Shown: positions 1 to 64,000 of the stretch, piece by piece
Layout: each line of letters starts with the position of its first letter
How positions within the stretch are numbered: the first letter of the stretch is position 1
Virus record (IMG/VR): IMGVR_UViG_3300021511_000007
Location: 1,191-65,190 of that record
Length of the DNA stretch: 64,000 bases
Reading direction: 5' to 3' (one strand)
From: a virus
Lineage: Duplodnaviria; Caudoviricetes
Made by a program: the position numbers and the translations under genes
Notes under the pieces: model-generated
The model's database searches: none
Seen by the model: the letters and a program-made list of their open reading frames with translations, nothing else
Told to the model about the DNA's origin: nothing

Positions 1-2
1 GT

Positions 3-1814
3 TCGATTTCCGGTTCTATGTGTCAAGTTCCCAGTATCAACATCCGCACTAACTACAATCACTCCCTCTGCACAATCATAAGGTATAACATGCGCCGCCC
101 CACTTCCAGCAATCACAACGTTACCCCACTCCTCAACAAAACTTACCGTTCCGCCGTAGTCCCATTGATCAAGGGAGGTGGAAACCCCAGGAGTCTCTAC
201 CAGTTCTGTATCCACAACATCACAAACTTCTCCGCTTATTTGGCATTGAGACAGTTGCACATCTTGCCCGCCAGCTACTGCAGTTGGACCGCTCCAGGTT
301 AACCCATCAGCATCCACACCCACAGACCTAAAAACGTTTTTATATTGAGGTGTTTCTGTATGGACGGCCAATTCTCCGCCAATCTCAATCTCTATTATTC
401 CTCGTGTTCCGCTGGTTATTACACGCTTTGTTCTAGCAATCGTCTCATTGCAAAAATAGAACGATCCATTGATTAGCCCAGGACATGGGTTGCTTGTTTC
501 ATTATGACTCTCTTCGTACTCTCTCGTATGACGATCAATAACAAGTGTGTTATTTTCATAACTCGCGCCTTCAGCCCCATACCAACACAGTAGAGGCACA
601 GCTTCCGCGGTCTCTGTGGTAGTAAGCGCCCCCAGCCCGCAAGCCGCTACCACATGGCACATTAACTCTTGTCCAGGAACCGGATACCAAATCAGTTCTC
701 CATCCTTAAACAACCAGTCATGTTCTTCTTCCACCGCTCGTGTTACGGAGAAATCTCCAGCAGATTTATTTATCTCAAGAGTAACCAAGCTAGTATGAAT
801 AGACATGACGTTACACTCCGGATTCCCCGGCTCGATATCATTATCACTCCCCGTATACTCATGAAGAACAATTGCAAACCGATTCCCGCTCCAGTTCCCT
901 TTCCAGGAATAGGCCAGCGGCATTCCGTCCGGCAGATCTGTTCCGGTTATCTCAACCGTCCGGGTTGTAGTGGTAACGGAAGAACAAGCCAATGCGTGTG
1001 CCTCTGCAACCAATCTGGCACTGCCGTAAGGCGTGCTTTTTACTTCCGCCACCCATGCGGACGAAATATTCAGCAGCGTGAACGTCACTTCCGTACCATT
1101 GGTAATTGTGACATACCAATACACGCCAGCCTCTTCCGTATAAAGCCCCATCGTAGACAAAGAAGGCGCTATGGAATTGATCGGCGGCAGAGGCAGGGCC
1201 GGCACATACAACTTCAGCGCCAGCTTTGCTTGGGTCAAAAGCTTCAGTTTCCCCGTATTGTTCCCGGCTTTTTTCGTGACGGTCATTGACCCCTCGACCT
1301 TAGAAAACAAAGAGTCTTGTTCGCCAGGGCCGGGGGGGTTGGAGAGGAAATCGAATGAGGGAGGGTATGCGCCGTGTACCACGTCACCCGGCTGCGGCTG
1401 GTAAATCGCCTTACCGGCCGTTAATGGGTACAGGCTCAACAGCCTGGGCGACTGATACAAAGTGAGCGGCGTAATAGTATTAGGATCAGTTCGATTGTAA
1501 TCGGGAACCCCCAGAAAACCGGAGTCCATGTAACACTCAACCTCTATCTCCCCGGCCCCCGGCCCCTCAGTCACGCGAATCATACGTAAAGGCGGCAGAT
1601 ATGGGGTTCCCGCCGCATGTCCACCCATGGTACTTTCTTTATAGAAAGCCCCTATGGTTATGGTCCTCGTAATACTGCCGTCCGGATCAATGCGCTTATG
1701 GCTGATGAACTGCGGAGTGGAGAGCCCCTTGAACCGCGACTCGTGGTCACCGAACTTCTCCCGGTCCCCCGGCAGCCGCTTACCAGTTCCGTAAATGGAC
1801 CCGCGGACCTTCAT
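3..1814 (-). CDS. Putative virion/tail protein, partial (runs off window start, >600 aa)
   Basis: Not in the ORF track because no stop codon lies in the window. ATG at 1814 overlaps the TGA of the upstream gene. The frame reads open where spot-checked (MKVRGSIYGTG..., YSWKGNWSGNRFAIVLHE..., ...VVSADVDTGNLTHRTGNR). Function inferred from position. Confidence 0.7.
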   Translation of the reverse strand, partial: MKVRGSIYGTGKRLPGDREKFGDHESRFKGLSTPQFISHKRIDPDGSITRTITIGAFYKESTMGGHAAGTPYLPPLRMIRVTEGPGAGEIEVECYMDSGFLGVPDYNRTDPNTITPLTLYQSPRLLSLYPLTAGKAIYQPQPGDVVHGAYPPSFDFLSNPPGPGEQDSLFSKVEGSMTVTKKAGNNTGKLKLLTQAKLALKLYVPALPLPPINSIAPSLSTMGLYTEEAGVYWYVTITNGTEVTFTLLNISSAWVAEVKSTPYGSARLVAEAHALACSSVTTTTRTVEITGTDLPDGMPLAYSWKGNWSGNRFAIVLHEYTGSDNDIEPGNPECNVMSIHTSLVTLEINKSAGDFSVTRAVEEEHDWLFKDGELIWYPVPGQELMCHVVAACGLGALTTTETAEAVPLLCWYGAEGASYENNTLVIDRHTREYEESHNETSNPCPGLINGSFYFCNETIARTKRVITSGTRGIIEIEIGGELAVHTETPQYKNVFRSVGVDADGLTWSGPTAVAGGQDVQLSQCQISGEVCDVVDTELVETPGVSTSLDQWDYGGTVSFVEEWGNVVIAGSGAAHVIPYDCAEGVIVVSADVDTGNLTHRTGNR

Positions 1815-2860
1815 CAGACATTCTCAGTTACCGACTGCCCACCACTGCCGGACAGCGCAACATTCGAGGCCGAAACCAGCGCCTGGAGATACCCTGTGCT
1901 CAATGCCGAGTCCGCCTCATGGGTCTTGCGCTTCAACTCACCGATGCGATCAACCTTATCGATCGCGTACTTAACCACCGCGTTCGCGTCGGCAAGGGCG
2001 TTTTTGCTCTGAAGCTCGGTCCATCCGCGCCTTTCTGCTTCCGAAGCCACAAGCGCCCGGAGTCGATCAGATTCTGCCCCGAGATACCCGAGCATCAACC
2101 TAACCTGAGAATCGTAGACCCCAGCCATGGCCGCATTGATATCCCGAAACCCGCCGGTCAGCACACGATAGGCATCCACCTCAAGCGTGTTCTCCGCCTT
2201 GTAGGATTCGAGAGCCAGCTTCGGTCGCTCCAGATCATGCTCGATGTGCATCCCGTGCAGGGTCTTCACATCCGCCCGCAACCACTCCCCCTCGGAGACT
2301 GCCTTATCCCTTGCCACCGATGAAACACCCTCGTCCGTGGCCTCCTCCGCCTCCTGGAGCCCGAGCTGCAACGCGGCGGTAGATCCACCTACACCAAGCC
2401 TTCCGGCTCGATACACCGCATCCCTCTCGCCCTTGGCGCTCTGCCGAGAAATCCGCTCCTGCTCCCGGTCATAAAGCGCGTCGAACACTGCCGCCGAGAT
2501 CAGTTGCGAATCGGCAGCCGGAACCACATAAGCGTCGGGAACCGTAGGCGCAGGTTCGATTGTCGGCGCGGAAACGGTCGGCTTGTCCGGGAATGCCGGC
2601 GTATCCGGCCCAAGGGTGGAAAAATTCGGCACATCCGGCCGGGAATAGGTGATATTTATCCCCCCGGTCGCGGGGCTGTAGTCGATCCCCGCCATATCCG
2701 CAGCAATCTGCTCGGTCAGCACGCCCAGATCCTCCAACCGAGTCTGAGAGTCCGCATAGGCGGACTCCGCCTTTGCAAGAAAAATATCGATGTACTTCAT
2801 CACCGCGCAAATCGTGCGGTTCGAAAACAGATTGCTCGCGCATACCACGGAGTCAGCCAT
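1814..2860 (-). CDS. Putative virion structural protein (348 aa)
   Basis: Long alpha-helical, Ala-rich ORF in the contiguous late operon. Confidence 0.65.
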   Translation of the reverse strand: MADSVVCASNLFSNRTICAVMKYIDIFLAKAESAYADSQTRLEDLGVLTEQIAADMAGIDYSPATGGINITYSRPDVPNFSTLGPDTPAFPDKPTVSAPTIEPAPTVPDAYVVPAADSQLISAAVFDALYDREQERISRQSAKGERDAVYRAGRLGVGGSTAALQLGLQEAEEATDEGVSSVARDKAVSEGEWLRADVKTLHGMHIEHDLERPKLALESYKAENTLEVDAYRVLTGGFRDINAAMAGVYDSQVRLMLGYLGAESDRLRALVASEAERRGWTELQSKNALADANAVVKYAIDKVDRIGELKRKTHEADSALSTGYLQALVSASNVALSGSGGQSVTENV

Positions 2861-2862
2861 AA

Positions 2863-4125
2863 CTACCTCAGCGTAAATAGAATCTGGGGGGGAGTTGTTC
2901 TTTGTGGGGGATAAATTCCGCTGTGCTGCCGATAGACGATATCCGCCGTCTTCCCAACCACATCGAGTTGGTGCTTATCGTCCGTCAGCGCAAGCATCCG
3001 CCCGTCCGACGTGCCGCACATCAACCCCGCATCGGAGACGAACAACGCCACATCCCCAAGCGCATCCACCCCACCGACAAGATCTGCGTCCAGCACCAAA
3101 CACCCCTTGGCATACTGCCGAGCATCCTTGCGGGAGGAAGTCACCCAGGCCCCCGGCACATCCCCCTTGGTGAAATACGCGCCGCGCTCGCACACCAACC
3201 AAAATCCGAATTCCAGCCCGCCACCCGCCTGAATGACCCCCGGCCGCTCCTCCTCCGTCCGGTGCAGCTCGAACAGATGGATCGCCGGCCCAAACGACGG
3301 TTGCAGATACCGCCCATGGAATGTAATCACCATGCCGCCGAAAGAGAAAATCCCATCCCCCGGCACAACCGGCGAAAACCCCCGCGTGCGCAGCGGCTCA
3401 TCGGATACCGCCACGTCACTGACCGTCACCGGGAACACCCCGGGCACCGCAGACCCAACGAAGAACAGATCCGTCCCATTGGTCTTCGACGCGAACACCC
3501 GAATCAACGCCGCCTCGGAATCAGGGGCCGGAACATCAACAGTGATCGCCGCCGGACTGGCCAGCGTGATTACCGCCGACTCACTCGCAGCGTGTTCCAC
3601 CCCATTGGCATCCACATACAAAACACTGACCCGATACCGCCCCGCCGGCAGAGTGCCGGATGTTTCCCCCAGAGTCGGTGCCGCCGGCCTCGTCAGACTC
3701 CACGGCTGATAGGCCCCGGTGCTGTCGATCTTCCCGCTCTCCAGCCCATTGGTCCAAAGAATCCAGTTCTCATACTCGTGGAATATGACTTCGGCAGAGG
3801 CATTCAGCCCCGTCACCACGTCCGCAGTAGTCCAGGTGGCAGTATCCGTAACCCGCTTGATCGTTCCCTGGTCCTGAAAAACCGCCATACCAAGCCCGCA
3901 GAAGGCGCTCAAGCCGCTCGTCGCCGCCACCCTTTGCGTTGTCCCGTCCCTAAGTTCCGGGCGGCCCCTGTCGTCCAGATCGACGTTTACGGCAGCAACG
4001 CAGCGTTTCGGACTGGAGTATCCGTTCGGGCCGGCAATCGCGTCGAATATCGGATCGTCTTCGGCATGAAGCGAGTCCATACCTTCCGAGAACGCACCTA
4101 TCGGAATTATGAGTGGTTTCGGCAT
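2863..4125 (-). CDS. Putative tail protein (nozzle/tubular-B-like, 420 aa)
   Basis: N-terminal 'AVNVDLDDRGRPELRDG' resembles podophage tail/nozzle N-termini; internal 'GTLPAGRYRVSVLYVD' Ig-like segment; late-operon context. Confidence 0.55.
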   Translation of the reverse strand: MPKPLIIPIGAFSEGMDSLHAEDDPIFDAIAGPNGYSSPKRCVAAVNVDLDDRGRPELRDGTTQRVAATSGLSAFCGLGMAVFQDQGTIKRVTDTATWTTADVVTGLNASAEVIFHEYENWILWTNGLESGKIDSTGAYQPWSLTRPAAPTLGETSGTLPAGRYRVSVLYVDANGVEHAASESAVITLASPAAITVDVPAPDSEAALIRVFASKTNGTDLFFVGSAVPGVFPVTVSDVAVSDEPLRTRGFSPVVPGDGIFSFGGMVITFHGRYLQPSFGPAIHLFELHRTEEERPGVIQAGGGLEFGFWLVCERGAYFTKGDVPGAWVTSSRKDARQYAKGCLVLDADLVGGVDALGDVALFVSDAGLMCGTSDGRMLALTDDKHQLDVVGKTADIVYRQHSGIYPPQRTTPPQILFTLR

Positions 4126-4259
4126 GGCTCTATGAAAGGCTTCCTCTCAGCATGCTCCGCCTGCTTGCCGGGATTCCAGTCCGAAACGGGCCGGTGGTAT
4201 CCCATGACGCGCGTCCACACTTCGCAGCGTGTTCTTTCGGAGTTTTTCAGCTGTTTCAT
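4107..4259 (-). CDS. Stand-alone NrdD C-terminal (glycyl-radical motif) peptide, 50 aa
   Basis: Hand translation MKQLKNSERTRCEVWTRVMGYHRPVSDWNPGKQAEHAERKPFIEPCRNHS contains the RVxGY..PV..WN.GK..E...R signature of class III RNR C-termini. Start overlaps the upstream stop. Confidence 0.8.
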   Translation of the reverse strand: MKQLKNSERTRCEVWTRVMGYHRPVSDWNPGKQAEHAERKPFIEPCRNHS

Positions 4260-4669
4260 GCCGGCGGCTCCTCTGCAATAGTACCCTCCGGACGATCCCG
4301 GTAAATCGTAAACGACAAAGTGATGCGTTCTTTCCCGGCAAAGACTCCGGTCGTTTGGATGATGCTGGCCCTCGGTCTGACAGTAAGCGCCTTCGGCATG
4401 TCATCCGTCGCCAAGTCCTTGAGCCACTCCTCTGCTCGTGCAGCCAATGCATAAAAAATGGTGCGCGGATCTCCCGTGGTGGCGTTCGCCAGCGCAGCCG
4501 TAAGCCCATGATCGTCCAGCGTCGTAAGCGGGATCTTCAGATCCGTTCCGTCCCATGCATAACCGGGGAACAGATCTTCCGGAGTCTCAAGAAACCCCAC
4601 CGGGGGCAGCGATAGTTCCGCCCCTCCTACCGGGGCAAAACCAATCGGACCGAATCCGCACAGTGCCAT
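4256..4669 (-). CDS. Hypothetical tail-region protein
   Basis: ORF track 4256..4750; likely start MALCGFGPIGF at 4669, just after the preceding gene. Confidence 0.6.
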   Translation of the reverse strand: MALCGFGPIGFAPVGGAELSLPPVGFLETPEDLFPGYAWDGTDLKIPLTTLDDHGLTAALANATTGDPRTIFYALAARAEEWLKDLATDDMPKALTVRPRASIIQTTGVFAGKERITLSFTIYRDRPEGTIAEEPPA

Positions 4670-4673
4670 CGTA

Positions 4674-5312
4674 TTACTCCGCAGCCCACGGCGGAGCCGG
4701 GAACATCGACCAATTCGTCGCGCTGGTAGCCTCAAGCTCCACGAAGTCACCCGCCTTGTTCATCCTGGTGGCTTCGGTCGCTGCCGTGCCGCCGTTGATG
4801 GTTATCCCCGTGTCCCCGAGCACGATCAGCCAGTAGGTTGCATCACCGTCCACCGCTGAGATCCGTATCCGATCTCCCGGCGTACCGGCTGGAATCACAG
4901 CGTTTCGATTCGCGGTAAGCCCTGCAATAGTGCAGGCATGGGTGGTATTGACTACCGTGGTGAGATCAGCGGATGTGATCGTGTTGGCCGCCTGTTGCAG
5001 CGCCATCCTGTCCAAAGACTTCGCTGTAGGCGTCAGGTACAGTGAGTGAGTACCGGAAGACAGCGATATGGCCGCGTCCCCGTTCGTTGAACGATGTACG
5101 GAATCTCGGCTGAGCGTCGTACCGGCATGAGTATAAGTTCCGCGCCCGATCTCCACGTCCGCGCCATCCGCATCAACCAGCGCATAGTCGAATTCCTCGC
5201 CGCCATCGCCGGTCAGCAAAGCGAAGTATTGCGCCGATGCCGAACCTAGCGTAAGTGTTCCGGTGCCGGTCGTCGTCGTTTCGTGAGCGATGCGATTTTT
5301 TAAAAATGCCAT
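4674..5312 (-). CDS. Tail fibre-like protein (212 aa)
   Basis: N-terminal 'NRIAHETTTTGTGTLTLGSA...EIGRGTY...TLSRD' motif typical of phage fibre N-termini. Confidence 0.65.
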   Translation of the reverse strand: MAFLKNRIAHETTTTGTGTLTLGSASAQYFALLTGDGGEEFDYALVDADGADVEIGRGTYTHAGTTLSRDSVHRSTNGDAAISLSSGTHSLYLTPTAKSLDRMALQQAANTITSADLTTVVNTTHACTIAGLTANRNAVIPAGTPGDRIRISAVDGDATYWLIVLGDTGITINGGTAATEATRMNKAGDFVELEATSATNWSMFPAPPWAAE

Positions 5313-5327
5313 TTTCTTTCTCCTCGA

Positions 5328-5720
5328 TCAATACCACGCCACGGCAACATACGGCGTTGCGATGCCCGCAGCAGTGCCGGAATCCACACACTGAACGTAG
5401 GTTACCTCGATCTGCGTATCGTCGAGATTAGCAACAATGATCGCGTCCGTGTCACTGTTGGTGTTGAATTGATCGCCGGTTGCCGCTCCATCCGCAATAT
5501 TCAATTCCGCGTAGGCGTCCGCATCTCCCGTGGTTCCCACTCGGACTGCACCCGCGGTAGTATCGCAGGCGAACGTCTCCGTGATGCCGGTAATGCCTAC
5601 GTCGATCAGGCGCCCGCGGGTATAGCCCGTGGGGGCACGAAAAGCCATGGTTCCGGCTCCGGCTCCGAAATCCTGGGCGGGAAAAGTGTAGGTCAAACAA
5701 AGTGGTTGGCTGGCGCCCAT
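5328..5720 (-). CDS. Putative virion protein (130 aa)
   Basis: Beta-rich Gly/Thr/Ala ORF in the late operon. Confidence 0.6.
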   Translation of the reverse strand: MGASQPLCLTYTFPAQDFGAGAGTMAFRAPTGYTRGRLIDVGITGITETFACDTTAGAVRVGTTGDADAYAELNIADGAATGDQFNTNSDTDAIIVANLDDTQIEVTYVQCVDSGTAAGIATPYVAVAWY

Positions 5721-5735
5721 TGTATTGCTCCCGCG

Positions 5736-6029
5736 TTAATTGCTGTGACTTACCGACACACTGCCCGTGGCGATGGCATCAACATCGATGTTCGCTGTTA
5801 AGCAAATGCCGATCAGCGACTCAAGAATATCGTATGCCACGTTATCCACACTAACAAAAACACTGCCATCCACATCTATTTTGTTTTGCTGTTCCACGAA
5901 CAGCTTTGTTACATTGAACGCAAGCTCGCAGATTGCGCCGAAATTCGTGGTTGATACCGTTTCGATCTCCGGTTTTGTCTGGAGATACTCCAAGATGGCT
6001 TTTTGTGATTTAGTTGGCTGCTCTGACAT
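5736..6029 (-). CDS. Hypothetical protein (97 aa)
   Basis: Co-oriented ORF filling the gap between late genes. Confidence 0.5.
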   Translation of the reverse strand: MSEQPTKSQKAILEYLQTKPEIETVSTTNFGAICELAFNVTKLFVEQQNKIDVDGSVFVSVDNVAYDILESLIGICLTANIDVDAIATGSVSVSHSN

Positions 6030-6041
6030 TTCTCGGTGCCT

Positions 6042-6359
6042 CTATGTCACGGCGGCCTTGTTGACCACCAAATATTGATAGGTTTTGCGGAATTGGGTAT
6101 CCAGCCCCTTGTCTGCTGTAATGGTTACTTCCCGCAGCTCTTCGGTGTTATCCTGGCTTTGCAGCGTAGTATCATCCGGCGTGATATTGATGTAAACGGT
6201 ATCTCCCGGTGTCAGTGATGTAGCTGCACGAATTGCCACATTGGTCTTCAGGCAGTCTATCCGATATTCCAGGGTCGTCGGAGTCGCCGCCACCCGACCG
6301 AAAGTGAACAGATCCACCTTTTCCCGCCCGGAGTTTCCCTCGATATAGTTAGGAATCAT
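6042..6359 (-). CDS. Putative virion protein (105 aa)
   Basis: Co-oriented ORF overlapping its neighbour in the late operon. Confidence 0.6.
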   Translation of the reverse strand: MIPNYIEGNSGREKVDLFTFGRVAATPTTLEYRIDCLKTNVAIRAATSLTPGDTVYINITPDDTTLQSQDNTEELREVTITADKGLDTQFRKTYQYLVVNKAAVT

Positions 6360-6540
6360 GGGAGATCTCCATGGACTGCGTTTCGTGGGTTATTTCCATG
6401 GACTGCGTTTCGTGGGTGACTGCTGCGAATACGATTTGCGCGGTAGTAACTGCTTCGCCTATTGCATACCCGCGGGTAATCACCAGTGCGGCGCTGCCCC
6501 ATGACCCGAAGCCGCGAGTTATGACCGGTGCCATAGCCAT
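6349..6540 (-). CDS. Small virion-region protein with tandem THETQSMEI repeat
   Basis: 63-aa ORF; VITRG motif twice; 27-bp tandem duplication at about 6370-6420. Confidence 0.55.
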   Translation of the reverse strand: MAMAPVITRGFGSWGSAALVITRGYAIGEAVTTAQIVFAAVTHETQSMEITHETQSMEISHDS

Positions 6541-7724
6541 CAGGTTGCCCTCGTGATGCTGGTCGGCGGGACTGCATCCAGCGTCAGTGTGAAGGCGGTA
6601 GTGGAGCCGTCCACCTTCTTGATGGTCATCGTCTTTCCGACGATAGTTATTTCTTGAAGCATTTGCTGGATGGCAAACAGCGCCTGAGCCGGTGTTGGAG
6701 CGGCCCCGTCAGCAGAATATGATTCGGTGAGTTGAGTTGTAAAAATTTCAGCGAATGTGGGCAGCGCAGACACATCCGCCTTGGATGCAGTCCTGGACGC
6801 CGCATCCGTAGTTACATCGCCTGTCACGCTTCCAACACTTCCCGACAGGTTGCCTGTGATATTCATCGTCTGGTTCGGCAGGTTGATGTTTGTGAGTCCT
6901 GCGCCAGCCGTGCCAACCTGGGCAATCAATGAATTTAGGTCCGCACCGTGATCATTTGCGGTCTGCCCTGTTCCAGCTACTTCCAGCACGTTAACATGGA
7001 ATCCGGTTGGATCAGCCTGGCTCTGGGTTTCCCACTCATTGACAATAGCAGCAGCGGTCGGCGGAGTCCCTGTGTATGCCGAATCCGTTCCCCGCATAGC
7101 AGCGCCATCGATATTAATAACATCCGCCGCAATCAAATCGAGAATCGCGTCCAGACGCCCAGCGTTGATCCAATCCGAAAGCACTTGTGCTCGCGCAGCA
7201 GTCAACCGAGAAAGCAGGGTAGTCACTCCAGATGAATCGCTCGGGGTATTCGTGAGGTCCGTTACGGTATCAGCAAGAACAACACCCTGGACCTTGTTCG
7301 TGGTGGGATCATATCCGGCATCCGCAAAATCCTTCAGATCCGTAGCCGACTGCGTATCCCCTCCCAGTTGCACTTGATCAACTTCGAGGTTATCTGTTCC
7401 GGCAAACAGTGAATCATAGACTTTGGCTGTGTGAACGGTACACTCAAGCCGGACCACCAAAGCACCAGCGACATGGCAGAAAATAACCAGCGCGCCAACC
7501 GTATCGGTATCCGTTGCGTCCAGTACAGCATAGTAAATACCATTACTGATGTGAGTTGCTCCCCCGGAATTCTTATTCGCCAACGTAGTAGCACCTGCCT
7601 TGTGCAACTTGATATCCGTGTTGGCAATCGTCAACCCGGTCTCTTCCGTGTCCGCGTCAGTAGTATCGAGAAAATACCCCAGTGGAATCTCTTGACCTGC
7701 AGTGCTTTGGCGCAAAGGAAACAT
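6540..7724 (-). CDS. Tail/fibre-associated protein (394 aa)
   Basis: Thr/Ala/Gly-rich; 'GSVGSVTG' and C-terminal 'DGSTTAFTLTLD' motifs seen in phage fibre proteins; translationally coupled. Confidence 0.6.
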   Translation of the reverse strand: MFPLRQSTAGQEIPLGYFLDTTDADTEETGLTIANTDIKLHKAGATTLANKNSGGATHISNGIYYAVLDATDTDTVGALVIFCHVAGALVVRLECTVHTAKVYDSLFAGTDNLEVDQVQLGGDTQSATDLKDFADAGYDPTTNKVQGVVLADTVTDLTNTPSDSSGVTTLLSRLTAARAQVLSDWINAGRLDAILDLIAADVINIDGAAMRGTDSAYTGTPPTAAAIVNEWETQSQADPTGFHVNVLEVAGTGQTANDHGADLNSLIAQVGTAGAGLTNINLPNQTMNITGNLSGSVGSVTGDVTTDAASRTASKADVSALPTFAEIFTTQLTESYSADGAAPTPAQALFAIQQMLQEITIVGKTMTIKKVDGSTTAFTLTLDAVPPTSITRAT

Positions 7725-8611
7725 CAGATCATCCCTTGGTTACGGTAGTGTTGGAGAAATGGAGGAATTGTTGTTACCGGAGGGGCTCCAGTTGAGATCG
7801 GGAGCCATTGGGGGCCGATTGGCTGAAGAAATGAATATTGACGGTAGTGAAGCGTATTGCAAGTAGTATCCGGTAGTGCTTGCGACCAATATGCGGCCAA
7901 GTAAACCGGCCCCTCCACGGCGCCGGACCAGGTGTGATCAGAAAACAATGCTCCAACACGGGCCGGATCAGTCGACGACTGAAGCACTCCGGTAAAAGAA
8001 TTATCCGTTGTTTTATCCCCTGCGACCCATAACGCCAACTCTGTTCCGCGCTTTCTCACTACCAGCGTTACCAGTCCGGTTGCTGCTTCAGCGGAAGAGC
8101 TGACCCCAAAACCAGCTTGAGAAGTATTATAAGCCGTAAATTTCCATTTATTCGTGCCAAGGTCACTGATGTCTTTATCCTTTATGATTATCCATGAGCG
8201 TTGTGATACGGTTGCCGAATACCCGCCGGAAAATATCCCTGCATAACCGGCATAGCCACCACCCTGGAAATCCAATACTACAAGCGCGGTGAAGTCATCG
8301 GATTGTAGATCCGTCGTGTCCCACTCAACGCAAGCGCCTTCATTCCCCGAGGAGCTGCTTGGAAAATCAAACCCCTTTTTGTGCCTTGCGTTATACGCCG
8401 TACCAACGGAGCCTGTCCATACCGTCCAATTTCCAACCCGTCCACATACCAAATCGTGCCGATCCCTTTGTCCGGGCATCCAACAAAAAGTCGGCGCTCG
8501 AACCCTTTTCAGATGTGAGACCTCAACCGGACCGCTGGGCTTACGCCCCGGAATCCGAAGATCAAGTGCCGCCTGTGTTCTCCGGGGCCGTCTGAGCAGA
8601 GAATCAGCCAT
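7724..8611 (-). CDS. Concanavalin/LamG-like lectin-fold virion protein (295 aa)
   Basis: Aromatic beta-rich domain ending 'G.VYLAAYWSQAL' as in LamG-like jelly rolls; candidate receptor-binding protein. Confidence 0.55.
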   Translation of the reverse strand: MADSLLRRPRRTQAALDLRIPGRKPSGPVEVSHLKRVRAPTFCWMPGQRDRHDLVCGRVGNWTVWTGSVGTAYNARHKKGFDFPSSSSGNEGACVEWDTTDLQSDDFTALVVLDFQGGGYAGYAGIFSGGYSATVSQRSWIIIKDKDISDLGTNKWKFTAYNTSQAGFGVSSSAEAATGLVTLVVRKRGTELALWVAGDKTTDNSFTGVLQSSTDPARVGALFSDHTWSGAVEGPVYLAAYWSQALPDTTCNTLHYRQYSFLQPIGPQWLPISTGAPPVTTIPPFLQHYRNQGMI

Positions 8612-9015
8612 CAGATGCTAATGCCATCAAGACGGACATCCACATCCAATGTGCTCCCACTGTCATCGCCGCCGACAGTATCGTCCGTATCCCTCAGCCT
8701 GGCGCGGACCTTGAATCCGTATACCCCCGTTATCTCCACGCTACGAACCGCCGGATCATCACTTTCACTGTTGCTGAACTCAATAATCTCCCGTATTGCC
8801 TCACCATCGGATTCGTAAAGCGTTCCATCCGCGGTTCTCTCTATTACGATATCGCAATTCTCGGTAGGTGTTGCCTCCGGGTTATAGTCGAATACAATCT
8901 GAGCCAACTCACCGGGATTAAGTGTAATTTCCCAGTCCGCCGCGCTTCGCTGAACAGTCTGATAACTTCCGGTCAGCGCAAGCTGGGTAGAGTTGAGTAG
9001 TGTTCCCCAGGCCAT
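8611..9015 (-). CDS. Hypothetical virion protein
   Basis: ORF track 8611..9042; MAWGTLL start at 9015 is coupled to the upstream stop. Confidence 0.6.
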   Translation of the reverse strand: MAWGTLLNSTQLALTGSYQTVQRSAADWEITLNPGELAQIVFDYNPEATPTENCDIVIERTADGTLYESDGEAIREIIEFSNSESDDPAVRSVEITGVYGFKVRARLRDTDDTVGGDDSGSTLDVDVRLDGISI

Positions 9016-9338
9016 CAGCCTATCCCCCTCAGCTCGGCCCAAACATTTGCGTTGATTTGATACTGAAGCGCAGAGTCATCCGCTGTTGCAGGGCTTCCTG
9101 CTATAGTGGCATTCCGCAGTATCTGCTGAGCAAGTTGTTGGCCGGTCAGCCGTGACTCAACCCGCAAGACGCGAAGCGCATACCCCGCGTCATCGCTCGC
9201 CTGAGCCGCTACCTGCCCCGCTGCCGGAAATCCGCTCTCCCCGGCAAGCACTCGGTTGCATACATCCCACAACGCAGCCCAGCATTTGCCCTGAAAATCC
9301 GCATTGTTCGCATGAGTCCAAATGTCTGTATAACTCAT
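9015..9338 (-). CDS. Hypothetical protein (107 aa)
   Basis: Coupled ORF in the late operon. Confidence 0.6.
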   Translation of the reverse strand: MSYTDIWTHANNADFQGKCWAALWDVCNRVLAGESGFPAAGQVAAQASDDAGYALRVLRVESRLTGQQLAQQILRNATIAGSPATADDSALQYQINANVWAELRGIG

Positions 9339-9504
9339 TACCTTGTTACCTCGGCAGCCTGCTCATAAAACCCAAACGGAGAGTACCCGTTATCCATCGC
9401 CTCCATATATAACTCATACAGCAAGCGACGATACTTATTTATTTGAGCCTCTGTTGGGGGATACGGCGCCCAACCCAGTTTCCAATCCAGCCATTGGTCG
9501 AAGG

Positions 9505-9777
9505 TCATTCTTGAGTCGCCTCGATAATAAACTCGATCACGCTGTCATCCACTCCGCACAGCGTTGAGAAAGCCCGTAACTCCCTCGGGTGCCCGGCATA
9601 GGCTCGCATGACGGCAGTGAAAGAAGAGGAGCACATGCCTTTCGTGCTGTACTTGAGTTGAAGGTCATTCGCCATGATTGCCGCTTGCTCGACTTCCGCA
9701 GCAGCAGTCCGAACGGCAGTGGTTTCGCAGCCGGCGAAGAATCCGGCAGCTACAAGAACCAAAACAAACCGAATCAC
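9505..9777 (-). CDS. Lipoprotein, possible spanin component
   Basis: GTG start overlapping the holin stop; signal peptide with lipobox (IRFVLVLVAAGFFAG-C). Confidence 0.55.
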   Translation of the reverse strand: MIRFVLVLVAAGFFAGCETTAVRTAAAEVEQAAIMANDLQLKYSTKGMCSSSFTAVMRAYAGHPRELRAFSTLCGVDDSVIEFIIEATQE

Positions 9778-9947
9778 TTCTCTTCTCCCTTCTCTTTCAA
9801 CACCACGCCGAGAACAAAAGCAGCGAGCGCGGCCCCGAAAGCGGAGTATTGAACCCACTCCTCCGAGGAGATCCCAGCCGCCAAAGCAAGGCCACCAAGG
9901 GCCGTCCACGTTGAGGGTTCCTTCAGGCGCAGCAAAACTTGCTTCAT
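9774..9947 (-). CDS. Holin-like small membrane protein (57 aa)
   Basis: Hand translation MKQVLLRLKEPSTWTALGGLALAAGISSEEWVQYSAFGAALAAFVLGVVLKEKGEEK; RLKEPSTW motif, two hydrophobic segments, charged C-terminus. Confidence 0.65.
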   Translation of the reverse strand: MKQVLLRLKEPSTWTALGGLALAAGISSEEWVQYSAFGAALAAFVLGVVLKEKGEEK

Positions 9948-10171
9948 GTCACTCTCCTGTCCGGATAATCCTTCGGCTGCTCTGCGGGCGCATCGTACAA
10001 CCTCGAACGATGCCGAATGGTTTGCAGCATGATGGTTCGGGCGAACTCGGCCAACAATGATTCTGCTCGCAACCGGTCGGCCGGCGCTGCGTTCGGCAAG
10101 AACAGCGTCACAATACCATCGACACTTTCGGAAAAATCCCGATCAAGTTGGTCTTGCTCAATAGCATTCAC
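9944..10171 (-). CDS. Hypothetical protein (75 aa)
   Basis: Abutting ORF in the lysis cluster. Confidence 0.5.
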   Translation of the reverse strand: MNAIEQDQLDRDFSESVDGIVTLFLPNAAPADRLRAESLLAEFARTIMLQTIRHRSRLYDAPAEQPKDYPDRRVT

Positions 10172-10597
10172 TTACCGTGCCTCGCGCTTCAAGATTTCCC
10201 GTAACATTCTTACCTGTTCCGGATGCGTATGCTTTACTTCTCTCGTAAAATCTCGAAGCTCTTCCAAAATTACCAGAGAAGTGGTATTCCCCAGATCTGT
10301 TGACTTCACCAACTGACCCAAAGAACGTACTAAGATGACATTGCTGGCTTCTCTGGTTCTCGAAAGCTCTCGATCCTCTTCGTATGCGGTTAGAAAAACA
10401 GAAGAAAGAGAAAAGATTGCGAAAAGTAAAATAGCGGACAAAATCGCAAACGGGCCACTCCGAATAAGATAGACCAAAAGGGTTACTTTCCAGCCGCTCA
10501 CGCCGTCTGCCTGGGCTTGCTGGGCTTGTTGGTCAATGCCGGTATGCAGCGCCAGGCCGGCCCCCTCTTTTATCCATCCCACCTTTGGCATTGCCAA
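10172..10597 (-). CDS. Membrane protein, lysis cluster (141 aa)
   Basis: Long hydrophobic stretch followed by a coiled-coil-like C-terminus. Confidence 0.55.
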   Translation of the reverse strand: MAMPKVGWIKEGAGLALHTGIDQQAQQAQADGVSGWKVTLLVYLIRSGPFAILSAILLFAIFSLSSVFLTAYEEDRELSRTREASNVILVRSLGQLVKSTDLGNTTSLVILEELRDFTREVKHTHPEQVRMLREILKREAR

Positions 10598-10616
10598 TTA
10601 TCCTCGTTCACATATC

Positions 10617-11312
10617 CTATGTGCAATATCCCGGGGTTTGGAATGTCGTGTTCCGCGGTTGCTCAAGATGATGTCTACGCACCGATGCGGACACGGGCCT
10701 TCCGAATATTCTCTCGAATTCCGCCAATGCTTCCGCCGCGCGCTTGGGGTCATGCGTGTCTTCGTCTCGACGGCTGTACGCGCGATAAGCTGCATAGGCG
10801 CACAAATACTCGTGGAATTCTTCAGGTATTTCAGGCTCCTCCTTGAATGAATCGATAGGGATGCGGTAGACCTCAAGATATACCGTGTCGCCGTTTTCCG
10901 AAGAGGTGGGGATCGGATAAAACCGGATGGTTCGACCCTTGACGATATATGCAGTCGGCTCGCCTGTAGCAGTGCGCCAGTCGTCGCCATTCTCCGACAC
11001 GATTTCGCGTTCGGTTTTTTGCTCCAGCGGTGCGCCGTCGTAAATGACCGCTTCGATTCTGGTTATCTTGCTGCTGGAGGAATAGCTCGCCGTGTCGGTT
11101 GCGAGGGTGATTTGAGTGACGGCAGCGGTGCTGCTGTCGAAGATCAGATCACCACCCCTGGAGCCTTGACACGCAACAATTTCTCCGCGCGCCAACCACC
11201 TGGCAATGAACTGGTCGGACCAGCGCCGGTCCTCGTCGTTCTGGTCCGGATTGTCCGAAACATCATCCAACCAATCCTCTCGGACCATTCGGATAAGTTC
11301 CCCGCGAGTCAT
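10617..11312 (-). CDS. Head-tail adaptor/connector-like protein (231 aa)
   Basis: 'MTRGELIRMVR...G.PTAY...IRFYPIP...EPEIPEEFHEYL..YAAYRAY' pattern typical of podophage adaptors. Confidence 0.7.
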   Translation of the reverse strand: MTRGELIRMVREDWLDDVSDNPDQNDEDRRWSDQFIARWLARGEIVACQGSRGGDLIFDSSTAAVTQITLATDTASYSSSSKITRIEAVIYDGAPLEQKTEREIVSENGDDWRTATGEPTAYIVKGRTIRFYPIPTSSENGDTVYLEVYRIPIDSFKEEPEIPEEFHEYLCAYAAYRAYSRRDEDTHDPKRAAEALAEFERIFGRPVSASVRRHHLEQPRNTTFQTPGYCT

Positions 11313-11956
11313 CTCGACCCCTGCATGAATGTTGCGACCAAGGAGCCGGAGGCGTAGCTTGTTACTGCCAGTCTGGACGCCGTGGCATAGCCTGTATCGC
11401 TTCCACGCTGCGAAGTGGTCTCTGCGGTAACACCCGTGTCTACCGTTACGGCTGCATCGCTCTCCTGGAACCCCGCAGCTTGTACATCATCCGCTGTGGT
11501 TTGCCATGCGTAGGTGATGGATGCGCTGGTGGATAGCTCTACTTGAATGGTCCCAACGGGGTAGATGTAATCCAGCGGAATCCATTCGGTTTCCATCTCA
11601 TCCGCAGAACCAACTTCGCAGTTAGTGCCGACCGCTCCGTCTACGGCTACCCGAGTAACGGTCTTGAAATTCTTGGTGCCGTTTACCGTAGTGGCATTCG
11701 GGCCGGTGATTGCTTCGGTGATGATGGTGCCATATCGATCCGTACCGGTCACCGTGAATACAACGCCGGACATATCGGCGGCACAGTAAACGGATACATG
11801 CCGAGGTACGTCCATTGTGCCCGACAGCGCCCCGTTCAGCGTCAAGTCCGCACCTGCGGTAGTCTGGGCTTGGGCTATGCCGTTTCTGTCAAGGGCCGTC
11901 GGTGCCAGTGTAACGCGTTTCGGCTGCATGTTGCCTCCTGTCGCCCCGGCTTGCAC
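11309..11956 (-). CDS. Virion structural protein (about 207-215 aa)
   Basis: 'VFTVTGTDRYG..ITEAITGPNATTV.GTK.FKTVT' motif of phage virion proteins; start uncertain. Confidence 0.65.
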   Translation of the reverse strand: MQAGATGGNMQPKRVTLAPTALDRNGIAQAQTTAGADLTLNGALSGTMDVPRHVSVYCAADMSGVVFTVTGTDRYGTIITEAITGPNATTVNGTKNFKTVTRVAVDGAVGTNCEVGSADEMETEWIPLDYIYPVGTIQVELSTSASITYAWQTTADDVQAAGFQESDAAVTVDTGVTAETTSQRGSDTGYATASRLAVTSYASGSLVATFMQGSR

Positions 11957-11989
11957 TGGGGCACATATTGATTGGACTGGCGCAGCACG

Positions 11990-12892
11990 TTACGCAACGG
12001 CAGGCTCGATTACGCCGGACAGGTCGGACGTGCTCAACTCGTAGTAATTCTCCATCGCACCCAGATCGCCGGGGATAATCCCCTGAGATGCGTGTCCACC
12101 GGTACAGCGATTGTTCGCACAAATCCCGGTTGCTGTTGCCGCCATACTGATGCAGCTATCCGCATCGGCGGCAATATTGAAGATGAAGTTGTTCAGAATC
12201 GAACATCTGGTCACCACCCCGGCGCCCCCGATGCACATCGTGCCCCAGTTTCCGTGAAGCACGTTGTCTCTGATCAGGTGACCGTCACCAGTGCCGGCCA
12301 GGTTGACGAAATGCGTATCGGCGGCATCGAGCATCAGACTGGTACAGCCTTCGATGGTGATGCCGTTGGATGTGGTTGTAGCACCGTCCTGCACGCAAAT
12401 CTTGAAATTCATGTCGGCGGCGGTAGCCTGGAAATGGCACCCGCGCAACGAGAAGTTAACTGCATTCACATCGATGGCCGCCGCAATATCGGCAAAGTTC
12501 GCGGAAAAGACGATATTCTCGACGGAAATGTTGGCCGCGTCGATGTCGATGTCAGCCGTGGCCGCTGTGTCGAACGTGATAATCGGCCTGTTCGATCCGT
12601 TACCGAGTCCGATAATGGACACTCCGGCAACATCCATGTCAATACCCGCAGCCGCCGATACAGTCTCGGCATGGCCCGCCTTGACCATGATGATATCGCC
12701 ATTGTTCGCGGTCAACACGCCACTGTTCATGGCATTTTCAATGCTGGAAAACGGAGTGGCCTCATTGCCATTGCCGTTCAGTCCGGGGCCGGAATCCACC
12801 CATACGACATTGCCGCCGTAAGCATTCAGGATAGGCATATTGCGGATGGATACGCCACCGGCAAAGCCATTCGGGTAGTGTGATTTGGTCAT
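11990..12892 (-). CDS. Beta-helix (pectin-lyase-like) virion protein (300 aa)
   Basis: Directly after the MCP; 'GD.IMVKAGHAET' and repeated Asn/Gly beta-helix-like turns. Confidence 0.6.
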   Translation of the reverse strand: MTKSHYPNGFAGGVSIRNMPILNAYGGNVVWVDSGPGLNGNGNEATPFSSIENAMNSGVLTANNGDIIMVKAGHAETVSAAAGIDMDVAGVSIIGLGNGSNRPIITFDTAATADIDIDAANISVENIVFSANFADIAAAIDVNAVNFSLRGCHFQATAADMNFKICVQDGATTTSNGITIEGCTSLMLDAADTHFVNLAGTGDGHLIRDNVLHGNWGTMCIGGAGVVTRCSILNNFIFNIAADADSCISMAATATGICANNRCTGGHASQGIIPGDLGAMENYYELSTSDLSGVIEPAVA

Positions 12893-12974
12893 TTGATTTG
12901 TCTCCCATGAACCCCTGTGGGGTCCGTAGAACTCTCATGGTTCGTTGTGGCTGGCATCAAGCCCGCCGGATTTG

Positions 12975-13892
12975 TTAGGCGCTCCAGCCGCCGATGAAAG
13001 CCTGCCGCCAGTTGGTCCAACCTTCGCTGCCGACTTGGCGCATACGAAAAAAGATCGAGTCGGTGCGCGGGTCCACGCTGGTTTTCGGCTTCGACAGCGG
13101 GATGCGCTCGAAATACTTCAGTCCGTCCGGACAGTTCGTGGTGATCATCCAGAAGTTCGAGTCCGTCAGTTCGGTGATTTCCTGCGGATCGGTGCCGAAA
13201 AGACCGCGATGCTGAATGACGTTGATGTCGTTCTCCGCCGTTCCGGGCCGGTTCGGCGATCCGAGGATGCGCCCACCGTTCCATGTCTGCGAAGAGTGCA
13301 GGCACAGACTCTTGGGCTTGAGCATTTGGCTGAGTCCGCGATCATTGCGGGCCTGCCGGATCATATTCAGCACGGTCTCAAGAGACGACTCGGAGAGTTG
13401 CATACCCGTAGCCGGCATGTTCGCCTGAGCGCCGCCGTCGAGCGTCGGGTGAGTCAGAGAAAACAAAGGCTTACCGTCGCCACCGAGGAAATCGGTATCA
13501 CGCCCGTTGTTCAACACGTTGGCGCAATCCACCTCGATTTTCTGGTTGATGCTGTTCGGCAGTTCGGCAGCAAACTTCTTGCCCACATCCCAGTAGCGGT
13601 TGTCTTCCTGTGCTCGCTGAGTGATCTCCACCGCCAGCGCGGTTTCCCGGTGCGTGTAGCGTCGAGTCCACATCTCGCGTCCGCCGTCGGTGGCGTACAG
13701 GCCGCCCTCGTTGCGCTCCTGACCGTAACCCAGTCCGGCAATCATCGCGTCCTCCTCATACGCTTTCTCGCTTTTCACCACCTCCATGTAGTTTGGGTAC
13801 TCTTTCGGCCATTGGTCGTTGGCCAGGCCGGTAATGGTGCCGAGCCCGTCTTGGAGAAGCGACGCCAGTTGATGGCGAGTCATAGTAGCCAT
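12975..13892 (-). CDS. Major capsid protein (305 aa)
   Basis: 'SEKAYEED...EGG...RYTHRE.AL...IT.RA.EDN.Y...GGDGKPLFS.THP' pattern of Mu-gpT-like HK97-fold capsids; position after the scaffold. Confidence 0.85.
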   Translation of the reverse strand: MATMTRHQLASLLQDGLGTITGLANDQWPKEYPNYMEVVKSEKAYEEDAMIAGLGYGQERNEGGLYATDGGREMWTRRYTHRETALAVEITQRAQEDNRYWDVGKKFAAELPNSINQKIEVDCANVLNNGRDTDFLGGDGKPLFSLTHPTLDGGAQANMPATGMQLSESSLETVLNMIRQARNDRGLSQMLKPKSLCLHSSQTWNGGRILGSPNRPGTAENDINVIQHRGLFGTDPQEITELTDSNFWMITTNCPDGLKYFERIPLSKPKTSVDPRTDSIFFRMRQVGSEGWTNWRQAFIGGWSA

Positions 13893-13904
13893 GATGTTCC
13901 TCCT

Positions 13905-14441
13905 TTAGGACACGATCAGGTGATGCTTGAGAAATCGAACCAACACCTTGGCATAGGCGCCAACGACGTTGCCGGGGATGGGGGCCAGGCGCAGCAAGTG
14001 CAAAGACCCATCAGTAGCATGAGTCGTATCAAGCTGGGTAGTACTCATCCCGGTTCTGGTGTTGACCGAGCCGGAGGTCCAGTCCACCGTAGTTCCCGCA
14101 TCATCGGCGGCGAAGGTGTCCACCTGCCCGATGAATGTAAAGCTCGGGTCGTCGTAGACCAGTGCGGTAATTTCGGTCGCCACCTGGGCTGCTGGCCACT
14201 GGGGCGAAAATACCTGCTTGCCCGAAGGATCGACGTACATGCAGCCCTTGAATATGCCGATGCAGTCCTCTTCCGTCGCCGCAGAGATCTCGATATTCCG
14301 GCCGGTGCCGGTCATCTTCACGAATTCCCCTTCGCCAAGACCGGTAGCGTAACCGCTGGCGATAGTGTAATCGGAAAAATACGCGCTTTTGCCGCCGGAA
14401 TCATAAAGCCGAAGGCCGTAGGCACTATCAGTATTACTCAT
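13905..14441 (-). CDS. Capsid-associated/decoration protein (178 aa)
   Basis: 'MSNTDSAYGLR...IGIFKGCMY.DP' type gene commonly found just upstream of this MCP class. Confidence 0.65.
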   Translation of the reverse strand: MSNTDSAYGLRLYDSGGKSAYFSDYTIASGYATGLGEGEFVKMTGTGRNIEISAATEEDCIGIFKGCMYVDPSGKQVFSPQWPAAQVATEITALVYDDPSFTFIGQVDTFAADDAGTTVDWTSGSVNTRTGMSTTQLDTTHATDGSLHLLRLAPIPGNVVGAYAKVLVRFLKHHLIVS

Positions 14442-14494
14442 GGTGTACCTCTTGTGTGAATTGGCCCGCGACTTATGCCGCCGACACTATGTTT

Positions 14495-15007
14495 TCAGTC
14501 CGGAGCAACCTCCGCGCGGCGCCCCACGTCAAGGCTTGCGTGCGAGTCATCCCGCAAATTCATTCCCGTGCCGGACAGTTCATTCAGCACACCGCCCTGG
14601 GTGGCCCGTACTTTTTCCTGCACTCTGTTTTTCAGCAGTTGTCGTACCTCGTCGCCGTACTCGATAGGCCGCTCCATCAACACGAGATCGTGGGTTCCGA
14701 TGACGTTGCCGAGGCGGTCGTTCTGCGCGGTTATGTACGCATAACTTCTGTCCAGCGTTTTCGGATCAACCGGAGTCCAGCCTTGGCGGTCCGCAACACT
14801 CATGTTGAGGTAAGCGGGCTCGCTACCCTCCATTACTCTGATCCACATATTTTCGTAGCCGTCGCGCGGCTGAATGTCCTGGGGCACCGGACCGGTGTCG
14901 TCGAGAGAGAGATTGATTTTTACATCTCTTTCTTTCGACTTATCGCGCGCCGATTGCGCGCGTGGGGTGCGGGAGGCGTCCCGCGGCGTGGGTTCTGCTG
15001 TATTCAT
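14495..15007 (-). CDS. Conserved head-module protein (170 aa)
   Basis: 'GYENMWIR...GWTPV...DLVLMERP' motif; sits between scaffold and MCP. Confidence 0.65.
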   Translation of the reverse strand: MNTAEPTPRDASRTPRAQSARDKSKERDVKINLSLDDTGPVPQDIQPRDGYENMWIRVMEGSEPAYLNMSVADRQGWTPVDPKTLDRSYAYITAQNDRLGNVIGTHDLVLMERPIEYGDEVRQLLKNRVQEKVRATQGGVLNELSGTGMNLRDDSHASLDVGRRAEVAPD

Positions 15008-15040
15008 TTGAGTATACCCTTAATTAGTGGGAATGCAACC

Positions 15041-16012
15041 TTACCCGCGAATCTGCCGGATAAACGCTTTACGGTACGCAGGGTCGTTGTGGTCTTTGCC
15101 GGTTTGTCGGGCCACAAAGACCATCCGCCTATGCTCTTCCGCGGTAAGCCCGTCTTTGCGCTTCTGGTCCACGCCCTCGGCACCGCCTGTTCGACTCGGC
15201 TGCAAGCCTGCCCGTGGCGGTTCTTTCTGTGCCTCTTTCGGCGGTTCAGAACCATTGCCGCCGGTCGGCCTCGTTGTCAAACCCCATGCATCCAGAGTGA
15301 ATGCCATCTCTTCGTCCAGGCGCTGGTACAGTTCCGGACCAACCGGCATGGTTTGACGTAACACGCTTTCGCGTTGCTGAGCCTCCCGTGCCAACTGGGG
15401 GTACCGCTGTCGCCCGAGCTCGTCCGCCTCTTGGAACCATTGGTTCTCCTTCATCCACGCTTGCGCGGACGGGTCGATTTGCGGCTGCTGTTGGTATTGC
15501 GGCTGTGCCGGTGCCCTTGTCTCTCCCGCCAACAACTTCTCGCGCTGCTCCTTCAGCGCGTCCACCACAAAGTCGCTCCCGTCTTCGCGGGCCAGATCGA
15601 TAGCCTCGTCCAGCTGTCGGATTCGTGGATCATCCTTTGGTGCGCCTCGCGCCGCCTCGGCTTCGACCAAGCGCTGTTTCAGGTCCGCATTCTCGGCTTC
15701 CGCCCTATCGGCCCGCTGGTCGGACTCATAGCGGCGAGTCGTCAGATCCTTGATGTGCTCGCGGGTTTTGATGCCTTTCGCTTTGTAATACTCGGGGTTG
15801 TGTTTCGCTTCCCATTTTTCCGGGTGCGGCTTTTCTTCGGCGGCGTCCTCATCGCCCCGGTCTTGTTCCTCGGTTTCGGCCTCTGCGGACCTCTTTTCCG
15901 GCTCCTTTGGCTCCTTTGGCTCTTCCTCCGGCAACCCGCCCATGGCGGCCAGAACTTCTTCCGGCACCTCGATAGTGTCGGCTTCAACCAGCTTCTCTTC
16001 CACTTTATTCAT
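15041..16012 (-). CDS. Scaffolding protein (323 aa)
   Basis: Acidic, coiled-coil-rich; 'AQAW..ENQWF' motif; upstream of the MCP. Confidence 0.7.
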   Translation of the reverse strand: MNKVEEKLVEADTIEVPEEVLAAMGGLPEEEPKEPKEPEKRSAEAETEEQDRGDEDAAEEKPHPEKWEAKHNPEYYKAKGIKTREHIKDLTTRRYESDQRADRAEAENADLKQRLVEAEAARGAPKDDPRIRQLDEAIDLAREDGSDFVVDALKEQREKLLAGETRAPAQPQYQQQPQIDPSAQAWMKENQWFQEADELGRQRYPQLAREAQQRESVLRQTMPVGPELYQRLDEEMAFTLDAWGLTTRPTGGNGSEPPKEAQKEPPRAGLQPSRTGGAEGVDQKRKDGLTAEEHRRMVFVARQTGKDHNDPAYRKAFIRQIRG

Positions 16013-16022
16013 ATCGGTGGCC

Positions 16023-16439
16023 TCAGTACGGGTTTTTCATCGCTGCCGGATCGGTGATCCGCGCGATGATGTCTTCGTCGTTCATGACGCGATATTCGCG
16101 GCCATCAGCGGCGAACATCCGCTTGCCGCCGCGACTGTCGTAGGCCACTACGTCTCCGACGTTGCACCAGCCTGGGTTGGCATGCCCTGTTGGTTGGAAC
16201 TTCACCGGGTCTTGATAGGCCAGCGGCCCCACCGATACAACCGTTCCCCGGTATTCGTTGACCTTTTGCACCGCCACCGTTTCCTTCGGGAGGGCAATAA
16301 CGCCTTCCGTTTCCGCTGCCTTGAACGGCTCTACGATGATTCTCCAGCCTACGGCGCGGAAGGGTAACTTTTCGCCGGGGCCATTCGTTGCGCGGCCATA
16401 CGCCTCATCCGCTTGTGCGGTGATTTCGTCATTTGTCAT
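16023..16439 (-). CDS. groES: Phage co-chaperonin GroES-like protein
   Basis: 'GWRIIVEP...GVIALP...GTVVSVGPLAY...WCNVGDVV...EYRVMNDEDIIA' matches the Cpn10 fold. Confidence 0.85.
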   Translation of the reverse strand: MTNDEITAQADEAYGRATNGPGEKLPFRAVGWRIIVEPFKAAETEGVIALPKETVAVQKVNEYRGTVVSVGPLAYQDPVKFQPTGHANPGWCNVGDVVAYDSRGGKRMFAADGREYRVMNDEDIIARITDPAAMKNPY

Positions 16440-16633
16440 TCTTCAGCCTCCTGTCGCCCGATAAGAGCGTTGATATCCGTCAGCGCGTCTTCGATTCCCC
16501 GAATGCGCCCCGTTCTCTGCCTGTAATCAGCAAAGTCTTTCGCTTTGCCCAATCCGAGATCATTCTGAATCCGGGCTTTGCGTTCGTTGAGCTTGACCTT
16601 CAACTCATCGATTGTTTGGTAGATGGCGTCCAT
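16436..16633 (-). CDS. Small head-module protein
   Basis: MDAIYQ...LGLGKAKDFADYRQRTGRIRGIE; this gene type usually lies between portal and GroES in such phages. Confidence 0.65.
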   Translation of the reverse strand: MDAIYQTIDELKVKLNERKARIQNDLGLGKAKDFADYRQRTGRIRGIEDALTDINALIGRQEAEE

Positions 16634-16727
16634 TACACGCCTGCCACATCTTCTTCGTACACGCGATTGCTTTTCGCTGCGGTTTTTAGACCTACAGGCA
16701 TCCATTCCACCATAGCTTGTATCTTAC

Positions 16728-16928
16728 TCAGAAGAAGAAGAGCTTCGTTGTATTTTCTACATCGGCTTTGTATTCTTGCCATTTGTCTTCCGGGCGCAGT
16801 GCGGGGTTTATCATTTCGCGTCTTAATTCTCTATATTCATTCTCTTTTTCATGGTTTTCGGTTAGCTTGGCATAGCCAATGGCCATGGTTATTAAGCGCT
16901 GCACTTCTTGATTTGTCAGTGTCATCAC
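16728..16928 (-). CDS. Hypothetical protein (66 aa)
   Basis: AT-richer ORF overlapping the portal stop. Confidence 0.45.
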   Translation of the reverse strand: MMTLTNQEVQRLITMAIGYAKLTENHEKENEYRELRREMINPALRPEDKWQEYKADVENTTKLFFF

Positions 16929-19411
16929 TCCACCGCCGGCGGCGCAGGAAACGGCTCGGTACGCTTCAATAACGCCGCCTCTACCGATTCCGCCTCCTTC
17001 CGCTGCGCATCATCCATCGCAATCGCCGTCTTGCGCTGTGCATCGGTGACGGCTTCACCGGTTTTGCGTTGCGTGTCAGCGGCGGCCACGGCGTTCTTCC
17101 GCCGGATGTCCGCACCGGCCACAGTATCTTTCCGCTGAATATCCGCCTGGGCCTGCTGGTCTTTCCTCGACTGCTCGGCAGCTTCCGGGTCCACCGGTGG
17201 CGGCTGTTGCTGTTGAGCCTGCATCTGTTGAGCTGCCTGAGCCGACAGCATCGCTATCTGGTTTTCCATTTCCGGTGGCATCTCCGCCCATTCGTCATCC
17301 ATGATCGTCTCGGTATCCGGCATCCGGTACGGTACGCCTGTCTGCTGCTGCATCATCTTGAGATAGGCCGCGGCGATATGGGCCTGAATGTGCGCCTGGA
17401 GCGGCGGCCCGGCAGTCTTGGCGGCATCTTCGTCCAGTCCTTGCAGAAAGGTCGAATGCACAACGATGTGTGCCTGGTCGTCTTGTTCCATATGCGTCTT
17501 GATCGGTATCCCCTGGAGCGCGGCGGCATTCTCTTCGACCGGTCCCATTCTCGCAGTCAGGTCGGACGGCTCGGGCATCAGCGAATCCAAGTCATCAATC
17601 CGTAGCGTCATCTGTGCGCGCTTGTGGACCTCTCGCATGTCGTACAGTTCTGGCGATTTCTCAGCCAACTCAATCGATGCCAGGCTGGAGAAATACCGCT
17701 GCGTGTGGGATACGAAATTCGGATCGGAAACGGGTAGTACGGCAATCGACTCGGGATCGAAATCTTCTCTGAATACCTCGCTCGATTCACCGGCCACGGC
17801 ATACGGGTATCGATCCTCGGCCCACAGTCCCGCCAACTCGAGCATTCTGCGATATTCGCGGCCGAATGAATTGTGGAGCCCGGCTTGAATGGCCGTAAAA
17901 CTCATCATGCCCTGCTCTATTCGTGCCATCGTAGTACCGACCGGTACGTTGCTGGAGCCCTCGCCCATCAACGAATCGGTTGTACCGGCGAACCGATTGA
18001 AGCTTTCGACCACGAACCCCAATAAATTGAACAGTGTCTGAGATGGGCTTGATTTGGGCCATGGGAACAGCCCCGACTTCATATCTTCGCCGGACGCCGC
18101 TACGTCATACCAGACATCCATACGCTTCGACATTTTGCCGCCGTCAATCTTCAGATCTTCTGACTTTAGACCTCCATTCGTGTTTTCGCTGAATCCCGCA
18201 TCCAGCAGCGCCCTCATCGACCCCGTGGCTGTGCGAGCCAGCGATCCCATCAAATGATAAAATCCATAATCATAGAACCCCAGCCCCGGAATGAATCCGT
18301 GCTGAGTGTACTCCACCAACCGCTTGCGCTGTTTGTCGCTCGGGCGCCATTGGCGGTAGATCGCCAATACCTTGCTACTATCGCGATCCACTGCGACTGT
18401 GTACGGTAGCGCTATGTCCTCCTCGAACCCAGCCAGGTCCAGGTCGCATGTGCAGTAATATACAGTGTGCCTATCCGGAGTGCTGCCGTCCTCCACATCC
18501 TCCCTGCCCTCTCCTCTCTTGATGTCGTCTTCTATGTCTATTCGGGCGGAGTCGCCGTCTCCGGTGCGCTCATCCGGTGTCTGTAACTCGACAGTTCGGA
18601 ATATGCCCCCATGCATCATACGGCGCATGGTGTTCGGCGGCATGGGAACGATTTCCGTGTACCGGAGCGCGGTTTCCAAATTATCGGCTTCGTATGGCAC
18701 TACAAAGCGCTCCGGAGTGATTACCGCTCTCTCCAGCCTATCCAACGAATCATCCCAGTATGGACGCGTGAATAGATTGCCGCTGATCGGGAGCCGGAAT
18801 AGCAGCTTGCTGGTTTGCTTCCGCGCATTCTCCATTTTCACCGTATAGAGGTAATTCATGTATCCCTCTACGCGCCGCGCCTTTTCGGTCTTTTCGTCTG
18901 TCGTTTTGCCTATAATCGTGGTCTTCACCGGGCTTCCGGCCGGCCATAGCGCAGCACTAGCCCGCGCCCAGAATTGTGTACAGGCTTCCGCCAACATCGG
19001 ATGAATGACTTCCGACCCGCCGTCGAATGCAGCAGGGCAGCTCTTCGGCTTGGTTATCCCGAGGAATTCCAGCCCGATTTTTTCTTGCTTGACCCACTCC
19101 TCCCTGCTGTCGTCATCCCTGCGCACCCAGGTTATTACGTCATTTGCGAGAGTGTTGAGATCGCGGTCTTCGAGAAAATTAGCGAGATTGGCATAGTGAT
19201 CGCTCGCTGATTCCGGGGCGTTGCTCTTCCTCCGATGCCGATGGAGAATTGCGGCCTCCTCGTCGGACAGAAGCCCTTCGTCTTCATCGGCCAATTTCAG
19301 GATTGCCTGCAACCGAATTGCAGCAGGATCGGCCGGTTGATCATCTGCAATGCCCGTTGCCGGGGCGAATCCACCGGATATCACTTGATTCGGTGTGTCG
19401 TTGAGATGCAT
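16925..19411 (-). CDS. Portal protein (828 aa)
   Basis: Directly follows TerL; 'SREEW...HPMLAEACTQF.ARA...FIPGLGFY..G...PVGTTMA.IEQG...PVSDPN' portal pattern; Gln-rich tail. Confidence 0.85.
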   Translation of the reverse strand: MHLNDTPNQVISGGFAPATGIADDQPADPAAIRLQAILKLADEDEGLLSDEEAAILHRHRRKSNAPESASDHYANLANFLEDRDLNTLANDVITWVRRDDDSREEWVKQEKIGLEFLGITKPKSCPAAFDGGSEVIHPMLAEACTQFWARASAALWPAGSPVKTTIIGKTTDEKTEKARRVEGYMNYLYTVKMENARKQTSKLLFRLPISGNLFTRPYWDDSLDRLERAVITPERFVVPYEADNLETALRYTEIVPMPPNTMRRMMHGGIFRTVELQTPDERTGDGDSARIDIEDDIKRGEGREDVEDGSTPDRHTVYYCTCDLDLAGFEEDIALPYTVAVDRDSSKVLAIYRQWRPSDKQRKRLVEYTQHGFIPGLGFYDYGFYHLMGSLARTATGSMRALLDAGFSENTNGGLKSEDLKIDGGKMSKRMDVWYDVAASGEDMKSGLFPWPKSSPSQTLFNLLGFVVESFNRFAGTTDSLMGEGSSNVPVGTTMARIEQGMMSFTAIQAGLHNSFGREYRRMLELAGLWAEDRYPYAVAGESSEVFREDFDPESIAVLPVSDPNFVSHTQRYFSSLASIELAEKSPELYDMREVHKRAQMTLRIDDLDSLMPEPSDLTARMGPVEENAAALQGIPIKTHMEQDDQAHIVVHSTFLQGLDEDAAKTAGPPLQAHIQAHIAAAYLKMMQQQTGVPYRMPDTETIMDDEWAEMPPEMENQIAMLSAQAAQQMQAQQQQPPPVDPEAAEQSRKDQQAQADIQRKDTVAGADIRRKNAVAAADTQRKTGEAVTDAQRKTAIAMDDAQRKEAESVEAALLKRTEPFPAPPAVE

Positions 19412-20878
19412 TTATCCATAGCCTCTTCGGGGTTCTTCCGGGGGATTGCGCCAATCGTCGGGGTCCAATACTGGCTCGTCGGGCGATTCAGCATGTCGCT
19501 CCTCCGGGGTTTCCAGCCACATGCGTTTTTTTACGTACATTGCGGCCTGGCTTACAGTATCGGCATAATCGGCTGACGGCGGATCGCCCTGGGGGAACGC
19601 CGCAACCCAATTAATTACTTTCTTTGCCCATTTTCGATCCGGATACCAGACCATTCCCGCTTGAAATAGTGTGCTCGCTAAATGCGCTCTTTGCTCTTTA
19701 TCCCCGTATCGCCCCGGCTCAAATCCACGTACAGCAATATTCGCTCGGCGCAGTTCTTGCAATAGTGAAGCACCAGACGCTTTCTTCTCAATCAATGAGC
19801 AATTCAGCTTTTTTTGTATATGATGCTCTTTCGCGTCTTTCCTCAGTTTCGGAAACCCAACCTGTCCATTCCATGCGCCCAATAGCATCATGTGATGGAG
19901 TTTCGTTATTGGGTCTTCAAAAATCCCCCACGTAGTGCGTGCCGAATGAGAGGATTTGCTTGTATCGTCTTTGTCGCGGTCCTTTTCCGTAAACGCCGTA
20001 TCGTAACTGGCGAATTCATGGATACACAGCGGGAAAGGGGTGTCCTTCGGCCACATCTGCCACCACTTTGCTTTTATTATCGATGCCGATTCGTCCCTGA
20101 TTTTCCAGTTGCCTTTCTTCAGCCGCTCCCGCTCAATTGTTGGGAGCGCGTTGAGATTAGCGAGATAGCCCGGATCAGCCCGCATTAATACTTTATTGTC
20201 TTCCAGGCTGGACTGAATGAAAGAGAAGCTCTTCGGTTCTCCTGATTCAGGAAAGTCTTTTTTCAACTCATTGGGGTCATCCGCCCAATGCAACACATCA
20301 TTCACACGAACAAAATAGCGAATAACGCCGCTGCGCTCCGGTATTGCGTAGCCGGTCGCGTCATTGATCCACCAGCCAATCAAATCAGCGATAAATGAAT
20401 CAGGATCTGGATTGCATGTTGCGCGGACATAGGGCCGAATGCCAGACGTTGAGCGATTGCGGGAAAGGAGATACCAGAACTGCTTTGGCGTGAAATGAGT
20501 CACCTCATCGAACATGAGGAGCGGGATTTCCGAGCCCTGCCAGTCGAGTGCGTTTTTCTCGTATTCGAGATGAGCGAATGATATTTTAGCGCCGCTCGGG
20601 AATCGCCATTCCAGATCCCTTGATTTCGCGCCGCAGTAAGGGTAAATGTTTGCCGATGCATCCCAAAGCCCTCCCTCACTCAGCACTTGTTTTGTTGTCC
20701 GGCGGAATATGACCGCGCCGAAATCTTTGTTTTTGACGTGCCTGAGAGGCTCGATCAGCAATGACCAGGTTTTTCCGCCCCCGGCTGCTCCCCCGTAGAT
20801 TACGATATCCGCCGAACTCGTTAAAAACTGCTCCTGCGGTCCATGCTGCGGACGAATAATTTTTTTACTCTCTTCCAT
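19412..20878 (-). CDS. terL: Terminase large subunit (488 aa)
   Basis: Walker A 'YGGAAGGGKT', Walker B 'LMFDE', coupling motif 'ATCNP', nuclease motifs 'SYDTAF', 'IEKKASG' and 'DYADTVSQA'. Confidence 0.95.
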   Translation of the reverse strand: MEESKKIIRPQHGPQEQFLTSSADIVIYGGAAGGGKTWSLLIEPLRHVKNKDFGAVIFRRTTKQVLSEGGLWDASANIYPYCGAKSRDLEWRFPSGAKISFAHLEYEKNALDWQGSEIPLLMFDEVTHFTPKQFWYLLSRNRSTSGIRPYVRATCNPDPDSFIADLIGWWINDATGYAIPERSGVIRYFVRVNDVLHWADDPNELKKDFPESGEPKSFSFIQSSLEDNKVLMRADPGYLANLNALPTIERERLKKGNWKIRDESASIIKAKWWQMWPKDTPFPLCIHEFASYDTAFTEKDRDKDDTSKSSHSARTTWGIFEDPITKLHHMMLLGAWNGQVGFPKLRKDAKEHHIQKKLNCSLIEKKASGASLLQELRRANIAVRGFEPGRYGDKEQRAHLASTLFQAGMVWYPDRKWAKKVINWVAAFPQGDPPSADYADTVSQAAMYVKKRMWLETPEERHAESPDEPVLDPDDWRNPPEEPRRGYG

Positions 20879-21401
20879 TGTCCGGGAGATACACGGTTAT
20901 TCCAACGTCAGCGGATTCCGCTGGCGCGTCCAGGTTATATACGCTTCTCAGCGGCCCATACAGTCGAGCAAACGACCCACTTACACTATTAATCGCATGG
21001 GCCTGGTCTTTCGCCGACGGCTGCTCACCCGGATCCTCTCCCCGCTCCAACGACTGCTCTGTCGCGACCCGTTCGCCCGCCTGCATCGTGATCTCCAGCA
21101 GCCGCTCAATATTGGTCCGCTGACGCACAATCACGGCAGCGGCCTGATCGGATGCCTCCTCTATGATCGCATCATCTCTATCCGCATCCGGATGCGACAC
21201 CATCAGAGCCGCAATTTTAGCTTTTGCGCGAGCCCTGACCTGGGCCGACAGGTCCCGCGTCCAGCCACGTCGCTTGGCGAGCCCGCTCAGTGCTGCCGGG
21301 CTGATTCCGTGCTTCCTCGCCACGGTAGCGGCAGACGGCACGCCAGCGCGAAAATCAGCCTCAAGCTGTTCAATATCCTTAACTTTTGTCGGCCTAGCCA
21401 T
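20865..21401 (-). CDS. terS: Terminase small subunit (178 aa)
   Basis: N-terminal HTH ('S...VARKHGIS...AKRRGWTRDL'); C-terminal 'VYLPDNGRE'; overlaps terL. Confidence 0.85.
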   Translation of the reverse strand: MARPTKVKDIEQLEADFRAGVPSAATVARKHGISPAALSGLAKRRGWTRDLSAQVRARAKAKIAALMVSHPDADRDDAIIEEASDQAAAVIVRQRTNIERLLEITMQAGERVATEQSLERGEDPGEQPSAKDQAHAINSVSGSFARLYGPLRSVYNLDAPAESADVGITVYLPDNGRE

Positions 21402-21620
21402 ATGCTATGTTAATGACGCGGTTCATAAACATTCGTTCGTAAACATTCCGAAGTATAACCTTTCCCTTATCCAAGTCAACCAACCCATACCAAATCCCTT
21501 ATGCCACACCGCCGGACATACCATTTTCTTTATACATCGCAGTCAAATCATAAACAAATACTTATGCCTCGATCATAATCATTTGCTTATGATCCTACCG
21601 GAAACAATAAAAAATCGTGA

Positions 21621-21649
21621 TTTTACCCGGACAACATGTCCGCTATAAT
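21621..21649 (+). promoter_or_regulatory. Sigma70-type early promoter with embedded operator
   Basis: TTTTAC-N17-TATAAT (-10 at 21644-21649); inverted repeat CGGACA-aca-TGTCCG (21628-21642) in the spacer. Confidence 0.55.
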
Positions 21650-21699
21650 TACAGTGTGGGTTGTGGATGGGCCACAGCCCGCTACTGGAGACGATCGCT

Positions 21700-22029
21700 A
21701 TGAAAGCAACCCCCGCAAAACTAAAAGACGGCTCCTGGGGGGCCCGCATCAAATCCGAATCCGTCGAGATCGGCGACTCCGTGACAATCACCACCCGTAA
21801 CGGAAAGTCCTGGGACGCAACCGTTTCCCGCGTCCTCTGGCACCGCGACGGCGTGAGCCTGGTCGCCACGAAGAGCGCGCCTCGCAGCAGTTCCGGCAAC
21901 CGCTCTCACAGCCACAGCACCGGCAATGCTGAGCCTGGCTGCTCCCACTGCCGCTACATCCCCGGAGTGCGTACCGCGCAGATCTGGGAGGACTGCGAGT
22001 ATTGCGGCGCTGAGCCGATCTATATGTGA
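21700..22029 (+). CDS. Early hypothetical protein with C-terminal Zn-finger motif
   Basis: GGAG RBS; MKATPAKLKDGSWGARI...; CSHC and CEYC motifs. Confidence 0.65.
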   Translation: MKATPAKLKDGSWGARIKSESVEIGDSVTITTRNGKSWDATVSRVLWHRDGVSLVATKSAPRSSSGNRSHSHSTGNAEPGCSHCRYIPGVRTAQIWEDCEYCGAEPIYM

Positions 22030-22092
22030 CAGTCCAGCCCTGGGCCCCTACCGGGGGCTCAGAGATGTACTGACACACAACTGGAGAACAAG

Positions 22093-22542
22093 ATGAACGT
22101 AAGATTCAGACCACAAACCGAAACCGCTTCCGGCCGCCGCAAAGGCTGGATGAAGCACGTCACGGCATGTGACGAGACGAAAAACAACGGATATGCATTC
22201 GACGGCGAATTTCTCTCCGATGGAAGAGAAATTGAATTGCCGGTTGGCTCAATCATTATCCGGGTTGACCCCCAGGGCAGTGTCAAAAATAATTGGCAGT
22301 CCGCCCATGCGCTGCGGCTGGAAATAGATGGAAAATTGACCGAACTGACTCCGGGTGCCGATGCGGATCTCTACCCAGGCTCACCCGGCCTGGATTGGCG
22401 AGACGATTTTTTATCATTCAGGGATATCGTCTGTGCAGCTCTCCGCGCAGAATCCCAGGTGCCGGCGGATAACCCGCTGGCCGGTTTCTCCGATGCGGAT
22501 TTGCTGGCGGAAATCAGCAGGAGGAAATTGTCATGCGCATAA
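22093..22542 (+). CDS. Early hypothetical protein (149 aa)
   Basis: GGAG RBS; 'NGYAFDGEFL' motif; C-terminal 'NPLAGFSDADLLAEI.RR'. Confidence 0.7.
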   Translation: MNVRFRPQTETASGRRKGWMKHVTACDETKNNGYAFDGEFLSDGREIELPVGSIIIRVDPQGSVKNNWQSAHALRLEIDGKLTELTPGADADLYPGSPGLDWRDDFLSFRDIVCAALRAESQVPADNPLAGFSDADLLAEISRRKLSCA

Positions 22543-23315
22543 AAACCACAGCCGACGGCCGGGAAGTCACAGTCGAGTCTGGATTCGTCTGCCTCGCAGG
22601 CAAACGAGTCACGGACAGGATCACCCCCATCCCGCAACGCCTCAAAGCGCGGGCACCCGACGCCGAGTACCTCGCCGGCAACATCGGGCTCACCCTGGAG
22701 CAGGGCAAGCTCGCAAAGGCAGAGATCCGCACCTACAGGGTGAAGCGCGCTGCCGAGGAGCTGGCCCGGCTGATCGCCGAACAAGCAGACCTGCCCCGCT
22801 ACAGGGTGCTCATCCGGTCCGGTAGCTATCTGATGGACACTGCTATCGCTACCGTGGTTGCTGCGCCGTATCGCGTCCAAGCGCGATACAGAGACGATTT
22901 GCGCGGTCACATTGTGGTGCCCGCGGCAAACAGCGTAGCAGCAGGGAGCGTCATGTCCGCCGACAGCCCCACCGCTCGCTCCATCTCCTGCCGAGAGGAC
23001 TGCGGCCTGATGTACGGCCCCGGCGAATCCCGGATGTGGCTGATCGGCCATGCGGAAGAGGCCGCTATCGTCTCAGAGTGCCTGACGGCACGCAGAGCTC
23101 GACAGGAAAAGCAGGTCACCGCCGAGAATGAGGCGCGAGCCAAGCGCGACACGGTTTTCGCGGAAGCAACCCGATCCGGGAAGCGGCAAATCCTGGATCA
23201 GTGGATCACGGACGAATGCACAGATCCGACCGAGATCGATTGCAGCTTCGATGCCGCGACCAGCTGGGCCATGCCGGACGGCTCAACAAAAACAACTTAC
23301 CAGCATTGTCATTGA
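22533..23315 (+). CDS. Early hypothetical protein (260 aa)
   Basis: AGGAGG RBS; C-terminal 'C.D...DCSFD...AMPDGS......HCH'. Confidence 0.7.
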   Translation: MRIKTTADGREVTVESGFVCLAGKRVTDRITPIPQRLKARAPDAEYLAGNIGLTLEQGKLAKAEIRTYRVKRAAEELARLIAEQADLPRYRVLIRSGSYLMDTAIATVVAAPYRVQARYRDDLRGHIVVPAANSVAAGSVMSADSPTARSISCREDCGLMYGPGESRMWLIGHAEEAAIVSECLTARRARQEKQVTAENEARAKRDTVFAEATRSGKRQILDQWITDECTDPTEIDCSFDAATSWAMPDGSTKTTYQHCH

Positions 23316-23326
23316 GGAGCTGCATC

Positions 23327-23485
23327 ATGAACGCTCTCGACGACATTTTCCTTTTGCTGCTCTACATCGGCGGATTCCTCGTCATCCTGATCCCCGCCGC
23401 CATCGTCGGCGACTGGCTGGAAGCGCGGCACCGTCGCCGCTCGCTGCCGTACAGGCTCATACGCGGCCGTAGGGGGCGGCCATGA
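23327..23485 (+). CDS. Small membrane protein
   Basis: GAGGAG RBS; one hydrophobic helix followed by a basic tail. Confidence 0.5.
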   Translation: MNALDDIFLLLLYIGGFLVILIPAAIVGDWLEARHRRRSLPYRLIRGRRGRP

Positions 23486-23718
23486 TCCATCCCGAACAAA
23501 CGTACCGCCACCCGTCCGGTGCCGAGGTACGCGCCCTCCTGACACGCCTCGTGCTCACTCACGCGACAGCGGCCCGGCTCCTGTCTCTGGACGAACGCAC
23601 GATCCGGCGGTATGTACGCGGGGACACAACAATGCCGTATCCCGCAGTCCACTGCCTGATCTCGCGCCGGGCCGGTGTTTCGGTCCAGCCCGGCACCTGG
23701 CGAAGTGCATTGGACTAG
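23482..23718 (+). CDS. HTH DNA-binding protein (78 aa)
   Basis: 'LTHATAARLLSLDERTIRRYVRG...MPY' XRE-like HTH. Confidence 0.7.
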   Translation: MIHPEQTYRHPSGAEVRALLTRLVLTHATAARLLSLDERTIRRYVRGDTTMPYPAVHCLISRRAGVSVQPGTWRSALD

Positions 23719-23904
23719 CCACCAGGAGGCCGTCAGCGGATGCTGGCGGCCTCCGTGCTCGCAACTCACCCCGATATGAGCGCCCCCTCCTCGCGGGCGC
23801 TCCCTGAGCACCTCGACACCTCCCGCGAATCGACCGCCGATGCGACAGGAATAGGGCGTTTCCCGCCTATTGTTGGGAACCGACATATTCACCTTATTTA
23901 TCAT

Positions 23905-24520
23905 CGGCTGAAACGCACTATCCTAAAGTGTTTCAGCATTGTTTCAGGGTAACCCCATGATTACAAAGGGCTGAAACGCTTGAAACGCTTGAAACGCAAA
24001 TTCGAGCCTAGTGCAGGGGCGCGCGCACACCCCCGCGTGTATAGGCTCTTGTTTTTTTGTTTCAAACGTTTCAAACGTTTCACTAACACATAACTCATTG
24101 AAATAGATATATATATAGGGGTGTTTTGCTGAAACAAGCCTGAAACGTTTGAAACAAAACCTTACTTATTGTGTGGTTGAATGCGAATATAACGTCATGT
24201 TTTGTGCAAAACCCATATATTAACCAGAAATATCTACAGATTATCTATGGAATAGCTGCTAATCACCCATACACTAACCATGCGTTACCAGCATATCATG
24301 CCCACAATATCTACCAATTATCTCCATAACGTCACCTGACATTTTGGCAGATACGTTTGAAACGGTAATTCCGGGCGAAAAACGTTTTACACCATGGGTT
24401 TTTTGTTTCAAACGTTTCAGAGTGAAACGTTTGAAACAAAAATTGAGGTGCTGATTTGTTTTTCATGCCCGGTTTTCGTTTCATACGTTTCACTGGCGCA
24501 TCGAATTCGATGCGCCAGTG
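23905..24520. repeat. Putative replication origin: TGAAAC(G)/GTTTCA iterons, AT-rich core and palindromes
   Basis: Many TGAAAC/GTTTCA copies in tandem and inverted orientation; 20-bp perfect inverted repeat at 24400-24442; 30-bp perfect palindrome at 24491-24520; non-coding and just downstream of the helicase gene. Confidence 0.6.
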
Positions 24521-24808
24521 GTGTTCCGCCGCGACAGGGAAGATTCGTGGGTGACTCCAATCGATGCGGCTGTAGCGCGGTATTATGAGGTGCAGTAATG
24601 CATTGGATGCCGGTTACGCTTCCGGCGCTGGCGTTTCGGCCCAGCCGTTCACTCGATGCGCGCTTCAGGATTTCTCCTGGCCTAGTCCCCATCGACGATT
24701 CTCCCGCCCATTTTGTCGGTCCAGCTCATGGGCTCGCTGTGGTATGCACCGCTTTCCCGCACCGTCCGGTAGGCTGGGTTTTAGGGTGCCCCAGCCAGCA
24801 CCCAGCAG

Positions 24809-26554
24809 CTACCCCTCGCCGGGTAAAAATACCAACGCATCTATCGACACATACCGAGAATACACCCCTGCAAACCGCCTACCGCTATTGCCCTGCTGAG
24901 CCCCGTCTATCCGTCTCAGGATATGCCCCCACCCCACAGACCACGGTGTTTTTTCTAAGATCTTGCGGAGCCCGTCATGCTTGTTCGCGACCAGCACCCG
25001 GACACCATCCGGCTTGATCCCGACTCTTTCGAGAGCATCGATGGCTTGTGCGGGCCACACATCATCGGTTCGCTGGCCATTACACAGCTCGACCAGTTCG
25101 CCAATCGACCGGCGATAAACCTTCTTTTCGCTGGATACGTCGATCTGCTGGGCCATGATGGCCGCGATCAACTTGTCCTCGTCGTTCTCCGCCTGGACAT
25201 CTCTCACATCCCCGAGGAGGCCATCTAGGGCCGCCACCTTCTCGGCCGCCCTCTCGGTCGTCACTCTGCCGGTAGAGCCCAGGAGCCATGCTCCTGCTAA
25301 TAGAGGCCCATACTGATCCCCTATCCGCTGATTTCCGAAGTGCACGCCGACTGCGCGAGCGAACACCCTGGCGTTGTGGCGCAGCACGTCCAGATTAGCG
25401 AACACCCGCGCTCGCAGCCGACCTGCCCAGTCGCCATCCTCCAGGGCCGCCACCAGCGGCTCTATCTGCTCTGTGAAGCGAAGCTTGTCGGTAGCGGTGT
25501 TGCGCTTCAGGCTGAGCACCGTTACGCGGTTCTCGTCAGCGGTCTGCTGGAGCGGTACCCGGATTGCGATCAGGCAGAACATCGACCTAATGGAGTACGA
25601 CTGAGCCATGCCGTCCGCCCCACCCTTTAGGATGTTTCCGCCCACCTCTGCAGACGCCTGACGCATCAGCCCGAGTACGCGCTCCATATTGGCCGCGGTA
25701 CGCCGGTCCTCGCCCTCAGCCTCGTCGAATGTGACCGGCAGCGCATCGTGCTGCAGTGCTTGGCGCAATCCAGCTTCCGTGGTTTCGCCCTTGGCGGCCA
25801 CGACGAACTCCCCCAGGATGCGTTGTATCACATGCTCGCCGACCCATGATTTGCCGCACCCGGACGGACCGGTGAGCATGATGTGCGGACGCCACTCCAT
25901 GGCGCCGCAGACCAGTGCGGAGACTACCCAGCCGGCCAGTAGGGTGCCGTACAGCGGGTTCTCCCAGTTCAACGCGGCGCAGAGCTTCAGCAACTGCCGT
26001 GCTTCCGTGTCACTCGCACGGGCGTCCATGCAGAGCGGCAACGACGGGAGCGCCTCGTACACGTACCGCGACTCGATGTTGTCTACCTCCACCCGCTCGC
26101 CGTCAACCAAGAGGTGGTCGCCCACATGGACTACTGTCCGGTCATCGTCCCACCACGCTCCGCGGCCACGCAGGCGGTCCATGCGAAATACCCCGCAGCC
26201 GAAGCACGCAGCCAAAATTGCATTGACGGCCATGTCGACCGCGGAGCCCTTGAAGCCCACCTCGGATGGGAACTCGCGCTCCCACCACTGGAGCGGCGCA
26301 AGCATAAATAAGTTGGGCTTTTGGGCGAGTTTCGCGGCAGGAAAATGGATGACCTGCCGACCGCGGGTAGTGATGAAAAAGAACCGGTCTCGGTAGTGCC
26401 CAAGGGGGCGAAAATACTTCTCCGCCCCGTCAAGACCCATGTTGGCCTCGGTGTCGTGGTCCTGACGGGGCTTCTTGCCGCGCCTGGAGTTGATGTATGC
26501 GACTTCGGCAAGCTTGGCAACGTCGTCGTTGCCGGGGGGGGGTGAAGTGGGCAT
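24809..26554 (-). CDS. Replicative P-loop NTPase/helicase (primase-helicase family, no clear primase domain; 581 aa)
   Basis: Walker A 'GPSGCGKS', Walker B 'VTFDEAE', 'RGRGAW.D' motif. Confidence 0.8.
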   Translation of the reverse strand: MPTSPPPGNDDVAKLAEVAYINSRRGKKPRQDHDTEANMGLDGAEKYFRPLGHYRDRFFFITTRGRQVIHFPAAKLAQKPNLFMLAPLQWWEREFPSEVGFKGSAVDMAVNAILAACFGCGVFRMDRLRGRGAWWDDDRTVVHVGDHLLVDGERVEVDNIESRYVYEALPSLPLCMDARASDTEARQLLKLCAALNWENPLYGTLLAGWVVSALVCGAMEWRPHIMLTGPSGCGKSWVGEHVIQRILGEFVVAAKGETTEAGLRQALQHDALPVTFDEAEGEDRRTAANMERVLGLMRQASAEVGGNILKGGADGMAQSYSIRSMFCLIAIRVPLQQTADENRVTVLSLKRNTATDKLRFTEQIEPLVAALEDGDWAGRLRARVFANLDVLRHNARVFARAVGVHFGNQRIGDQYGPLLAGAWLLGSTGRVTTERAAEKVAALDGLLGDVRDVQAENDEDKLIAAIMAQQIDVSSEKKVYRRSIGELVELCNGQRTDDVWPAQAIDALERVGIKPDGVRVLVANKHDGLRKILEKTPWSVGWGHILRRIDGAQQGNSGRRFAGVYSRYVSIDALVFLPGEG

Positions 26555-27006
26555 TACGCCTTTACTCCTTTCCGCATCGCGGCATAATAAAGATCGCTGC
26601 GTTGCTGGTATGTTTGTTCTGTTTTCTTATTCCACCATTTCGACCGTGGCATGACGCACCACATCAGGTCACCAATATCCTCTTGCGCCCTATTTGTATG
26701 CGGCCAATCATCTTCTCCGGCGATCCAGTGAAATGCCACGGGTGCAGTGGTAGCCGCGATTTCAGCCGCCAGTCTCATTGCGTTCCTGGCTGGTTGGCTC
26801 ACGTAGGTACGCTCCACCACGCTCACGGGCACGCCCGCACAGAATGACCAATCATACTCGCCTGGCTGATACTCCCCCGGCCGGACACATACCGCGCTGT
26901 CCGGCCTGCGCCCCCAGTCATCGCCGAACAGCACCCATATGCGCGGCGGGTGGTAGCCTCGGTCGCGCTCGGCGCGGATCTGGCGGGCGTAGGGAGGCAG
27001 TTTCAT
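26554..27006 (-). CDS. Hypothetical replication-module protein
   Basis: MKLPPYARQI...YDWSFCAG; coupled to the helicase start. Confidence 0.6.
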   Translation of the reverse strand: MKLPPYARQIRAERDRGYHPPRIWVLFGDDWGRRPDSAVCVRPGEYQPGEYDWSFCAGVPVSVVERTYVSQPARNAMRLAAEIAATTAPVAFHWIAGEDDWPHTNRAQEDIGDLMWCVMPRSKWWNKKTEQTYQQRSDLYYAAMRKGVKA

Positions 27007-27018
27007 AAATTCACCCAT

Positions 27019-27087
27019 AAAAAAACCCGGCATCGGGTAGCGGCTTGACCGGGAGGGCACCCCCTCCCCCGCTACTCGATACCGGGT
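27019..27087 (-). terminator. Long stem-loop followed by U-tract (terminator/attenuator or small RNA)
   Basis: Minus-strand 19-bp stem ACCCGGTATCGAGTAGCGG / CCGCTACCCGATGCCGGGT (one G-U pair, one mismatch), inner hairpin, then a T run. Confidence 0.6.
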
Positions 27088-27324
27088 CGTGTGTGTTTTA
27101 GTACAGCCATTCTCCGAATCAGGGTCAAGTCATCATCGGTAGGCATGTTCATTGTAACGCATATCGGTGGTAATGGCTGGCGTTATGCGTATCATTTAAT
27201 CTTGCGGCGATATCTCCGCTTGCTCTTTTCTAGCTTCCGTTCCATTTCGATGTTATCGAAACAAAAAGCTGGTATGCAGCCATTACGCTTTCCATATTCC
27301 TTGCGCATCCAATTCACCCATGCT

Positions 27325-27453
27325 CTATATTCTTTCGGTGCTTTCATTCGCCTCCACCTTTATCGCGTGGTCCGGGCGCTCGATCTCACCGCGAATCGCC
27401 AACATCAGCATCACGCTGGATTGAACTCCCGCACCAAGGGACAAAAAAACCAT
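27325..27453 (-). pseudogene. N-terminal stub of a PAPS-reductase/PP-loop-like phage protein
   Basis: GAGGAGG RBS, then MVFLSLGAGVQSSVMLMLAIRGEIERPDHAI, ending after 42 aa where the family normally continues (FADTG). Confidence 0.6.
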
Positions 27454-27502
27454 GGCGATTCCTCCTCTACCAAGGGATTGTGGTTATGCAGTCAACACTC
27501 GT

Positions 27503-27877
27503 CTACCTCGGCACATCCTCAACCCCCCGCACCACGGCAAACACCCCGCCCCGGGTCTCGACATGTGCGCCAAACCGCGCCTGCTCGGCAGTAACGCGGC
27601 CCTTTGGGGCCTTGACCTCCAGCGCGAGGAACACGCCGACGGTCCGACCGACCATTTCGGGGGTGATCACCACGGGCCGTATCCCAATCAGGTCCGACGA
27701 GCCTTTGGCCAGACCGAAGCGCACCGGCCGAGCGTCGATCAGGAGTAGGTCGCGCCCCTGGCGCCGCACGTCGCGCCCCTGCCATGCGACGCCTGTATTA
27801 TTGCGCCACACGGTATCGCCCTGCTCAGAGCATGCCAGCATGACATCTCGCTGGATGTTGGATTCGGTTGCTGCCAT
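27503..27877 (-). CDS. VRR-NUC domain nuclease
   Basis: 'WRNNTG...GL.KGSSDLIG...ALEVK...GR....Q..F' PD-(D/E)xK VRR-NUC signature. Confidence 0.9.
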   Translation of the reverse strand: MAATESNIQRDVMLACSEQGDTVWRNNTGVAWQGRDVRRQGRDLLLIDARPVRFGLAKGSSDLIGIRPVVITPEMVGRTVGVFLALEVKAPKGRVTAEQARFGAHVETRGGVFAVVRGVEDVPR

Positions 27878-27911
27878 TTTTGGCCCCTCTGTGTTTGATT
27901 TTCCATGCTGG

Positions 27912-27967
27912 ATCAGACGGTTACGTGGGTAATCGTTTTATGCGGAGCTGCATAACGCCCGTTAACC
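27912..27967 (+). mobile_element. attI-like site heading cassette array 1
   Basis: 52 bp 51/52 identical to 33066-33117, with identity ending at GTT; layout TGCATAA-N5-GTTAACC. Confidence 0.6.
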
Positions 27968-28189
27968 AGCCCGCGTATTCCATGCGGTCACAGCTTCTTC
28001 TGGTGTAGCAAAATCGTCTGTTTCTGGCTCAACTGCGCATTCTGGATTTACACATTTCGCAGCCTCCCTGTTATCCCCGCAGGCAACGACTAGAGCGCCC
28101 CTGCCGCAGAATGGGCAGGGTAACAAAGCAGTCAACGCGGACGCTTCGCGTCCTGCGTCGTCTGCTGTTTCGGTGTCTTGTTCAGCCAT
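27962..28189 (-). CDS. Lar-like restriction-alleviation Zn-finger protein (inverted cassette gene)
   Basis: 'LLPCPFCG...C...C...EEAVTAWNTR'; start lies inside attC 28118-28239; stop is the TAA of the GTTAACC core. Confidence 0.75.
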   Translation of the reverse strand: MAEQDTETADDAGREASALTALLPCPFCGRGALVVACGDNREAAKCVNPECAVEPETDDFATPEEAVTAWNTRAG

Positions 28190-28239
28190 TGCCGCAACCT
28201 CGAGTTTAGGAGTAAGCGCCGGTTACCGCAACGTTAGGT
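28118..28239 (+). mobile_element. attC-like site
   Basis: GGGTAAC-aaagcagtcaacgcggacgct...agcgccggttaccgcaac-GTTAGGT imperfect inverted repeat. Confidence 0.75.
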
Positions 28240-28300
28240 GCAAAAAAAAATAATTACTCACCGTGTAACGCAAGAATAAAAAACGCTACGGTAAGGTATA

Positions 28301-28900
28301 TTGAATACAATGACACCATTAGAATCAACGGCCGCAGGCCATTTAATAAAGAAGCTGCTTGATCGGGTGCTGGAATATCCAGCCCACATTGCCTTAATGA
28401 TTTTGGCCAGTCTTCTCTCACCCATTCTGGTTTGGCTAAAATCCCAAGGATTAGCAATTTGGATACCGGATACAGTGCCAACATGGCTACTAATATTGTT
28501 ACTTCTACCAACATTTGTTGTACTCCATGCTACTTATAAAAATCTAAAAAAATATACGGGATTTGAACTACTGCACTACACAAACAAAGATATTTCTATG
28601 ATCCCCAAGGGGATTAAAGTTTATCTGACCATTCATCCTAAATTCGATATTTTAGACCCTGAAGATATTGTTTGTGAAAAATGCGACATGCTTTTATCGA
28701 AAAACATCGTACATGAACATCCAAATAATCCTGATGGCTGGTCCTGTTTATTTTGCGAATTAAACATTACCGGCGATGAATACAACAAATCTACAGAGGT
28801 GGCTAGAAACTTAGCTATCGGTTACTTCTATAAAACAAGACATCGAATGCCCGGCATCAAAGATCCGGTGACATTAAAGGACATAGACCCTAATCAATAA
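28301..28900 (+). CDS. AT-rich cassette gene: TM helices plus C-terminal CxxC/CxxC Zn-ribbon
   Basis: Two hydrophobic helices, CEKC and CLFC; conventional integron orientation. Confidence 0.75.
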   Translation: MNTMTPLESTAAGHLIKKLLDRVLEYPAHIALMILASLLSPILVWLKSQGLAIWIPDTVPTWLLILLLLPTFVVLHATYKNLKKYTGFELLHYTNKDISMIPKGIKVYLTIHPKFDILDPEDIVCEKCDMLLSKNIVHEHPNNPDGWSCLFCELNITGDEYNKSTEVARNLAIGYFYKTRHRMPGIKDPVTLKDIDPNQ

Positions 28901-28950
28901 ATACACCCGACATCCTTCGTCGGCGGCTGAAGCAAACGCCAGGTATGTAA

Positions 28951-29499
28951 ATGGATAAATTAAAAGAAGAAGTCATTACTCATCTTTTGGGACTCCTAAA
29001 AAAGTGGTTGCCACATCCGAAATCTTATTTGCTACTGCTAGTAACAGTGCTCCTATCAGCATCCCTTTTTGTGTATCCTGAGAAAGCCCTAGAATTAGTT
29101 CAGAAAAAACCAACACCAGAAATAATATCGGACCTAAAATGGATAATTTCACCGTGGCTCTTATTCCTTGGCGTTTTGGTTGCTCATTTTCAAACTGTCG
29201 CATATCTTCACTCCCAAATCACGAAGGAAAAATTCGATATAAACAATTACGGACTTCATGAATTTCCCACCACAGCGCGGGCATATAAACTTAAACTAAA
29301 GCAAAATAATCAGAACACAGAGCCCACCCAGTATTTGTGTGAATATTGTGCTGCTAATAATTATGAATCTCCCTTGCAACCTGTTGGGTTCAACAGGGGT
29401 GTTTCGTTTTTCCTTAAATGCCACAAATGCGGGCTTATAATTCCAATAAAAACAATGTCTAATGCACTTGAGCAACTAATCAGGTCTAAAATCACCTAA
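28951..29499 (+). CDS. AT-rich cassette gene: TM helices plus C-terminal CxxC/CxxC Zn-ribbon
   Basis: Hydrophobic helices, CEYC and CHKC; stop codon lies within the R'' ACCTAAC, as in classical cassettes. Confidence 0.8.
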   Translation: MDKLKEEVITHLLGLLKKWLPHPKSYLLLLVTVLLSASLFVYPEKALELVQKKPTPEIISDLKWIISPWLLFLGVLVAHFQTVAYLHSQITKEKFDINNYGLHEFPTTARAYKLKLKQNNQNTEPTQYLCEYCAANNYESPLQPVGFNRGVSFFLKCHKCGLIIPIKTMSNALEQLIRSKIT

Positions 29500-29556
29500 C
29501 TAGCGCCTACAGCCGACCGCGCAAACGACGCGCGGCGGCTGAGGCAAGCGTTAGTC
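29494..29556 (+). mobile_element. Canonical short attC site (63 bp)
   Basis: ACCTAAC-tagcgcctacagccgaccgcgc-aaacgac-gcgcggcggctgaggcaagc-GTTAGTC; the left arm carries extra bases relative to the right arm. Confidence 0.9.
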
Positions 29557-29889
29557 GCTCAATGCTTTCCGCGCCTTATGCCCTCTATCCTGTAGGACAA
29601 AATTATCTTCTTCAGCTTGACGGACCGCTCGTATCGTGACCCGATCAAGTGTTCCATCCAATGCCAGCGGGCTGCTCCAATAGTTATCGTCTTCCGCATA
29701 GAAAGAAAGCGCTTCTTGTAGATATGCGATTCGCTCTGTCGCCTCCCGCAATAAGTGCGCAGTTTTTCGGTCTTTTACGTGCGGTGCCATTTGCTGGTAA
29801 TGATGACGCAATCGACTAACAAGCGCGTCAACGCCGACCGCCGGGTCTGCGGCGGCTTCGGGGTTCGTGGTGTCTGTGGCTTCAGTCAT
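29551..29889 (-). CDS. Hypothetical protein (inverted cassette gene, 112 aa)
   Basis: Cassette ends GTTAGTCG (29550) and CGACTAAC (29813) are exact complements; RBS and ATG lie in the attC loop. Confidence 0.75.
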   Translation of the reverse strand: MTEATDTTNPEAAADPAVGVDALVSRLRHHYQQMAPHVKDRKTAHLLREATERIAYLQEALSFYAEDDNYWSSPLALDGTLDRVTIRAVRQAEEDNFVLQDRGHKARKALSD

Positions 29890-29942
29890 TTCTGCATGTC
29901 TCCTGTGCTCAATCCGGCGTCTCGTTACGCTTTACGTTAACG
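29814..29942 (+). mobile_element. attC-like site
   Basis: GACTAAC-aagcgcgtcaacgccgaccgccgg...ccggcgtctcgttacgctttac-GTTAACG. Confidence 0.8.
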
Positions 29943-29944
29943 AT

Positions 29945-30364
29945 TTACGCAGCCGACACCGCAGCATCGGCAGAGACAAGAAAGGCGTATGCCCAGTTGT
30001 CCTTATCACTATCCAATAAACCCGCTCTTGATGGGTGCGGGTCATGTACCATCTTGCCGTTCAGCCCCACTACGGCGTGCTGTGTGCCGCGCTCTGTCTT
30101 TCCATAGATCAGGTGGTAGCAATCCACCGCGCCGAACTTCTGGTGCGTATAGAAGCTGAACGTGTTTGAAATCAGGTGGAAATATCCGAGACTCCCGAGG
30201 AAGCCATTCAGTGTCTCGTTGAAATGGATGTCGTCGTTCTTCTCGTTGAAATGCGGGATGTCATACGGGTCCATCTCCAGGAGAGAGGCAATACATGCCC
30301 GCTGACAATCGCCGTACACACCGTTATCCGGGTCATTCAATATCGTCTGGTCTACTGGATTCAT
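29945..30364 (-). CDS. Phage hypothetical protein (Cys/His motif, 139 aa)
   Basis: 'GDC.RACIASLLE...PHF...HAVVG..G.MVHDPHPS' family motif. Confidence 0.75.
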   Translation of the reverse strand: MNPVDQTILNDPDNGVYGDCQRACIASLLEMDPYDIPHFNEKNDDIHFNETLNGFLGSLGYFHLISNTFSFYTHQKFGAVDCYHLIYGKTERGTQHAVVGLNGKMVHDPHPSRAGLLDSDKDNWAYAFLVSADAAVSAA

Positions 30365-30461
30365 GGCTTCAATTCCTCGTTGTTCCTGCCCGGCGTCGGG
30401 TTACGCAAATCCATCTTCATCCGTCTGGTAATGAAAAATGTGGCGTGCCTCACTCGCTCGG

Positions 30462-32867
30462 TTATGCCGTCATTCGATACTCGCTGAGATCAATAACCGC
30501 ATCAGCCAGCGCCCATGCATCCGGATTGTGAGACACGAAAAACTTCCTCTCGTAACCGCCTAGCTCCAAGGCCGCCCGGTCCATCGCATAAAACTGTTGC
30601 TTTCGTTCAGCGGTAAGCCCGTCCTCGGCTTCGTCGGCGAATAGTGTGCCGAACCGCATCCCGGCTGCGTCTTGGTGATACAGCCCGACCGCATCGGTCA
30701 GCGCCTTGTCGAGCCAGACGGCCTCGCCGCCGCTCTTGTGCACAATGCTGGCTTCCAGGCCGGTCTCGGCGTCGATCACCGAGATGTCGAATACCTCTTT
30801 GAGGATGCCGTTGGTCTTGTTTTGGCGCTGGGTCACGATGCGCACCGTAAACCGCGGTCCATACGCTTCTCGCAGTAGTCGATTGGCTATCTCCGCGATG
30901 CCGGGCCCGGCATCCTCAATGGAGAGATCCACGACACCGTGCAGGCCGGCGGTGAGGCGGCGCCAGTGCGCGATCTCCTCTTGGAGATAGGCGGCTCGCT
31001 CGGTGACGCTGGCGCCGTCGCTGATCTCCCGGGCCAGGGTGTCGCGCTCGGCCCGGCGCTGGGCCAGCTTGGCGGAGCAACCCTCCAGATCCGCACTGCT
31101 TTCGTTCAGGGCATCATCTGCCTTGCGGAGTACACCCTTGGCGTGATCCACGGCGTCCGCTTCATCGGCCGGCGGAAGCGCGTCCAACTCTTTCTGTTCG
31201 GCGGCCGTATGAGCCTGGAAGGCGCGGTTGATTTCGGATTCAGCGTCATTCAAGGTCTTTATTTCGGCGTCGATCTGACGCCGGTCTGTAGCTTCCGTTC
31301 CGTTGGCGATAGCCAGCCGCTCGGCCAAATCGACCAACTGCTGCTTCGCCTGCTCGATATCCTCCTGCGCACCCTGCAGGGCCGGGAGGAGCGCGGCGAC
31401 GCTTCGTGCTTCGGTGATTTGCTGGTTCAGCTTGTGCTGTTTGCCTTGGAGTATGCGGTACTCGGCGTCAGGGTCGCCCATGGCTGCGAACGCGGCCTCT
31501 GCTGCGCTCCGGCGAGCGTCGATGGTGTGATACTCGCCCAGCTTGTCCTTGCGCGCGGCATCCGTCGTGAGCGCGCTCTTTGCCGCTTGTATCGCATCGC
31601 TCAGGAGGGGGCACGGGGTGCATTTGTCGCCGAAGAGCGCTTGCTTCGTCAGTGACGCTCTGCGCTCCATATCATCCTGTCGTCCGCGCAGAACCCGCTC
31701 CTCCTGGATTACCGCCGCGAGCGTGTGAACGATGTCGGTCAGGCCGATGGCTGCTTGGCGCTTGATCTCGATCTTGGTCCGCCACTCACCAGCCTTACCC
31801 TCCATCTCCGTGGAAAGTCTTGTCAGGGTCTCCAGGTCCTTGGTGGCGCCGCGGATCTCATTGGCTCGACCGAGAATTTCGCCGCTCCTGGCGATGCGCT
31901 TCTTGGCGGCGGCTAAATCGCTGGCGATCTGATCGCGGGTGCGCTCTGCGCCCTTGATAATGGCGGCTCCCCGCTGGCGCGTTGCATCACGGCCCCGGTT
32001 GATCCTCTTTATTTCTGTTGTATGGCCCTGCTGCAAGCCGGCAATACGAGCCTCCAGCTTGCCACGGGCCTCTCTGATCCTCTCCTGATCCAGACCCTCG
32101 GAGACGGCTCGGTCGTATTCCGACTTGGCGCGGGCGTGCGCCTCGGTGGCATCCCGGCGGGACGTGCGACAATCGGTCACCGCCTGCTCGATGCCGGGGA
32201 TCTCAATTTCGATTACCCCGGCCCTGGTGCGCTTGGCGTCCAGCCCGGCGGCCTCCTCTTCGATGCCCCCAGCGGCGCGCTCCAGCTGGAGCCGCACCTT
32301 CGCGGCCTGCTCTGCCAGTGCGTTAGGCTCGTCCAGGTGCAGCAGATCGCGCATCAACCCCTTGGGGTCGTCGTAGTCGGCCAGGCGGGGGGCGTTCTGC
32401 GCGCGGAATGCCGATAGGTAATATACCGACTGGGAGCCCAGGACGGCCTCCAGGCACGCATTGTAGGTGCCGGCTTTGCCGTCGCTGGCGGTGTGATCCG
32501 GGAGCGTCACGGGCACCCATTCGCCGTTGTTGCGGACGTGCAGGAACGCCTTGGTGCTTTGCGCTTTCTTGGTCTGGCGATAATGGATAGTGCTGCGGTA
32601 CAGTTCGCCGCCGTGCTCCCATTCCAGTACGCGCTCACCATCGTCACCGAAATGGTCGTACATGGACCCCGGGAGTTGAGGGGGATTCAGCCACGGGGAC
32701 ATGCCGAGATTGAGCAGCGTGGACTTGCCCATGCCGTTGTCGCCTTTGATAGCGACCGTTACGGCGTCGGCTGGGATGACGCCGGCCACTTCGATGGTGA
32801 TCTCATCGCGGTTGAGCCCGGCCCGGATGCCGATCGCGCCGCGCAGGGTTAGGGTTTTGGGGTTCAT
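30462..32867 (-). CDS. sbcC: SbcC/Rad50-like SMC ATPase (801 aa)
   Basis: Walker A 'GDNGMGKST', long coiled coil, CxxC hook (CTPC..L), signature 'KSGGE', Walker B 'LFADEAE', 'FVSH'. Confidence 0.9.
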   Translation of the reverse strand: MNPKTLTLRGAIGIRAGLNRDEITIEVAGVIPADAVTVAIKGDNGMGKSTLLNLGMSPWLNPPQLPGSMYDHFGDDGERVLEWEHGGELYRSTIHYRQTKKAQSTKAFLHVRNNGEWVPVTLPDHTASDGKAGTYNACLEAVLGSQSVYYLSAFRAQNAPRLADYDDPKGLMRDLLHLDEPNALAEQAAKVRLQLERAAGGIEEEAAGLDAKRTRAGVIEIEIPGIEQAVTDCRTSRRDATEAHARAKSEYDRAVSEGLDQERIREARGKLEARIAGLQQGHTTEIKRINRGRDATRQRGAAIIKGAERTRDQIASDLAAAKKRIARSGEILGRANEIRGATKDLETLTRLSTEMEGKAGEWRTKIEIKRQAAIGLTDIVHTLAAVIQEERVLRGRQDDMERRASLTKQALFGDKCTPCPLLSDAIQAAKSALTTDAARKDKLGEYHTIDARRSAAEAAFAAMGDPDAEYRILQGKQHKLNQQITEARSVAALLPALQGAQEDIEQAKQQLVDLAERLAIANGTEATDRRQIDAEIKTLNDAESEINRAFQAHTAAEQKELDALPPADEADAVDHAKGVLRKADDALNESSADLEGCSAKLAQRRAERDTLAREISDGASVTERAAYLQEEIAHWRRLTAGLHGVVDLSIEDAGPGIAEIANRLLREAYGPRFTVRIVTQRQNKTNGILKEVFDISVIDAETGLEASIVHKSGGEAVWLDKALTDAVGLYHQDAAGMRFGTLFADEAEDGLTAERKQQFYAMDRAALELGGYERKFFVSHNPDAWALADAVIDLSEYRMTA

Positions 32868-32894
32868 TGGGGGCGCTCCACCTATGTCCTCGTG

Positions 32895-33032
32895 TTAATG
32901 CGAATTGCGCCGGTTGTATCGGAGCCACCAGCGCCCATCCGAGCATGGTCTGGCGATCAGTTCCAGCTTGTGCCGCTTACCCGTGCGATGCATATGGATA
33001 TTGATCGTGATTGTTGCCGGAAGTCTTGCCAT
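32895..33032 (-). CDS. Small hypothetical protein (45 aa)
   Basis: AGAGGGG RBS shared with the VRR-NUC gene; MARLPATITINIHMHRTGKRHKLELIARP... Confidence 0.45.
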   Translation of the reverse strand: MARLPATITINIHMHRTGKRHKLELIARPCSDGRWWLRYNRRNSH

Positions 33033-33065
33033 TTTGGCCCCTCTGGTGTTGTTTTTCAGCAGCGC

Positions 33066-33121
33066 ATCAGACGGTTACGTGGGTAATCGTTTTATGCGGA
33101 GCTGCATAACGCCTGTTGGGC
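33066..33121 (+). mobile_element. attI-like site heading cassette array 2
   Basis: Duplicate of 27912-27963; TGCATAA-N5-GTTGGGC. Confidence 0.6.
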
Positions 33122-33125
33122 CGAC

Positions 33126-33314
33126 TCAAATGTTCTCCAAATCTCCATCAATATCAAGCACCGTTTCCCCGGTATCCATATCCTCCAGTTCGGTGACTTT
33201 GATCACGTCATAGGCTCCGCCGTTTACCGGCGTGTCCGGATGCCACTGGGTCAGCGCGTCCCGCAGTTGCCTGACGGTGGAGATGTTTTCAATTACCTTG
33301 CCCTGCTTAAACAT
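33126..33314 (-). CDS. Hypothetical protein (inverted cassette gene, 62 aa)
   Basis: AGGAG RBS; MFKQGKVIENISTVRQLRDAL... Confidence 0.6.
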   Translation of the reverse strand: MFKQGKVIENISTVRQLRDALTQWHPDTPVNGGAYDVIKVTELEDMDTGETVLDIDGDLENI

Positions 33315-33335
33315 CGTGTTCTCCTGGGAATTGCT

Positions 33336-33423
33336 TCCCAATAAAGTTTTCAAGCCAACCCTGATGGGTCGGCGGCGGATCTCAGGCCCCGCAGCGGGGG
33401 GGCGGCTGAAAACGGCGTTATGC
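33336..33423 (+). mobile_element. attC-like site (degenerate R'')
   Basis: TCCCAAT-aaagttttcaagccaaccc...gggcggctgaaaacggc-GTTATGC. Confidence 0.65.
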
Positions 33424-33780
33424 CGACGTATCCGGCTCCAGGAATCGAACCGGTTTTCCAACACTACGGCTGTATTTCAGTTCCTTGCGCGTAGACTCAC
33501 CGATGTAGCCGCCAACGTTAAGAACGAGCACCTCATCTGCCAGATCTATTTTTCGTAAATGGAGTTCATCTAGTGCCCGTTTCTCGGGGCCGTCTTCTCT
33601 GATCGGGGCGTCTCCCGCATGGATCATTACCCCAACTGACAGTACTATTCGGCCAGCAAGTGACTCCTCTCTGTGCGCTGTTATCCACGCATCCGCGAAC
33701 CGAGTAGAGCCGCACAGACAAACGATCTGCGGCATAACAAGGCTATGAACCCGACCTGTAGACTCCTGTGTTTCGCTCAT
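33418..33780 (-). CDS. Nucleoside-deoxyribosyltransferase-like/DUF4406-type protein (inverted cassette gene)
   Basis: 'IVCLCGSTRF...LDELHLRKIDLADEVLVLNVGGYIGEST..E'; cassette ends GTTATGCC/GGCATAAC are exact complements. Confidence 0.75.
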   Translation of the reverse strand: MSETQESTGRVHSLVMPQIVCLCGSTRFADAWITAHREESLAGRIVLSVGVMIHAGDAPIREDGPEKRALDELHLRKIDLADEVLVLNVGGYIGESTRKELKYSRSVGKPVRFLEPDTSA

Positions 33781-33844
33781 GCTCAGTGTCTCCTGTGTTC
33801 TGGTGTTGTTCGGTGTGGGGCGGGTTATGGCCAGCCCGTTAGAT
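33732..33844 (+). mobile_element. attC-like site
   Basis: GCATAAC-aaggctatgaacccgacc...gggcgggttatggccagccc-GTTAGAT; the loop holds the antisense RBS and ATG. Confidence 0.8.
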
Positions 33845-33848
33845 TTAC

Positions 33849-34135
33849 TCAGCCAATCACCGCTATTGCAGTCTTGTCCTGCGGCAGCATCCCGTAAATC
33901 TCTGCCAAAGTTGGCGCTATGGCTTCGCTCTTCATCTCAGCCAAAAGCCCGTTGCGGTTCCTTCCGAATTCATGGGTATACACAGGGCGTCCCAATGTTT
34001 TTTCCACGGCCTCATGGAACACGCCAAATGGGCAGCACAGTTTGTATTGTACCATTTGAAAACAGCTATGCCGGCATGGTCTTGCTCTTTCCACCATTCA
34101 CTTTCATACAGTTTAATCGCTTGCTCTTTTGTCAC
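33849..34135 (-). pseudogene. Frameshifted phage hypothetical gene in a cassette
   Basis: MTKEQAIKLYESEWWK...IAVF continues as QMVQYKLCCPFGVFHEAVEKTLGRPVYTHEFG in another frame; one base appears missing in the T run near 34060. Confidence 0.6.
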
Positions 34136-34198
34136 CGGAGCGCGTAGACCCCTGCGGGTTTCAGGTAGGGCGCCGCGGCGCCCGGTTAAGCTTGTGCG

Positions 34199-34519
34199 TT
34201 ATGAATACTGAGATTCCGCCCACTTCTCCCAGGAAAATCCGCATTCGCAGTCCGGCCACTCTCTGCCAGAGAAGTCCTGGGCTCCGTAATCGGCTGGTAT
34301 GGTGCAATTAGGACACATCGGCACCTGAATAATGATGCGAGTGCCAGGAGGGAATTCTGGGGCGCTCAGCTTCAGGTCCAGGGTCGCCCCGATATTCTCG
34401 TCACCCTCTTTGGGGTAACTGGTAATCCACGTCGGGCGCATCTGATCGCTGCGTTCGCCGTCATAGCAATCGGGCTCCATGCGGTATGTTTGGCTGTCGT
34501 GCATATGCATGCGATTCAT
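34199..34519 (-). CDS. Zn-finger hypothetical protein (inverted cassette gene, 106 aa)
   Basis: CPNC and CEC motifs; cassette ends GTTATGAAT/ATTCATAAC are complementary over 9 bp. Confidence 0.7.
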   Translation of the reverse strand: MNRMHMHDSQTYRMEPDCYDGERSDQMRPTWITSYPKEGDENIGATLDLKLSAPEFPPGTRIIIQVPMCPNCTIPADYGAQDFSGREWPDCECGFSWEKWAESQYS

Positions 34520-34610
34520 AACAAATCATTCCAGCCGATCCCGCGCGTCGGCATTTGAGTTCAATTCGGGCATTGTGCCAGCGCGGGACCGGCTGATTTC
34601 AACGTTAGAT
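34516..34610 (+). mobile_element. attC-like site
   Basis: TCATAAC-aaatcattccagccgatcccgcgc...gcgcgggaccggctgatttcaac-GTTAGAT. Confidence 0.85.
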
Positions 34611-34766
34611 GCGCAAGCGGAGTAGTTCCACTTTCAAGGCTTCGCGTTCCTCGTTTGTAATCCACACTTCCCACTTTGACCGCCCCATGGCCTCCTGCCG
34701 TGCTTTGAATGTCTTGCCCCTAGCGGTCACCGCCGCTGGGGGTTCTGGCTTGCGGGCCTGGTTCAT
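34605..34766 (-). CDS. Small hypothetical protein (53 aa, inverted cassette gene)
   Basis: Hand translation MNQARKPEPPAAVTARGKTFKARQEAMGRSKWEVWITNEEREALKVELLRLRI; stop falls in the GTTAGAT core. Confidence 0.55.
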   Translation of the reverse strand: MNQARKPEPPAAVTARGKTFKARQEAMGRSKWEVWITNEEREALKVELLRLRI

Positions 34767-35285
34767 GGCAAAAAACAGCAGGGCGCGTAATCAAGTGGGC
34801 GCCCTCCGAGTCTACCGGGGAGAATATTCCATCCGCACCGAGCTGATGCAACCATGTGCGAAACCTCCACTCTGAGCGCATTATGCTGCCGGTCAAATCC
34901 ATTAAAATTCTGTTTCCACCGACATCCAACATCGCACTCCGGGGGAGTGTTGATGTTGGCGGGGTCTGCCGGAGCAGGTCTCATGCCAGCCGAAACCGCT
35001 CAACGCGCCCGCCCTTGGATTGGGCCAACTTGGACGCGAACATATACGCCTCGTCGTAAGAGGAGCAGCCGGTATTTCCGCCACCGAACCAGCTCCCGGC
35101 GCCGGTTAACTCAACATGGTAGATTCCGGATATTATGGTATAGGTTACGTCGAATTTCATATCAGTCTCCGGTTCGGTGTTTTGTTTCAGTAACTATATT
35201 GTCTCATATCGTTTCCGGAAACGCAAGCTCTTTCACTGCAAATTCAAAAGAAAATTCAACTGCTCCCAGGCTCCGCAGCAGGCGC

Positions 35286-35372
35286 ACCTAACCAGGCAAT
35301 AAACCGGAGCGCTTAGACCCCGGCAGCTCCCCCGGGCGCAGCAGCGGCGCCCGGTTGTTGCAAGCGTTGGGC
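35286..35372 (+). mobile_element. attC-like site
   Basis: ACCTAAC-caggcaataaaccggagcgc...gcgcccggttgttgcaagc-GTTGGGC. Confidence 0.8.
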
Positions 35373-35643
35373 GTATCAACCAAGTACCTTACCGGAGTGT
35401 CGCTACCTCGTGAAAGATTTTGGGACATCCCAGTCCCCAAAATCGACTCGCCTACGCGACAACCTTTGGTGCCCCGGCACGCCCTGCGGTCGGCGCTGGA
35501 CTCGACAAACACACGCCGAGCCCAACACCGCCCACAAATGGCTTTACGGCGTGTCGGATGTCCTTGCAGATTTTCTCCGCGGCTTCGGGATACACCCCCC
35601 TTCGCCACTACGAAAATCCGCCCGGACCTACGCCTACCGGGGA

Positions 35644-35877
35644 CTACCAGCCTTCGCTTCGCTCTCCATGGCTGGCAGCGATCGGTGTTCTGTCTCTTTC
35701 GGACGCCGTTATTGCACCGTCGATTTTCCGCATTGATGGCACCTTGCCAGTGTTTAGCCAGCGCAGGTAAATAGCGTTAATCGGCTTCGGTGGGGTACCG
35801 AGGGAGTACGTCCATATGCTCACGTAGTCTGCTATTCGTCTGCACCGTTCGTGTTTTTTGAAAGAACTCATAACCAT
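35644..35877 (-). CDS. Hypothetical protein (inverted cassette gene)
   Basis: Starts at or near the GTTATG of the R'' of attC 35868. Confidence 0.45.
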   Translation of the reverse strand: MVMSSFKKHERCRRIADYVSIWTYSLGTPPKPINAIYLRWLNTGKVPSMRKIDGAITASERDRTPIAASHGERSEGW

Positions 35878-35954
35878 TCATTCCTACCGAGCCGTGAGAC
35901 TCCGGCGGCTGATCTCCGGTCCGCTGTGCGGCCGGCAGAATTCAACCGTTAGAT
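35868..35954 (+). mobile_element. attC-like site
   Basis: TCATAAC-cattcattcctaccgagccg...cggccggcagaattcaacc-GTTAGAT. Confidence 0.75.
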
Positions 35955-36158
35955 TTACAAGTTATTCTCAATATCCGTAGGCACCTGACTGAAAGCAATG
36001 CCAACCATGGTGTGGATCTCGTTAAGAATCATCTCATCGGGAGCGTTAAGCTCAATCAGCCGCCCAAGCCGAAGACTATGGCTCAGCACGCTGTGCTTCC
36101 ACTTAGGCGCTGAAACAGGCAATAAATAAGCCGCTTGTTTTTTGCTTGCTGCGCGCAT
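35955..36158 (-). CDS. Hypothetical protein (inverted cassette gene, 67 aa)
   Basis: Cassette ends GTTAGATT (35948) and AATCTAAC (36177) are exact complements; the left attC arm follows. Confidence 0.65.
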   Translation of the reverse strand: MRAASKKQAAYLLPVSAPKWKHSVLSHSLRLGRLIELNAPDEMILNEIHTMVGIAFSQVPTDIENNL

Positions 36159-36179
36159 TTGCTCTCCCCCAATCAGAAT

Positions 36180-36482
36180 CTAACAACTGCATAAAGCCAG
36201 ACCGCCCCGACCGGCGCGGCTCCCCCAACCCTCTTTCCCAGCCATCTCCTCTACCCGAGCCTTTCTCTTGGCTTCGAGAACAATCCCTGCTGCCACCTCG
36301 CTCCATCCCGGAATGTTGCGTCTCGCTATTTTCAAGACATATCCTCCGGGCCGCTTTGTTGACAGCGCGTTTCTAGCAAGCACCACTGCGCACGTAGGAA
36401 CTGCGTCGCTGTTAACGGAAAGGCGCCGATGGTGTTGGGCTATCGCGATTACCAGCGCTGTTTTCATCGTGTTTTCGCTCAT
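36180..36482 (-). CDS. Hypothetical protein
   Basis: MSENTMKTALV... start within the tracked ORF. Confidence 0.5.
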   Translation of the reverse strand: MSENTMKTALVIAIAQHHRRLSVNSDAVPTCAVVLARNALSTKRPGGYVLKIARRNIPGWSEVAAGIVLEAKRKARVEEMAGKEGWGSRAGRGGLALCSC

Positions 36483-36495
36483 CTTATTGTCTCTT

Positions 36496-36735
36496 CTATT
36501 GGTTCCAAGGAGAGAGTTTACGCCATTCATCCATGATCGAGTCGGCTGAGAAAATCAGCGGGTCAGCTACCGCATTCTCAAAATCTTTCCACGAAATGCG
36601 TTGCTCGATTTCATATACCATGCCCGCCCTGTTTTCGCTGACTCTCAAAGTAACCTCGCGCATAACATTGATATCGAGGTCAATGTTTGCGTGTGGTCCT
36701 AGTTCATTGGCCAAATTTTCGAGCCAGTGTTTCAC
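36496..36735 (-). CDS. Hypothetical protein (79 aa)
   Basis: ORF directly downstream of sbcD. Confidence 0.5.
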   Translation of the reverse strand: MKHWLENLANELGPHANIDLDINVMREVTLRVSENRAGMVYEIEQRISWKDFENAVADPLIFSADSIMDEWRKLSPWNQ

Positions 36736-36741
36736 GATGAA

Positions 36742-37962
36742 TTATTCGTGCTGCTTTGCAGCAGACAGTCCGAGCAACCGATTAACGATCTCTTCCGCCT
36801 CCATGCTGCGCAACATCTCCAGCCGATCCTCCAGCGCCTGTTGTTGATCTTCGTCGCCGGTTGTCTTGAGCCAGTACGCCAGTTTCTCGTCCAGCGTTGC
36901 CGCTCTGGAGATGCCCGCGGCACGTACAGACTGGATCGGCAGTACCGTGCCTTCGAGCTTGACGGCATCGCAGTGCCCGAACAGTGCGCGGATGGCTGGC
37001 TTGTCCACTGTGGCGGCGTACTCCTGGTCTACCGTCCAACGGATGCGCACGGCGTCGTCTTCGGTGGCGTCGGCGGCGAGCTGGCCGAGCTCGCCCATGT
37101 CCGGCGGCCCGTCAAACTCTATTTCCAGTAGCTGCCGGGTGGGGGACGGGATGAACCGGTACGCCACGCTACCAGGCTCGATGTCCCACAGGAGCCAGCC
37201 CTTTGGATCATGGTCGCCGTGCACCAGTCGCGCCAGGCTGCCGGGGTAGGCAATAATCTGGGTGCCCTCATGCCAGTCCTGGTGGGCATGGATGTGTCCA
37301 GTCATGATGGCGTCGGCACCACTACGGAACAGCAGCTCCTCGGCGAACTCATGGTCGGGCGAGACTATCGCGAACTTGGATTCGGTCAGGCTACCGTTGA
37401 CGGTGCCGTGGGTGACCAGGGTGGTCGGTAGGCCGTGCTGCCGAGCGGCAGCTGCGATGATGGCAAACCGCTGCATGATGTTGCCGACATAGTGCTGCGC
37501 GCCGTGCTCCATAATGGCCGGGTTGGCTTTGTTGAGGCTGGGGAGTGCGAAGAACACGCCGTCGCCAGCTTTGGCGCTGGCATTGGGACTGAAGTCGCAA
37601 TCCTCATCGATTTCATACCACTCCCCCGCCTGGAGTAACAGCGCCCGGGGGCGGTCTGCCACATGGATCGGGAACTTGCGCCTGAGAGTGCGGAGGATAT
37701 CAAGCGAACCAGGCCGGTCATGGCTGGCAGTGCCGTAGAGGACCACGGTCGGCATGGTGTCCGCCAGTCTGGCCACCTGCGTCACATACGCCAGCACGGC
37801 AGGCTCATGCACGCCCATGCCGTGGTCGAAGCTGTCGCCAGCGATCACGGCCGCATCGCAGCCTTCCTTGGTGGCGCGGTCTACGGCGGCCACCATGGCG
37901 CGATCAACCCACTTGAGGTGTTTCGGGCTGTAGTGGAGGTCGCTGATGTGGGCGGTTTTCAT
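36742..37962 (-). CDS. sbcD: SbcD/Mre11-like metallophosphoesterase nuclease
   Basis: MKTAHISDLH, 'AGDSFD', 'GTASHD', 'HG', 'GHIH', 'YPGS' motifs. Confidence 0.9.
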   Translation of the reverse strand: MKTAHISDLHYSPKHLKWVDRAMVAAVDRATKEGCDAAVIAGDSFDHGMGVHEPAVLAYVTQVARLADTMPTVVLYGTASHDRPGSLDILRTLRRKFPIHVADRPRALLLQAGEWYEIDEDCDFSPNASAKAGDGVFFALPSLNKANPAIMEHGAQHYVGNIMQRFAIIAAAARQHGLPTTLVTHGTVNGSLTESKFAIVSPDHEFAEELLFRSGADAIMTGHIHAHQDWHEGTQIIAYPGSLARLVHGDHDPKGWLLWDIEPGSVAYRFIPSPTRQLLEIEFDGPPDMGELGQLAADATEDDAVRIRWTVDQEYAATVDKPAIRALFGHCDAVKLEGTVLPIQSVRAAGISRAATLDEKLAYWLKTTGDEDQQQALEDRLEMLRSMEAEEIVNRLLGLSAAKQHE

Positions 37963-38023
37963 TTTTTCAGCTCCAGCAGCATGTCTTCCAGCTTTTTGTT
38001 TTGGGCGGCCCCGGCGGCGTCCA

Positions 38024-39373
38024 TCAGAACGGGTCCTCATTGGCGGGGCTGGCGTCGACGTGCTGCTCTGCCGCCTTCGGGTCCAGGAACCCCTGTAGCA
38101 TATTGATCTGCGCCGCCAGCTTCTCGGGGTTGTGCCCATCCTCAGCGGTATAGCCGTTGCCGCTCAGCAGCTCGCCGAGATCAGCCTGACTGTAACCGAG
38201 CTCGTCCGACAAACGCTTGCGCTCTGCTCGGAGGTTGTGGATGGCGGGATCGGGATCGACCGCGCCAGCCTGAGCTGCTGCCGGCTCCGGCTCGGGTTTC
38301 CGTTGATGCGGCCCGCCCAATTCCTGCTCGGGCTCGGGTTCCGCCTGCTCGGGCTCCAATGCCGGATCGAAGCTGTCGGGGCCGGTGAGGCGCGCCGCAT
38401 CGGCAGGCGCGGGCTCCGCGGCGGCAGCGGCTTCTTGTTGGGCCAACAAGGCCACCGTGTCAATCCCGGAAGTAACGAGGTGAATAATCTCTTTTTGCTC
38501 CTTAACCTGGATGCCTTTTTTCCAGTCCATCCTGGACACCTCATCCAGCGTTTTCGAGAACGAGAACAGCGGTTTTCCCTGGAACAGGCCAGCTATGTGA
38601 CCGAAGTCGCGCTTAACGTAGTCGAGCACGCCCATATCACGAGGGTCGTCAGGGTCTCCAGCGAATTCGAGCAACGAATAGATCGACTTCGTTTTGAGCG
38701 CGAAATACATGCTTCCAGTCGGGATGCCAGGTATGCGGAAATATAACTCTGCGGAGTGTTCGCAGTCTCCGTTCAGGAACAGCTCGCATTTATTCGGCTT
38801 GCACGGGCCTTGTTCGACGGTCTCCCTCCCTCCCCACCGTCGGCGCGCCATCGGGTCCGGCTTCACCTCCTCTTTCGCCAGGCAGGTCCTCCCGCCATCC
38901 TTTGAGTCCTGGCTCCACCGAAACAGCTTGCCCATCTTCCATGACTCGAACCGCTGTCGGCACACGCTCTCGACATCATCACCAAAGAACACGACCGGGA
39001 ACGAGTAGACGCGCAGAACGCCATCTCCACGATCTTCCCCGTACTTCTCCGTCACCATCGCAGCCAACCCGGGGATCGAGCACCGAGACTGCGCGAACGT
39101 GAAGTAAAGACTGTTGGCTGGCTGCAAGGGTCGAATCTTGAACCACGGCGCGGCCTTTTTTAAGGCGGCCTCAATTTCGTCCCACGTAGCACCGGCAGCT
39201 ACGCCGTCAGCGAATATTTTGGCTGCGCCGGGTATCGGCTTCAGATTACTGCGCCCATCGCCGTGTTCGGCTTTGCGGGTGAGCTTTTTCACTCCAGAAC
39301 TGATGTCCCCCGCAATGGGTGGGCGTGACACTCGCTGTGGTGCAGCAGCAGTATGTTGTACGCTTGCGTTCAC
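38024..39373 (-). CDS. Gp3-like/recombination-associated protein (449 aa)
   Basis: 'RPPIAG.I..GVKKL...YF...KYGEDRGDG...FPVVF...C.P..C......C....L.F.IP' pattern; upstream of sbcD. Confidence 0.6.
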   Translation of the reverse strand: MNASVQHTAAAPQRVSRPPIAGDISSGVKKLTRKAEHGDGRSNLKPIPGAAKIFADGVAAGATWDEIEAALKKAAPWFKIRPLQPANSLYFTFAQSRCSIPGLAAMVTEKYGEDRGDGVLRVYSFPVVFFGDDVESVCRQRFESWKMGKLFRWSQDSKDGGRTCLAKEEVKPDPMARRRWGGRETVEQGPCKPNKCELFLNGDCEHSAELYFRIPGIPTGSMYFALKTKSIYSLLEFAGDPDDPRDMGVLDYVKRDFGHIAGLFQGKPLFSFSKTLDEVSRMDWKKGIQVKEQKEIIHLVTSGIDTVALLAQQEAAAAAEPAPADAARLTGPDSFDPALEPEQAEPEPEQELGGPHQRKPEPEPAAAQAGAVDPDPAIHNLRAERKRLSDELGYSQADLGELLSGNGYTAEDGHNPEKLAAQINMLQGFLDPKAAEQHVDASPANEDPF

Positions 39374-39555
39374 TGTTTTCTCCCGTTCTCCCGGCAGTCA
39401 GCCGGATGGATTATTTCGATGATTCGGCTTGCCCTGGCGTGCCGCTCACTCTGAGTAACAGACAGCCGTTCGCCGTCGACGATGATCCACGCCTTGAAGC
39501 CTGTGCTGCCGGCTGCGGCAACGGCTGCATCGATGGCGGCCTGTGCGTCTACCAT
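39370..39555 (-). CDS. Small hypothetical protein
   Basis: Overlap-coupled ORF in the leftward operon. Confidence 0.5.
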   Translation of the reverse strand: MVDAQAAIDAAVAAAGSTGFKAWIIVDGERLSVTQSERHARASRIIEIIHPADCRENGRKQ

Positions 39556-40049
39556 GCGATCAGACCTACCATAATCATGGCGGCAGCCAACAACCCCGCG
39601 CCGACCCAGTTCCCCTCAAAGCCGCGGTTGCCCGGCGTGCCGTGGCTGAGGCGGACCAGCCGCATTATGTGTCTCATGCTGTCCACCTGGCGGCTTCCTG
39701 GCGGCGCAGCAACTCCTGCGTTTGGTCCCGGGCGCGTTCCGCAGCGATGGGGGTGCTGTACCGACAAATGCCGCAGTCCTCGGCAGCACCGATCGATATC
39801 GTCGATCAGGCATTGGTACTTCTGCCAGTAGATCGACCTGTAAGCGCGGTCCATATCCGGCAGACGCACCGCTATTTTCTGGATGCGCATGGCATGCCCT
39901 CGTAGGTCGGCGGTTTTGTCCGCGAGGTCGGTGTAGGGGTTGGTGGTCATGACGCCCCCTCCCGGAATGGCATCTGTATCTTGCTCATCGCAGCCGACCG
40001 CCTGCTCTTGGGCGGTTTCGATTTCTGCGGTGCTTTTTATGTCTTTCAT
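39549..40049 (-). CDS. Hypothetical protein with C-terminal TM helix; N-terminus derived from an attC relic
   Basis: First gene of the leftward operon; 5' region shares 41/45 nt with 30362-30406. Confidence 0.5.
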   Translation of the reverse strand: MKDIKSTAEIETAQEQAVGCDEQDTDAIPGGGVMTTNPYTDLADKTADLRGHAMRIQKIAVRLPDMDRAYRSIYWQKYQCLIDDIDRCCRGLRHLSVQHPHRCGTRPGPNAGVAAPPGSRQVDSMRHIMRLVRLSHGTPGNRGFEGNWVGAGLLAAAMIMVGLIAW

Positions 40050-40101
40050 GGCTTCTGTTCCTTGTTGTTCCTGCCCGGCGTCGGGTTGCGCTTGTCACCG
40101 G

Positions 40102-40209
40102 TGAAAGTATGCTTACATGAAAGCAGGCTTTCAGCCCATTGTCAAGGTTGTTTTCCACGAAAGATACTTTGCAAGATGATCTTGCAAGACGGGTGTAAGT
40201 ATGCTTTCA
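40102..40209. promoter_or_regulatory. Divergent promoter region with three 16-bp operators
   Basis: TGAAAGTATGCTTACA (40102), TGAAAGCAGGCTTTCA (40118), TGTAAGTATGCTTTCA (40194); TTGACA on the minus strand at 40140-40145. Confidence 0.7.
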
Positions 40210-40217
40210 TCTTAGGC

Positions 40218-40445
40218 ATGAACAGGAGCAGCGAAAAGACCGTTGACGCCCTCGGTGGACCCACCGCGGTGGCAAGGCTTTGCCATGGGAAAGTTACACC
40301 ACAGGCAGTGAGCCAATGGAAGGAGAATGGCATACCCGCAGGGTGGAGTGGGTATTTACGGCTGCTGAAGCCCGAGGTGTTTGCGGAGCTTGACGACAGC
40401 AGAAATGGTAGTTGCGGCTGCCATAGAGAGGGCGCGAAATCATGA
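40218..40445 (+). CDS. Cro-like HTH repressor (75 aa)
   Basis: '[14 protein letters not shown]...[14 protein letters not shown]' Cro-type HTH. Confidence 0.85.
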
Positions 40446-40975
40446 GCCGAGGAATAAATAAGTGGTTAGGCATAGGCAACTGCTGCGCTGATCCTGAAAT
40501 CAGACACATGCCTAACGGTAATGTAGTTGCGAACGTGACGATTGCCTGCAATGATTCGTATAAGAACAAGGATACTGGCGAGACGGTTGATAAAACCGAA
40601 TTTGTGCGGACCGTGTTCTTCGGCAAGCTGGCGGAGATCGCCGGTCAATATCTGAAAAAGGGCTCCAAGGTTTATGTCGAGGGGCGTTTGCAGACCCGCA
40701 AATGGCAGGGGCAGGACGGGAAGGATCGCTATACCACCGAGGTGGTGGTGGACCAGCGAGGCACCATGCAGATGCTGGACAGCCGTGCCTCCGGCGGCAC
40801 CGGCAGCCTCGATCAGGGCTATGGCCAGCCCCGCCCCGCACCGGCCCCGGCCCCCGCACCGGCCCCGGTCCCCGCAGCGCCCGCTCCGCAGCAGGGTGGA
40901 GGTGCACCGGCTCCGCAGTACGGCGGGTATCAGGGGCAGGGGGAGCAGGAATTTGACTCAGACATTCCCTTTTAG
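40442..40975 (+). CDS. ssb: Single-stranded DNA-binding protein
   Basis: 'MSRGINK..GIGN...DPEIR...[28 protein letters not shown]' OB fold; acidic tail 'DSDIPF'. Confidence 0.97.
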
Positions 40976-41012
40976 AATTTCTTAAAAGCCATCGGCTATT
41001 TGGAGAAATACG

Positions 41013-41969
41013 ATGAGTGAAACCTCTATTGAGTGGGCCGATTATTCCTTCAACCCGTGGTACGGGTGCCAGAAGGTTGGCCCTGGCTGTGATCATTGCT
41101 ACGCCGAGGGCTGGGCCAAGAGAAGCGGACTGGTGAAATGGGGGCCCGGCGAGACACGCCGTCGCAGCAGTGCCGCCAACTGGACCAAGCCGCTCCAATG
41201 GGACACGAAAGCCGGACGGCTGGGCATTCGCTACCGGGTGTTCTGCGCATCGCTCGCCGACGTGTTCGATAACGCGGTTCCGCAGGGCTGGAGAACGGAT
41301 CTCTGGAGATTGACCCGCGAAACCCCGAATCTCGATTGGCTTCTGGTCACCAAGCGCATTGGCAATGTGACGAATATGCTGCCGGCGGACTGGGGCGCGG
41401 GCTATCCGAACGCATGTTTGCTGGCGACCGTGACAGACCAGCAGGAGGCAGACCGCGATGTACCGCAGCTGTTGGCCGTCCCCGCCGCCGTGCGCGGGCT
41501 TAGCATGGAGCCGTTACTGGGTCCGGTTGACCTAAGCCGGTGGCTGGATATCTGCCAGTACGAGGAGGGCGGCGAATGGGGCAGAAGAAACATTGGTCAT
41601 CTGCGTGACATGCTCGATTGGACAATTGTTGGCGGAGAGTCTGGTCACCAGGCGCGGCCAATGCACCCGCAATGGACGCGCCTCCTTCGCGATCAATGCA
41701 CCAGCGCTGGCGTTCCGTTTTTTTTCAAGCAGTGGGGTGGCTGGAAGCCGTTGTGCACATGCACAGACGCGGAGATTCACAGCCTGCTAGAGAGCAGCAC
41801 CAGAGAAGCATGGATCGAACCGGCCAGCGAAGGCGACTACAGCCAGTTCCGCGTCCATGAAACGCACTCCATGTTCAAGATAGGCAAAAAACGCGCGGGG
41901 CGTAAACTGGACGGTCGCACCTGGGACCAATACCCGTCGACCACCGCCGCCACTGGAGGTGCCTCATGA
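41013..41969 (+). CDS. Phage Gp37/Gp68 (DUF5131) family protein
   Basis: 'TSIEWAD..FNPW.GC.KV.PGC.HCYA', 'VFCASLADVF', 'SMEPLLG', 'IVGGESG..ARPMHP.W', 'PFFFKQWG'. Confidence 0.93.
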   Translation: MSETSIEWADYSFNPWYGCQKVGPGCDHCYAEGWAKRSGLVKWGPGETRRRSSAANWTKPLQWDTKAGRLGIRYRVFCASLADVFDNAVPQGWRTDLWRLTRETPNLDWLLVTKRIGNVTNMLPADWGAGYPNACLLATVTDQQEADRDVPQLLAVPAAVRGLSMEPLLGPVDLSRWLDICQYEEGGEWGRRNIGHLRDMLDWTIVGGESGHQARPMHPQWTRLLRDQCTSAGVPFFFKQWGGWKPLCTCTDAEIHSLLESSTREAWIEPASEGDYSQFRVHETHSMFKIGKKRAGRKLDGRTWDQYPSTTAATGGAS

Positions 41970-42481
41970 GCCGCAATAGCTGGGGAGTTCTGGACCGCGC
42001 GCGCAAGGCCATCGAGTACCGTAACCTCGATCCCGCAAACCTGGACCTGACCAAATTGTTCGACCTGGCCGAGCGCCGGGGAGCGACCGGCAACGACCTA
42101 AACAGCTGGCTCCATCGCCTGATCGGCTGGATCGAGCCGCCGGGCTGCACCATGGGTCACTGCGAGAACGCCGGTGGTGTCGGGTCTTTCTGCCGCTGTG
42201 CCCTCGGCCGGGTACCGGGGCGCTGCAAGATCCACAGGGACTACAAGCGCCGCGTTGCCGAGCGCACGAAGAGGGCAACATCGCGGGTGCTTGAGGTGAT
42301 GGGCGACGGGGCTATCTACGACGCGGAATCGATTCGCGTTGCACTGGGCTGCAACAGGCCGGAGAACATCGACATCGGCGGCCTTCTGCGGTCGCTGGAG
42401 GCCGATGATTTGGTGTACTCAGGAGTGCATCCTGAAAATCAATATGAAAGGCAGTACGTGATCGCAGGGGCGGGTCGGTGA
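41966..42481 (+). CDS. Hypothetical protein (171 aa)
   Basis: ATGA-coupled; Cys cluster. Confidence 0.6.
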   Translation: MSRNSWGVLDRARKAIEYRNLDPANLDLTKLFDLAERRGATGNDLNSWLHRLIGWIEPPGCTMGHCENAGGVGSFCRCALGRVPGRCKIHRDYKRRVAERTKRATSRVLEVMGDGAIYDAESIRVALGCNRPENIDIGGLLRSLEADDLVYSGVHPENQYERQYVIAGAGR

Positions 42482-42482
42482 C

Positions 42483-43472
42483 ATGCGCACTCTCCACCTG
42501 TTCGCCGGAGCCGGGGGCGGTCTGCTCGCAGACCTCATCCTCGGGCATGAGCCAGTCTGCGCCGTTGAACTCGACCCCTGCTGTTGTGCTGTACTCCGGG
42601 CGAGACGAGACGAGGGATGGTTCCCCGGTCTGCACGTGCACGAAGGAGACGCCGGGCTGTTCGATCCATCCTGCTGGGCGGGCCGCGTGGATTGCGTTGC
42701 AGCGGGCTTCCCTTGCCAGCCTTTCAGCGTTGCAGGCAAGCGCCTGGGCGCCGATGACGAGCGCGATATGTGGCCCGCGACGCTGGGAATCATTCGCATG
42801 GTTCGACCCCGGTTCGTGTTCCTGGAAAACGTCTCAGGAATCGTTTCTTGGAACGACGGCGAACGAGTATCAGACATCATCGGGGCGCTGGCCGGCATGG
42901 GCTACGTGGGATCTCACGCGGTGTTGGGAGCTGTCGGCGTTGGTGCCCCGCATATCCGCAAGCGCTGGTGGTGTCTGGCCGAGCGTACCGACTCCGACCG
43001 CGGCCAATGCCAGGAGCGGAGCCTATCAGGTGGTGGACGGGCGGCGAGTTCCGACGCTGGTCGGCTATGCACGGCTGTGGCCGACGCCCACGGCGAGCAT
43101 GATGACTGCCGGGGACCTGGAACAAGCCAGGTTCAGCGGCAGCGACCCACGGCGCCCGAATTATGCAAATGCGAATCAGAGGTTCCCGACCCCGCTCGCC
43201 AGCGATGCGACCGGGGGCTATTCGAGCAAGAAACCGGCGAGCCGCAAGGGGACCGCAGGCATCAAGGAAACCATTCCTGGTGGACCGTTGAGCCCAACGT
43301 GGGTCGAGTGGTTGATGGCTTGGCCCCTCGGCTGGTCGGCCCTGGAATCGTATCCGCCGAGCCCTCGAAGAAAAGAACGGCGGCCAGCCGGCAACACAGA
43401 CTCGCGGCGCTCGGAAATGGGCAAGTCCCGATCCAAGCTGCGTTCGCCTGGCGCATCCTTGGAGGACCATAG
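42483..43472 (+). CDS. DNA (cytosine-5) methyltransferase
   Basis: Motif I 'LFAGAGG', motif IV 'GFPCQPFS', motif VI 'LENV', motif VIII 'PHIRKRW', motif X 'RLAALGNGQVP'. Confidence 0.92.
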   Translation: MRTLHLFAGAGGGLLADLILGHEPVCAVELDPCCCAVLRARRDEGWFPGLHVHEGDAGLFDPSCWAGRVDCVAAGFPCQPFSVAGKRLGADDERDMWPATLGIIRMVRPRFVFLENVSGIVSWNDGERVSDIIGALAGMGYVGSHAVLGAVGVGAPHIRKRWWCLAERTDSDRGQCQERSLSGGGRAASSDAGRLCTAVADAHGEHDDCRGPGTSQVQRQRPTAPELCKCESEVPDPARQRCDRGLFEQETGEPQGDRRHQGNHSWWTVEPNVGRVVDGLAPRLVGPGIVSAEPSKKRTAASRQHRLAALGNGQVPIQAAFAWRILGGP

Positions 43473-43475
43473 CTC

Positions 43476-43625
43476 ATGACATCCCTCTACCGCCCCCAGC
43501 AAAGCACCTGCCGCATATGCGGAGCCAAACTGCTGCCGGACGAGCGATACCGGTACGAGCCGCCATTCGTGGCGCCGCTGCGGCGGTGCCCTGTTCATGG
43601 GTATGCGTGGGAGTGGGGTAGGTGA
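43476..43625 (+). CDS. Small Zn-finger protein
   Basis: MTSLYRPQQSTCRICG...CPVHG, hand translated; GGAGG RBS. Confidence 0.5.
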   Translation: MTSLYRPQQSTCRICGAKLLPDERYRYEPPFVAPLRRCPVHGYAWEWGR

Positions 43626-43657
43626 GTGAGTGCCGCACCCGGGGCGTCCCATGGTGT

Positions 43658-43742
43658 GGTTAACGTAAAGCATAAACCGGCGCACGATGAAGCCAGAGCT
43701 AATCACCACAGTATGACGCTTGGGTTTATGTGCTGGTTAGAT
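43658..43742 (-). mobile_element. attC-like site (top strand on minus)
   Basis: Minus strand: ATCTAAC-cagcacataaacccaagcg...gcgccggtttatgctttac-GTTAACC. Confidence 0.75.
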
Positions 43743-43815
43743 GCCGTGATTTCTAGGGGGATACCTCAATGTCATATTTTCCGAAAATGGTGCCATTGGA
43801 AATGTCTGGCTTGAT

Positions 43816-44004
43816 ATGTCGGGAGAGACGGTCAGCGACGTAGATCTCTGTTATGAAATAGAGATGGGCGAAATAGATAGCTACGCCTCTTCAACAATAC
43901 CACTCCGCGCATTAATTGAAGAGGCGGCGGAAGGTGAAGATGAAGATCGGCGCAAACAACTTGCTAACGAATTGCGCCAACTGGCGGATTTGATAGGCAC
44001 ATAA
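43816..44004 (+). CDS. Hypothetical protein (probable cassette gene)
   Basis: Acidic 62-aa ORF following the attC; start uncertain. Confidence 0.45.
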   Translation: MSGETVSDVDLCYEIEMGEIDSYASSTIPLRALIEEAAEGEDEDRRKQLANELRQLADLIGT

Positions 44005-44015
44005 ACAGCCAACCC

Positions 44016-45512
44016 ATGATCACCCTCCGCGACTATCAGCAGCAGTCTGCCGACGAGATCCGCATCGCGTATCGCCATGGGTATCGGGCACCTCTGTTGG
44101 TCGCCCCAACAGGCAGCGGGAAAACCGTTCTGTTCAGCTACATCGCCCACCATGCAGCCGCCCGCAGCAACAACGTTCTGATCCTGGTCCACCGCCAGGA
44201 ACTGCTGACGCAGACAAGCCGCACCCTGGGTGACATGGGAGTCGACCACGGCCTCGTCGCACGCGGCATGACATTCACCAGGGCAAAAGTCCAGGTGGCC
44301 AGCGTCCAGACCCTGGTCCGCCGGATGCATCGGATGCAGTGGCAGCCGAGCATGATCGTCGTTGACGAGGCGCACCACGCAACAGGCAAGACCACCTGGG
44401 GCAAGGTGTTGCAGCACTATTCAGGCGCGTTCGTGCTAGGTGTCACGGCCACTCCGGAACGCCTCGACGGGCAGGGCCTCGGCGTTGATGCCGGCGGCTT
44501 CTTCGACGCGCTCGTGCTGGGGCCTTCGGTCTCCGCCCTGGTGGGCGAGGGGTATTTGTCGCAACCGGTGGTGTATGCTCCGGCGACGGCAGATCTATCT
44601 GCGGTGCATACCCGCATGGGTGACTACGTGAAGTCAGAGTTGTCAGCGGCCATGGACCGGCCCACGATCACCGGAGACGCTTGCCAGCACTACCGGCGCC
44701 ATTGTCACAACGAACCGGCCATAGCGTTCTGCTGCTCCGTTGCCCACGCCGAAAATGTGGCAGAGCAGTTTCGCGCGGCGGGCTACCAAGCCGCCAGCAT
44801 CGACGGCAAGCTGGACGGGCAGGTCCGGCGGCAACGTATCGCGGATCTCGCCGACGGCCAACTGCACGTCCTCACGTCGTGCGAGATAATCAGCGAGGGA
44901 GTAGATATCCCTGTTGTGTCGGCTGCTATTCTTCTGCGGCCCACACAATCCCTTGGGCTCTCGCTCCAACAGATGGGCCGGGCATTGCGTCCGCACCCCG
45001 GCAAGGAGCGGGCGCTGATCCTCGATCATGCCGGGAATTGTTTGCGCCACGGCCTCCCCGACGACGACCGCGAGTGGTCGCTCGCCGGTGGCAAGCGCAG
45101 CGGCCGGCGCACCACAGATGAGCCCAATATCCCCATCCGTCAGTGCGAGCGCTGTTACCACGTTCATCGCCCGGCGCCGGCCTGCCCGAAGTGCGGATTT
45201 GTCTACGAAGTGCAATCCCGGCAAATCGACGAGGTGGAAGGCGAACTCCAGCAGGTCGACCCCAAAGCGTTGCGGCGTAGTCGCGCCTACGAGGAGCGAC
45301 AGGCGCGTACATACAAGGAGTTGGTCGAGCTCGGCAAGACGCGGGAATACAATAATCCGCACGGGTGGGCGAACAGGCGGATGGTCGGCCGGGCGAAGAG
45401 CATGCGGGATTTGATCGACTTGGCTCATGAGCTTGGGCGCAAGAACCCTGAGAAGTGGGCTGGGTTTTTGTGGCAGAGCCATAGGGCCAATAGACACAAG
45501 AGAGCGGCATGA
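44016..45512 (+). CDS. SF2 DEAD/DEAH-box helicase with Zn finger (498 aa)
   Basis: 'LRDYQ', 'APTGSGKT', 'DEAHH', 'TATPER', 'EGVDIP', 'QQMGRALR', CxxC..CxxC. Confidence 0.95.
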   Translation: MITLRDYQQQSADEIRIAYRHGYRAPLLVAPTGSGKTVLFSYIAHHAAARSNNVLILVHRQELLTQTSRTLGDMGVDHGLVARGMTFTRAKVQVASVQTLVRRMHRMQWQPSMIVVDEAHHATGKTTWGKVLQHYSGAFVLGVTATPERLDGQGLGVDAGGFFDALVLGPSVSALVGEGYLSQPVVYAPATADLSAVHTRMGDYVKSELSAAMDRPTITGDACQHYRRHCHNEPAIAFCCSVAHAENVAEQFRAAGYQAASIDGKLDGQVRRQRIADLADGQLHVLTSCEIISEGVDIPVVSAAILLRPTQSLGLSLQQMGRALRPHPGKERALILDHAGNCLRHGLPDDDREWSLAGGKRSGRRTTDEPNIPIRQCERCYHVHRPAPACPKCGFVYEVQSRQIDEVEGELQQVDPKALRRSRAYEERQARTYKELVELGKTREYNNPHGWANRRMVGRAKSMRDLIDLAHELGRKNPEKWAGFLWQSHRANRHKRAA

Positions 45513-45709
45513 TGACTTTTAATTATGTTAGTTTTGGTGCGGATGAAGACGCCGATTATGCTTATGCGCTGTACCTGGCAAAGCAGGCTGAGCTGTTTTC
45601 ACGCGCAGGGGCAACTGTCGGGATCGTCGGGGTGGTGAAATCGACCATAGGGATAATGCTTCACTATTCGGATATACCTATTCGCACTGATGACTCCGTT
45701 ATCTATTGA
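45509..45709 (+). CDS. Hypothetical protein, cassette copy A
   Basis: Paralog of 46192..46443; 190-bp cassette GTTAGTTT (45527) to AAACTAAC (45716). Confidence 0.65.
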   Translation: MMTFNYVSFGADEDADYAYALYLAKQAELFSRAGATVGIVGVVKSTIGIMLHYSDIPIRTDDSVIY

Positions 45710-45799
45710 AACTAACGGCTGAATCAGCGGGCCGCGCACCGGAGCCAGCGCGACAGCCCCGCCAGAATTTACCGGCTCCGCTGTATTTTATTGTTGGGC
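45710..45799 (-). mobile_element. attC-like site (top strand on minus)
   Basis: Minus strand: GCCCAAC-aataaaatacagcggagcc...ggcccgctgattcagcc-GTTAGTT; extra bases on the left arm. Confidence 0.8.
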
Positions 45800-45822
45800 C
45801 GCGGCCCACACGGGAGAAGAAA

Positions 45823-46134
45823 ATGAGCACCTATACACCTATCGCTGAGCCCGAAAATTACGGTCCGTTTGATGAGCGTGACATCAAGATACACGAAAAA
45901 AAACACGGCACTGGATGGACCTACCTGCGGGTGGGGCGGGTGAGCCTGGAGCGGTTTCCCGCACTCCTCGATACCTGGGGAAATGGGGGCTTCGTGGATG
46001 TCACGAAACCATATCCGGTGCTATCCCATTGGGGGTGGGGGGAAGCATATAGGGCCGTTCTGCCCCCGAGCAAAGCGAAGATGATTAGTGGATTTGGCGA
46101 CGGCGACAGCTTGGTCGCGTACAAAACGCATTGA
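45823..46134 (+). CDS. Hypothetical protein (inverted cassette gene, 103 aa)
   Basis: GGGAGA RBS; MSTYTPIAEP...; cassette ends GTTGGGC/GCCCAAC are exact complements. Confidence 0.7.
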   Translation: MSTYTPIAEPENYGPFDERDIKIHEKKHGTGWTYLRVGRVSLERFPALLDTWGNGGFVDVTKPYPVLSHWGWGEAYRAVLPPSKAKMISGFGDGDSLVAYKTH

Positions 46135-46138
46135 GTCC

Positions 46139-46267
46139 GCCCAACGCCTGCCTAAGCAGCCCGCGGGTCGACACAAAGGAGCCGACAGAACATGACGAAC
46201 CAACAGCAACACGATAGCCAGCAGCCCGCCGCGGACCCCGCGGGTCGGCTTGAGGCTGATGTTAGTT
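46139..46267 (-). mobile_element. attC-like site (top strand on minus)
   Basis: Minus strand: AACTAAC-atcagcctcaagccgacccgcgg...cccgcgggctgcttaggcaggc-GTTGGGC; the loop holds AAGGAG and the ATG at 46192. Confidence 0.85.
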
Positions 46268-46443
46268 TTGGTGCGGATGAGGACGCCGATTATGCTTATG
46301 CTCTGTACCTTGCAAGACAGGCAGAGCTTTTTTCGCGGTCTGGGGCCATTGTAGGAATCGTCGGGATGGTGATGTCGTGCATCGGGGTAACTCATCATTA
46401 TTCGGATGTGCCGATCAGCATCAAAAACCCGGTTATTTACTGA
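46192..46443 (+). CDS. Hypothetical protein, cassette copy B
   Basis: First 23 aa are encoded by the attC arm; 190-bp cassette 46261-46450. Confidence 0.7.
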   Translation: MTNQQQHDSQQPAADPAGRLEADVSFGADEDADYAYALYLARQAELFSRSGAIVGIVGMVMSCIGVTHHYSDVPISIKNPVIY

Positions 46444-46531
46444 AACTAACGAACAGGCATAAGCGGGCGCCTGTACGAGGTGGAACTAAGCGGCGGAGTC
46501 TACGCGCTCCGCCTTAATGCAGTTGTTAGAT
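46444..46531 (-). mobile_element. attC-like site (top strand on minus)
   Basis: Minus strand: ATCTAAC-aactgcattaaggcggagcgcg...gcgcccgcttatgcctgttc-GTTAGTT. Confidence 0.8.
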
Positions 46532-46547
46532 TCTGGTTGGAGGGCGA

Positions 46548-46748
46548 ATGGGACAAGCAAAGCGGCGTGGATCTTTTGAACAGCGGCAAAGGCTGGCTGT
46601 TGAGGGGCTGCGAAAAGAACGGGAGGCGGCCGGCTTGGCGCGAATTGAGGCTGAAGCCAGGCGGGTGGATTCCGAGGAACCGAAAAGACGTGCGGCAAGC
46701 CGGGTGCTGGCAATAGCCCTTGGGGTTGCTCTCGCCTCATCTCGATAG
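46548..46748 (+). CDS. Small basic hypothetical protein (inverted cassette gene)
   Basis: GGAGG RBS; 'MGQAKRRGSFEQR' N-terminus. Confidence 0.7.
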   Translation: MGQAKRRGSFEQRQRLAVEGLRKEREAAGLARIEAEARRVDSEEPKRRAASRVLAIALGVALASSR

Positions 46749-46759
46749 CTGCTGAATCT

Positions 46760-47391
46760 CTCACGGTAGGAACGCCCGTTACCGGGCGCCCCCCGCACAG
46801 ACCCGGACGTGCGGTTTTTCCGCATCCGGTTCCTCGGTTGTACTCGCGTTCGCGACGGGCATTTTATTACTTTAGTTAGACTACAAAGGCCGCATGAGTG
46901 CGTTTGGGCTCAACCACTTTGGGCCAGGCGACGTTCAACCTCTTCAGCGCTTCTTTGAATTGCCCCCAATTGAAACTGCTCTTCTTCCCGCCTCTGCGGT
47001 TGAGCCATTTAAAGGCACTCTTGATCGTGAAGCCGAAGAAGCTGCCAAGGGACTTTTCGTTGCTGCGCACGCCGTAGTAGTTGTAGTGCCCGACCAGTTT
47101 TCGGTTCAAAGCTTGGATGAACTTGCGCCCCGGTTGGTGGCGCTTGGCTTTGACCCACTCTTTCATTCGTCTTTTGGCTCCTTGCAGCTTTTTGCGTGCC
47201 GTCCTTTTCATCACCCGTAGCACTCCACACCGATCGCGATTCCAGTATAGTTCGAATCCAAGAAATGCGAAACGATGGCGCAGTCCGGGGTGAAAGCGGC
47301 TGAAGCGTTGGATGCGGGTCTTTTCAGGGGCCACTTCCAGACCGAATTCCTTCAGTCTTTTGGGCATGGCTTGGTAGAACCGCACGCCGTC
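46760..47391 (-). mobile_element. 5'-truncated group II intron (IEP C-terminus plus domains V-VI)
   Basis: DV/DVI on minus at 46760-46835: GAGGAACCGGATGCGGAAAAACCGCACGTCCGGGTCTGTGCGGGGGGCGCCCGGTAACGGGCGTTCCTACCGTGAG; IEP fragment upstream. Confidence 0.92.
46876..47385 (-). pseudogene. Group II intron reverse transcriptase/maturase C-terminal fragment
   Basis: RT6-7 'GLEVAPEKT...F.FLGF' and domain X 'LNRKL.GHYNYYG...WLNRRG'; no YADD or N-terminal RT domains. Confidence 0.9.
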
Positions 47392-47439
47392 CAGTAAATA
47401 TTAGACGGCGTGCGGTCTAGTAAGTATTGCTTTTGAGGT

Positions 47440-50400
47440 TTACCACTGCTGCAATACAACCACTCGATACCGTGCGTTGAATCGAGTGTGGATCTGCCGC
47501 ATAAGCCACTTGATCCGGTCCCGCGCAGCGTCAGTACGTGCGCGCTTCAGACGCTTTCGCAACACGCGCAACCGCTTCTCGCTGATAGCGGTCAGTCCGC
47601 GCAATTTCAGCAAGCCCGCTTTGTCTCGCCGGACTTCCGCCAGCTTTTTCGGATCGCCGCGATAATGCTTCAATTGCTCCCGAGCGGTAAGAACCTCCCT
47701 CGACCTTTCCCGATACAGCCCGCTATTGGCGAATTCAGACTTGCCGCCTGCCAAGCGGCGGACGAACGGGATTTCCCGCGCTTTGATATCTTCTCCCGTC
47801 ACTGCTTTGAGCGGGGTGCCGATAGAATCCGCAAGGAACCGCCCCGCCGAGCCGGTAATGGAATCCCAGGCAACATCCAACCATTCCGGAGAAATATTCA
47901 TCGCCCCCGGCTCCACTTCATCACCGCCGGAAAGATCGTTCAATACTTTCGCAATCGCCTGTGAAACTGGACGAGAACTTGACCAGAACATTTGGTACTC
48001 AGGCTTCGGAGTCTTGTCGTAAGGGCTGTGCTCGGGCTTCAGAGGATTCCCGGACCATGACTTGTTCTCCGCAATCTGCACCAGCGGATCGGCTACAGTC
48101 GGCGCCAGCGTCTGCAATGGCGTACCGGCCTGGAGCGGGTTGAATGCCCCGAGGAATGCGCTGATCACATTCCATCCGGACTCCATGGTCTTGTACTCCG
48201 GATTCGCGCCGCGAGCACCGTCCGCAGCCGAGCCGATGGAATTTCCAATCACCCACAAGACGTTGTATCCCCAGGGCAGCGGGATCTTGAAGTAATCGCC
48301 ACTCCCGTCCGGATGCATGAAGATCATGTTCCGCTCTTTGACGTGGTCCTCTATCTTGTCGTAAAGCGCCTCCCCGTCGTCGTCATCGCCGCCCATAGCA
48401 CGGTTCACCATATCCAACACCACGGCAGCACCGATGGTCGCGTAGGCCATTCTGCGCAGTTTCGGGCTGTACTTCATGCCGCGCAGGATTCTCATGCTCC
48501 CCTGGATCCCGGCATTGGCGAAGAGATAAAGTGAGTTAATGACCTGGCCGCTGGCACCCTTGCGGTTGAAGTTGACAGTCAGCTCTTTCGCCAATTGGGC
48601 AGCCTTGTTTTTCGACATGCCTGACTCAACGGCGTTCTTGTACGCCGATAGCCTCACCCCGTTCTCAACAATGGCGTTGTAGTCCTCGATAAACTGCATC
48701 ACATCGTGGAACACTTTGCGCGGAGTGTGCCCCTTGAGTCGCTTCACCTCGTTCTGAAGCTTCTTGCGCCGATCTTCGATGGACTCGTAGTTATCCATCC
48801 ATCCAACCTTTCCTCCATGCTCCTCGAAATCCCTGTACCACTTGGCCCACTCGCTCTTACCGTCGCCGCGAATCGCCTTGTGGATACCCTTGATCGCCTT
48901 CGGTACGCTCTTGAGGATCTTTCCCCGCAGTGCGTCCGCATCGGTATCACTCAGGTTGTAGGCAGCGGTCTGAATGTCGCGCAACGCATTGGAGATCATG
49001 AACTCCGGCGATGCCGAAGTGTTCACGAACGACAGAAAGCGGTTGACCCGAGACAGCGCATTGATGATTGGCCCCGCCTGGTTGTCCAAATTCTTCACCG
49101 CCTTCGCTATGCGCATGGCATGGTCGTTCGTTTCGTCGAACTCGATGGTGTGCTGAACCCCGTCGATCTTCACCTTGACCTGGTTGTCGTATTCTCTGGC
49201 GTCGGGATACATAACCACGTTTCCGTAATCGTCGTACCCTGCCTGCTTCTTGTCTTCATCCACCGACCAGAAGCTTTCGTGGGGTTTGGCTTTCACCATC
49301 TCGTACAGGGCGCGGCCGACCCTCATCTTGTCGCCCCGAATAAGGCTGATCTCGGATTGCGCCACAGTATTGGCCAGCAGATCAACCGCCCGCCGGGTAG
49401 ACCCGCCGCGAACTTTCGCCTCCCTTCCGCCTACAGACTTACCCTTACCCTTGCCCGGCATTCTGTCGTCGAAGCCCTCTCTTTTGAGCGGCACGTAATG
49501 CTTATAGGCTCCGCGCCAAGCGGCAGCCTCTTCCGGGGTCAGCAGGCCGTCCTGCTCCAGCGCATCAACCCTTGCCGCTGTCATGGCATCCACCTTGCTC
49601 CCAACGTCCTGTAAGGCCGTGTTGCCACCTGTGCGGTGACGTATATCCGCAGACTCCTTGTCCGTCATGCCTGAAGGCTTCTCGCTGAACGCAGCCCACC
49701 GATCCGCTACAGCTTGCTCTTCGGCAGACGCGACATTCGTCAGTTCGGCGTTCAGCAGGTCCAGGTATTCATCCCGAAGTTTCGCCGGGTCGTTCTTCAG
49801 TTCCTTGTGAATCGCATCCATTTCCTTCTGTATGCGGTTGGCTTCCTGTCCGTTCTCTTTGGCGGAGATCAAATCTTTCAGATGCCGACGCGCGTTGATG
49901 CGCCGCAGCCGCGCATTCGCCTCCGGCGCATGGCGCGCGTAGAGGAATTCGTCTACCTGCTCGACCGTCAGATTACCATCCGCCATGACCTGCAACAGAG
50001 GCTCGATTCGTTCCTTGTGCAGTTTGTCCATCCGAGCCCGCGCCTTGCCGTGATACTGAGTCTCGGCGAGGTATGCGTCCTGCTCTTCCGGAAGCTCGCC
50101 AAGCTCCCTCTGCACTTTGTAGAGTGACCGGAACTTGTCATGGATGTGGTACAGCAGGGTGTCGGTCAGGTCCGACTTTTCGGGGAGATCGAAGGTGGTT
50201 GATGGTGCGCGCTTTCCGGCTGTCGCCCCCTTCTTGGCGCGGGAATAGCGGATGTCGGGGTCGGTGGGGGAGAAGGTGCCAACATTGTCGGTGGCGGATT
50301 TGATTTGGGTAGGGAAGAATGCGATGTATGAATCAGACCCTTTATCCTCCATCTCATTTTGGTACACGAAGCCGTCCACCCCTCTCTTCAGCAGCGTGGC

Positions 50401-53400
50401 ACGCAACGCGCCATATCTATCGTCGGCCGACATAATCGCGTCAGATTCTTTGTCGGAAATAGTTCCTTCCGGCAAGCTGGAGATTATGCTCCAATCTCCC
50501 CATGTCCCCAGGTCCGAGAGTCGGATCGGGTTTTCCATCCGGAGATATGCCGCAGTTGGCGGGATGGTTTTCGGCTGCTTGACAACGAACGCTTTTGCAT
50601 CGCGCTCGCTGGGAAACGGACCCAGCCCCTCTCCTTCCGTCGGGCCGGTATCGGCGAAGACAAAAAAATCGCCCTCGTCTTCTTCGATCTCATACTCGAT
50701 CCGGTCCATGCCTCTTGCGCGGTCCTCCGCTGCCTGCGCAGTCCCGAAATGAGCGCCCTCACCGCTCAATCTCATGTCAAACTCGGTAAACTCAGAATCC
50801 GACCAATGGTACTGAGGGACTGGCCGCCCCTCGGCATCGACCACGGCGGAACCCCCAAACCACCCCCAAAAGTTCCGCACCCCCTCCTCCGTCGGATGGA
50901 TCGGCTTGCCCTCGGAGTTGGTTGTGGGGCGAGCAACGCCGGCCACTTCGATGGTGGCGGGGAGGGGCTTGGCGCGGCTGTAGCGGATGTCGGGGCTGGT
51001 GGGAGAGAAGGCTCCGGTGTTGCCGATGGCGGATTTGATTTGTGTTGGGTCAAAAACCACGTAAATATCTTCAACCTCATCTATTTCATTGTCGATGGTG
51101 TTTTTTATTATGGCCCCATCTTTTCCGCTTTCCATCGCAACATCTATTAATTTGCTATAGGTTTCACCTCTAAATGACTTCCCATCCTGATCTTTGATTA
51201 CTGGGTTGTCCGTTTTTAGGTATACAGGGTATACAACATGGCCCGGAGATGTTTTTATTATTTCGGCTATTTTCGGTTTATATGTTGCAGCTTCCGCCAA
51301 AGCGTCGTTGTATCCTTTTGACCCCATTTTGTGCGCTAACCTACCAGACAGGGCGTTATGGACTTTTTGCCATAAATCTAGCAACTCAGCATTCCCTGTC
51401 CCTTGGTCGGCATATTCGGCATAGTCCGATGCTGTCATCTGCGAACTAGAAAAGAAGAACCCTTTCTTTGCGCTCTCCGCATCAGTAACCCATCCGCCAA
51501 ATTCACGATTAAATGAACCGATATCAGCCGCTGTCCCATGATAAACCACCAAAGGCCGCCCCTCGGCATCGACCACGCGACTGTTTTTGAACCACCCCCA
51601 AAAATTCCGCACCCCCTCCTCTGTCGGATGGATCGGCTTGCCCTCGGAGTTGGTTGTGGGGCGAGCAACGCCGGCCACTTCGATGGTGGCGGGGAGGGGC
51701 TTGGCGCGGCTGTAGCGGATGTCTGGGGCGGGCTTGCGCGAAAACAGCGGCATCCCCTCCATGGCGGACTTCTGCATTTTGTCCGTTACAGGGAAGGTCC
51801 ACACGTCTTGCCCGCCAACCTGCGATACCCCAACTTTCGACCCAAACTTCTTAATGAATTTCCCGACCGCTTTCGGCAGGATCTTGTCATAGAACCCCGC
51901 CATCCCCGTATCGCTGATGGTGATGTCGTCGCCTTCCAGTACTCCGCTTTGATTCGGGTCGCTGATGATCTTGTCGCCCATGGCTTTGCCGATGGCATCG
52001 GATAGCGCGCTCTCGGCCTCGGTGGTGTCGATTACCTGCCGGCCGCCTTTCGTGCCGACCAGGCGAATGCCGTCCTTTTCTTTCGTCCATGCAACCCTGT
52101 CCACGCCTTTGCGCAGTGCGCTTCTGTACCGCTCGGTTTGCACTTCGCCCGGAGTCCATGCCACTTGCTCGAAGTTGTTCTCGGATGCCCAGCGGATTGC
52201 GCGCTTCATGCCGAGGAGCGCCCATTGGTTGGTTTGCTTGAAGGGTATAGACGGAACCCCGGTTGGCTTTATCTGGCGGATGAAGTGTCCCGGTCGATTG
52301 TGCCTCTTAGCAGCGTCTTGCGCCTCGTCTAGGGTTGCAAATACTCCAATTACATCCCCATTTCGACCCTCAAGCTCCCATCGCGGCGTAGAGTCATATC
52401 CCTTCTTCCTCCCCTCCTGCGCCCAATCGCTCTGAACCTCCTCCACGAACATCGTTTTCTTGCCGCCGATCTCCCGCTCGTTGAAGCGAAGATGAACGAC
52501 TACATCTTCCTCGTCAAAATGGGGACCCTTGTAGGGCTCTCCTTCGAGGTATGGAAGCATCAGCAGCAGTTCCCGGTAGTTCTCGCGCTCGCCGGGCATT
52601 TGGTACTCGGCGTATTTGGCGCTGTCGTCGCTGTCAGGATCACCGCCCATCTCCACCTCAGCATCTTCTCGATTGCTGTTTTCGGCATCGATGTAGGTCT
52701 GCTGGGTGTTATCCCACGCTTCTTCCCTGAAGTCGTTAAGCGCCTCATTCTCGAAGAGCGCTTCCCAGCCCAGTTCTTTTGCATCGTCTTGGAATTGCCA
52801 TTCCGCTCCGTTCTTGCCGGCCTCGTCAAGAACGCCTTCCTCGTCGCGGAACTGGTCTCTGTAATAAGCCTTATCTGCCCCAAGGCGCGCCCATATTCTG
52901 TGGCTTGGATCATTCCATGCTCCCTCTACCTCTTCGCTTACAGTATCCGCCATCCACTCCGACCAATCACTGTCCTCTGCGTTGAATTCCGACTCGAATG
53001 TTTCACGAGCAGCCTCGTCCACCGAGCTGTCATACTCCCCCACTGCATTCGATAGCGTCACCTCCTCGACATCCACCTCCTGCGACTTGAGGTAATCCAG
53101 CAGTTGCCCCTTGGTGACCGGCCCTTCCTGCTCGCGCAACCAACCCTGCACCCCGGACCAGTCTATTTCCGCCTGTTTCACGCCTTTTTGTGGGAGGTTT
53201 CGGATCATGCCGAGCCATTGGCCGCGCGCCGCCTTTGGCTGATTGAGCTTTTGAATCTGCCGGGTCAGTTCAGAGTAGAACTTGGGGAAGGTCCGCGCCT
53301 CGCTCCGGCCTGATCTGCCCCTTCTGGCCGCACCGGCCCGCCCGATAGATTGCTTGACCAACGCCACTGCCAGCTCGTCGGTGATCCTGAAGTTCGCTCC

Positions 53401-56400
53401 CTTGCCCATGGAGGTGTTCATATACCACGCCTTCGCCGCCGCAACGATCTGCCGATACAGCCGCCGCGCCCGAGCCGACAGCGTACCGCCCTTGCCAGCC
53501 TGGATGCGCTGGTAGGCTTCCTCGACAAAGTAAGCAACCTCCTCGGATGCCCGGTCCGCCGCAGGGGTATCGCCCGGAACGCGCTCGAAGGCGGATACCG
53601 CCGCCTCGTCGCCCTTGTCCCGCAGTGCTGAAAGCTGCCCATGGAAATTGTCGAAACCAACGCCCAGAACCTCCTTGGTGCGACCCTTGCCCTTCTCCGA
53701 TGCATGGGTGCCCTCATGGCTCAGAACGGCCGCAGCGAGCCCCTCAACCGCGTTGCTGGTGTTCTCCGCGTTGAGGTGTACCACGCCATCGAGATAAATG
53801 CCCTGGGCATCGCTGTACTTCCCGCCCCCCGGCATCTCCCCGGCCAGGTAGTGAAGTTTGAGCGTACCGTTTTTCTCCATCCTGGCGATTCTGGCTTTGC
53901 CGAATTCGTCTGAGAGTTGCTTGCGCAGCTCGGCAAGGGCTTCGTGTTGGGGGCCGAGGTCGGCGTGCTTGGCTCGTTGCTTGGCCGCGCGGGCCTGGTG
54001 GCGCATGTTCCCGCGGGCATTTCCATAGGCAACGATGGCGTCTTCTTTGGAGACACCCTGGGCGACATAAGGCTCCAGGTCGGATCTCTGCTTGTCAGTC
54101 AACAACCTGCGCAGGGCTGCGTCTCTTGCTTCAATCTCGCCAGCCAACCGACGGTATTTGTCAATCGGGATTGCTTGTCGCGCATACTCAAGCGCCTTCT
54201 TCCGGTCCCCCTCTTTCGCAGCAAGAGAAACCAGGCGGAATACATTGCCCTCCGTATCAGGGAAGTCCTGCTGCCTCTTGCCCTCGTAGCGTTCGCGGTA
54301 CAGCGTTTTCGACAACCTGAGTGCCTTGCCGGGATCTACCGTTTTCGACAGCAAGCCAGGCTGGAACTCCTTTACGCTACCGCCGCGGGCAAAGCCTTCC
54401 AGTGCCGCGATACGATGCGAAATTTCGTGAACAAGCGCATCGAGCCGCTTTGCTTCACCGACATTCGTTACGCCGATTGTGTCGGTTTTCGGGTTGTACC
54501 AACTGCCGCGGGCGGATGTTTCCACCTTCACATCCAGCAGTTCAGGATATGCCTCAAACAGCGTCGGATGGTCGATCAAATCACCGAGCTTCCAATGCGG
54601 CGGGGTGCCGCGTCGTCCCGGCTGGCTCTTCGGGTTCTCCTTGAGGCTCATGTCCTCGTCGGAGAGCTCGAAACGCCACTTGTCGTCGAGCCCGACCGCC
54701 CATCCGGTCTCCTTGCGGATCTCTTCGTTGGTCGCGCCTTCCCGTTCCATCTGCACTGCGCGGGCCAGGGCGTGCTTGTTGGCTGTGGCGGCTTTGGTGC
54801 CGGCGTAGGATGGTTTTGGTGTGTCGAACGACACGCCTACAACCCTGGTCGCCGCCATCTTGGCATTATCCGTAAGCTGTCGTTGCCACGCCCCGGCCTT
54901 CGGACTCCACCTGAACCCATTGGCTTTCAGCTCACCGCGAACATCTGCGCTCGGTTTTTCGTCATGATGAATGCGCAGCCGGTTGGCACCATAGTCCAGT
55001 TCAACGCTGCCGCCTTCGAACTTGATGGTGACATCTTCTGTCGTAACCGCTCTCTTTTCTTCGGTGGTAACCCGCTCTTTGAGGCGTGTGATATTTGCCC
55101 TGTTGTTCGATAGCAGATACGCGGGAAACCCGACGCGACCCATGGAGTCGGGCGTTAACGTCTCTTTGACCAGCGCTTCGGAAAACCCCAAATCCTTGAG
55201 CTTCCTCGCCTTTTCTTCAGCTGATAACTTCTTGCTGCGAACAATTTTGTTGCCCGCCTTCATCTTCTCCTGAGAATCCTCAAGAGTGCTCAACTTTGCC
55301 TTGAGTTTCGCAAGGGTGCCGGATTCGCCGGACTTGATGGGGGCGAGATCCGGACGAAGATTTCGCTTTGCGCGGGCGAGCGCCTTGTCTGCATACTCCA
55401 GTAACTCCTCGCGCCGCTTCTGCGCAGTATCAAGCGCTTTTTGGTTGCGGCGCGTAGGAAAGTTGGACGGGCCTGTGACCATGGATGAGAGTGTGCGGCT
55501 TTCTGCGCCCAGCAGCGCCCTCTTGCGCTTCAGGTAGCCGCCTTTGTATGAGGTGAACTCAGAGTCCAGTTGATCAAGCGTTCCGCCGGCTTCCGCCGCC
55601 TTGCGCATTTGGGCGTAGGCGTCGTTCATTTCCGAGATGTATCCCTGTCGCTCTTGTTCCGCTCGCTTCTCCGGGACCATGCTGCTTCCGGCATGGGCGG
55701 CATGGGCTAGATCTTGAGGAATATCGGAAGCGGACACCCTGGGCGCACGGGGAAGCTCGGCTTTCGCTGGTGCGGGCTTCACGAACTTACTTTTATCCGC
55801 GGTATCGCCCTCTACGCGCCAGTCACCAGCGAGAAGAACTTGCCCATTCGCGCCGCGGTCCATACCTCCAGGACCAACAATAAGCCCCTTCTTTGTTTTT
55901 GAGACAATGCCGCGGCCCCGAGTGCTGACCACCGCGTCCCCGGCGATTGGCACGCGCCATCCTGCGCTGGACCTGGTGCGATCATCCCATGCCTCATCTA
56001 TCCCCGGCAATCGCGCCTCCAGCTTGGTGACATCCTCTCCGCGCAACCTGCGTAACTCGATTGCGTTCCGAATATCATCCGGATTGTTGCTTGTCTCGAA
56101 TTCCTTGATCGTTGCGGTAATCGAACCTCCGCGCCTGCCAAGCGATCGCTTGCGCTGCGTTTCGTTGAAACCCGTGGACTTGCTCACCTTGCCGCGGAAG
56201 TCACGCAGGCGCTCCTTGATGTTTACCAGCGTGAATTTCCCGTCACCCGGCACATCTATGGTTGTGGTCCCGGCAATAACCTGTAGCGGAACGCTGGTCC
56301 ATGGTTTTTTCTCGTCAACTCCTTCGCTGACAACCTTGTTGAACTTCTTGTCTTTATAACTCGGTGCCCTGGTAATACGCTTATCGATCTCTGCAAGCAG

Positions 56401-59400
56401 CCACTTCCGAGCCTCGGATAGGTCGAGCGGGGTGTTCTCTGCGGACTCGACAAGCGCCTCGCTTGCTGCCGCCTGGGTAGGTGGGTGCGCGGGAGTAGTT
56501 ATCTCAGCTTTCTCCGCCTCGCTGCGCTCCCAAGACTCCCGATTCATCCGCTGTACGTCCGCTGTACGTGCAGACCCTTCCGCCCATTCGTCAGTGGCTG
56601 CCAAACGGTCCAGTGCGCCCATGTCGGGCTCCGTGAAGCCATCGGCTACCAGTTCATCCAGTGCAGCTTCGGGAGTCTCTACGGTGCTGTGGGAGAAGAA
56701 TCCGCTCTTATCGAACCGTTGAGAACGATACTTGCCCTCTTCGGACGAGTCGGGAAGAATCAGCGCCCATTGATCTCGATCCGGGTGCTTCAGTTCCAGG
56801 CCGAGGGCTTTGCCGTTATTGCCGGCCATCGCGGCATCTTTGGCTTTCTTGGCTGTGGCAGCCTTGCCTTTCTTGTGCATCTCACTGATGGCCCGGCGTA
56901 TCTGCACTTTTGTATGGGTGCCTTTCGCGCCGTTCGGCAGGAAAGCCTCAAGCTCGAAGGCATCCGCCATCGATAATCCCTTGGTCTCGGCGTAGCCTAC
57001 GGCCTCCCCGAAGTCCAGCCCTGCCGGCATGGCTTTCCCGAGATTCATGCCGCGACGATCCGCCTCGGCTCTGGCAGCAGCAGCCGCCTGCTCTTCGGTC
57101 AGCCCCGCGTCTTCCGGCCAGCGGGTACGAAACGTCCCGTCATCGTAGAGTATGACGCGCGTTTCCTTCCCCGTGTCTCGGTTGAATACCTCGAACTCGT
57201 TCTCATTGCGGTATCTGTTTTTGAACTTGGTCGTGGTTCGCGGCGTTACCTCTCCCGCCTCTCCTGCTTCCGCTTTCTCTTCAGTCTTTGGCGTCTTTGA
57301 CTTCGCACTCGGTTGTTTCTCCTGCTTGGTTGTTGAACTACTAACCGGAGTCAATTCAGTAGTTGGCTCCGCCCACTTCAGCTCCCCGCGCATTCCGATG
57401 CGAGTGAAGAGAATATCCAGCCGCATCGCAGCGGGAGTACCATCTTCCACCTTTCTGGCCAGGCGCCGGATTCGTGTCTTGATATTAGCCACTGCCGCTT
57501 TGTCGCCAATGGCTTCTTTGTAGGCCGTGCCTATGGCATTGGCGCGCTTCAGGAGTCGGGCTTGCTTCGTCCTTTCCGCGTCGGATGCCTCCACGTTGGG
57601 TGCAGTAGCAGGTTCCGTTGAAACTGGAGGAGTTTTCGCCTTGGGTGTCGCAGAAGATCCAGTCTTTGCCCGCTTACTCTCAGTCTTCCCTGCCAAATTG
57701 TCAGGCGCGGCTTCGCCCCCAGCTTTTTCAGTCCTTGTATCAGTAGGCGGTTGTACGTCACTTTTTACTCCAGCGCCACCTCCAACATCCTGACCGCCCG
57801 TTCCTGCACGTCCATCAACTGCTCCTTCAGCACCTCGTTGTCGTTCTCGCTGCGTTCCAGCCGCAGACTCAACTGCTCGATTGTCTTCTCGCGGTGCGCC
57901 AACTCCCGCTTCATCGCGTCCCTCCTGCTTTGAAGGTCGTTCGCCCGCGCCGCCATCTCCGTGTTCGCGGCCCGAGACATCTCCACTTTCGCCCGCTCGA
58001 CCTTGAGTCGATACCGCAGGCCCTTTTTCGAATTCGGGTTCGTCTGCTTTCCGTCGATCCTCAGCTTGAATTTTTGTGACATTCTCTTCCTCCCATTCGT
58101 TGTTATTGCGATCCCGCCAAACATCAGCCTCACCGGCAGAGACTACCGGGGTGCCGTCTCTCAGGATGTGGGTCGGGGTGAAAGCTCCGGATACCGGCTC
58201 ACCAGCGGGCTCCCGTTCCCGTGTTTCAGCCGCAGGAGCAGGAATTGGAACTCCAGCCCGTGGCGAGGGCTTTTCGGGTGTGGCTTCTTGTTTTTCGGCA
58301 CTGGTTACCTCTTCAGTTTCAGGCGGAACAGCGGGAATATCTTCTTGCGCGGCTTCAGGCGCTCTCGGGGGGTGGATTTCAAACGTACCATCTTCATTCT
58401 TTTGGATCTCCCAATTCGGCTTATTTCTGTTCCTGCGAACAGCCATGGCCGCGCGACGGCTCTTGATGGGCTTGCCGCTCTTGGTGGTGGTTATCGGGGT
58501 TCGGTCTTTTTTCCGCCGAACCGCAGCATCTGTATCTCCTGATTGTGCACGCTTTCGTGCTTCACGCTCCGACCCGGACGTTATCCCCAGCACTCCTCTG
58601 CGCTCAACGCGATCCGCTACGGCCCGGTCAAGCTCCGCCTGCTGTCCAGCAACACCTTCCGGGGTTACCGCAAGCGTCCCAGACGGCACGGGCAGTTGAC
58701 GTGCTTCCATGTCCTCCAGTGCTTCGCGCAAGCCCCGAGTTTCTGTTTCTTGGGAGCTGAGAACAATATTCTCTACTGGAATCGGGCCGGTATCTTCCAC
58801 ATCGATACCCGTCTGTAGCGGCCGCGCCTCGATGTTCTCCGCCTCCAACTCCTCCACAATGATTCCTTCGGTGGAAACGGGGGGTAGGCCGATATCCGCC
58901 AGTCCCGCTGGTGCTGCACCCGGTGCGGATGGGGGTGTGCCGCCGGGAGCTCCTTGCTGCTCGGACAGCACCCGCGCAGCCTCCTCGGAATAGAAAACAT
59001 CCTCCTCGGAAACGATGGGTGCCCCGACTTGAATCTGTCGTACCGAGTGCTCCATCCACATCTTCTGCAACGCGGGGTCTTTGATCTCCCCCGCCACGGC
59101 CCTTACCGCGTCCATGCGCTGCTCCGGCGAAGCATTCGCATCCGCCAGCGTGCCGGCGAGCTTCTTCCGCTGCGCCATACCGATAGGCTCTGCCATGCCC
59201 ATGAGCGCAACACTCATCAGGATGGTGGGCATGATCACGCCCTTGGTGGAATCCCAATTGGGCATTTCCCCGGCGCCGGCTTCGGCTTCAACGTATTGCT
59301 GCCAAACTGTTTGTACAATTTCCGTACTGACTTCCGCACCGATAACCTTGAGTAGATCCGTAAACAGTGCGCCGGGCTTGCGCATGACGGACGTGGCAGC

Positions 59401-60339
59401 CTTGACAGCGTTCTTTTTTACGGAATTCGGCAGAAGACGCAGCACCTTGAAAAGCGGGAACATGGAGAGTCCTTCACCGATACTTTCGCCCGCGCCCGCT
59501 TTCAGCCCCGCTGGCTTGGCAATCTCCATTGCCTGCTCATGCGCGGCAGTTTTCGGCACACCCTCTTTTAACAGCCGCTCGTTGTTCGCCTTGTATACTT
59601 TGTCCTCGGTTTCCTGCGCAGCGGACCCGAAGAAGCCAGCCAACATGCCGGCGGTTCCCAGCCATGCCCCTGCTTTCGCTCCGAGCGCAGCGCCCGGAAC
59701 CGCGCCCACGCCGAAGCCGCCAAGCGCGCCGATACCACCCCCGACAAGAGCACCAAGCCCCGCGCCAACCAAAGGAGGCGCAACCGAAGGACCGATCATC
59801 TCGGCAGCTTCGCCCGCACTTCCGTGAACACTGAATGCATCAGCTTGTTTCTTCGCTCGTGCAGTCAGTGACTGCTTGTACTCCGGGTTGCCCTGCAACC
59901 ACTGCTTTGCGTTTTCCTGCGTTTCGATGCCCCAGTCCCGCATCGCGGTACTTCCGCCTTCGGGGTCGAAGTATTCTGCGGCCTTCCCCGTCATCTCCGG
60001 AATGCGGACCATCGCGGTACGGGCGAGTCCCCGGCCAACTTCGTCAATGCCACCCATGAACCCTTCTTCGCCAACGGGGGGTGGTACGGCTATGTCTTCT
60101 TCCGGGAGTTGTACTGTTCGGCGAAGGGCCTGCGCTCGGCTTTGTTCCTTCGTTCTCGGTGTTTCCGGCACATTGTCGGCCCCGAAAAACTCCTGGTCAA
60201 AGCCTGCTTCGTCGAACCTGCTTGGTGTTTTTTGTGGGCTTCCCGCCTCAATGCCGGCAATGCCGCTTGGTGCCTCGTCGGCCCCGAAAAACTCATCGTC
60301 GAACTTCCTGGAATCGAATGCCATGTCACTTCCGATCAT
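47440..60339 (-). CDS. Giant polyvalent virion/ejection protein (4299 aa)
   Basis: Gly-rich hydrophobic N-terminal segment; 'TGW..G.D.KWRFE.SD' (LPD23-like) with HEISH zincin motif; second HEGTH; 'EEVQSDW.Q.GR' domain; two ART-PolyVal-like units ('VVDAEGRPLVVYHGT...QIKSA'); LPD38-like C-terminus ('TVNFNRKG...YFKIPLPWGYN'). Confidence 0.85.
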   Translation of the reverse strand: MIGSDMAFDSRKFDDEFFGADEAPSGIAGIEAGSPQKTPSRFDEAGFDQEFFGADNVPETPRTKEQSRAQALRRTVQLPEEDIAVPPPVGEEGFMGGIDEVGRGLARTAMVRIPEMTGKAAEYFDPEGGSTAMRDWGIETQENAKQWLQGNPEYKQSLTARAKKQADAFSVHGSAGEAAEMIGPSVAPPLVGAGLGALVGGGIGALGGFGVGAVPGAALGAKAGAWLGTAGMLAGFFGSAAQETEDKVYKANNERLLKEGVPKTAAHEQAMEIAKPAGLKAGAGESIGEGLSMFPLFKVLRLLPNSVKKNAVKAATSVMRKPGALFTDLLKVIGAEVSTEIVQTVWQQYVEAEAGAGEMPNWDSTKGVIMPTILMSVALMGMAEPIGMAQRKKLAGTLADANASPEQRMDAVRAVAGEIKDPALQKMWMEHSVRQIQVGAPIVSEEDVFYSEEAARVLSEQQGAPGGTPPSAPGAAPAGLADIGLPPVSTEGIIVEELEAENIEARPLQTGIDVEDTGPIPVENIVLSSQETETRGLREALEDMEARQLPVPSGTLAVTPEGVAGQQAELDRAVADRVERRGVLGITSGSEREARKRAQSGDTDAAVRRKKDRTPITTTKSGKPIKSRRAAMAVRRNRNKPNWEIQKNEDGTFEIHPPRAPEAAQEDIPAVPPETEEVTSAEKQEATPEKPSPRAGVPIPAPAAETREREPAGEPVSGAFTPTHILRDGTPVVSAGEADVWRDRNNNEWEEENVTKIQAEDRRKADEPEFEKGPAVSTQGRAGESGDVSGREHGDGGAGERPSKQEGRDEAGVGAPREDNRAVESAAGTQRERQRGAEGAVDGRAGTGGQDVGGGAGVKSDVQPPTDTRTEKAGGEAAPDNLAGKTESKRAKTGSSATPKAKTPPVSTEPATAPNVEASDAERTKQARLLKRANAIGTAYKEAIGDKAAVANIKTRIRRLARKVEDGTPAAMRLDILFTRIGMRGELKWAEPTTELTPVSSSTTKQEKQPSAKSKTPKTEEKAEAGEAGEVTPRTTTKFKNRYRNENEFEVFNRDTGKETRVILYDDGTFRTRWPEDAGLTEEQAAAAARAEADRRGMNLGKAMPAGLDFGEAVGYAETKGLSMADAFELEAFLPNGAKGTHTKVQIRRAISEMHKKGKAATAKKAKDAAMAGNNGKALGLELKHPDRDQWALILPDSSEEGKYRSQRFDKSGFFSHSTVETPEAALDELVADGFTEPDMGALDRLAATDEWAEGSARTADVQRMNRESWERSEAEKAEITTPAHPPTQAAASEALVESAENTPLDLSEARKWLLAEIDKRITRAPSYKDKKFNKVVSEGVDEKKPWTSVPLQVIAGTTTIDVPGDGKFTLVNIKERLRDFRGKVSKSTGFNETQRKRSLGRRGGSITATIKEFETSNNPDDIRNAIELRRLRGEDVTKLEARLPGIDEAWDDRTRSSAGWRVPIAGDAVVSTRGRGIVSKTKKGLIVGPGGMDRGANGQVLLAGDWRVEGDTADKSKFVKPAPAKAELPRAPRVSASDIPQDLAHAAHAGSSMVPEKRAEQERQGYISEMNDAYAQMRKAAEAGGTLDQLDSEFTSYKGGYLKRKRALLGAESRTLSSMVTGPSNFPTRRNQKALDTAQKRREELLEYADKALARAKRNLRPDLAPIKSGESGTLAKLKAKLSTLEDSQEKMKAGNKIVRSKKLSAEEKARKLKDLGFSEALVKETLTPDSMGRVGFPAYLLSNNRANITRLKERVTTEEKRAVTTEDVTIKFEGGSVELDYGANRLRIHHDEKPSADVRGELKANGFRWSPKAGAWQRQLTDNAKMAATRVVGVSFDTPKPSYAGTKAATANKHALARAVQMEREGATNEEIRKETGWAVGLDDKWRFELSDEDMSLKENPKSQPGRRGTPPHWKLGDLIDHPTLFEAYPELLDVKVETSARGSWYNPKTDTIGVTNVGEAKRLDALVHEISHRIAALEGFARGGSVKEFQPGLLSKTVDPGKALRLSKTLYRERYEGKRQQDFPDTEGNVFRLVSLAAKEGDRKKALEYARQAIPIDKYRRLAGEIEARDAALRRLLTDKQRSDLEPYVAQGVSKEDAIVAYGNARGNMRHQARAAKQRAKHADLGPQHEALAELRKQLSDEFGKARIARMEKNGTLKLHYLAGEMPGGGKYSDAQGIYLDGVVHLNAENTSNAVEGLAAAVLSHEGTHASEKGKGRTKEVLGVGFDNFHGQLSALRDKGDEAAVSAFERVPGDTPAADRASEEVAYFVEEAYQRIQAGKGGTLSARARRLYRQIVAAAKAWYMNTSMGKGANFRITDELAVALVKQSIGRAGAARRGRSGRSEARTFPKFYSELTRQIQKLNQPKAARGQWLGMIRNLPQKGVKQAEIDWSGVQGWLREQEGPVTKGQLLDYLKSQEVDVEEVTLSNAVGEYDSSVDEAARETFESEFNAEDSDWSEWMADTVSEEVEGAWNDPSHRIWARLGADKAYYRDQFRDEEGVLDEAGKNGAEWQFQDDAKELGWEALFENEALNDFREEAWDNTQQTYIDAENSNREDAEVEMGGDPDSDDSAKYAEYQMPGERENYRELLLMLPYLEGEPYKGPHFDEEDVVVHLRFNEREIGGKKTMFVEEVQSDWAQEGRKKGYDSTPRWELEGRNGDVIGVFATLDEAQDAAKRHNRPGHFIRQIKPTGVPSIPFKQTNQWALLGMKRAIRWASENNFEQVAWTPGEVQTERYRSALRKGVDRVAWTKEKDGIRLVGTKGGRQVIDTTEAESALSDAIGKAMGDKIISDPNQSGVLEGDDITISDTGMAGFYDKILPKAVGKFIKKFGSKVGVSQVGGQDVWTFPVTDKMQKSAMEGMPLFSRKPAPDIRYSRAKPLPATIEVAGVARPTTNSEGKPIHPTEEGVRNFWGWFKNSRVVDAEGRPLVVYHGTAADIGSFNREFGGWVTDAESAKKGFFFSSSQMTASDYAEYADQGTGNAELLDLWQKVHNALSGRLAHKMGSKGYNDALAEAATYKPKIAEIIKTSPGHVVYPVYLKTDNPVIKDQDGKSFRGETYSKLIDVAMESGKDGAIIKNTIDNEIDEVEDIYVVFDPTQIKSAIGNTGAFSPTSPDIRYSRAKPLPATIEVAGVARPTTNSEGKPIHPTEEGVRNFWGWFGGSAVVDAEGRPVPQYHWSDSEFTEFDMRLSGEGAHFGTAQAAEDRARGMDRIEYEIEEDEGDFFVFADTGPTEGEGLGPFPSERDAKAFVVKQPKTIPPTAAYLRMENPIRLSDLGTWGDWSIISSLPEGTISDKESDAIMSADDRYGALRATLLKRGVDGFVYQNEMEDKGSDSYIAFFPTQIKSATDNVGTFSPTDPDIRYSRAKKGATAGKRAPSTTFDLPEKSDLTDTLLYHIHDKFRSLYKVQRELGELPEEQDAYLAETQYHGKARARMDKLHKERIEPLLQVMADGNLTVEQVDEFLYARHAPEANARLRRINARRHLKDLISAKENGQEANRIQKEMDAIHKELKNDPAKLRDEYLDLLNAELTNVASAEEQAVADRWAAFSEKPSGMTDKESADIRHRTGGNTALQDVGSKVDAMTAARVDALEQDGLLTPEEAAAWRGAYKHYVPLKREGFDDRMPGKGKGKSVGGREAKVRGGSTRRAVDLLANTVAQSEISLIRGDKMRVGRALYEMVKAKPHESFWSVDEDKKQAGYDDYGNVVMYPDAREYDNQVKVKIDGVQHTIEFDETNDHAMRIAKAVKNLDNQAGPIINALSRVNRFLSFVNTSASPEFMISNALRDIQTAAYNLSDTDADALRGKILKSVPKAIKGIHKAIRGDGKSEWAKWYRDFEEHGGKVGWMDNYESIEDRRKKLQNEVKRLKGHTPRKVFHDVMQFIEDYNAIVENGVRLSAYKNAVESGMSKNKAAQLAKELTVNFNRKGASGQVINSLYLFANAGIQGSMRILRGMKYSPKLRRMAYATIGAAVVLDMVNRAMGGDDDDGEALYDKIEDHVKERNMIFMHPDGSGDYFKIPLPWGYNVLWVIGNSIGSAADGARGANPEYKTMESGWNVISAFLGAFNPLQAGTPLQTLAPTVADPLVQIAENKSWSGNPLKPEHSPYDKTPKPEYQMFWSSSRPVSQAIAKVLNDLSGGDEVEPGAMNISPEWLDVAWDSITGSAGRFLADSIGTPLKAVTGEDIKAREIPFVRRLAGGKSEFANSGLYRERSREVLTAREQLKHYRGDPKKLAEVRRDKAGLLKLRGLTAISEKRLRVLRKRLKRARTDAARDRIKWLMRQIHTRFNARYRVVVLQQW
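50822..51723. repeat. About 170-bp direct repeat preceding each ART-like unit
   Basis: 50822-50990 and 51554-51723 are near identical, offset 732 bp; both encode DIRYSRAKPLPATIEVAGVARPTTNSEGKPIHPTEEGVRNFWGWF. Confidence 0.9.
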
Positions 60340-62101
60340 CCGTTAGTTGACCAGCCTCAATAAATGCCTCCATGTCCTTCAGCTTCTCTTTGTACTCTGC
60401 CGATCCCGGCTTTAGTCCAGCCTCTTTCATCTTCGCCATATATTCTGAAGCGGTTCGTTTTTGCCCGCTCCGGCCACCCTTGAACTCGCCGGTATATGGG
60501 TTGAACATCTGCGTTTCCTGCCCCGATGGAATTCCGCCCTCGTACAGTGTTCGATTGACCGATTCCCACTGCTTCAGCGGCGACGGCGGCTTAACCCCCA
60601 GCCTTGCCTGATACTCCTGCGAAGCGCGGTCCAATCCACCTTGCTGTGCTTCGTGTTGGATTGCCGCTTGGTTTAGCACCGCCTCCATCCGGTCATCTTC
60701 GCCGCTTTGGTTGATCGCTGCCATTTCGCTCAGTCCAGCGGCATACTTCGCCCGTCGCTGATCAAAATCCTGCTGCATACCGCTCCGGATCTTTTCTCTA
60801 CCCATCGCGCCGGAGTCTTCGTGCGCTCTACCGCGATATCCCGCTCTACGCCCCTTGCCAACGTTGTACCGGCTGCGCGTGTCGCCGTAGCGGCTCTCTC
60901 CTTCTACGCCCACTTGAGCATTCCGAATAGCCGTCCGCTCGGCATGCGGGGACTGCACGTTGAGCGCTGAACTAAGTCCTTGGGCTTGCTTCATTCGTTC
61001 ATTTTTTGCGCGGAACCGTGAAACAAGCTCAGGAGTAGTTGTGGCTGCCAAGCCCCCGCCTTGCTGCATCGTTGCCGCCTGCCCCGGCATGGATGCGGGA
61101 ATACCACGCCCTCCACCATACGCTGCTGCCTCCGTGCCGCCGGGAATATTTGAATACTGCACTTGCCCGAATTGTCCCTGCTGATCCGGTGGAACCATTC
61201 GGCCTTGAATGCCGCCGTAGCCCACATCGAAGGCGGCGGGAGGTGGTTCCGCCGTTTGTGCCTGAGCGGGGTCCAGCCCAGAACCGGGAGTGAAGCTGAG
61301 CTCGAACTGGTTTTGTTGCGGCAGCGAGGGTGTTCCCATCTGCGGGGTGGCTGCCTGCGGCAGCCCGGGGGGCGCGGCCATGGGTGGCTGTTGCTGCGCA
61401 GGTGCGACTGTGGGCGGTTGCGCAGGTGCTTGCGCCGAAGTATCCGGGAGCATCCCGCCGAACCAGTTGCCAAGCTGTGCGGCGGAGCGTTGAATATTGT
61501 CGCCCGCGTAAGTGAAAGCGTCCATGAGGCCACCTCCGACATCTCCTAGTGCCTGCGCACCTCCCACTGCTGCACCGACACCGGGAATCATCGGCGCGGC
61601 ACTGGAGGCGACATCGCCCATGCTTGGCGCTGCGTTGATCAAGCCCGTGTTGCCAGGTGCTTGCTGCGGCACTGTAGGGGCATAGGTAACACCGCCTGCT
61701 CTCCGGCCTGGAAGGTTGTATTCCAAGCCCGCGCCCTTGCCAGCACGGCGCCATGGGAGTGAATCATACCCTTGGGGCGGAATTGGAGGAGGTGCGACGG
61801 GGGCCAAGCCCTGAAGTGCTTCCGGGATAACGGGGTAGATTGGATTGTACCCAGCCGGGTTGCCTCCCAAAGGCGGAGCCACCGGGTCTGGCTGCGCCGG
61901 CCGCATTGCGTCCAACATCCCGGCACCGGACAATCCGCCATAGATTGGATGCCCCGCAATGTTCTGCGCCGCGCTCGGATACATGTCCGGGCGAGACGAA
62001 GCAGAGGAAAGATACCCTGGTTGCTGCTGTGTTTTGCCCCCGGTTATTGCGGTCTTCAGTGACCGTTTCCGAAGTTTCTCATCCTCGCCGTATGTCGCCA
62101 T
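60326..62101 (-). CDS. Pro/Gln/Gly-rich internal virion (ejection) protein
   Basis: Low-complexity ORF directly upstream of the giant gene; probable start MATYGED at 62101 after GAGG. Confidence 0.65.
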   Translation of the reverse strand: MATYGEDEKLRKRSLKTAITGGKTQQQPGYLSSASSRPDMYPSAAQNIAGHPIYGGLSGAGMLDAMRPAQPDPVAPPLGGNPAGYNPIYPVIPEALQGLAPVAPPPIPPQGYDSLPWRRAGKGAGLEYNLPGRRAGGVTYAPTVPQQAPGNTGLINAAPSMGDVASSAAPMIPGVGAAVGGAQALGDVGGGLMDAFTYAGDNIQRSAAQLGNWFGGMLPDTSAQAPAQPPTVAPAQQQPPMAAPPGLPQAATPQMGTPSLPQQNQFELSFTPGSGLDPAQAQTAEPPPAAFDVGYGGIQGRMVPPDQQGQFGQVQYSNIPGGTEAAAYGGGRGIPASMPGQAATMQQGGGLAATTTPELVSRFRAKNERMKQAQGLSSALNVQSPHAERTAIRNAQVGVEGESRYGDTRSRYNVGKGRRAGYRGRAHEDSGAMGREKIRSGMQQDFDQRRAKYAAGLSEMAAINQSGEDDRMEAVLNQAAIQHEAQQGGLDRASQEYQARLGVKPPSPLKQWESVNRTLYEGGIPSGQETQMFNPYTGEFKGGRSGQKRTASEYMAKMKEAGLKPGSAEYKEKLKDMEAFIEAGQLTDDRK

Positions 62102-62181
62102 GACCTGCCTCATAAACACAAAGGGACCGGGGCGGCCCCGCTTCATATGAGTTTAGCAAAAACAAGACGAAAATGCTCTTG

Positions 62182-62301
62182 GGGCGTACTGGGCATACTG
62201 GGCATACTGGGCGTACTGGGCATACTGGGCATACTGGGCGTACTGGGCATACTGGGCATACTGGGCGTACTGGGCGTACTGGGCGTACTGGGCATACTGG
62301 G
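62182..62301. repeat. 9-bp tandem repeat (GGGC[A/G]TACT) x13
   Basis: Thirteen units plus GGG; variant order G,A,A,G,A,A,G,A,A,G,G,G,A. Confidence 0.95.
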
Positions 62302-62322
62302 TGGCGTGCAGTCTAGTCGCTG

Positions 62323-62526
62323 TTAGCTTGCTTTATAGTAATAGCATCTACCCTGGGTCGGCATTGGTATATGTGGATGGCACCCATCGTGCCTTAACGT
62401 AAGTCTCCAGTGCTGGCAGAAATGAGGCTCTTTTTTATCCGACTGGTCTTTCTCTTGAGGCGTCAGATATATGCAGCCATCACAAAAGTCGCCTTTCACC
62501 CCTGTATTCGTTGCCGCCGTTGACAT
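62323..62526 (-). CDS. Small Cys-rich protein (inverted cassette gene)
   Basis: Bounded by GTTAGCTT (62322) and AATCTAAC (62545); stop lies in the core site. Confidence 0.65.
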   Translation of the reverse strand: MSTAATNTGVKGDFCDGCIYLTPQEKDQSDKKEPHFCQHWRLTLRHDGCHPHIPMPTQGRCYYYKAS

Positions 62527-62545
62527 ATCGCCACCCCCAACCAGA

Positions 62546-62930
62546 ATCTAACATCAGCTTCAACGCAGACCGCGTATTGCGGACCGGCCCCTCGTTCTCT
62601 CTCTCCACCCTGTCTGGGTGCCGGTCTTTCCCGGCGGTCTTAGGCTTTCGCCATCCGACATGTATCGGAGTCCACCTTTAATCCAAGGCCGGTAATTCAT
62701 CAGTCTCAAGTGCTTCGTTGCTGTTTACAACGATTCGGCCGCTTCAAACGGCTAGGTTGCCCATTTGCCCATCCTCAGTTGCTACTCGGTCGTTCTGGCG
62801 AGCCGAGGTACGCCGTATCAAACACATAACCAATCATTCCAAGGCGACCGCCCAATCCTCGGCGGTCATCCTCATATCACCCCCATCCAGAATCCAACAA
62901 CTGTATTAAACCGGCTCGCCCCGAATGTGG
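62546..62930 (+). mobile_element. Two degenerate attC-like sites
   Basis: ATCTAAC-atcagcttcaacgcagaccgcg at 62546 and ACATAAC-caatcattccaaggcgaccgcc at 62824; right arms decayed. Confidence 0.5.
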
Positions 62931-62978
62931 TTTCTATTCGACCATTTTCCCGACGCCGGGAAAATGGTGCCGGTAGAT

Positions 62979-63155
62979 TCAGAAGAGCGCAAGCTCCGTC
63001 CAGGCAGCCAGCAGCAATGCGACGCCGATCGCTCCGACAATAATTCCGCTATGTTTCCATGATCTTCTTTTCCACGCCCCATACGCTAATACAGCGCCGC
63101 TTGCTACCGAAAAAAGGCCAACCACGGCTATAAGCAGAACAGGGGTTATGCTCAT
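62979..63155 (-). CDS. Small two-TM membrane protein (58 aa)
   Basis: Hand translation MSITPVLLIAVVGLFSVASGAVLAYGAWKRRSWKHSGIIVGAIGVALLLAAWTELALF. Confidence 0.55.
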   Translation of the reverse strand: MSITPVLLIAVVGLFSVASGAVLAYGAWKRRSWKHSGIIVGAIGVALLLAAWTELALF

Positions 63156-63275
63156 GGGGACGCCCCCCGTTTATGCATGGTAGTTAGGAGGCAAGCCGGC
63201 GACCACCGTGCGACCGGAGGGTGTGATTTAACACAGCCGCCGACTTGCCATATTTGGTTCGGCATTGCCGCATCC

Positions 63276-63470
63276 TTACTCGCAGTCTACGACAACTCCG
63301 GCTCTTCGTCCTCTCTTACCCTCCTCCACTGACTCCCGATCCTCCTCCAGTTCAGACCGGATCAGCCCCCGAATCAGTTGCGAGACGGTTAAATCCCGCT
63401 TTTTGGCCAAGGTCGAGAGAGCGGATTTCAGGTCTTTCGGGACCGCTACGTTGACAAATGTGGATGCCAT
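63276..63470 (-). CDS. Ribbon-helix-helix DNA-binding protein
   Basis: MASTFVNVAVPKDLKSALSTLAKKRDLTVSQLIRGLIRSEL is an RHH/CopG pattern. Confidence 0.75.
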   Translation of the reverse strand: MASTFVNVAVPKDLKSALSTLAKKRDLTVSQLIRGLIRSELEEDRESVEEGKRGRRAGVVVDCE

Positions 63471-63578
63471 GCTGTTGTCTTCTTGTGTTTGTGCAGTACA
63501 AGCATTATACTTTTTTCGTTGAACGTTGCAAGGCCGCACCAAATGCGGCATCAAAATCAACCCCCCGGAGAAAGGCTA

Positions 63579-63917
63579 ATGAACATAGACGACTTGACAA
63601 TAGGCCAGGCAAAAGAATTAACCGCTCTATTTGGAGGAGGCCGGACTACCGTGATGAAGAACGCGGATTACGGCTTGGTGGTGTGCCAGTTTATCGGGCG
63701 GTTCGTGTTCGTCGCGAACATGCGGATAGAGGATGGATTTTGTGTTCTGAAGAACGTCAAAAATGTGCGCTATTGGAAGGAGCGGGAAAATGGCCTCGGC
63801 GATCTTGCTGCGAAGGGGCCGATCAGTGGGGATAAAATAGATAGTTGGCCAAACCAGCTTGTCCCCGTGGATAAGTTGGGGCCGTTTATGCCTGCGTCGC
63901 CGGAGTATTGGCCATGA
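63579..63917 (+). CDS. Phage hypothetical protein (DUF6948-like)
   Basis: 'MNIDDLTIGQAKEL...NVRYW....GLGDLA.KGP'; GGAG RBS. Confidence 0.7.
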   Translation: MNIDDLTIGQAKELTALFGGGRTTVMKNADYGLVVCQFIGRFVFVANMRIEDGFCVLKNVKNVRYWKERENGLGDLAAKGPISGDKIDSWPNQLVPVDKLGPFMPASPEYWP

Positions 63918-64000
63918 TCGCCGGGTACGGGTCCGGGTCCGGGTACGGGGACGGGTACGGGGACGGGTACGGGTCCGGGTCCGGGTCCGGGTACGGGTCC
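63914..64000 (+). CDS. Gly-Tyr/Gly-Ser/Gly-Asp repeat protein, partial
   Basis: ATGA-coupled; MIAGYGSGSGYGDGYGDGYGSG... encoded by 6-bp repeats; runs off the window. Confidence 0.6.
   Translation, partial: MIAGYGSGSGYGDGYGDGYGSGSGSGYGS

What the first reader, a model, noticed from the sequence alone, without database searches (positions are those of the whole stretch)
27912..46760. Phage accessory genome built from inverted integron-type gene cassettes, with no integrase in view
Seen: about 12 complete attC-like sites (28118, 29494, 29814, 33336, 33732, 34516, 35286, 35868 on plus; 43658, 45710, 46139, 46444 on minus) plus partial ones, each separating small genes. Cassette ends are often exact reverse complements: GTTAGTCG/CGACTAAC, GTTATGCC/GGCATAAC, GTTATGAAT/ATTCATAAC, GTTAGATT/AATCTAAC, GTTGGGC/GCCCAAC, and GTTAGTTT/AAACTAAC twice. 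Established: this complementarity is the footprint of cassettes that existed as circles and were integrated by IntI at G/TT, and normal cassette ORFs are co-oriented with the attC top strand. Here the phage-type ORFs are antisense to their attC. attC polarity flips between the leftward and rightward operons, so the genes always follow phage transcription. Inference: a phage-adapted cassette system that borrows a host integron integrase to gain, lose and shuffle early/middle genes. I know of no description of this, but could not search the literature.
Basis: partly seen in the sequence, partly recalled or inferred. Interest (0 to 1): 0.93.

Follow-up and report, generated by a model that had tools for sequence, protein, structure and literature searches.

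The report
Mirror-image integron cassettes in a phage
A phage from hydrothermal-vent metagenomes keeps about a dozen small accessory genes as integron-type mobile cassettes whose genes run backwards relative to the bacterial layout, and no integrase is present in the sequenced part of its genome.

Summary
Eight score 33-58 bits and four score 18-27 bits. Nothing else in the 64 kb reaches E<1.

Cassette ends are complementary at 8 of 13 junctions, and 0 of 200,000 permutations reach that count. Phage genes lie antisense to the attC top strand in 12 of 13 coding cassettes. The exception is a 38% GC, bacterial-type cassette that keeps its neighbours' attC polarity but opposes their gene direction.

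No IntI, other tyrosine recombinase or serine recombinase was found in the 65-kb record, which is 84% complete.

attC clusters without an integrase are already published for phages (Qi 2023). My five literature searches found no description of the backwards gene layout.

The layout recurs in IMG/VR:
- Bacterial arrays: 18 sense, 0 antisense.
- Viral contigs without IntI: 11 sense, 33 antisense.
- Viral arrays in canonical position next to a viral-contig IntI: 0 sense, 18 antisense.

This scan's earlier AI notes report the same layout in other phages.

Whether recombination still happens, and where the integrase comes from, remain untested. Folding support is strong for only 2-4 of the 12 sites, and contigs from two other studies show the same arrangement.

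The parts
27912..27963 (+). Head 1: a 52-bp block that ends in GTT, directly before the first cassette of array 1. Candidate attI-like site.
   Evidence: It differs at one position from 33066-33117, and similarity stops at the GTT. Its function is inferred.
33066..33117 (+). Head 2: second copy of the 52-bp block, before array 2.
   Evidence: There is no third copy in the window.
28117..28240 (+). attC A2 (weak). It holds the start codon of the Lar-like gene.
   Evidence: R2 27.0 bits, E 8.5e-4. Bottom-strand fold z -3.0.
28233..29557 (+). Low-GC cassette (38% GC) with two + strand ORFs (28301-28900, 28951-29499). They are sense to their attC and opposite to the phage genes. The cassette ends in attC B (29493-29557).
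   Evidence: Its cores GTTAGGTG and CACCTAAC are exact complements. R2 58.4 bits. Fold z -4.6.
29813..29945 (+). attC C (weak). It contains the ribosome-binding site and start codon of gene 29551-29889(-).
   Evidence: R2 21.9 bits, E 0.011. Ribosome-binding site and start seen.
33335..33424 (+). attC D, with a decayed R'' box (AAT in place of AAC).
   Evidence: R2 23.9 bits; sequence.
33731..33845 (+). attC E. It contains the ribosome-binding site and start codon of gene 33418-33780(-).
   Evidence: R2 33.2 bits. Fold no better than shuffles, z +1.15.
34134..34187 (+). attC remnant F: inner stem only, with the R'' box and the 5' end of the gene deleted.
   Evidence: R1 16.9 bits, partial match; R2 8.5 bits; comparison with L087.
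34515..34611 (+). attC G.
   Evidence: R2 48.0 bits. Fold z -4.3.
35285..35373 (+). attC H.
   Evidence: R2 41.1 bits.
35867..35955 (+). attC I.
   Evidence: R2 38.5 bits. Fold z -2.2.
36178..36200 (+). Truncated attC J: the R'' box AATCTAAC plus the start of the 5' arm. This is the distal end of array 2.
   Evidence: It is the exact complement of GTTAGATT at 35948. No model hit.
43657..43743 (-). Solo attC N (weak).
   Evidence: R2 17.6 bits, E 0.094. R1 62.8 bits, but N was a training site for R1.
45709..45800 (-). attC K.
   Evidence: R2 41.7 bits.
46138..46268 (-). attC L. It contains the ribosome-binding site and start codon of gene 46192-46443(+).
   Evidence: R2 42.5 bits.
46443..46532 (-). 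attC M.
   Evidence: R2 42.8 bits.
45527..45716 (+). 190-bp cassette body, copy A (gene 45509-45709). It has no attC of its own, and its start is coupled to the helicase stop codon.
   Evidence: The roughly 80% similarity to copy B begins at GTTAGTTT and ends at AAACTAAC.
46261..46450 (+). 190-bp cassette body, copy B (gene 46192-46443).
27962..28189 (-). Cassette gene, Lar-like restriction alleviation protein, antisense to attC.
   Evidence: Pfam PF14354, E 9.6e-9, residues 21-74.
33849..34097 (-). Cassette gene with a DUF7736 domain, antisense to attC. This copy is shortened at the N-terminus and frameshifted.
   Evidence: Pfam E 2.3e-11. A 62% identical homologue sits in the IntI-linked array of L087.
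34199..34519 (-). Cassette gene (106 aa) that fills its cassette exactly. Its start codon lies in the R'' box and its stop codon in the R' box.
   Evidence: 10 homologues at 40-57% identity. Codon score +16.3. One homologue is in another phage contig with no attC.
45823..46134 (+). Cassette gene (103 aa), antisense to attC K and L.
   Evidence: Codon score +21.1.
46548..46748 (+). Cassette gene (66 aa), with weak coding signal.
   Evidence: Codon score +2.0.
46760..47385 (-). 3' remnant of a group II intron (domains V-VI plus a maturase-only ORF at 46876-47385). It abuts AATCT, which is what remains of the core that closes the last cassette.
   Evidence: RF00029 36.5 bits, E 2.4e-5, below the gathering score of 40. 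GIIM domain. tblastn hits to group II maturases.
35395..35690 (-). Structured element inside the cassette between attC H and I, which has no convincing ORF. It occurs in several contexts in the metagenomes.
   Evidence: RNA fold z -6.26. Extra depth, loose ends and a 179-nt skip. No Rfam match.

Best explanation
Statement. The region holds genuine integron-type attC recombination sites. They form three cassette arrays (27.96-29.95 kb and 33.1-36.2 kb with the top strand on +; 45.5-46.76 kb with the top strand on -) plus one solo site. All sit inside the accessory and early regions of an uncultured phage.

How the arrays were built. They were put together by IntI-type site-specific recombination of circular cassettes at G|TT.

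How they differ from bacterial integrons. The phage genes lie on the attC bottom strand. Each mobile unit is therefore 'attC hairpin, then ORF', and the crossover falls right after the upstream stop codon. In 4 of the 12 sites the hairpin carries the ribosome-binding site and start codon of its own gene. Array polarity flips with the direction of transcription in the two arms.

Source of the integrase. No recombinase was found in the 84% of the genome that is held. The integrase must come in trans (a host integron or a co-infecting phage integron) or from the unsequenced part.

Shown: attC identity and polarity, cassette footprints, gene orientation, and recurrence of the layout in other viral contigs. 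Inferred: IntI as the agent, present-day activity, the attI role of the 52-bp head, and why the layout is inverted.
For: 1. attC identity.
- R2, built only from bacterial sites, finds 12 sites and nothing else at E<1 in 64 kb.
- The phage-derived model R1 hits 47 of 151 gammaproteobacterial genomes, and 33 of those 47 encode IntI. Only 22 of the 104 genomes without a hit encode IntI. Odds ratio 8.8, p 1.3e-8. Without the two unpublished genomes the table is 31/14/22/82, p 5.8e-8.
- In 11 of 12 co-located cases the hit lies upstream of intI on the opposite strand.
- One 8.2-kb contig of a Steroidobacter genome that encodes IntI holds 11 or more co-oriented hits with sense ORFs.

2. Footprints of recombination.
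- 8 of 13 junctions have exact complementary cores.
- Two copies of a 190-bp cassette are about 80% alike, and the similarity begins and ends at the cores.
- Two copies of a 52-bp head are similar only up to the GTT.
- The 38% GC cassette shares its neighbours' attC polarity but not their gene direction.

3. Antisense genes.
- Pfam matches to Lar and DUF7736 lie on the phage strand.
- A 10-member protein family matches gene 34199-34519.
- Codon-usage scores are positive for phage-strand ORFs and -19 to -30 for the attC-sense shadow ORFs.
- The automated test gives 7 antisense, 1 sense and 1 unclear of 9 segments.

4. Recurrence.
- Bacterial arrays: 18 sense, 0 antisense, 7 unclear.
- Thirty attC-bearing IMG/VR contigs: 11 sense, 33 antisense, 15 unclear, with each locus all one way or the other.
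- Viral arrays in canonical position next to a viral-contig IntI: 0 sense, 18 antisense, 3 unclear.
- The DUF7736 cassette gene recurs, also antisense, in one such IntI-linked array, bounded there by GTTCGGCC and GGCCGAAC.

5. Cassette genes have 47-58% GC. Core phage genes have 62-66%.
Against: - Only 2 of 12 bottom strands fold much better than shuffles, and 8 of 12 are not distinguishable from shuffles. Many sites may be decayed.
- Four of the 12 R2 hits are weak (E 8.5e-4 to 0.094).
- Some cassettes are visibly decayed: remnant F, the frameshifted DUF7736 gene, and the D R'' box.
- Contigs from two studies other than the possible source show the same junctions. The only joint reported is not at an attC site. 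These are contigs, which drop rare variants.
- No close relative of the phage was found. The helicase reaches at most 49% identity, and the 24 distant relatives' loci have 0 R1 hits. Gain or loss at G|TT could therefore not be tested.
- No integrase is in view, and none of the 30 attC-bearing viral records has one.
- R2's training sites were picked and aligned by the phage-derived R1, so R2 is not fully independent.
- The orientation calls rest on my own codon-usage score, trained on each locus. Most cassette ORFs have no family match.
Confidence: 0.75

Rival explanations
1. The phage has an integron integrase of its own in the roughly 16% of the genome that is not in the record. It would then be a complete phage integron rather than a borrower of a host enzyme.
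For: The record is linear and 84% complete. Fifty IMG/VR contigs encode IntI relatives at 41-66% identity. Of these, 29 have R2 hits nearby, and those in canonical position carry antisense cassettes. Homologues of this phage's DUF5131, SSB and methylase genes lie next to or inside those integrons. Two identical 52-bp heads suggest a cognate enzyme.
Against: In the canonical viral arrays intI sits directly beyond the head of the array. Here those places are taken by a VRR-NUC gene and by a 45-aa ORF followed by an SbcC-like gene. None of 30 other attC-bearing viral records has IntI, including two that are 97-98% complete.
Confidence: 0.2
2. The arrays are fossils. IntI-type recombination built them long ago, but the sites no longer recombine and now serve only as leaders or spacers between genes.
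For: 8 of 12 sites have weak folding z-scores. There are decayed boxes, a remnant attC, a fused double cassette and a frameshifted gene. The arrangement is the same in contigs from two other studies. The two cassette copies have diverged to about 80%.
Against: Eight junctions keep perfect 8-9-nt complementarity. The 38% GC cassette has not drifted towards the phage's composition. Two sites fold like textbook attC.
Confidence: 0.25
3. The hairpins are the phage's own regulatory elements (translation or RNA-processing signals) that only resemble attC by convergence.
For: Four sites carry a ribosome-binding site and start codon. On the mRNA they would form 5' leader hairpins.
Against: A model built from bacterial attC scores them up to 58 bits with the correct polarity. 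The R'' and R' boxes and the cassette footprint are present. A foreign cassette lies in attC-consistent orientation. The same layout occurs next to IntI genes in other viral contigs.
Confidence: 0.03
4. The contig is an assembly chimera of a phage and a bacterial integron.
For: Assembly graphs break at the 52-bp heads, at the multi-copy element and at the intron (table 8).
Against: Contigs from two other studies bridge attC junctions with no differences, for example 29331-29994, 33461-34494, 35682-36187 and 43603-43945. The arrays are interleaved with phage genes on both arms. The cassette genes follow phage transcription, unlike bacterial arrays.
Confidence: 0.02

Closest known systems
Clusters of attC sites lacking an integrase (CALINs) in phage genomes (Qi, Rajabal, Ghaly, Tetu, Gillings 2023, PMC9892861; I read the abstract, section 3.4 and passages)
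   Same: Both are attC sites without intI in phage genomes, virulent phages included. In that study 5 of 6 tested phage attC sites recombined with attI1 under IntI1. DNA-modification genes are among the cargo.
   Different: That paper describes CALINs of 2 or more sites (one figure shows 3 attC sites and 4 ORFs). It calls two of them typical in orientation. This phage has 12 sites in three arrays plus a solo site, genes antisense to attC, polarity that flips with the transcription arm, and a duplicated head.
Canonical bacterial integrons (intI, attI, Pc, sense cassettes)
   Same: R''/R' boxes, an imperfect hairpin with extra bases on the R'' arm, a variable loop, complementary cassette ends, and arrays of co-oriented sites.
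   Different: No intI or Pc in view. Genes lie on the bottom strand, against 18 of 18 resolved bacterial cassettes that are sense. Transcription runs from the distal end of the array towards its head.
Integron arrays next to IntI on IMG/VR viral contigs (found here; I know of no publication)
   Same: Where the array lies upstream of intI on the opposite strand, the genes are antisense to attC (0 sense, 18 antisense). One cassette gene family is shared (L087).
   Different: Those contigs encode IntI and this record does not. A second viral type has the array downstream of intI on the same strand, with sense genes (12 sense, 0 antisense).
Group IIC-attC introns (Leon, Quiroga, Centron, Roy 2010, PMC3001079; I read the abstract and passages)
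   Same: A group II intron remnant sits opposite to the adjacent gene, exactly at a cassette core.
   Different: Only the 3' part is left. I did not test whether it belongs to class IIC-attC. By R2 polarity of the neighbouring sites it lies on the top strand, not the bottom strand.
Inverted toxin-antitoxin cassettes in chromosomal integrons (Sci Adv 2024, PMC13108822; seen only in a search listing, the rest recalled)
   Same: Single cassettes whose genes are antisense to their attC.
   Different: Those are exceptions with their own promoters inside sense arrays. Here the whole array is antisense and is read by the phage's own transcription.

Membership tests
Integron attC site | R'' (RYYYAAC) and R' (GTTRRRY) boxes at the two ends | tested here: met
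   Present at all 12 sites. D has AAT in place of AAC, and A2, C and N depart from the strict consensus.
Integron attC site | Match to a covariance model of bona fide attC sites, with polarity | tested here: met
   R2, built from bacterial sites only, gives 8 sites at 33-58 bits and 4 at 18-27 bits. IntegronFinder's own model was not available.
Integron attC site | Bottom strand folds into a hairpin with an unpaired central spacer and extrahelical bases on the R'' arm | tested here: inconclusive
   Clear for B and G (z -4.6 and -4.3, with bulged T's on the 3' arm of the bottom strand). Moderate for A2 and I. No better than shuffles for 8 of 12.
Integron attC site | Recombination by IntI at G|TT | not testable with these tools
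   Only indirect footprints are available.
Integron gene cassette | The start of the cassette (TTRRRY) is complementary to its own R'' box | tested here: met
   8 of 13 junctions are exact, 2 more match at 4 of 5 positions, and 0 of 200,000 permutations reach 8.
Integron gene cassette | The ORF is co-oriented with the attC top strand | tested here: not met
   12 of 13 coding cassettes are antisense. The automated test gives 7 antisense, 1 sense and 1 unclear.
Complete integron | intI gene next to the array | tested here: not met
   No TIGR02249 or PF00589 match in 65,190 bases. The record is 84% complete.
Complete integron | attI site at the head of the array | tested here: inconclusive
   Two nearly identical 52-bp blocks end at the GTT that heads arrays 1 and 2. 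No similar block was found in the viral loci or in IMG/VR. Function was not tested.
CALIN (cluster of attC sites lacking an integrase) | Two or more attC sites within a few kb, with no intI | tested here: met
Group IIC-attC intron | Domains V-VI, a reverse transcriptase-maturase, and insertion in the attC bottom strand opposite to the cassette genes | tested here: inconclusive
   Domains V-VI score 36.5 bits, below the gathering score of 40. Only the maturase part of the protein is present. The remnant is opposite to the adjacent gene, but the 5' exon is lost and its class was not tested.

The most novel reading that the evidence does not exclude
Phages keep a distinct, mirror-image class of integron cassettes: the attC lies 5' of the gene, and the reactive bottom strand is the coding strand. 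These cassettes would form a cassette pool of the phages' own. They would be exchanged by integron integrases that some phage lineages encode and that others, like this one, obtain in trans. The inverted layout places the reactive strand on the non-template and lagging-template strand during infection. It also turns the hairpins into translation leaders. On this reading the duplicated 52-bp head is a working attI.
Probability: 0.4. Interest if true: 0.9.

Novelty: new variant of a known kind. Interest (0 to 1): 0.8.

Why it matters
Integrons are known as bacterial devices for capturing genes. Phage attC clusters have been reported only as small, typical-looking clusters.

This phage has about 14 cassettes, roughly 6 kb of a 65-kb genome, in a layout that bacterial arrays did not show in my sample (0 of 18 resolved cassettes). 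The same layout recurs in dozens of viral contigs, some with their own IntI.

If the sites are active, phages would have a dedicated site-specific route for swapping small early genes such as Lar-like restriction alleviation proteins and, in related contigs, DNA methylases.

The sites give directly testable substrates. One can run attC x attI assays on both strands and test the 52-bp head as an attI. They also offer a natural case for studying strand selection by IntI.

Tried and rejected
Searches and tests that led nowhere:
- Megablast of 27-47 kb against phage records gave no match.
- blastn of one site against plasmids gave only noise, E 0.2 or worse.
- Strict RYYYAAC/GTTRRRY and constrained-hairpin scans were uninformative.
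- Rfam holds no attC family and gave no hit at gathering score. It gave nothing credible for 35250-36000. No tRNA was found.
- The family-specific pattern gave 3 hits in the window. It gave 1 hit in genome contigs, which was a chance match without hairpin structure. By luck that genome has an integron. It gave 0 hits in viral contigs. The head pattern also gave 0 in viral contigs.
- Relatives found by helicase were 6 viral and 19 metagenome loci at 37-49% identity. They have 0 R1 hits over the 24 loci scanned; L020 was not scanned because it is the same contig range as L001. The SbcC-like protein gave no relatives. Cassette gain and loss between relatives could therefore not be tested.
- The longest-ORF orientation test was too noisy in GC-rich DNA and was replaced by codon-usage scores.
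- Pfam and PHROGs gave nothing for most cassette ORFs or for the attC-sense shadow ORFs.
- The low-GC ORF has 11 distant, unnamed homologues.
- blastn-short of the heads against 80 viral loci gave only 13-17-nt matches.
- Read laying reported no joint at any attC site and no circular junction. All four runs are kept as contigs, so absence means little. Parts without cover were not interpreted.
- Note e1-6248085 proposes a fourth cluster at 62.3-62.9 kb. Neither model gave a hit there at E up to 10.

Rows dropped before counts:
- One search used 90 of the 94 hits. The four left out were two opposite-strand shadows and two isolated hits on the other strand.
- Of the 36 bacterial rows, the four from single-hit loci (L018, L040, L043, L048) were left out. 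Two weaker L017 hits were added.
- One search used 65 of 66 hits. L122:344-439(+) was left out.
- L063, L064, L066 and L076 look like one sequence, as do L122 and L126. Independent counts are therefore lower: about 30 antisense instead of 33, and 14 instead of 18.

Literature: five searches. The tables in Qi et al. that list all 17 CALINs may bear on orientation.

Full report
**What the window is.** The window is bases 1191-65190 of a linear IMG/VR virus record of 65,190 bases, estimated 84% complete. It encodes a large terminase, a 4299-aa protein, SbcC-like and SbcD-like proteins, SSB, DUF5131, a C5 DNA methylase and a helicase. Genes run leftward from about 40.05 kb and rightward from about 40.4 kb. 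No phage isolate resembles the region at the DNA level. Public runs that hold the sequence are hydrothermal-vent metagenomes. One may be the source. Two others, from other studies, hold 81% and 46% of its sampled words and give contig pieces with no differences.

**Checking the observation.** I gave the alignment a hairpin structure (73.5% of cells paired, against 33-50% when the partner is slid) and built model R1.

R1 had to be validated on bacteria.
- In 151 gammaproteobacterial genomes it hit 47.
- IntI (TIGR02249, E<=1e-40) was found in 55 of the 151. The overlap is 33, giving an odds ratio of 8.8 and p 1.3e-8.
- These tallies include two unpublished genomes, G040 and G142. Without them the table is 31/14/22/82 and p is 5.8e-8.
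- Where a hit and intI share a contig, the hit lies upstream of intI on the opposite strand in 11 of 12 cases (G040 left out). That is the textbook geometry.
- A Steroidobacter genome with IntI at 479 bits has an 8.2-kb contig with 11 or more co-oriented hits and long ORFs on the same strand.

To reduce circularity I built a second model, R2, from 36 bacterial hits in 12 genomes only and ran it over the whole window with filters off. Eight score 33-58 bits and four score 18-27 bits. Nothing else reaches E<1. R2's training sites were chosen and aligned by R1, so the test is not fully independent.

**Cassette footprint.**
- In an integrated array, the R'' box of each attC should complement the first bases of its own cassette. 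Of 13 junctions, 8 are exact at all five variable positions and 2 match at four. Among 156 non-adjacent combinations, 6 are exact. No permutation in 200,000 reaches 8 (cores).
- Two copies of one 190-bp cassette body (45527-45716 and 46261-46450) are about 80% alike. The similarity starts at GTTAGTTT and stops at AAACTAAC.
- Two nearly identical 52-bp blocks (27912-27963 and 33066-33117) precede arrays 1 and 2, and their similarity ends at the GTT. Bacterial integrons have attI in that position. Whether the block works as an attI is untested. It has no match in IMG/VR or in the viral loci I held.

**Orientation.** R2 polarity is + in the left arm and - in the right arm.

The genes run the other way.
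- The Lar-like gene and the DUF7736 gene have Pfam matches on the phage strand.
- Gene 34199-34519 belongs to a family of 10 homologues.
- The two cassette copies are conserved as protein on the + strand.
- A codon-usage score trained on 15 long phage genes is positive for the phage-strand ORFs of nearly all cassettes. It is -19 to -30 for the long attC-sense ORFs, which therefore look like shadow ORFs.
- By my map, 12 of 13 coding cassettes are antisense. The support is weak for three of them: the Lar-like gene scores -3.3 but has the Pfam match, 33849-34097 scores +3.7, and 46548-46748 scores +2.0.
- The automated version gives 7 antisense, 1 sense and 1 unclear of 9 segments.
- One cassette (35366-35948) has no convincing ORF.

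The single sense cassette (28233-29557) is 38% GC, while the core genes are 62-66% GC. Its two ORFs oppose the phage genes, but its attC has the same polarity as its neighbours. Insertion by a site-specific recombinase predicts that pattern, and selection for expression does not.

**Anatomy that follows.**
- With this polarity, the crossover falls right after the upstream gene's stop codon (TAA|C). Each unit is a hairpin followed by an ORF.
- In A2, C, E and L the long loop carries the ribosome-binding site and start codon.
- In 34199-34519 the start codon lies in the R'' box and the stop codon in the R' box.
- Cassette genes have lower GC (47-58%) than core genes.
- Some cassettes are decayed: a fused double cassette, remnant F, a truncated J, and a DUF7736 gene that is frameshifted and shortened at its N-terminus when compared with its homologue.

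**Results against activity.**
- As single-stranded DNA, only B and G fold far better than shuffles (z -4.6 and -4.3). A2 and I are moderate. Eight sites are not distinguishable from shuffles.
- Contigs of two other studies bridge several attC junctions unchanged, and no joint falls at an attC site. All runs are contigs, which hide rare forms.
- No close relative exists in the collections. The best helicase identity is 49%, and the 24 distant relatives' loci have no R1 hit.

**Where the integrase might be.**
- The record has no IntI, no other tyrosine recombinase and no serine recombinase.
- A strict attC pattern found 30 other IMG/VR contigs, with 94 R2 hits. None encodes IntI, including two that are 97-98% complete.
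- Yet an IntI query found 50 IMG/VR contigs with IntI relatives at 41-66% identity, 29 of them with R2 hits nearby.
- Both routes are therefore open: an integrase in trans, or one in the missing 16% of this genome.

**Recurrence of the layout.** I used the same codon-usage test, trained on each locus.

| Set | Sense | Antisense | Unclear |
|---|---|---|---|
| Bacterial arrays (9 loci) | 18 | 0 | 7 |
| 30 viral contigs without IntI | 11 | 33 | 15 |
| Viral arrays upstream of intI, opposite strand | 0 | 18 | 3 |
| Viral arrays downstream of intI, same strand | 12 | 0 | 3 |

- Among the 30 viral contigs, every locus is all one way: 20 are antisense only and 6 are sense only.
- In both IntI-linked types the genes run in the same direction as intI. 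The phage's one-way transcription appears to be the constant, and attC polarity follows the array's position.
- Near-duplicate loci (L063/L064/L066/L076 and L122/L126) lower the independent counts to about 30 and 14.
- This phage's DUF7736 cassette gene has a 62% identical homologue in one IntI-linked antisense array (L087), bounded there by GTTCGGCC and GGCCGAAC.
- Homologues of its methylase lie inside such arrays, and homologues of its DUF5131 gene lie next to intI.
- By contrast, a homologue of gene 34199-34519 sits in another phage contig with no attC at all. The same genes therefore exist both as cassettes and as ordinary phage genes.

**Group II intron.** At 46760-46834(-) there is a match to group II intron domains V-VI (36.5 bits, E 2.4e-5, below the gathering score of 40). 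It is followed by an ORF that encodes only the maturase part. The remnant ends against AATCT, which is what is left of the core that should close the last cassette. Group IIC-attC introns are published as inserting in the attC bottom strand, opposite to the cassette genes (PMC3001079, passages). This remnant is opposite to the adjacent gene. By the polarity of the neighbouring sites, however, it would lie on the top strand. The 5' exon is lost, so this stays open.

**Most likely mechanism.**
- Shown: attC identity and polarity, cassette footprints, antisense genes, and recurrence of the layout.
- Inferred: IntI-type recombination inserted circular cassettes at the heads and at attC sites. The array's fixed polarity, set against one-way phage transcription, means that only cassettes with antisense genes are expressed. 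The hairpins now double as 5' leaders.
- From established integron biology (recalled, not re-read here): IntI acts on the folded bottom strand, and single-stranded DNA on the lagging-strand template favours folding. In this layout the bottom strand is the non-template strand. If replication starts between the arms, it is also the lagging-strand template. This orientation should favour recombination. It is a proposal, not a result.

**Comparison with what is known.** Clusters of attC sites without an integrase in phages, and their recombination by IntI1, are published (Qi et al. 2023). That paper describes small clusters and calls two of them typical in orientation. My five searches found no description of whole arrays with antisense genes in phages. 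The supplementary tables were closed. Earlier AI notes of this scan report the same layout in at least 48 other genomes. I treated these as leads and tested the claim myself.

**Verdict.** The structural reading is supported. The borrowed-integrase and active-shuffling parts are untested. This is a new variant of a known kind, and of high interest.

Noticed in passing
window 35395-35690 (-): A 296-nt stretch inside the cassette between attC H and I folds far better than shuffles as RNA (z -6.26) and has no convincing ORF and no Rfam match. In the metagenome contigs it has extra depth, loose ends at about 35405 and 35680, and a variant that skips 35451-35629. It therefore looks like a multi-copy element found in several contexts.
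   Followed up: partly
window 46760-47385 (-): The 3' remnant of a group II intron (domains V-VI plus a maturase-only ORF) abuts the half core AATCT. Depth here is 2-4 times that of the flanks, so copies exist elsewhere in the samples.
   Followed up: partly
window 30372-30400 and 40050-40095: A second repeated intergenic block (a GC hairpin followed by a ribosome-binding site) lies upstream of the minus-strand genes 29945-30364 and 39549-40049. It is not attC-like by either model.
   Followed up: no
window 43724-43733 and 44000-44009: A 10-nt inverted repeat (GTTTATGTGC and GCACATAAAC) flanks ORF 43816-44004. Its left copy lies inside the arm of solo site N. It may be a cassette boundary in another register.
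   Followed up: no
window 33849-34190 (-): Compared with its homologue in L087, the DUF7736 cassette gene is frameshifted and has lost its first codons together with the R'' box of its attC.
   Followed up: partly
loci L082-L131 (IMG/VR): Fifty viral contigs encode integron-integrase relatives. Their arrays come in two geometries: upstream on the opposite strand with antisense genes, and downstream on the same strand with sense genes. A DUF5131 gene often lies next to intI.
   Followed up: partly
window 47440-60339 (-): A single ORF of 4299 aa, which I did not analyse.
   Followed up: no

Follow-up and report, generated by a model that had tools for sequence, protein, structure and literature searches.

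A 52-nucleotide sequence (the 52-mer) occurs in two copies in a phage whose record encodes no integrase, each copy standing between core nuclease genes and an array of integron-type cassettes. That this sequence combines a cassette junction of the integron type with a duplicated leader is, in our view, an evenly balanced call, and its role as a receptor of cassettes is putative. The window, that is the whole stretch of DNA that was analysed, is 64,000 nucleotides long and comes from the 65,190-base virus record IMGVR_UViG_3300021511_000007 (Duplodnaviria; Caudoviricetes). Positions are those of the window and features are listed in Table 1.

We infer that an integrase created the boundary. The 52-mer would stand on the backbone side where phage core genes meet integron-type cassette arrays, with both arrays beginning at its G|TT, and cassettes would have been inserted or exchanged at this point by an integron integrase presumably supplied by the host, because the phage record encodes none. 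The last 18 bp may be a truncated attC in which R'' is fused to R', or else a double-stranded simple site resembling attI. The remaining ~34 bp and the conserved RBS block would be a duplicated 5' leader of the outward-reading nuclease genes (VRR-NUC at one copy, the 45-aa ORF plus the SbcC-like gene at the other), and this leader part may have stayed identical through gene conversion or because selection acts on a cis function, as an operator or an RNA element.

The duplicated 52-mer and the arrays behind it

The two copies are identical at 51/52 positions, the lone difference being C/T 4 nt from the end, and 0/100 shuffles matched this. Weaker similarity had been described as running towards the next core gene, and the alignment does extend over 86 nt at 86% (27878-27963 vs 33032-33117; repeat family D5), taking in the RBS block and the ATGGCA of the minus-strand genes at both copies. 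Similarity beyond ATGGCA into the two coding regions was considered and rejected, since 401/2000 shuffles reach its score. Mismatches are unevenly distributed, with 1/52 in the 52-mer vs 11/34 in the adjoining leader (Fisher p = 1e-4). Rightward of both copies identity stops after the GTT, as originally described; an end at the same base in both copies holds for any two-copy repeat. The TTATGC-N6-GCATAA dyad and the TGCATAA-N5-GTT motif of the original prediction are present and, at 0 mismatches, confined to the two copies in the window, and so is a second dyad, CGGTTAC-N4-GTAATCG. GTT boxes lie at -41, -26 and 0, and AAC stands inverted at -7; the last 18 nt (GCATAAC, a 4-nt spacer, GTT) contain an inverted integrase-type box pair.

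Cassette arrays were identified with a covariance model, R1, whose sole source was 15 attC sites of class 1 integrons in plasmid loci. It gave 9 matches in the window (E<0.1, 17.2-36.3 bits), all at inter-ORF palindromes. The best match in 11 related phage loci (153,132 bases) reached 14.4 bits, and matches appeared in only 1 of 79 other viral loci (479,753 bases). Among three phages reported to carry attC sites, R1 recovered two, namely Pseudoalteromonas phage H101 (4 matches, 22.6-29.4 bits) and Tetrasphaera phage TJE1 (29.2 bits), but no attC in Polaribacter phage P12002L. Strand choice was clear where both strands were scored (35.0 vs 9.1, 22.6 vs 5.0 and 19.6 vs 3.6 bits). Throughout the 28-36 kb region, which holds arrays 1 and 2, every attC top strand is on the plus strand, so that both 52-mers lie at the attI-side (5') end of an array. 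The original description of the repeat as heading two arrays was thus borne out, the R1 sites and their polarity placing it at the 5' end of genuine cassette arrays. All boundaries considered (9/9; seven attC sites and the two 52-mers) read (C/T)G|TT, the two copies being CG|TT and TG|TT, and in the cassettes at 27962, 29551, 33418 and 34605 the TAA stop of a minus-strand ORF forms the TTA directly after the G.

Table 1. Features of the duplicated boundary, the cassette arrays and their neighbours, in window coordinates
Feature	Position	Strand	Details
VRR-NUC nuclease gene, 124 aa	27503-27877	-	PF08774 1.2e-7; phrog_93; read away from array 1
Diverged part of common leader, copy 1	27878-27911	-	conserved RBS block, before VRR-NUC
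52-mer copy 1	27912-27963	+	ends GCATAAC-GCCC-G|TT; 34 nt upstream of minus-strand VRR-NUC ATG
Array 1, first cassette	27962-28233	+	Lar-like ORF 27962-28189 (-); attC 28118-28239, 21.4 bits
Array 1, low-GC cassettes	28234-29550	+	GC 0.45; plus-strand ORFs 28301-28900, 28951-29499
Array 1 attC	29494-29556	+	35.0 bits; stop of ORF 28951-29499 inside R'' box (canonical cassette layout)
SbcC-like gene, 801 aa	30462-32867	-	
45-aa ORF	32895-33032	-	starts at copy-2 RBS/ATG; coding potential weak
Diverged part of common leader, copy 2	33032-33065	-	conserved RBS block
52-mer copy 2	33066-33117	+	ends GCATAAC-GCCT-G|TT; 33 nt upstream of ATG of minus-strand 45-aa ORF preceding SbcC-like gene
Array 2	33116-35948	+	five cassettes; supported ORFs on minus strand
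Array 2 attC	33336-33423	+	weak, 8.0 bits
Array 2 attC	33732-33844	+	17.2 bits
Array 2 attC	34516-34610	+	36.3 bits
Array 2 attC	35286-35372	+	25.1 bits
Array 2 attC	35868-35954	+	23.8 bits
SbcD-like partner of SbcC-like gene	36742-37962		far side of array 2
Third array	45710-46531	-	attC sites antisense to plus-strand ORFs
Third array attC	45710-45799	-	24.9 bits
Third array attC	46139-46267	-	19.6 bits
Third array attC	46444-46531	-	22.6 bits
Group II intron remnant	46760-47367	-	domains V-VI 46760-46834; maturase-like ORF 46876-47367; adjoins third array

The majority of cassette ORFs lie on the strand opposite the attC top strand, an arrangement that is atypical for integron cassettes. The same antisense layout occurs in phage H101 and in viral contig L069. 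Pfam returned nothing for 14 array ORFs or for three others (112, 112 and 120 aa); a 182-aa cassette ORF had no relative besides itself, and the 106-aa and 103-aa cassette ORFs had none in IMG/VR.

The sbcD-then-sbcC order of the record agrees with that of related phages, where the two genes are separated by 72 nt (relative L011) or arrays are missing altogether; the arrays are therefore insertions in this phage lineage. No similarity to the 52-mer was found in 11 primase and SbcC-like relative loci (at most 54% identity; SbcC loci by eye), all of which have coding sequence at the place of the repeat. The phage collection contained no near match to 24000-36000 and, at the protein level, a match to Leptospira phage LE1 only (34%).

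Cassette junction, leader or dedicated receptor

Since the repeat runs without a break into the RBS and start codon of the minus-strand genes that it precedes, most of it could equally well be read as a duplicated 5' leader. A purely regulatory origin would take this further: the 86-nt unit would be a duplicated promoter, operator or 5'UTR co-regulating two nuclease operons, the arrays would have accumulated upstream of it where insertions are tolerated, and AAC-N4-GTT would have no part in recombination. We consider this account possible but unlikely. The two operator-sized dyads, restricted to the repeat, fit it well, and the plus-strand ORFs of array 1 are convergent with the operon, so that the downstream genes plausibly need a start signal of their own. 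A second duplicated leader (D10; 30360-30406 vs 40045-40091) precedes unrelated, non-homologous genes away from any attC, which likewise favours the leader reading. Yet a scan of 24000-41000 found no sigma-70-type promoter (-35/-10 hexamers 16-18 nt apart) in or beside either copy in either direction, no predicted RNA fold was common to the two copies, and Rfam 15 gave no match at the gathering score in the whole window, with only microRNA-type noise (E>2) at 27400-36800. An ECF-type consensus, which we take to be -35 AAC and -10 TCTGA, can be matched by eye to the minus strand of the 52-mer and carries no weight. No RNA run among those listed contained the phage. Nor does regulation by itself explain why each copy meets an array of the correct polarity precisely at CG|TT or TG|TT, with an inverted AAC box beside it.

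The original prediction was of phage-borne receptor sites with neither intI nor the cassette promoter Pc adjacent. The attC arrays are genuine, position and polarity are attI-like, the G|TT and the inverted AAC box are in place, and neither intI nor a consensus promoter adjoins either 52-mer copy; to this extent the prediction stood. The rest of it did not gain support. A PF00589 search of the 65,190-base record returned nothing at E<=1 and found all 14 control genomes, and the 65-kb record, 84% complete by CheckV, encodes no recombinase of any type. The original prediction further proposed that a bacterial copy beside intI would support the call and identify the host, but neither half of the 52-mer occurs in 185,579 bacterial and archaeal species genomes or in IMG/VR, so that the sequence has no link to a bacterial intI. 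Exact and structured 52-mer patterns likewise found nothing in IMG/VR or the species genomes (exact matching misses diverged copies). Local alignment of the 52-mer with attI1 of plasmid R100 was not significant, 55 and 75 of 1000 shuffles reaching the score. Because attI classes differ widely, lack of similarity to attI1 and of genome matches is weak evidence.

Taken in full, the original prediction would make the entire 52 bp a dedicated receptor of attI type, with several boxes bound by integrase, through which the phage captures cassettes from host integrons. The spacing of its boxes recalls the layout of attI1 (GTT at -76, -58, -51, -32 and 0; AAC at -6), conservation covers all 52 nt but not the flank, which has diverged, and the site stands correctly relative to the arrays. 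However, intI is lacking near and far, and three GTT in 52 nt are close to chance. Different first cassettes behind the same site, for which the original prediction proposed a check in relatives, were not seen in three other metagenomes holding the phage (contigs, among the matches listed); no cassette-content polymorphism appeared at either junction in four vent metagenomes, nor any joint or loose end in the contigs of those 4 runs, again among the matches listed. We therefore hold a full-length attI to be quite improbable.

In the junction fused to a leader, which we favour, the boxes at the end of the repeat resemble a truncated attC no less than an attI. Of the full attC palindrome (R''-L''...L'-R', bulged L box) the 52-mer matches only the R''/R' pair, its two boxes 4 nt apart. 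R1 scores the pair GCATAAC-N4-GTT at only 6.5-7.6 bits (E>1), so that the pair alone is not significant, and AAC-N4-GTT was not found at array ends in H101 or L069.

An inert relic or artefact, whether a recent functionless segmental duplication, a gene-conversion tract or a misjoin induced by the repeat in assembly, is very unlikely: there are just two copies, a perfect core that stops where homology stops could result from gene conversion across the 5 kb between the repeats, and in the likely source run both copies contain breaks between Logan unitigs, but the sequence and its neighbours recur at >=99% in two further runs from other studies, the three segments have similar depths (21.3, 17.6 and 25.0) and gene order is as in relatives. 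The breaks are expected because the copies share a 48-nt exact repeat, and on their account we depend on the original assembly for how the three segments are ordered.

Relation to known systems and significance

Clusters of attC sites that lack an integrase (CALINs) are known in phage genomes (Qi et al. 2023, PMC9892861), and the phage described here resembles those reported there in combining attC sites and small cassettes with no integrase gene. Its R1 scores (17-36 bits) cover the range obtained for the published H101 and TJE1 (22.6-29.4), and H101 shares its antisense ORF/attC layout. Unlike the CALINs in the portions of that paper that describe them, our phage has three arrays with at least nine attC sites in about 65 kb, and two of these arrays start at a duplicated 52-mer; the same portions report GTTRRRY motifs at CALIN boundaries and describe no repeated boundary module.

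Compared with attI1 of plasmid R100 (locus L014), the 52-mer likewise occupies the 5' array end in attC polarity, carries a crossover-type G|TT with an inverted AAC box upstream (-7 in the phage, -6 in attI1) and has a neighbouring gene read divergently from the cassettes. It differs in having no intI, cassette promoter or significant similarity, and its neighbours are nucleases. The closest match to its box pair is a truncated attC: in class 1 array L016, such sites after aadA1 and after aac(6')-Ib consist of R'', 6 nt and R'. Both have an R'' heptamer, 4-6 nt and an R' heptamer at a cassette boundary, the L boxes and the stem being missing, whereas the phage pair is joined to ~34 nt of unrelated conserved sequence and a core-gene leader and occurs in two copies.

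Two further systems offer partial parallels. Genomic attG sites are double-stranded insertion sites outside integrons, cleaved at G|WT (bioRxiv 10.1101/2022.09.11.507474), and this route, as far as the preprint's account of it goes, would bring cassettes into a genome without attI, as in our phage. In the same account the specificity of attG is very low (GWT) and would not alone account for both copies having been used at an identical position; hotspots have a right-hand motif, and that side of the phage site is now cassette DNA. The promoter-stem-loop (PeSL) cassettes of T4-type phages are repeated regulatory modules that border accessory ORFs in hyperplastic regions and are thought to mediate module shuffling by recombination (PMC2839356, PMC4122927). 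According to the sections of these papers on PeSLs, they resemble our repeat as repeated modules bordering small accessory ORFs, but flank many ORFs and act by homologous recombination, whereas the 52-mer has two copies, found only at array ends, and the elements between ORFs score as attC.

Phage attC clusters are thus already in print; how cassettes enter without intI or attI is not settled, and the repeated boundary described here, with its defined sequence on the attI side of two arrays, offers a concrete candidate for such entry. Should it be active, virulent phages would receive and carry integron cassettes by way of defined sites, and an attI-like site could be seen to arise from a truncated attC. 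A more speculative possibility, to which we give a low probability, is that an integrase-less phage keeps two identical docking sites made of a cut-down attC and nuclease leaders, where host integrases load cassettes; the phage would thereby sample the host cassette pool, including a Lar-like anti-restriction gene, and carry it between hosts. If it is inactive, the 52-mer would simply be a duplicated leader adjoining cassette arrays, and the arrays would remain of interest for their attC sites, mostly antisense to ORFs, and for the group II intron remnant beside one of them.

This remnant matches RF00029 at 36.5 bits, below the gathering score of 40. It contains an 11-mer, TAACGGGCGTT (46771-46781, minus strand), identical to the copy-1 junction and first taken as the head of the third array; that assignment was dropped because Rfam puts the 11-mer in domain VI of the remnant. 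By our estimate, roughly 0.03 such identities are expected by chance.

attC sites and cassette arrays

Many of the small ORFs terminate in TAAC, after which come imperfect palindromes. To assess these against a definition instead of by inspection, we excised and aligned 15 different attC sites from nine plasmid class 1 integron regions and made from them a covariance model, R1, which captures the R box, a bulged L box and a single additional pair. Searched with filters off at E<0.1, the window gave nine matches scoring 17.2–36.3 bits (see table); two weaker sites look like decayed attC copies. R1 E-values are approximate, and the empirical distance from window to background scores is the better guide: the top score in 11 related phage loci (153,132 bases) was 14.4 bits, and only one of 79 other viral loci (479,753 bases) contained scoring sites. 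Phage attC clusters have already been described, among them those that PMC9892861 reports in Pseudoalteromonas phage H101, Tetrasphaera phage TJE1 and Polaribacter phage P12002L. R1 found four sites in H101 (22.6–29.4 bits), one in TJE1 (29.2 bits) and none in P12002L.

Cassette-array features (window positions; bits are R1 scores)
Feature	Position	Strand	Remark
52-mer, copy 1	27912-27963		left end of array 1
52-mer, copy 2	33066-33117		left end of array 2
Array 1	27962 to attC ending 29556
Array 2	33116 to attC ending 35954
Third array	45710-46531	-
attC	28118-28239	+	21.4 bits
attC	29494-29556	+	35.0 bits
attC	33732-33844	+	17.2 bits
attC	34516-34610	+	36.3 bits
attC	35286-35372	+	25.1 bits
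attC	35868-35954	+	23.8 bits
attC	45710-45799	-	24.9 bits
attC	46139-46267	-	19.6 bits
attC	46444-46531	-	22.6 bits
Weaker attC-like site	29814-29941	+	about 8 bits
Weaker attC-like site	33336-33423	+	about 8 bits
VRR-NUC nuclease gene	27503-27877	-	after copy 1 in gene orientation
45-aa ORF (weak coding potential), then 801-aa SbcC-like gene	after copy 2	-
Group II intron remnant, 5'-truncated	46760-47367	-	directly adjoins third attC array

Wherever both strands scored, the attC strand was preferred by 16–26 bits, and all attC top strands of the 28–36 kb block are on the plus strand. An integron in attC top-strand polarity has attI at its left and cassettes at its right. Because both 52-mers stand to the left of plus-strand arrays, the geometry of the original prediction, in which the repeat heads two arrays, is correct. 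The crossover-type sequence (C/T)G|TT occurs at 9/9 boundaries, those of seven attC sites and of both 52-mers. In related phages sbcD and sbcC are separated by a 72-nt gap or by other coding sequence, and attC sites are absent; the arrays are therefore insertions in this phage's lineage.

The duplicated 52-mer

The copies of the 52-mer are 51/52 identical (0 expected by chance). We hold with middling confidence that its end is an integron-type cassette boundary served by an integrase in trans, and that the remainder belongs with the RBS block to a duplicated leader. On the plus strand, the final 18 nt comprise GCATAAC, a 4-nt spacer, and GTT with the first cassette bases. R1 aligned the R''/R' pair only, at 6.5–7.6 bits, which is not significant alone. 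Truncated attC sites of class 1 arrays are of the same kind, with R'' and R' 6 nt apart; plasmid locus L016, for instance, has them behind aadA1 and aac(6')-Ib. The attI1 simple site has similar geometry, with AAC at -6 versus -7 in the 52-mer. The end may be a true boundary of either sort, truncated attC or attI-like simple site, at which cassettes would have been inserted or exchanged by a trans-acting integrase, presumably one from the host.

Genes around both copies are on the minus strand, and in their orientation an ATG lies 34 nt (copy 1) or 33 nt (copy 2) downstream. Similarity between the copies totals 86 nt, running through a diverged stretch to a conserved RBS block and ATGGCA, past which it is not significant. 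Mismatches amount to 1/52 in the 52-mer versus 11/34 in the remaining leader (Fisher p = 1e-4); the 52-mer is therefore either under constraint or recently homogenised. Outside its boundary end, the 52-mer could form with the RBS block a duplicated leader of nuclease genes. A second duplicated leader, D10, precedes unrelated genes away from any attC, so leader duplication is a habit of this genome. A purely regulatory repeat would be in keeping with this habit and with a second dyad in the other 34 nt of the 52-mer; that part yielded no consensus promoter, shared RNA fold or Rfam family, the repeat ends at a G|TT boundary, and we consider this account unlikely.

A full attI-like receptor, as originally proposed, is more doubtful still. 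Further GTT boxes stand at -26 and -41. Resemblance to attI1 over the whole site does not reach significance, and no tyrosine or serine recombinase was found in the source IMG/VR virus record (65,190 bases, 84% complete, of which the window is bases 1191–65190). The bacterial intI neighbour expected of such a site did not come up: exact matching, which misses diverged copies, gave no hit to either half of the repeat among 185,579 species genomes and none to the 52-mer in IMG/VR. The phage recurs nearly unchanged in vent metagenome runs of three other studies, and among the matches listed from vent runs neither junction showed a different cassette, an empty site or a joint. The least probable explanation is an inert relic or artefact.

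The D10 copies (30360–30406 and 40045–40091; 47 nt, 91%) contain a small hairpin and RBS and have two non-homologous genes downstream; one sits after a sigma-70-like promoter in a divergent control region (40050–40175).

Orientation of cassette ORFs

Codon usage in array 2 supported minus-strand ORFs and rejected long plus-strand ORFs. Thus most cassette ORFs are antisense to their own attC top strand, an unusual layout for arrays. At boundaries 27962, 29551, 33418 and 34605, the TTA that follows the G supplies a minus-strand ORF with its TAA stop. The exception is a low-GC island (28234–29550), whose plus-strand ORFs are supported by codon usage, one with its stop within the R'' box in canonical manner. 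The third array has minus-strand attC sites inside a plus-strand gene block, so it too is antisense. All four R1 sites of H101 (L029 1420–3488) are antisense to annotated ORFs, as are 3/3 attC sites to ORFs in the viral contig L069 (2066–3049), unlike TJE1, which has the usual sense layout. L069 encodes a homologue (47% identity) of the 120-aa cassette ORF (33418–33780), its start again overlapped by attC, and is the one locus of 79 with a homologue of this ORF to show this layout. What is new here is the boundary module in two copies, together with the antisense layout.

Two L069 sites (2066–2120 and 2719–2802) have a repeated promoter-like stretch before and an RBS after them, reminiscent of promoter–stem-loop modules. 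In the third array, 45525–45717 and 46259–46451 form a 193-nt direct repeat (79%). It takes in the 3' portions of two small ORFs together with the neighbouring attC R' box, and suggests a cassette duplicated inside the array.

Intron remnant and other features

An 11-mer adjoining the third array (46771–46781) is identical to the copy-1 junction. We rejected it as that array's head, since its position is domain VI of the group II intron remnant (RF00029). Domains V–VI score 36.5 bits, below the gathering score of 40, and a 163-aa maturase-like ORF upstream matches PF08388 at 22 bits (cut-off 23). Class C introns target attC sites. In the plasmid array L017, the place after dfrA14 where an attC would be expected is taken by an annotated group II intron maturase gene.

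Contigs in 3/4 runs skip 35451–35629 (179 nt, 47-aa ORF), and the flanking pieces of about 46 nt have depth far above that of the phage, with loose ends at either side; 35405–35680 thus resembles a short element, common to other, more abundant genomes, that is interrupted here. Iterons of the TGAAACGTTTGAAAC type occur on both strands at 23970–24492, in an 856-nt gap adjoining the primase gene, and this region is likely the replication origin. One 422-aa protein of this integrase-less record (38024–39292, minus strand) carries a Gp3-like 'recombination directionality factor-like' domain (PF18897, 6e-15). A single 4299-aa ORF (47440–60339, minus strand) contains internal 732–735-nt repeats, PHROG matches of unknown function, and primase-like and endolysin-like segments. 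Close to the right end of the window, 62155–62328 and 63922–63998 carry tandem 9-nt GGGCRTACT (about 14 copies at least) and 6-nt CGGGTN repeats.

Follow-up and report, generated by a model that had tools for sequence, protein, structure and literature searches.

A dead, 5′-truncated group II intron at the edge of an attC-like array in a tailed-phage genome, probably left by an attC-homing lineage of class E or F

The third attC-like array of a tailed-phage genome carries a dead remnant of a group II intron, and the best explanation for it is probably that an IIE/IIF-like intron which homes into the R′ core of attC sites had inserted in this array. The stretch analysed (hereafter the window) comprises 64 kb of a 65,190-b IMG/VR virus record with an estimated completeness of 84%. 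Genes for a terminase large subunit, a head-closure protein, a primase and a methyltransferase in the record mark it as a real tailed phage. The 5′-truncated intron occupies about 46759/60–47410 on the minus strand, begins 29 nt past the stop codon of a 4299-codon polyvalent-protein gene on the same strand, and keeps domains V–VI and the C-terminus of its RT/maturase (hereafter IEP). The features are listed in Table 1.

Table 1. Positions of the intron remnant, its surroundings and the attC-like sites in the window, and of tandem intron copies in bacterial loci
Feature	Position	Strand	Support
Surviving 3′ half of the interrupted core, (A)GATT then C	46755–46759	−	Sequence and family 5′ exon rule
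Group II intron domains V and VI	46759–46834	−	RF00029 match 46760–46834, fold, alignment to relatives
Domain IV 3′ stub, between IEP stop codon and domain V	46835–46875	−	Unbroken 83% nucleotide alignment with relative L052
IEP (RT/maturase), C-terminal part	46876–47410	−	TIGR04416, weak GIIM, 90% identity to P0001
Perfect 13-bp hairpin at the truncation point	47380–47417		Fold −19.2 kcal/mol, z −6.7
Polyvalent-protein gene, 4299 codons	47440–60339	−	Pfam LPD38, ART-PolyVal (2 stretches), LPD23
ORF of 66 codons with an RBS of its own, forming the content of cassette one, antisense to intron and attC-top strand	46548–46748	+	ORF list
attC-like site	29494–29556	+	R2 33.7 bits, E 7.5e-5
attC-like site, nearest intact one to the remnant	46444–46531	−	R2 32.8 bits, E 1.1e-4
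attC-like site	35286–35372	+	R2 31.1 bits, E 2.6e-4
attC-like site	35868–35954	+	R2 27.2 bits, E 0.0017
attC-like site	34516–34610	+	R2 24.0 bits, E 0.0077
attC-like site	33732–33844	+	R2 21.6 bits, E 0.025
Five weaker R2 hits	29814; 43658; 28118; 46139; 45710	+; −; +; −; −	
Tandem intron copies in bacterial relatives	L164 (G014:C2:20900–21500); L052:1090–1110; L068:5015–5035		Junction sequence

Domains V–VI match RF00029 over the full model (positions 1–77) with 36.5 bits (E 3.7e-5). This score lies below the gathering score of 40 bits, so a default Rfam run at gathering thresholds returned no match in the window; full-length relatives reach 41.1–41.5 bits. Both hairpins appear in the fold, domain V with a 5-nt loop and a 2-nt bulge and domain VI long and with a bulged A, and the fold z-score of −4.7 was equalled by 0 of 200 shuffles. 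The 3′ end of the remnant aligns to the CCTACCG[C/T]GAGA ends of relatives, with the 3′ splice site at 46760 or 46759. The open frame of the IEP comprises its last 169 codons (46876–47385), and homology continues in register beyond this frame, through a stop codon, to ~47410, which corresponds to IEP residue ~270 of 441. The 169-codon ORF matches positions 228–352 of the 353 of TIGR04416 (E 1.9e-19), well short of the cut-off for full-length proteins, as a fragment would be, and its GIIM match is weak (21.9 bits versus a cut-off of 23). It shares 90% identity with the C-terminus of intron proteins of 407–441 aa, P0001 being the best match, and the 441-aa full-length homologues lack an endonuclease domain. 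The closest locus, L052, shares 83% nucleotide identity from 46759 to ~47410.

The YADD motif, RT domains 0–5 and an endonuclease domain are all absent from the remnant, and ribozyme domains D1–D4 gave no Rfam match in the window, whereas the relatives do match RF02005. In total, ~270 codons and ~575 nt of 5′ ribozyme are missing, i.e. ~1.4 kb of a 2.0-kb element, which agrees with a preliminary description of this DNA in which the 5′ part of the intron was considered lost. The element is recognizable as group II by its domains V–VI and by an IEP lying in domain IV, while domains I–III and the RT active site are gone; it is dead and can neither splice nor move.

The target of the intron family was defined on 42 independent insertion sites of bacterial relatives. 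One copy, in Desulfosarcina, lies inside a protein-coding gene with its exons in frame (L039:2300–4450), and an empty orthologue, 78% identical, is present in another genome (L165:1830–1990). The occupied site reads CTCAGC GTTA, the intron, then TGTATGTG / TGTATGTGGAC (frame L-S-V-M-Y-V(-D)), and the empty site reads CTCACC GCCA TGTATGTC / TGTATGTCGAT (frame L-T-A-M-Y-V(-D)). Both are in frame only with GTTA as exon, and the 5′ exon therefore includes GTTA. Three head-to-tail tandem junctions lack GTTA (GAGA/TCGCG in L052 and L164, GAGA/GCGCG in L068; the slash marks the junction), as expected if the second copy re-uses the intact 5′ exon of the occupied site. Domain I contains a conserved loop, GAGGGUUU-UAACG-UGCACCGAA, with complementarity to CGUUA, and UAACG or a covarying form occurs in 34 of 44 copies: the L011 exon TGTTA is paired with TAACA, and G variants of the exon retain UAACG, for which a wobble pair is allowed. 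Across the 42 unique sites the exon carries C at −5 (40 sites), G at −4 (41), T at −3 (39), T at −2 (all 42) and A (35) or G (6) at −1. The 3′ exon of the relatives begins with T (14), G (8) or A (2) at 24 sites, and its next base is mostly G. On the evidence of the empty orthologue, the tandem copies and the covariation of EBS1, two other readings were rejected, namely (i) GUUAU/GTTAT (before CGCGCC) as the intron 5′ end, with exons ending in C, and (ii) GTTAGATT as a promoter word only.

Applied to the phage, this rule leaves the cut ambiguous by one base, because the base that precedes the intron, A at 35 of the 42 sites, is the same letter as the invariant last intron base. The cut is GTT/A (3′ end at 46760) or GTTA/ (46759), and the restored site is GTTAGATTC in both cases. 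The presence of A at that core position in all 21 uninterrupted attC sites used below mildly favours GTT/A; the 3′ end first proposed, 46760, fits this form, and 46759 is equally allowed by the exon rule. The 5′ half of the phage core, GTT(A), is no longer in the sequence, and by the family rule the site would have read GTT(A)/GATTC, a 9/9 match to the phage's own GTTAGATTC, which has three exact copies in the window. The shorter word GTTAGATT occurs five times versus 0.84 expected, a count reached by 0 of 100 shuffles. The preliminary description had placed a GTTAGATT copy at 46525, then AATCT and directly after it the minus-strand intron 3′ end. These features lie where it had put them, the GTTAGATT copy at 46525–46532 on the plus strand, and the proposed insertion in a GTT/AGATT core is borne out by the relatives, whose 42 sites follow a C-G-T-T-R exon rule under which the restored site is a GTTAGATT copy.

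Since only four to five flank bases survive, and a 4-nt match arises once in 256 at a fixed place and was here sought after the fact, GATT(C) could in principle resemble the motif by coincidence, with an original 5′ exon that did not end in GTT(A). We regard this as very improbable given the near-invariance of G at −4 and T at −2 among the family sites, an EBS1 loop that is kept across the family, and the complete match of the restored site to a word that the phage itself repeats.

We then considered the class and the affinities of the intron. Its domain V loop reads GCGG-AAAAA-CCGC, with GAAAA in the relatives, and a 5-nt loop instead of a GNRA tetraloop is described as an idiosyncrasy of IIE and IIF introns in the accessible part of PMC3753933. 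Two measurements on relatives also fit IIE/IIF: (i) the intron of L003, a copy in Imhoffiella purpurea, is 2008 nt long with an ORF of 1323 nt, leaving a ribozyme of ~685 nt within the 450–700 nt of these classes; and (ii) the 441-aa IEP ends 38 residues past its maturase match, without an endonuclease domain. The relatives match RF02005, for which the Rfam 15 paper gives no intron class. The best plasmid tblastn match of the IEP is 44% identical, and PDB RTs of IIA, IIB and IIC all score 131–145 bits, with no discrimination among them. The class can thus be narrowed to E or F. Class E, as first suggested, is one of the two, and the 5-nt domain V loop fits both.

A tree of the 169-residue region places the fragment with L052 and L006 in a supported gammaproteobacterial clade of 16 rows (96/87), in which copies at attC junctions make up 7 of the 15 other rows and several of the others come without upstream sequence. 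A Halorhodospira protein (P0084) is among the IEP homologues at 68% identity. The preliminary description had proposed such a phylogeny and an inspection of the flanks of full-length relatives as checks on an integron connection, and both point to attC: the fragment groups with the attC-junction relatives, and the flanks reveal attC R′ cores as insertion sites at part of the loci, as follows.

Many relatives sit in sense in co-directional cassette arrays among small ORFs. In L007, L005, L081 and L077, for example, the spacers are 60–130 nt long and have the form CATAAC, stem, C GTTA TGC, i.e. that of a canonical attC. The reverse complement of the 4-nt core lies 44–150 nt upstream at 30 of 40 sites, versus 436 of 1415 GTTA sites taken from these loci as controls (Fisher p 1.9e-8). 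In a plain count, full GTTRRRY cores are present at 6 of 23 sites, and exact inverse-core partners are only weakly enriched (7 of 23 versus ~3.3 expected); more was learned from the 4-nt core comparison and from the covariance model described next. The 5′ exons also fold better than control windows (mean −15.1 versus −9.4 kcal/mol, p 7e-8), which is a soft test because the controls include coding DNA.

We trained a covariance model (R2) on 21 uninterrupted attC sites from the bacterial loci of the relatives, with 12 pairs set by hand from column statistics and two bulges on the 5′ side, so that its E-values are rough; a model with an automatic structure (R1) contained no base pairs and was left unused. 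In 41 loci of relatives, R2 gave 43 hits at E ≤0.01, every one of them on the intron's strand and 18 of them training sites. Among the 25 non-training hits, 12 end exactly at the intron 5′ junction, 2 nt past the first intron base, which places the intron within the R′ of a detectable attC. Such a junction at the R′ end of an R2 attC (E 0.01) is found in only 12 of the 41 loci, and the copy in the Desulfosarcina coding gene indicates that the lineage also colonises non-attC CGTTA sites. Taken together, this non-attC landing and the limited number of loci that pass R2 imply that IBS1 alone may be enough. The fragment belongs to the subclade of the attC-junction copies, consistent with the earlier suggestion that an integron-targeting element had recognised the phage site.

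A search of the window with R2, filters off, detected the attC-like sites of Table 1 in three clusters at 28118–29942 (plus strand), 33732–35954 (plus) and 43658–46531 (minus). The window outside the clusters (~55 kb) contains a single 10-bit hit, and 99 kb of other phage DNA gave a best hit of 12.9 bits; these other phages are of lower GC, so that a better control is the remainder of the window itself. The model separates the strands clearly, e.g. the site at 35868–35954 drops to 11.9 bits on the opposite strand. Minimum-energy folds of the phage spacers left the two cores unpaired, with z-scores from +0.6 to −2.4. In the third cluster the top strand is the minus strand, i.e. that of the intron, and the remnant lies at the upstream end, an arrangement that recurs in the relatives. 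Two positional claims of the preliminary description are thereby upheld, the location of the remnant at the head of the third array and that of the intron on the attC-top strand. The R″ end of the nearest intact site (ATCTAAC, minus strand) is the GTTAGATT copy mentioned above. No match to a tyrosine recombinase or IntI (PF00589 and TIGR02249) was found in the 65,190-b, 84% complete record, and in the absence of IntI the phage arrays are at most CALIN-like.

An 86-nt repeat heads the first two arrays (27878–27963 and 33032–33117, 86% identical). Its copies are alike up to CATAACGCC(C/T)GTT and diverge directly after GTT, as in an attI-cassette junction, and it looks like the attI-like motif of the preliminary description. 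Directly beside the first copy begins a divergent VRR-NUC nuclease gene (27503–27877, minus strand), and directly beside the second begins a short minus-strand ORF. Next to the remnant we found no trace of this head repeat. Of the R′ of the interrupted target only (A)GATTC survives, and ordinary phage attC R′ cores also read CGTTAGAT, so that an attI-like element and an attC R′ would look the same as the lost 5′ exon. On this point the preliminary description, with its attI-type core, is not supported.

The cassette picture needs amending in one respect: relative to the attC-top strand, the real ORFs are antisense. Two paralogous small genes (45509–45709 and 46192–46443) differ at codon position 3 of the plus-strand frame in 24 of 40 places. 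They share FGADEDADYAYALYLA and 79% nucleotide identity over 193 nt, form separate cassettes of the third array and are under purifying selection on the plus strand. Several start codons lie in or beside cores, as GTTATG or as GTTAGAT followed by an RBS and ATG. A conserved 40-nt head (TTATGCAGTT GTTAGATTCTGGTTGGGGG, then ATG) has three copies, at 46501–46543 (plus), 36166–36205 (minus) and 62534–62576 (minus). Read on the other strand it is the R″/L″ side of an attC, and forward it resembles an extended −10 element (TGnTAGATT) with an RBS. R2 detected no full attC at the copies at 36178 and 62546, and a sigma-70 scan did not flag the motif.

These promoter-like features bear on a second reading of the insertion, in which plain IBS1-driven retrotransposition can hit any single-stranded CGTTA, the landing in a GTTAGATT copy was due to chance and the motif may be mainly a TGnTAGATT extended −10 promoter element. 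The family does occur at non-attC sites such as the L039 coding gene, three to four GTTAGAT copies lie 23–32 nt upstream of an RBS-bearing start codon, and the window offers 35 CGTTAK sites. However, only ~3 of these 35 are motif copies, so that a chance landing in one would happen about once in ten. Moreover, the closest relatives are the attC-bound ones, and the intron lies on the model-defined top strand, as do all of the relatives' hits. We therefore consider this reading quite unlikely and prefer homing into an attC-like R′ core.

A further question is where the insertion took place. The intron might instead have entered a bacterial integron array, from which the phage later acquired the array or a cassette together with the broken intron, by cassette capture or illegitimate recombination. 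The detection of the phage arrays by a model trained on bacterial attC sites is in line with such an origin, as are the position of the remnant at an array edge, beside an abrupt junction with an odd hairpin, and published phages with chromosomal integron fragments (accessible part of PMC9892861). Against it, the 3′ exon is continuous with the phage's repeated head motif and with an ORF that has a phage-type RBS, and the phage flank was found in none of the bacterial loci, which have only the intron in common with it and with one another. An origin outside the phage is on balance unlikely, and the intron more probably inserted within the phage.

Contigs from three vent-metagenome studies cover the region. 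One (X3) bridges the truncation point without differences, another (X1, possibly from the sample of origin) extends 34 nt across the 3′ junction, and a third (X2) extends only 13 nt past the 3′ junction, too little to count. Contigs of four runs contain no joint across the remnant, and contigs cannot show absence. A search of viral contigs with the C-terminus of the polyvalent protein returned no uninterrupted allele; a helicase query found six loci at 39–47% identity, uninformative in this respect; and the 39 loci picked up with a 17-nt motif all belong to unrelated AT-rich phages that have the word in coding sequence. Among metagenome contigs there was one locus (L146, 50% identity), in which the genes are ordered differently. 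In GenBank phages, blastn matched 74 nt of domains V–VI and nothing more. None of these searches turned up an uninterrupted allele.

At the truncation point, the hairpin of Table 1 can be compared in register with L052: counted from the alignment, the two agree at 18 of the 28 bases that precede the CGG TTC codons, which indicates an origin in the RT gene for the 3′ arm, the loop and the inner 7 nt of the 5′ arm. The outer 6 nt of that arm are foreign, and the stem was made perfect by three substitutions and these six bases. The hairpin looks like the product of a template switch or fold-back at the break, and transcription of the polyvalent-protein gene may now terminate at it.

The following sequence of events would account for the remnant. 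The EBS1 loop (U)AACG would have paired with the conserved C-G-T-T-(A) of the core, and the intron would have reverse spliced into single-stranded DNA of the attC-top (minus) strand of the third attC-like array. Entry would have been at GTT(A)/GATTC, at the upstream boundary of the array, behind the polyvalent-protein gene and in sense with it. The missing ~1.4 kb may have been removed by a later deletion or a template switch, or may never have been copied owing to incomplete reverse transcription at integration. The loss would have taken ribozyme domains I–III, RT domains 0–5 and the whole 5′ exon element.

We also compared the lineage with known systems. According to the accessible parts of PMC7923331 and PMC4424553, group IIC-attC introns (S.ma.I2, Ge.s.I1 and relatives) have several traits in common with it: they are endonuclease-less, home into attC, use a short IBS1 adjacent to a DNA stem-loop with no convincing IBS2, and occur also in arrays without an integrase. 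Their insertion is into the bottom strand and thus antisense with respect to the cassettes, at TTGT/T within the R″ complement (PMC7923331). The present lineage, by contrast, goes into the top strand and in sense, at CGTT(A)/ within R′; its relatives share attC targeting with IIC-attC introns but depart from their mode of insertion in strand, orientation and target word. Its RNA is not class-C-like either (RF02005, ~690 nt without the ORF, 5-nt domain V loop). The part of PMC4424553 available describes homing into attC or terminators for class C only. With class C introns that follow intrinsic terminators (B.h.I1 type) the lineage shares insertion just 3′ of a DNA hairpin and a short exon pairing, but its IBS1 is a fixed 4–5 nt word (CGTTA) that is part of the attC core rather than of a U-tract flank. 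Endonuclease-less classes have been reviewed (PMC3552965, accessible part).

Close parallels are H.ha.F1 and H.ha.F2, two 5′-truncated fragments of class E that lie in a CALIN of Halorhodospira halochloris (Sonbol and Siam 2021, PMC7923331). Going by what the accessible text of that paper describes, they resemble the remnant in being endonuclease-less and non-IIC, in keeping only domains V–VI and part of the IEP, and in lying on the cassette top strand of an attC array without an integrase, with attC-like hairpins upstream. Because both fragments are truncated, the target cannot be defined there. They differ in that theirs is a bacterial CALIN and the remnant lies in a phage.

For phages, Qi et al. 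(2023, PMC9892861) reported 17 CALINs among 10,705 genomes and the recombination of virulent-phage attC sites by IntI1. Within the accessible text, their clusters share with the arrays here the lack of an integrase and the location in a phage genome, and the terms 'intron' and 'group II' occur 0 times; unlike those clusters, the arrays here have ORFs antisense to the attC-top strand and an 86-nt common head on two arrays. In open-access papers and preprints we found neither an attC target rule for a non-IIC lineage nor a report of phage attC arrays that contain a group II intron.

Homing into attC had so far been described for a single lineage, IIC-attC (antisense, into the bottom strand), plus two truncated class E fragments with an unreadable target. 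The present analysis adds a defined target rule for another lineage of different structure, which uses EBS1 (U)AACG and inserts in sense into the top strand at CGTT(A)/ of R′. The remnant serves as a natural probe, in that an otherwise attC-bound element in a repeated phage core supports reading the three small-gene clusters as integron-type cassette arrays, which have been reported in phages only in 2023 (PMC9892861, accessible part). More broadly, it is possible, and we propose it only tentatively, that a non-IIC (IIE/IIF-like) lineage with an EBS1 tuned to the attC R′ CGTTA homes in sense on the top strand, and that phage attC arrays are genuine single-stranded substrates in vivo within the bacterial integron exchange network. 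If so, a top-strand, sense intron could be spliced from cassette transcripts, and phage arrays would take part in the network despite lacking an integrase of their own and carrying antisense genes. As the remnant is inert, it probably affects the phage little in any direct way, and at most through the hairpin behind the polyvalent-protein gene.

Several other repeats were observed in the window. The polyvalent-protein gene contains an internal duplication (50858–50995 and 51590–51727, 98% identical, ~732 nt spacing). A 9-nt tandem repeat, GGGC[A/G]TACT, with ~14–17 copies at 62155–62328, lies just upstream of a 606-codon gene on the minus strand, and a CGGGTN repeat of 6/12 nt occupies the window end (63922–63998). 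Iteron-like direct and inverted copies of TGAAACGTTTGAAAC(AAAA) at 23972–24492, beside the primase gene (24809–26554, minus strand), may constitute a replication origin.
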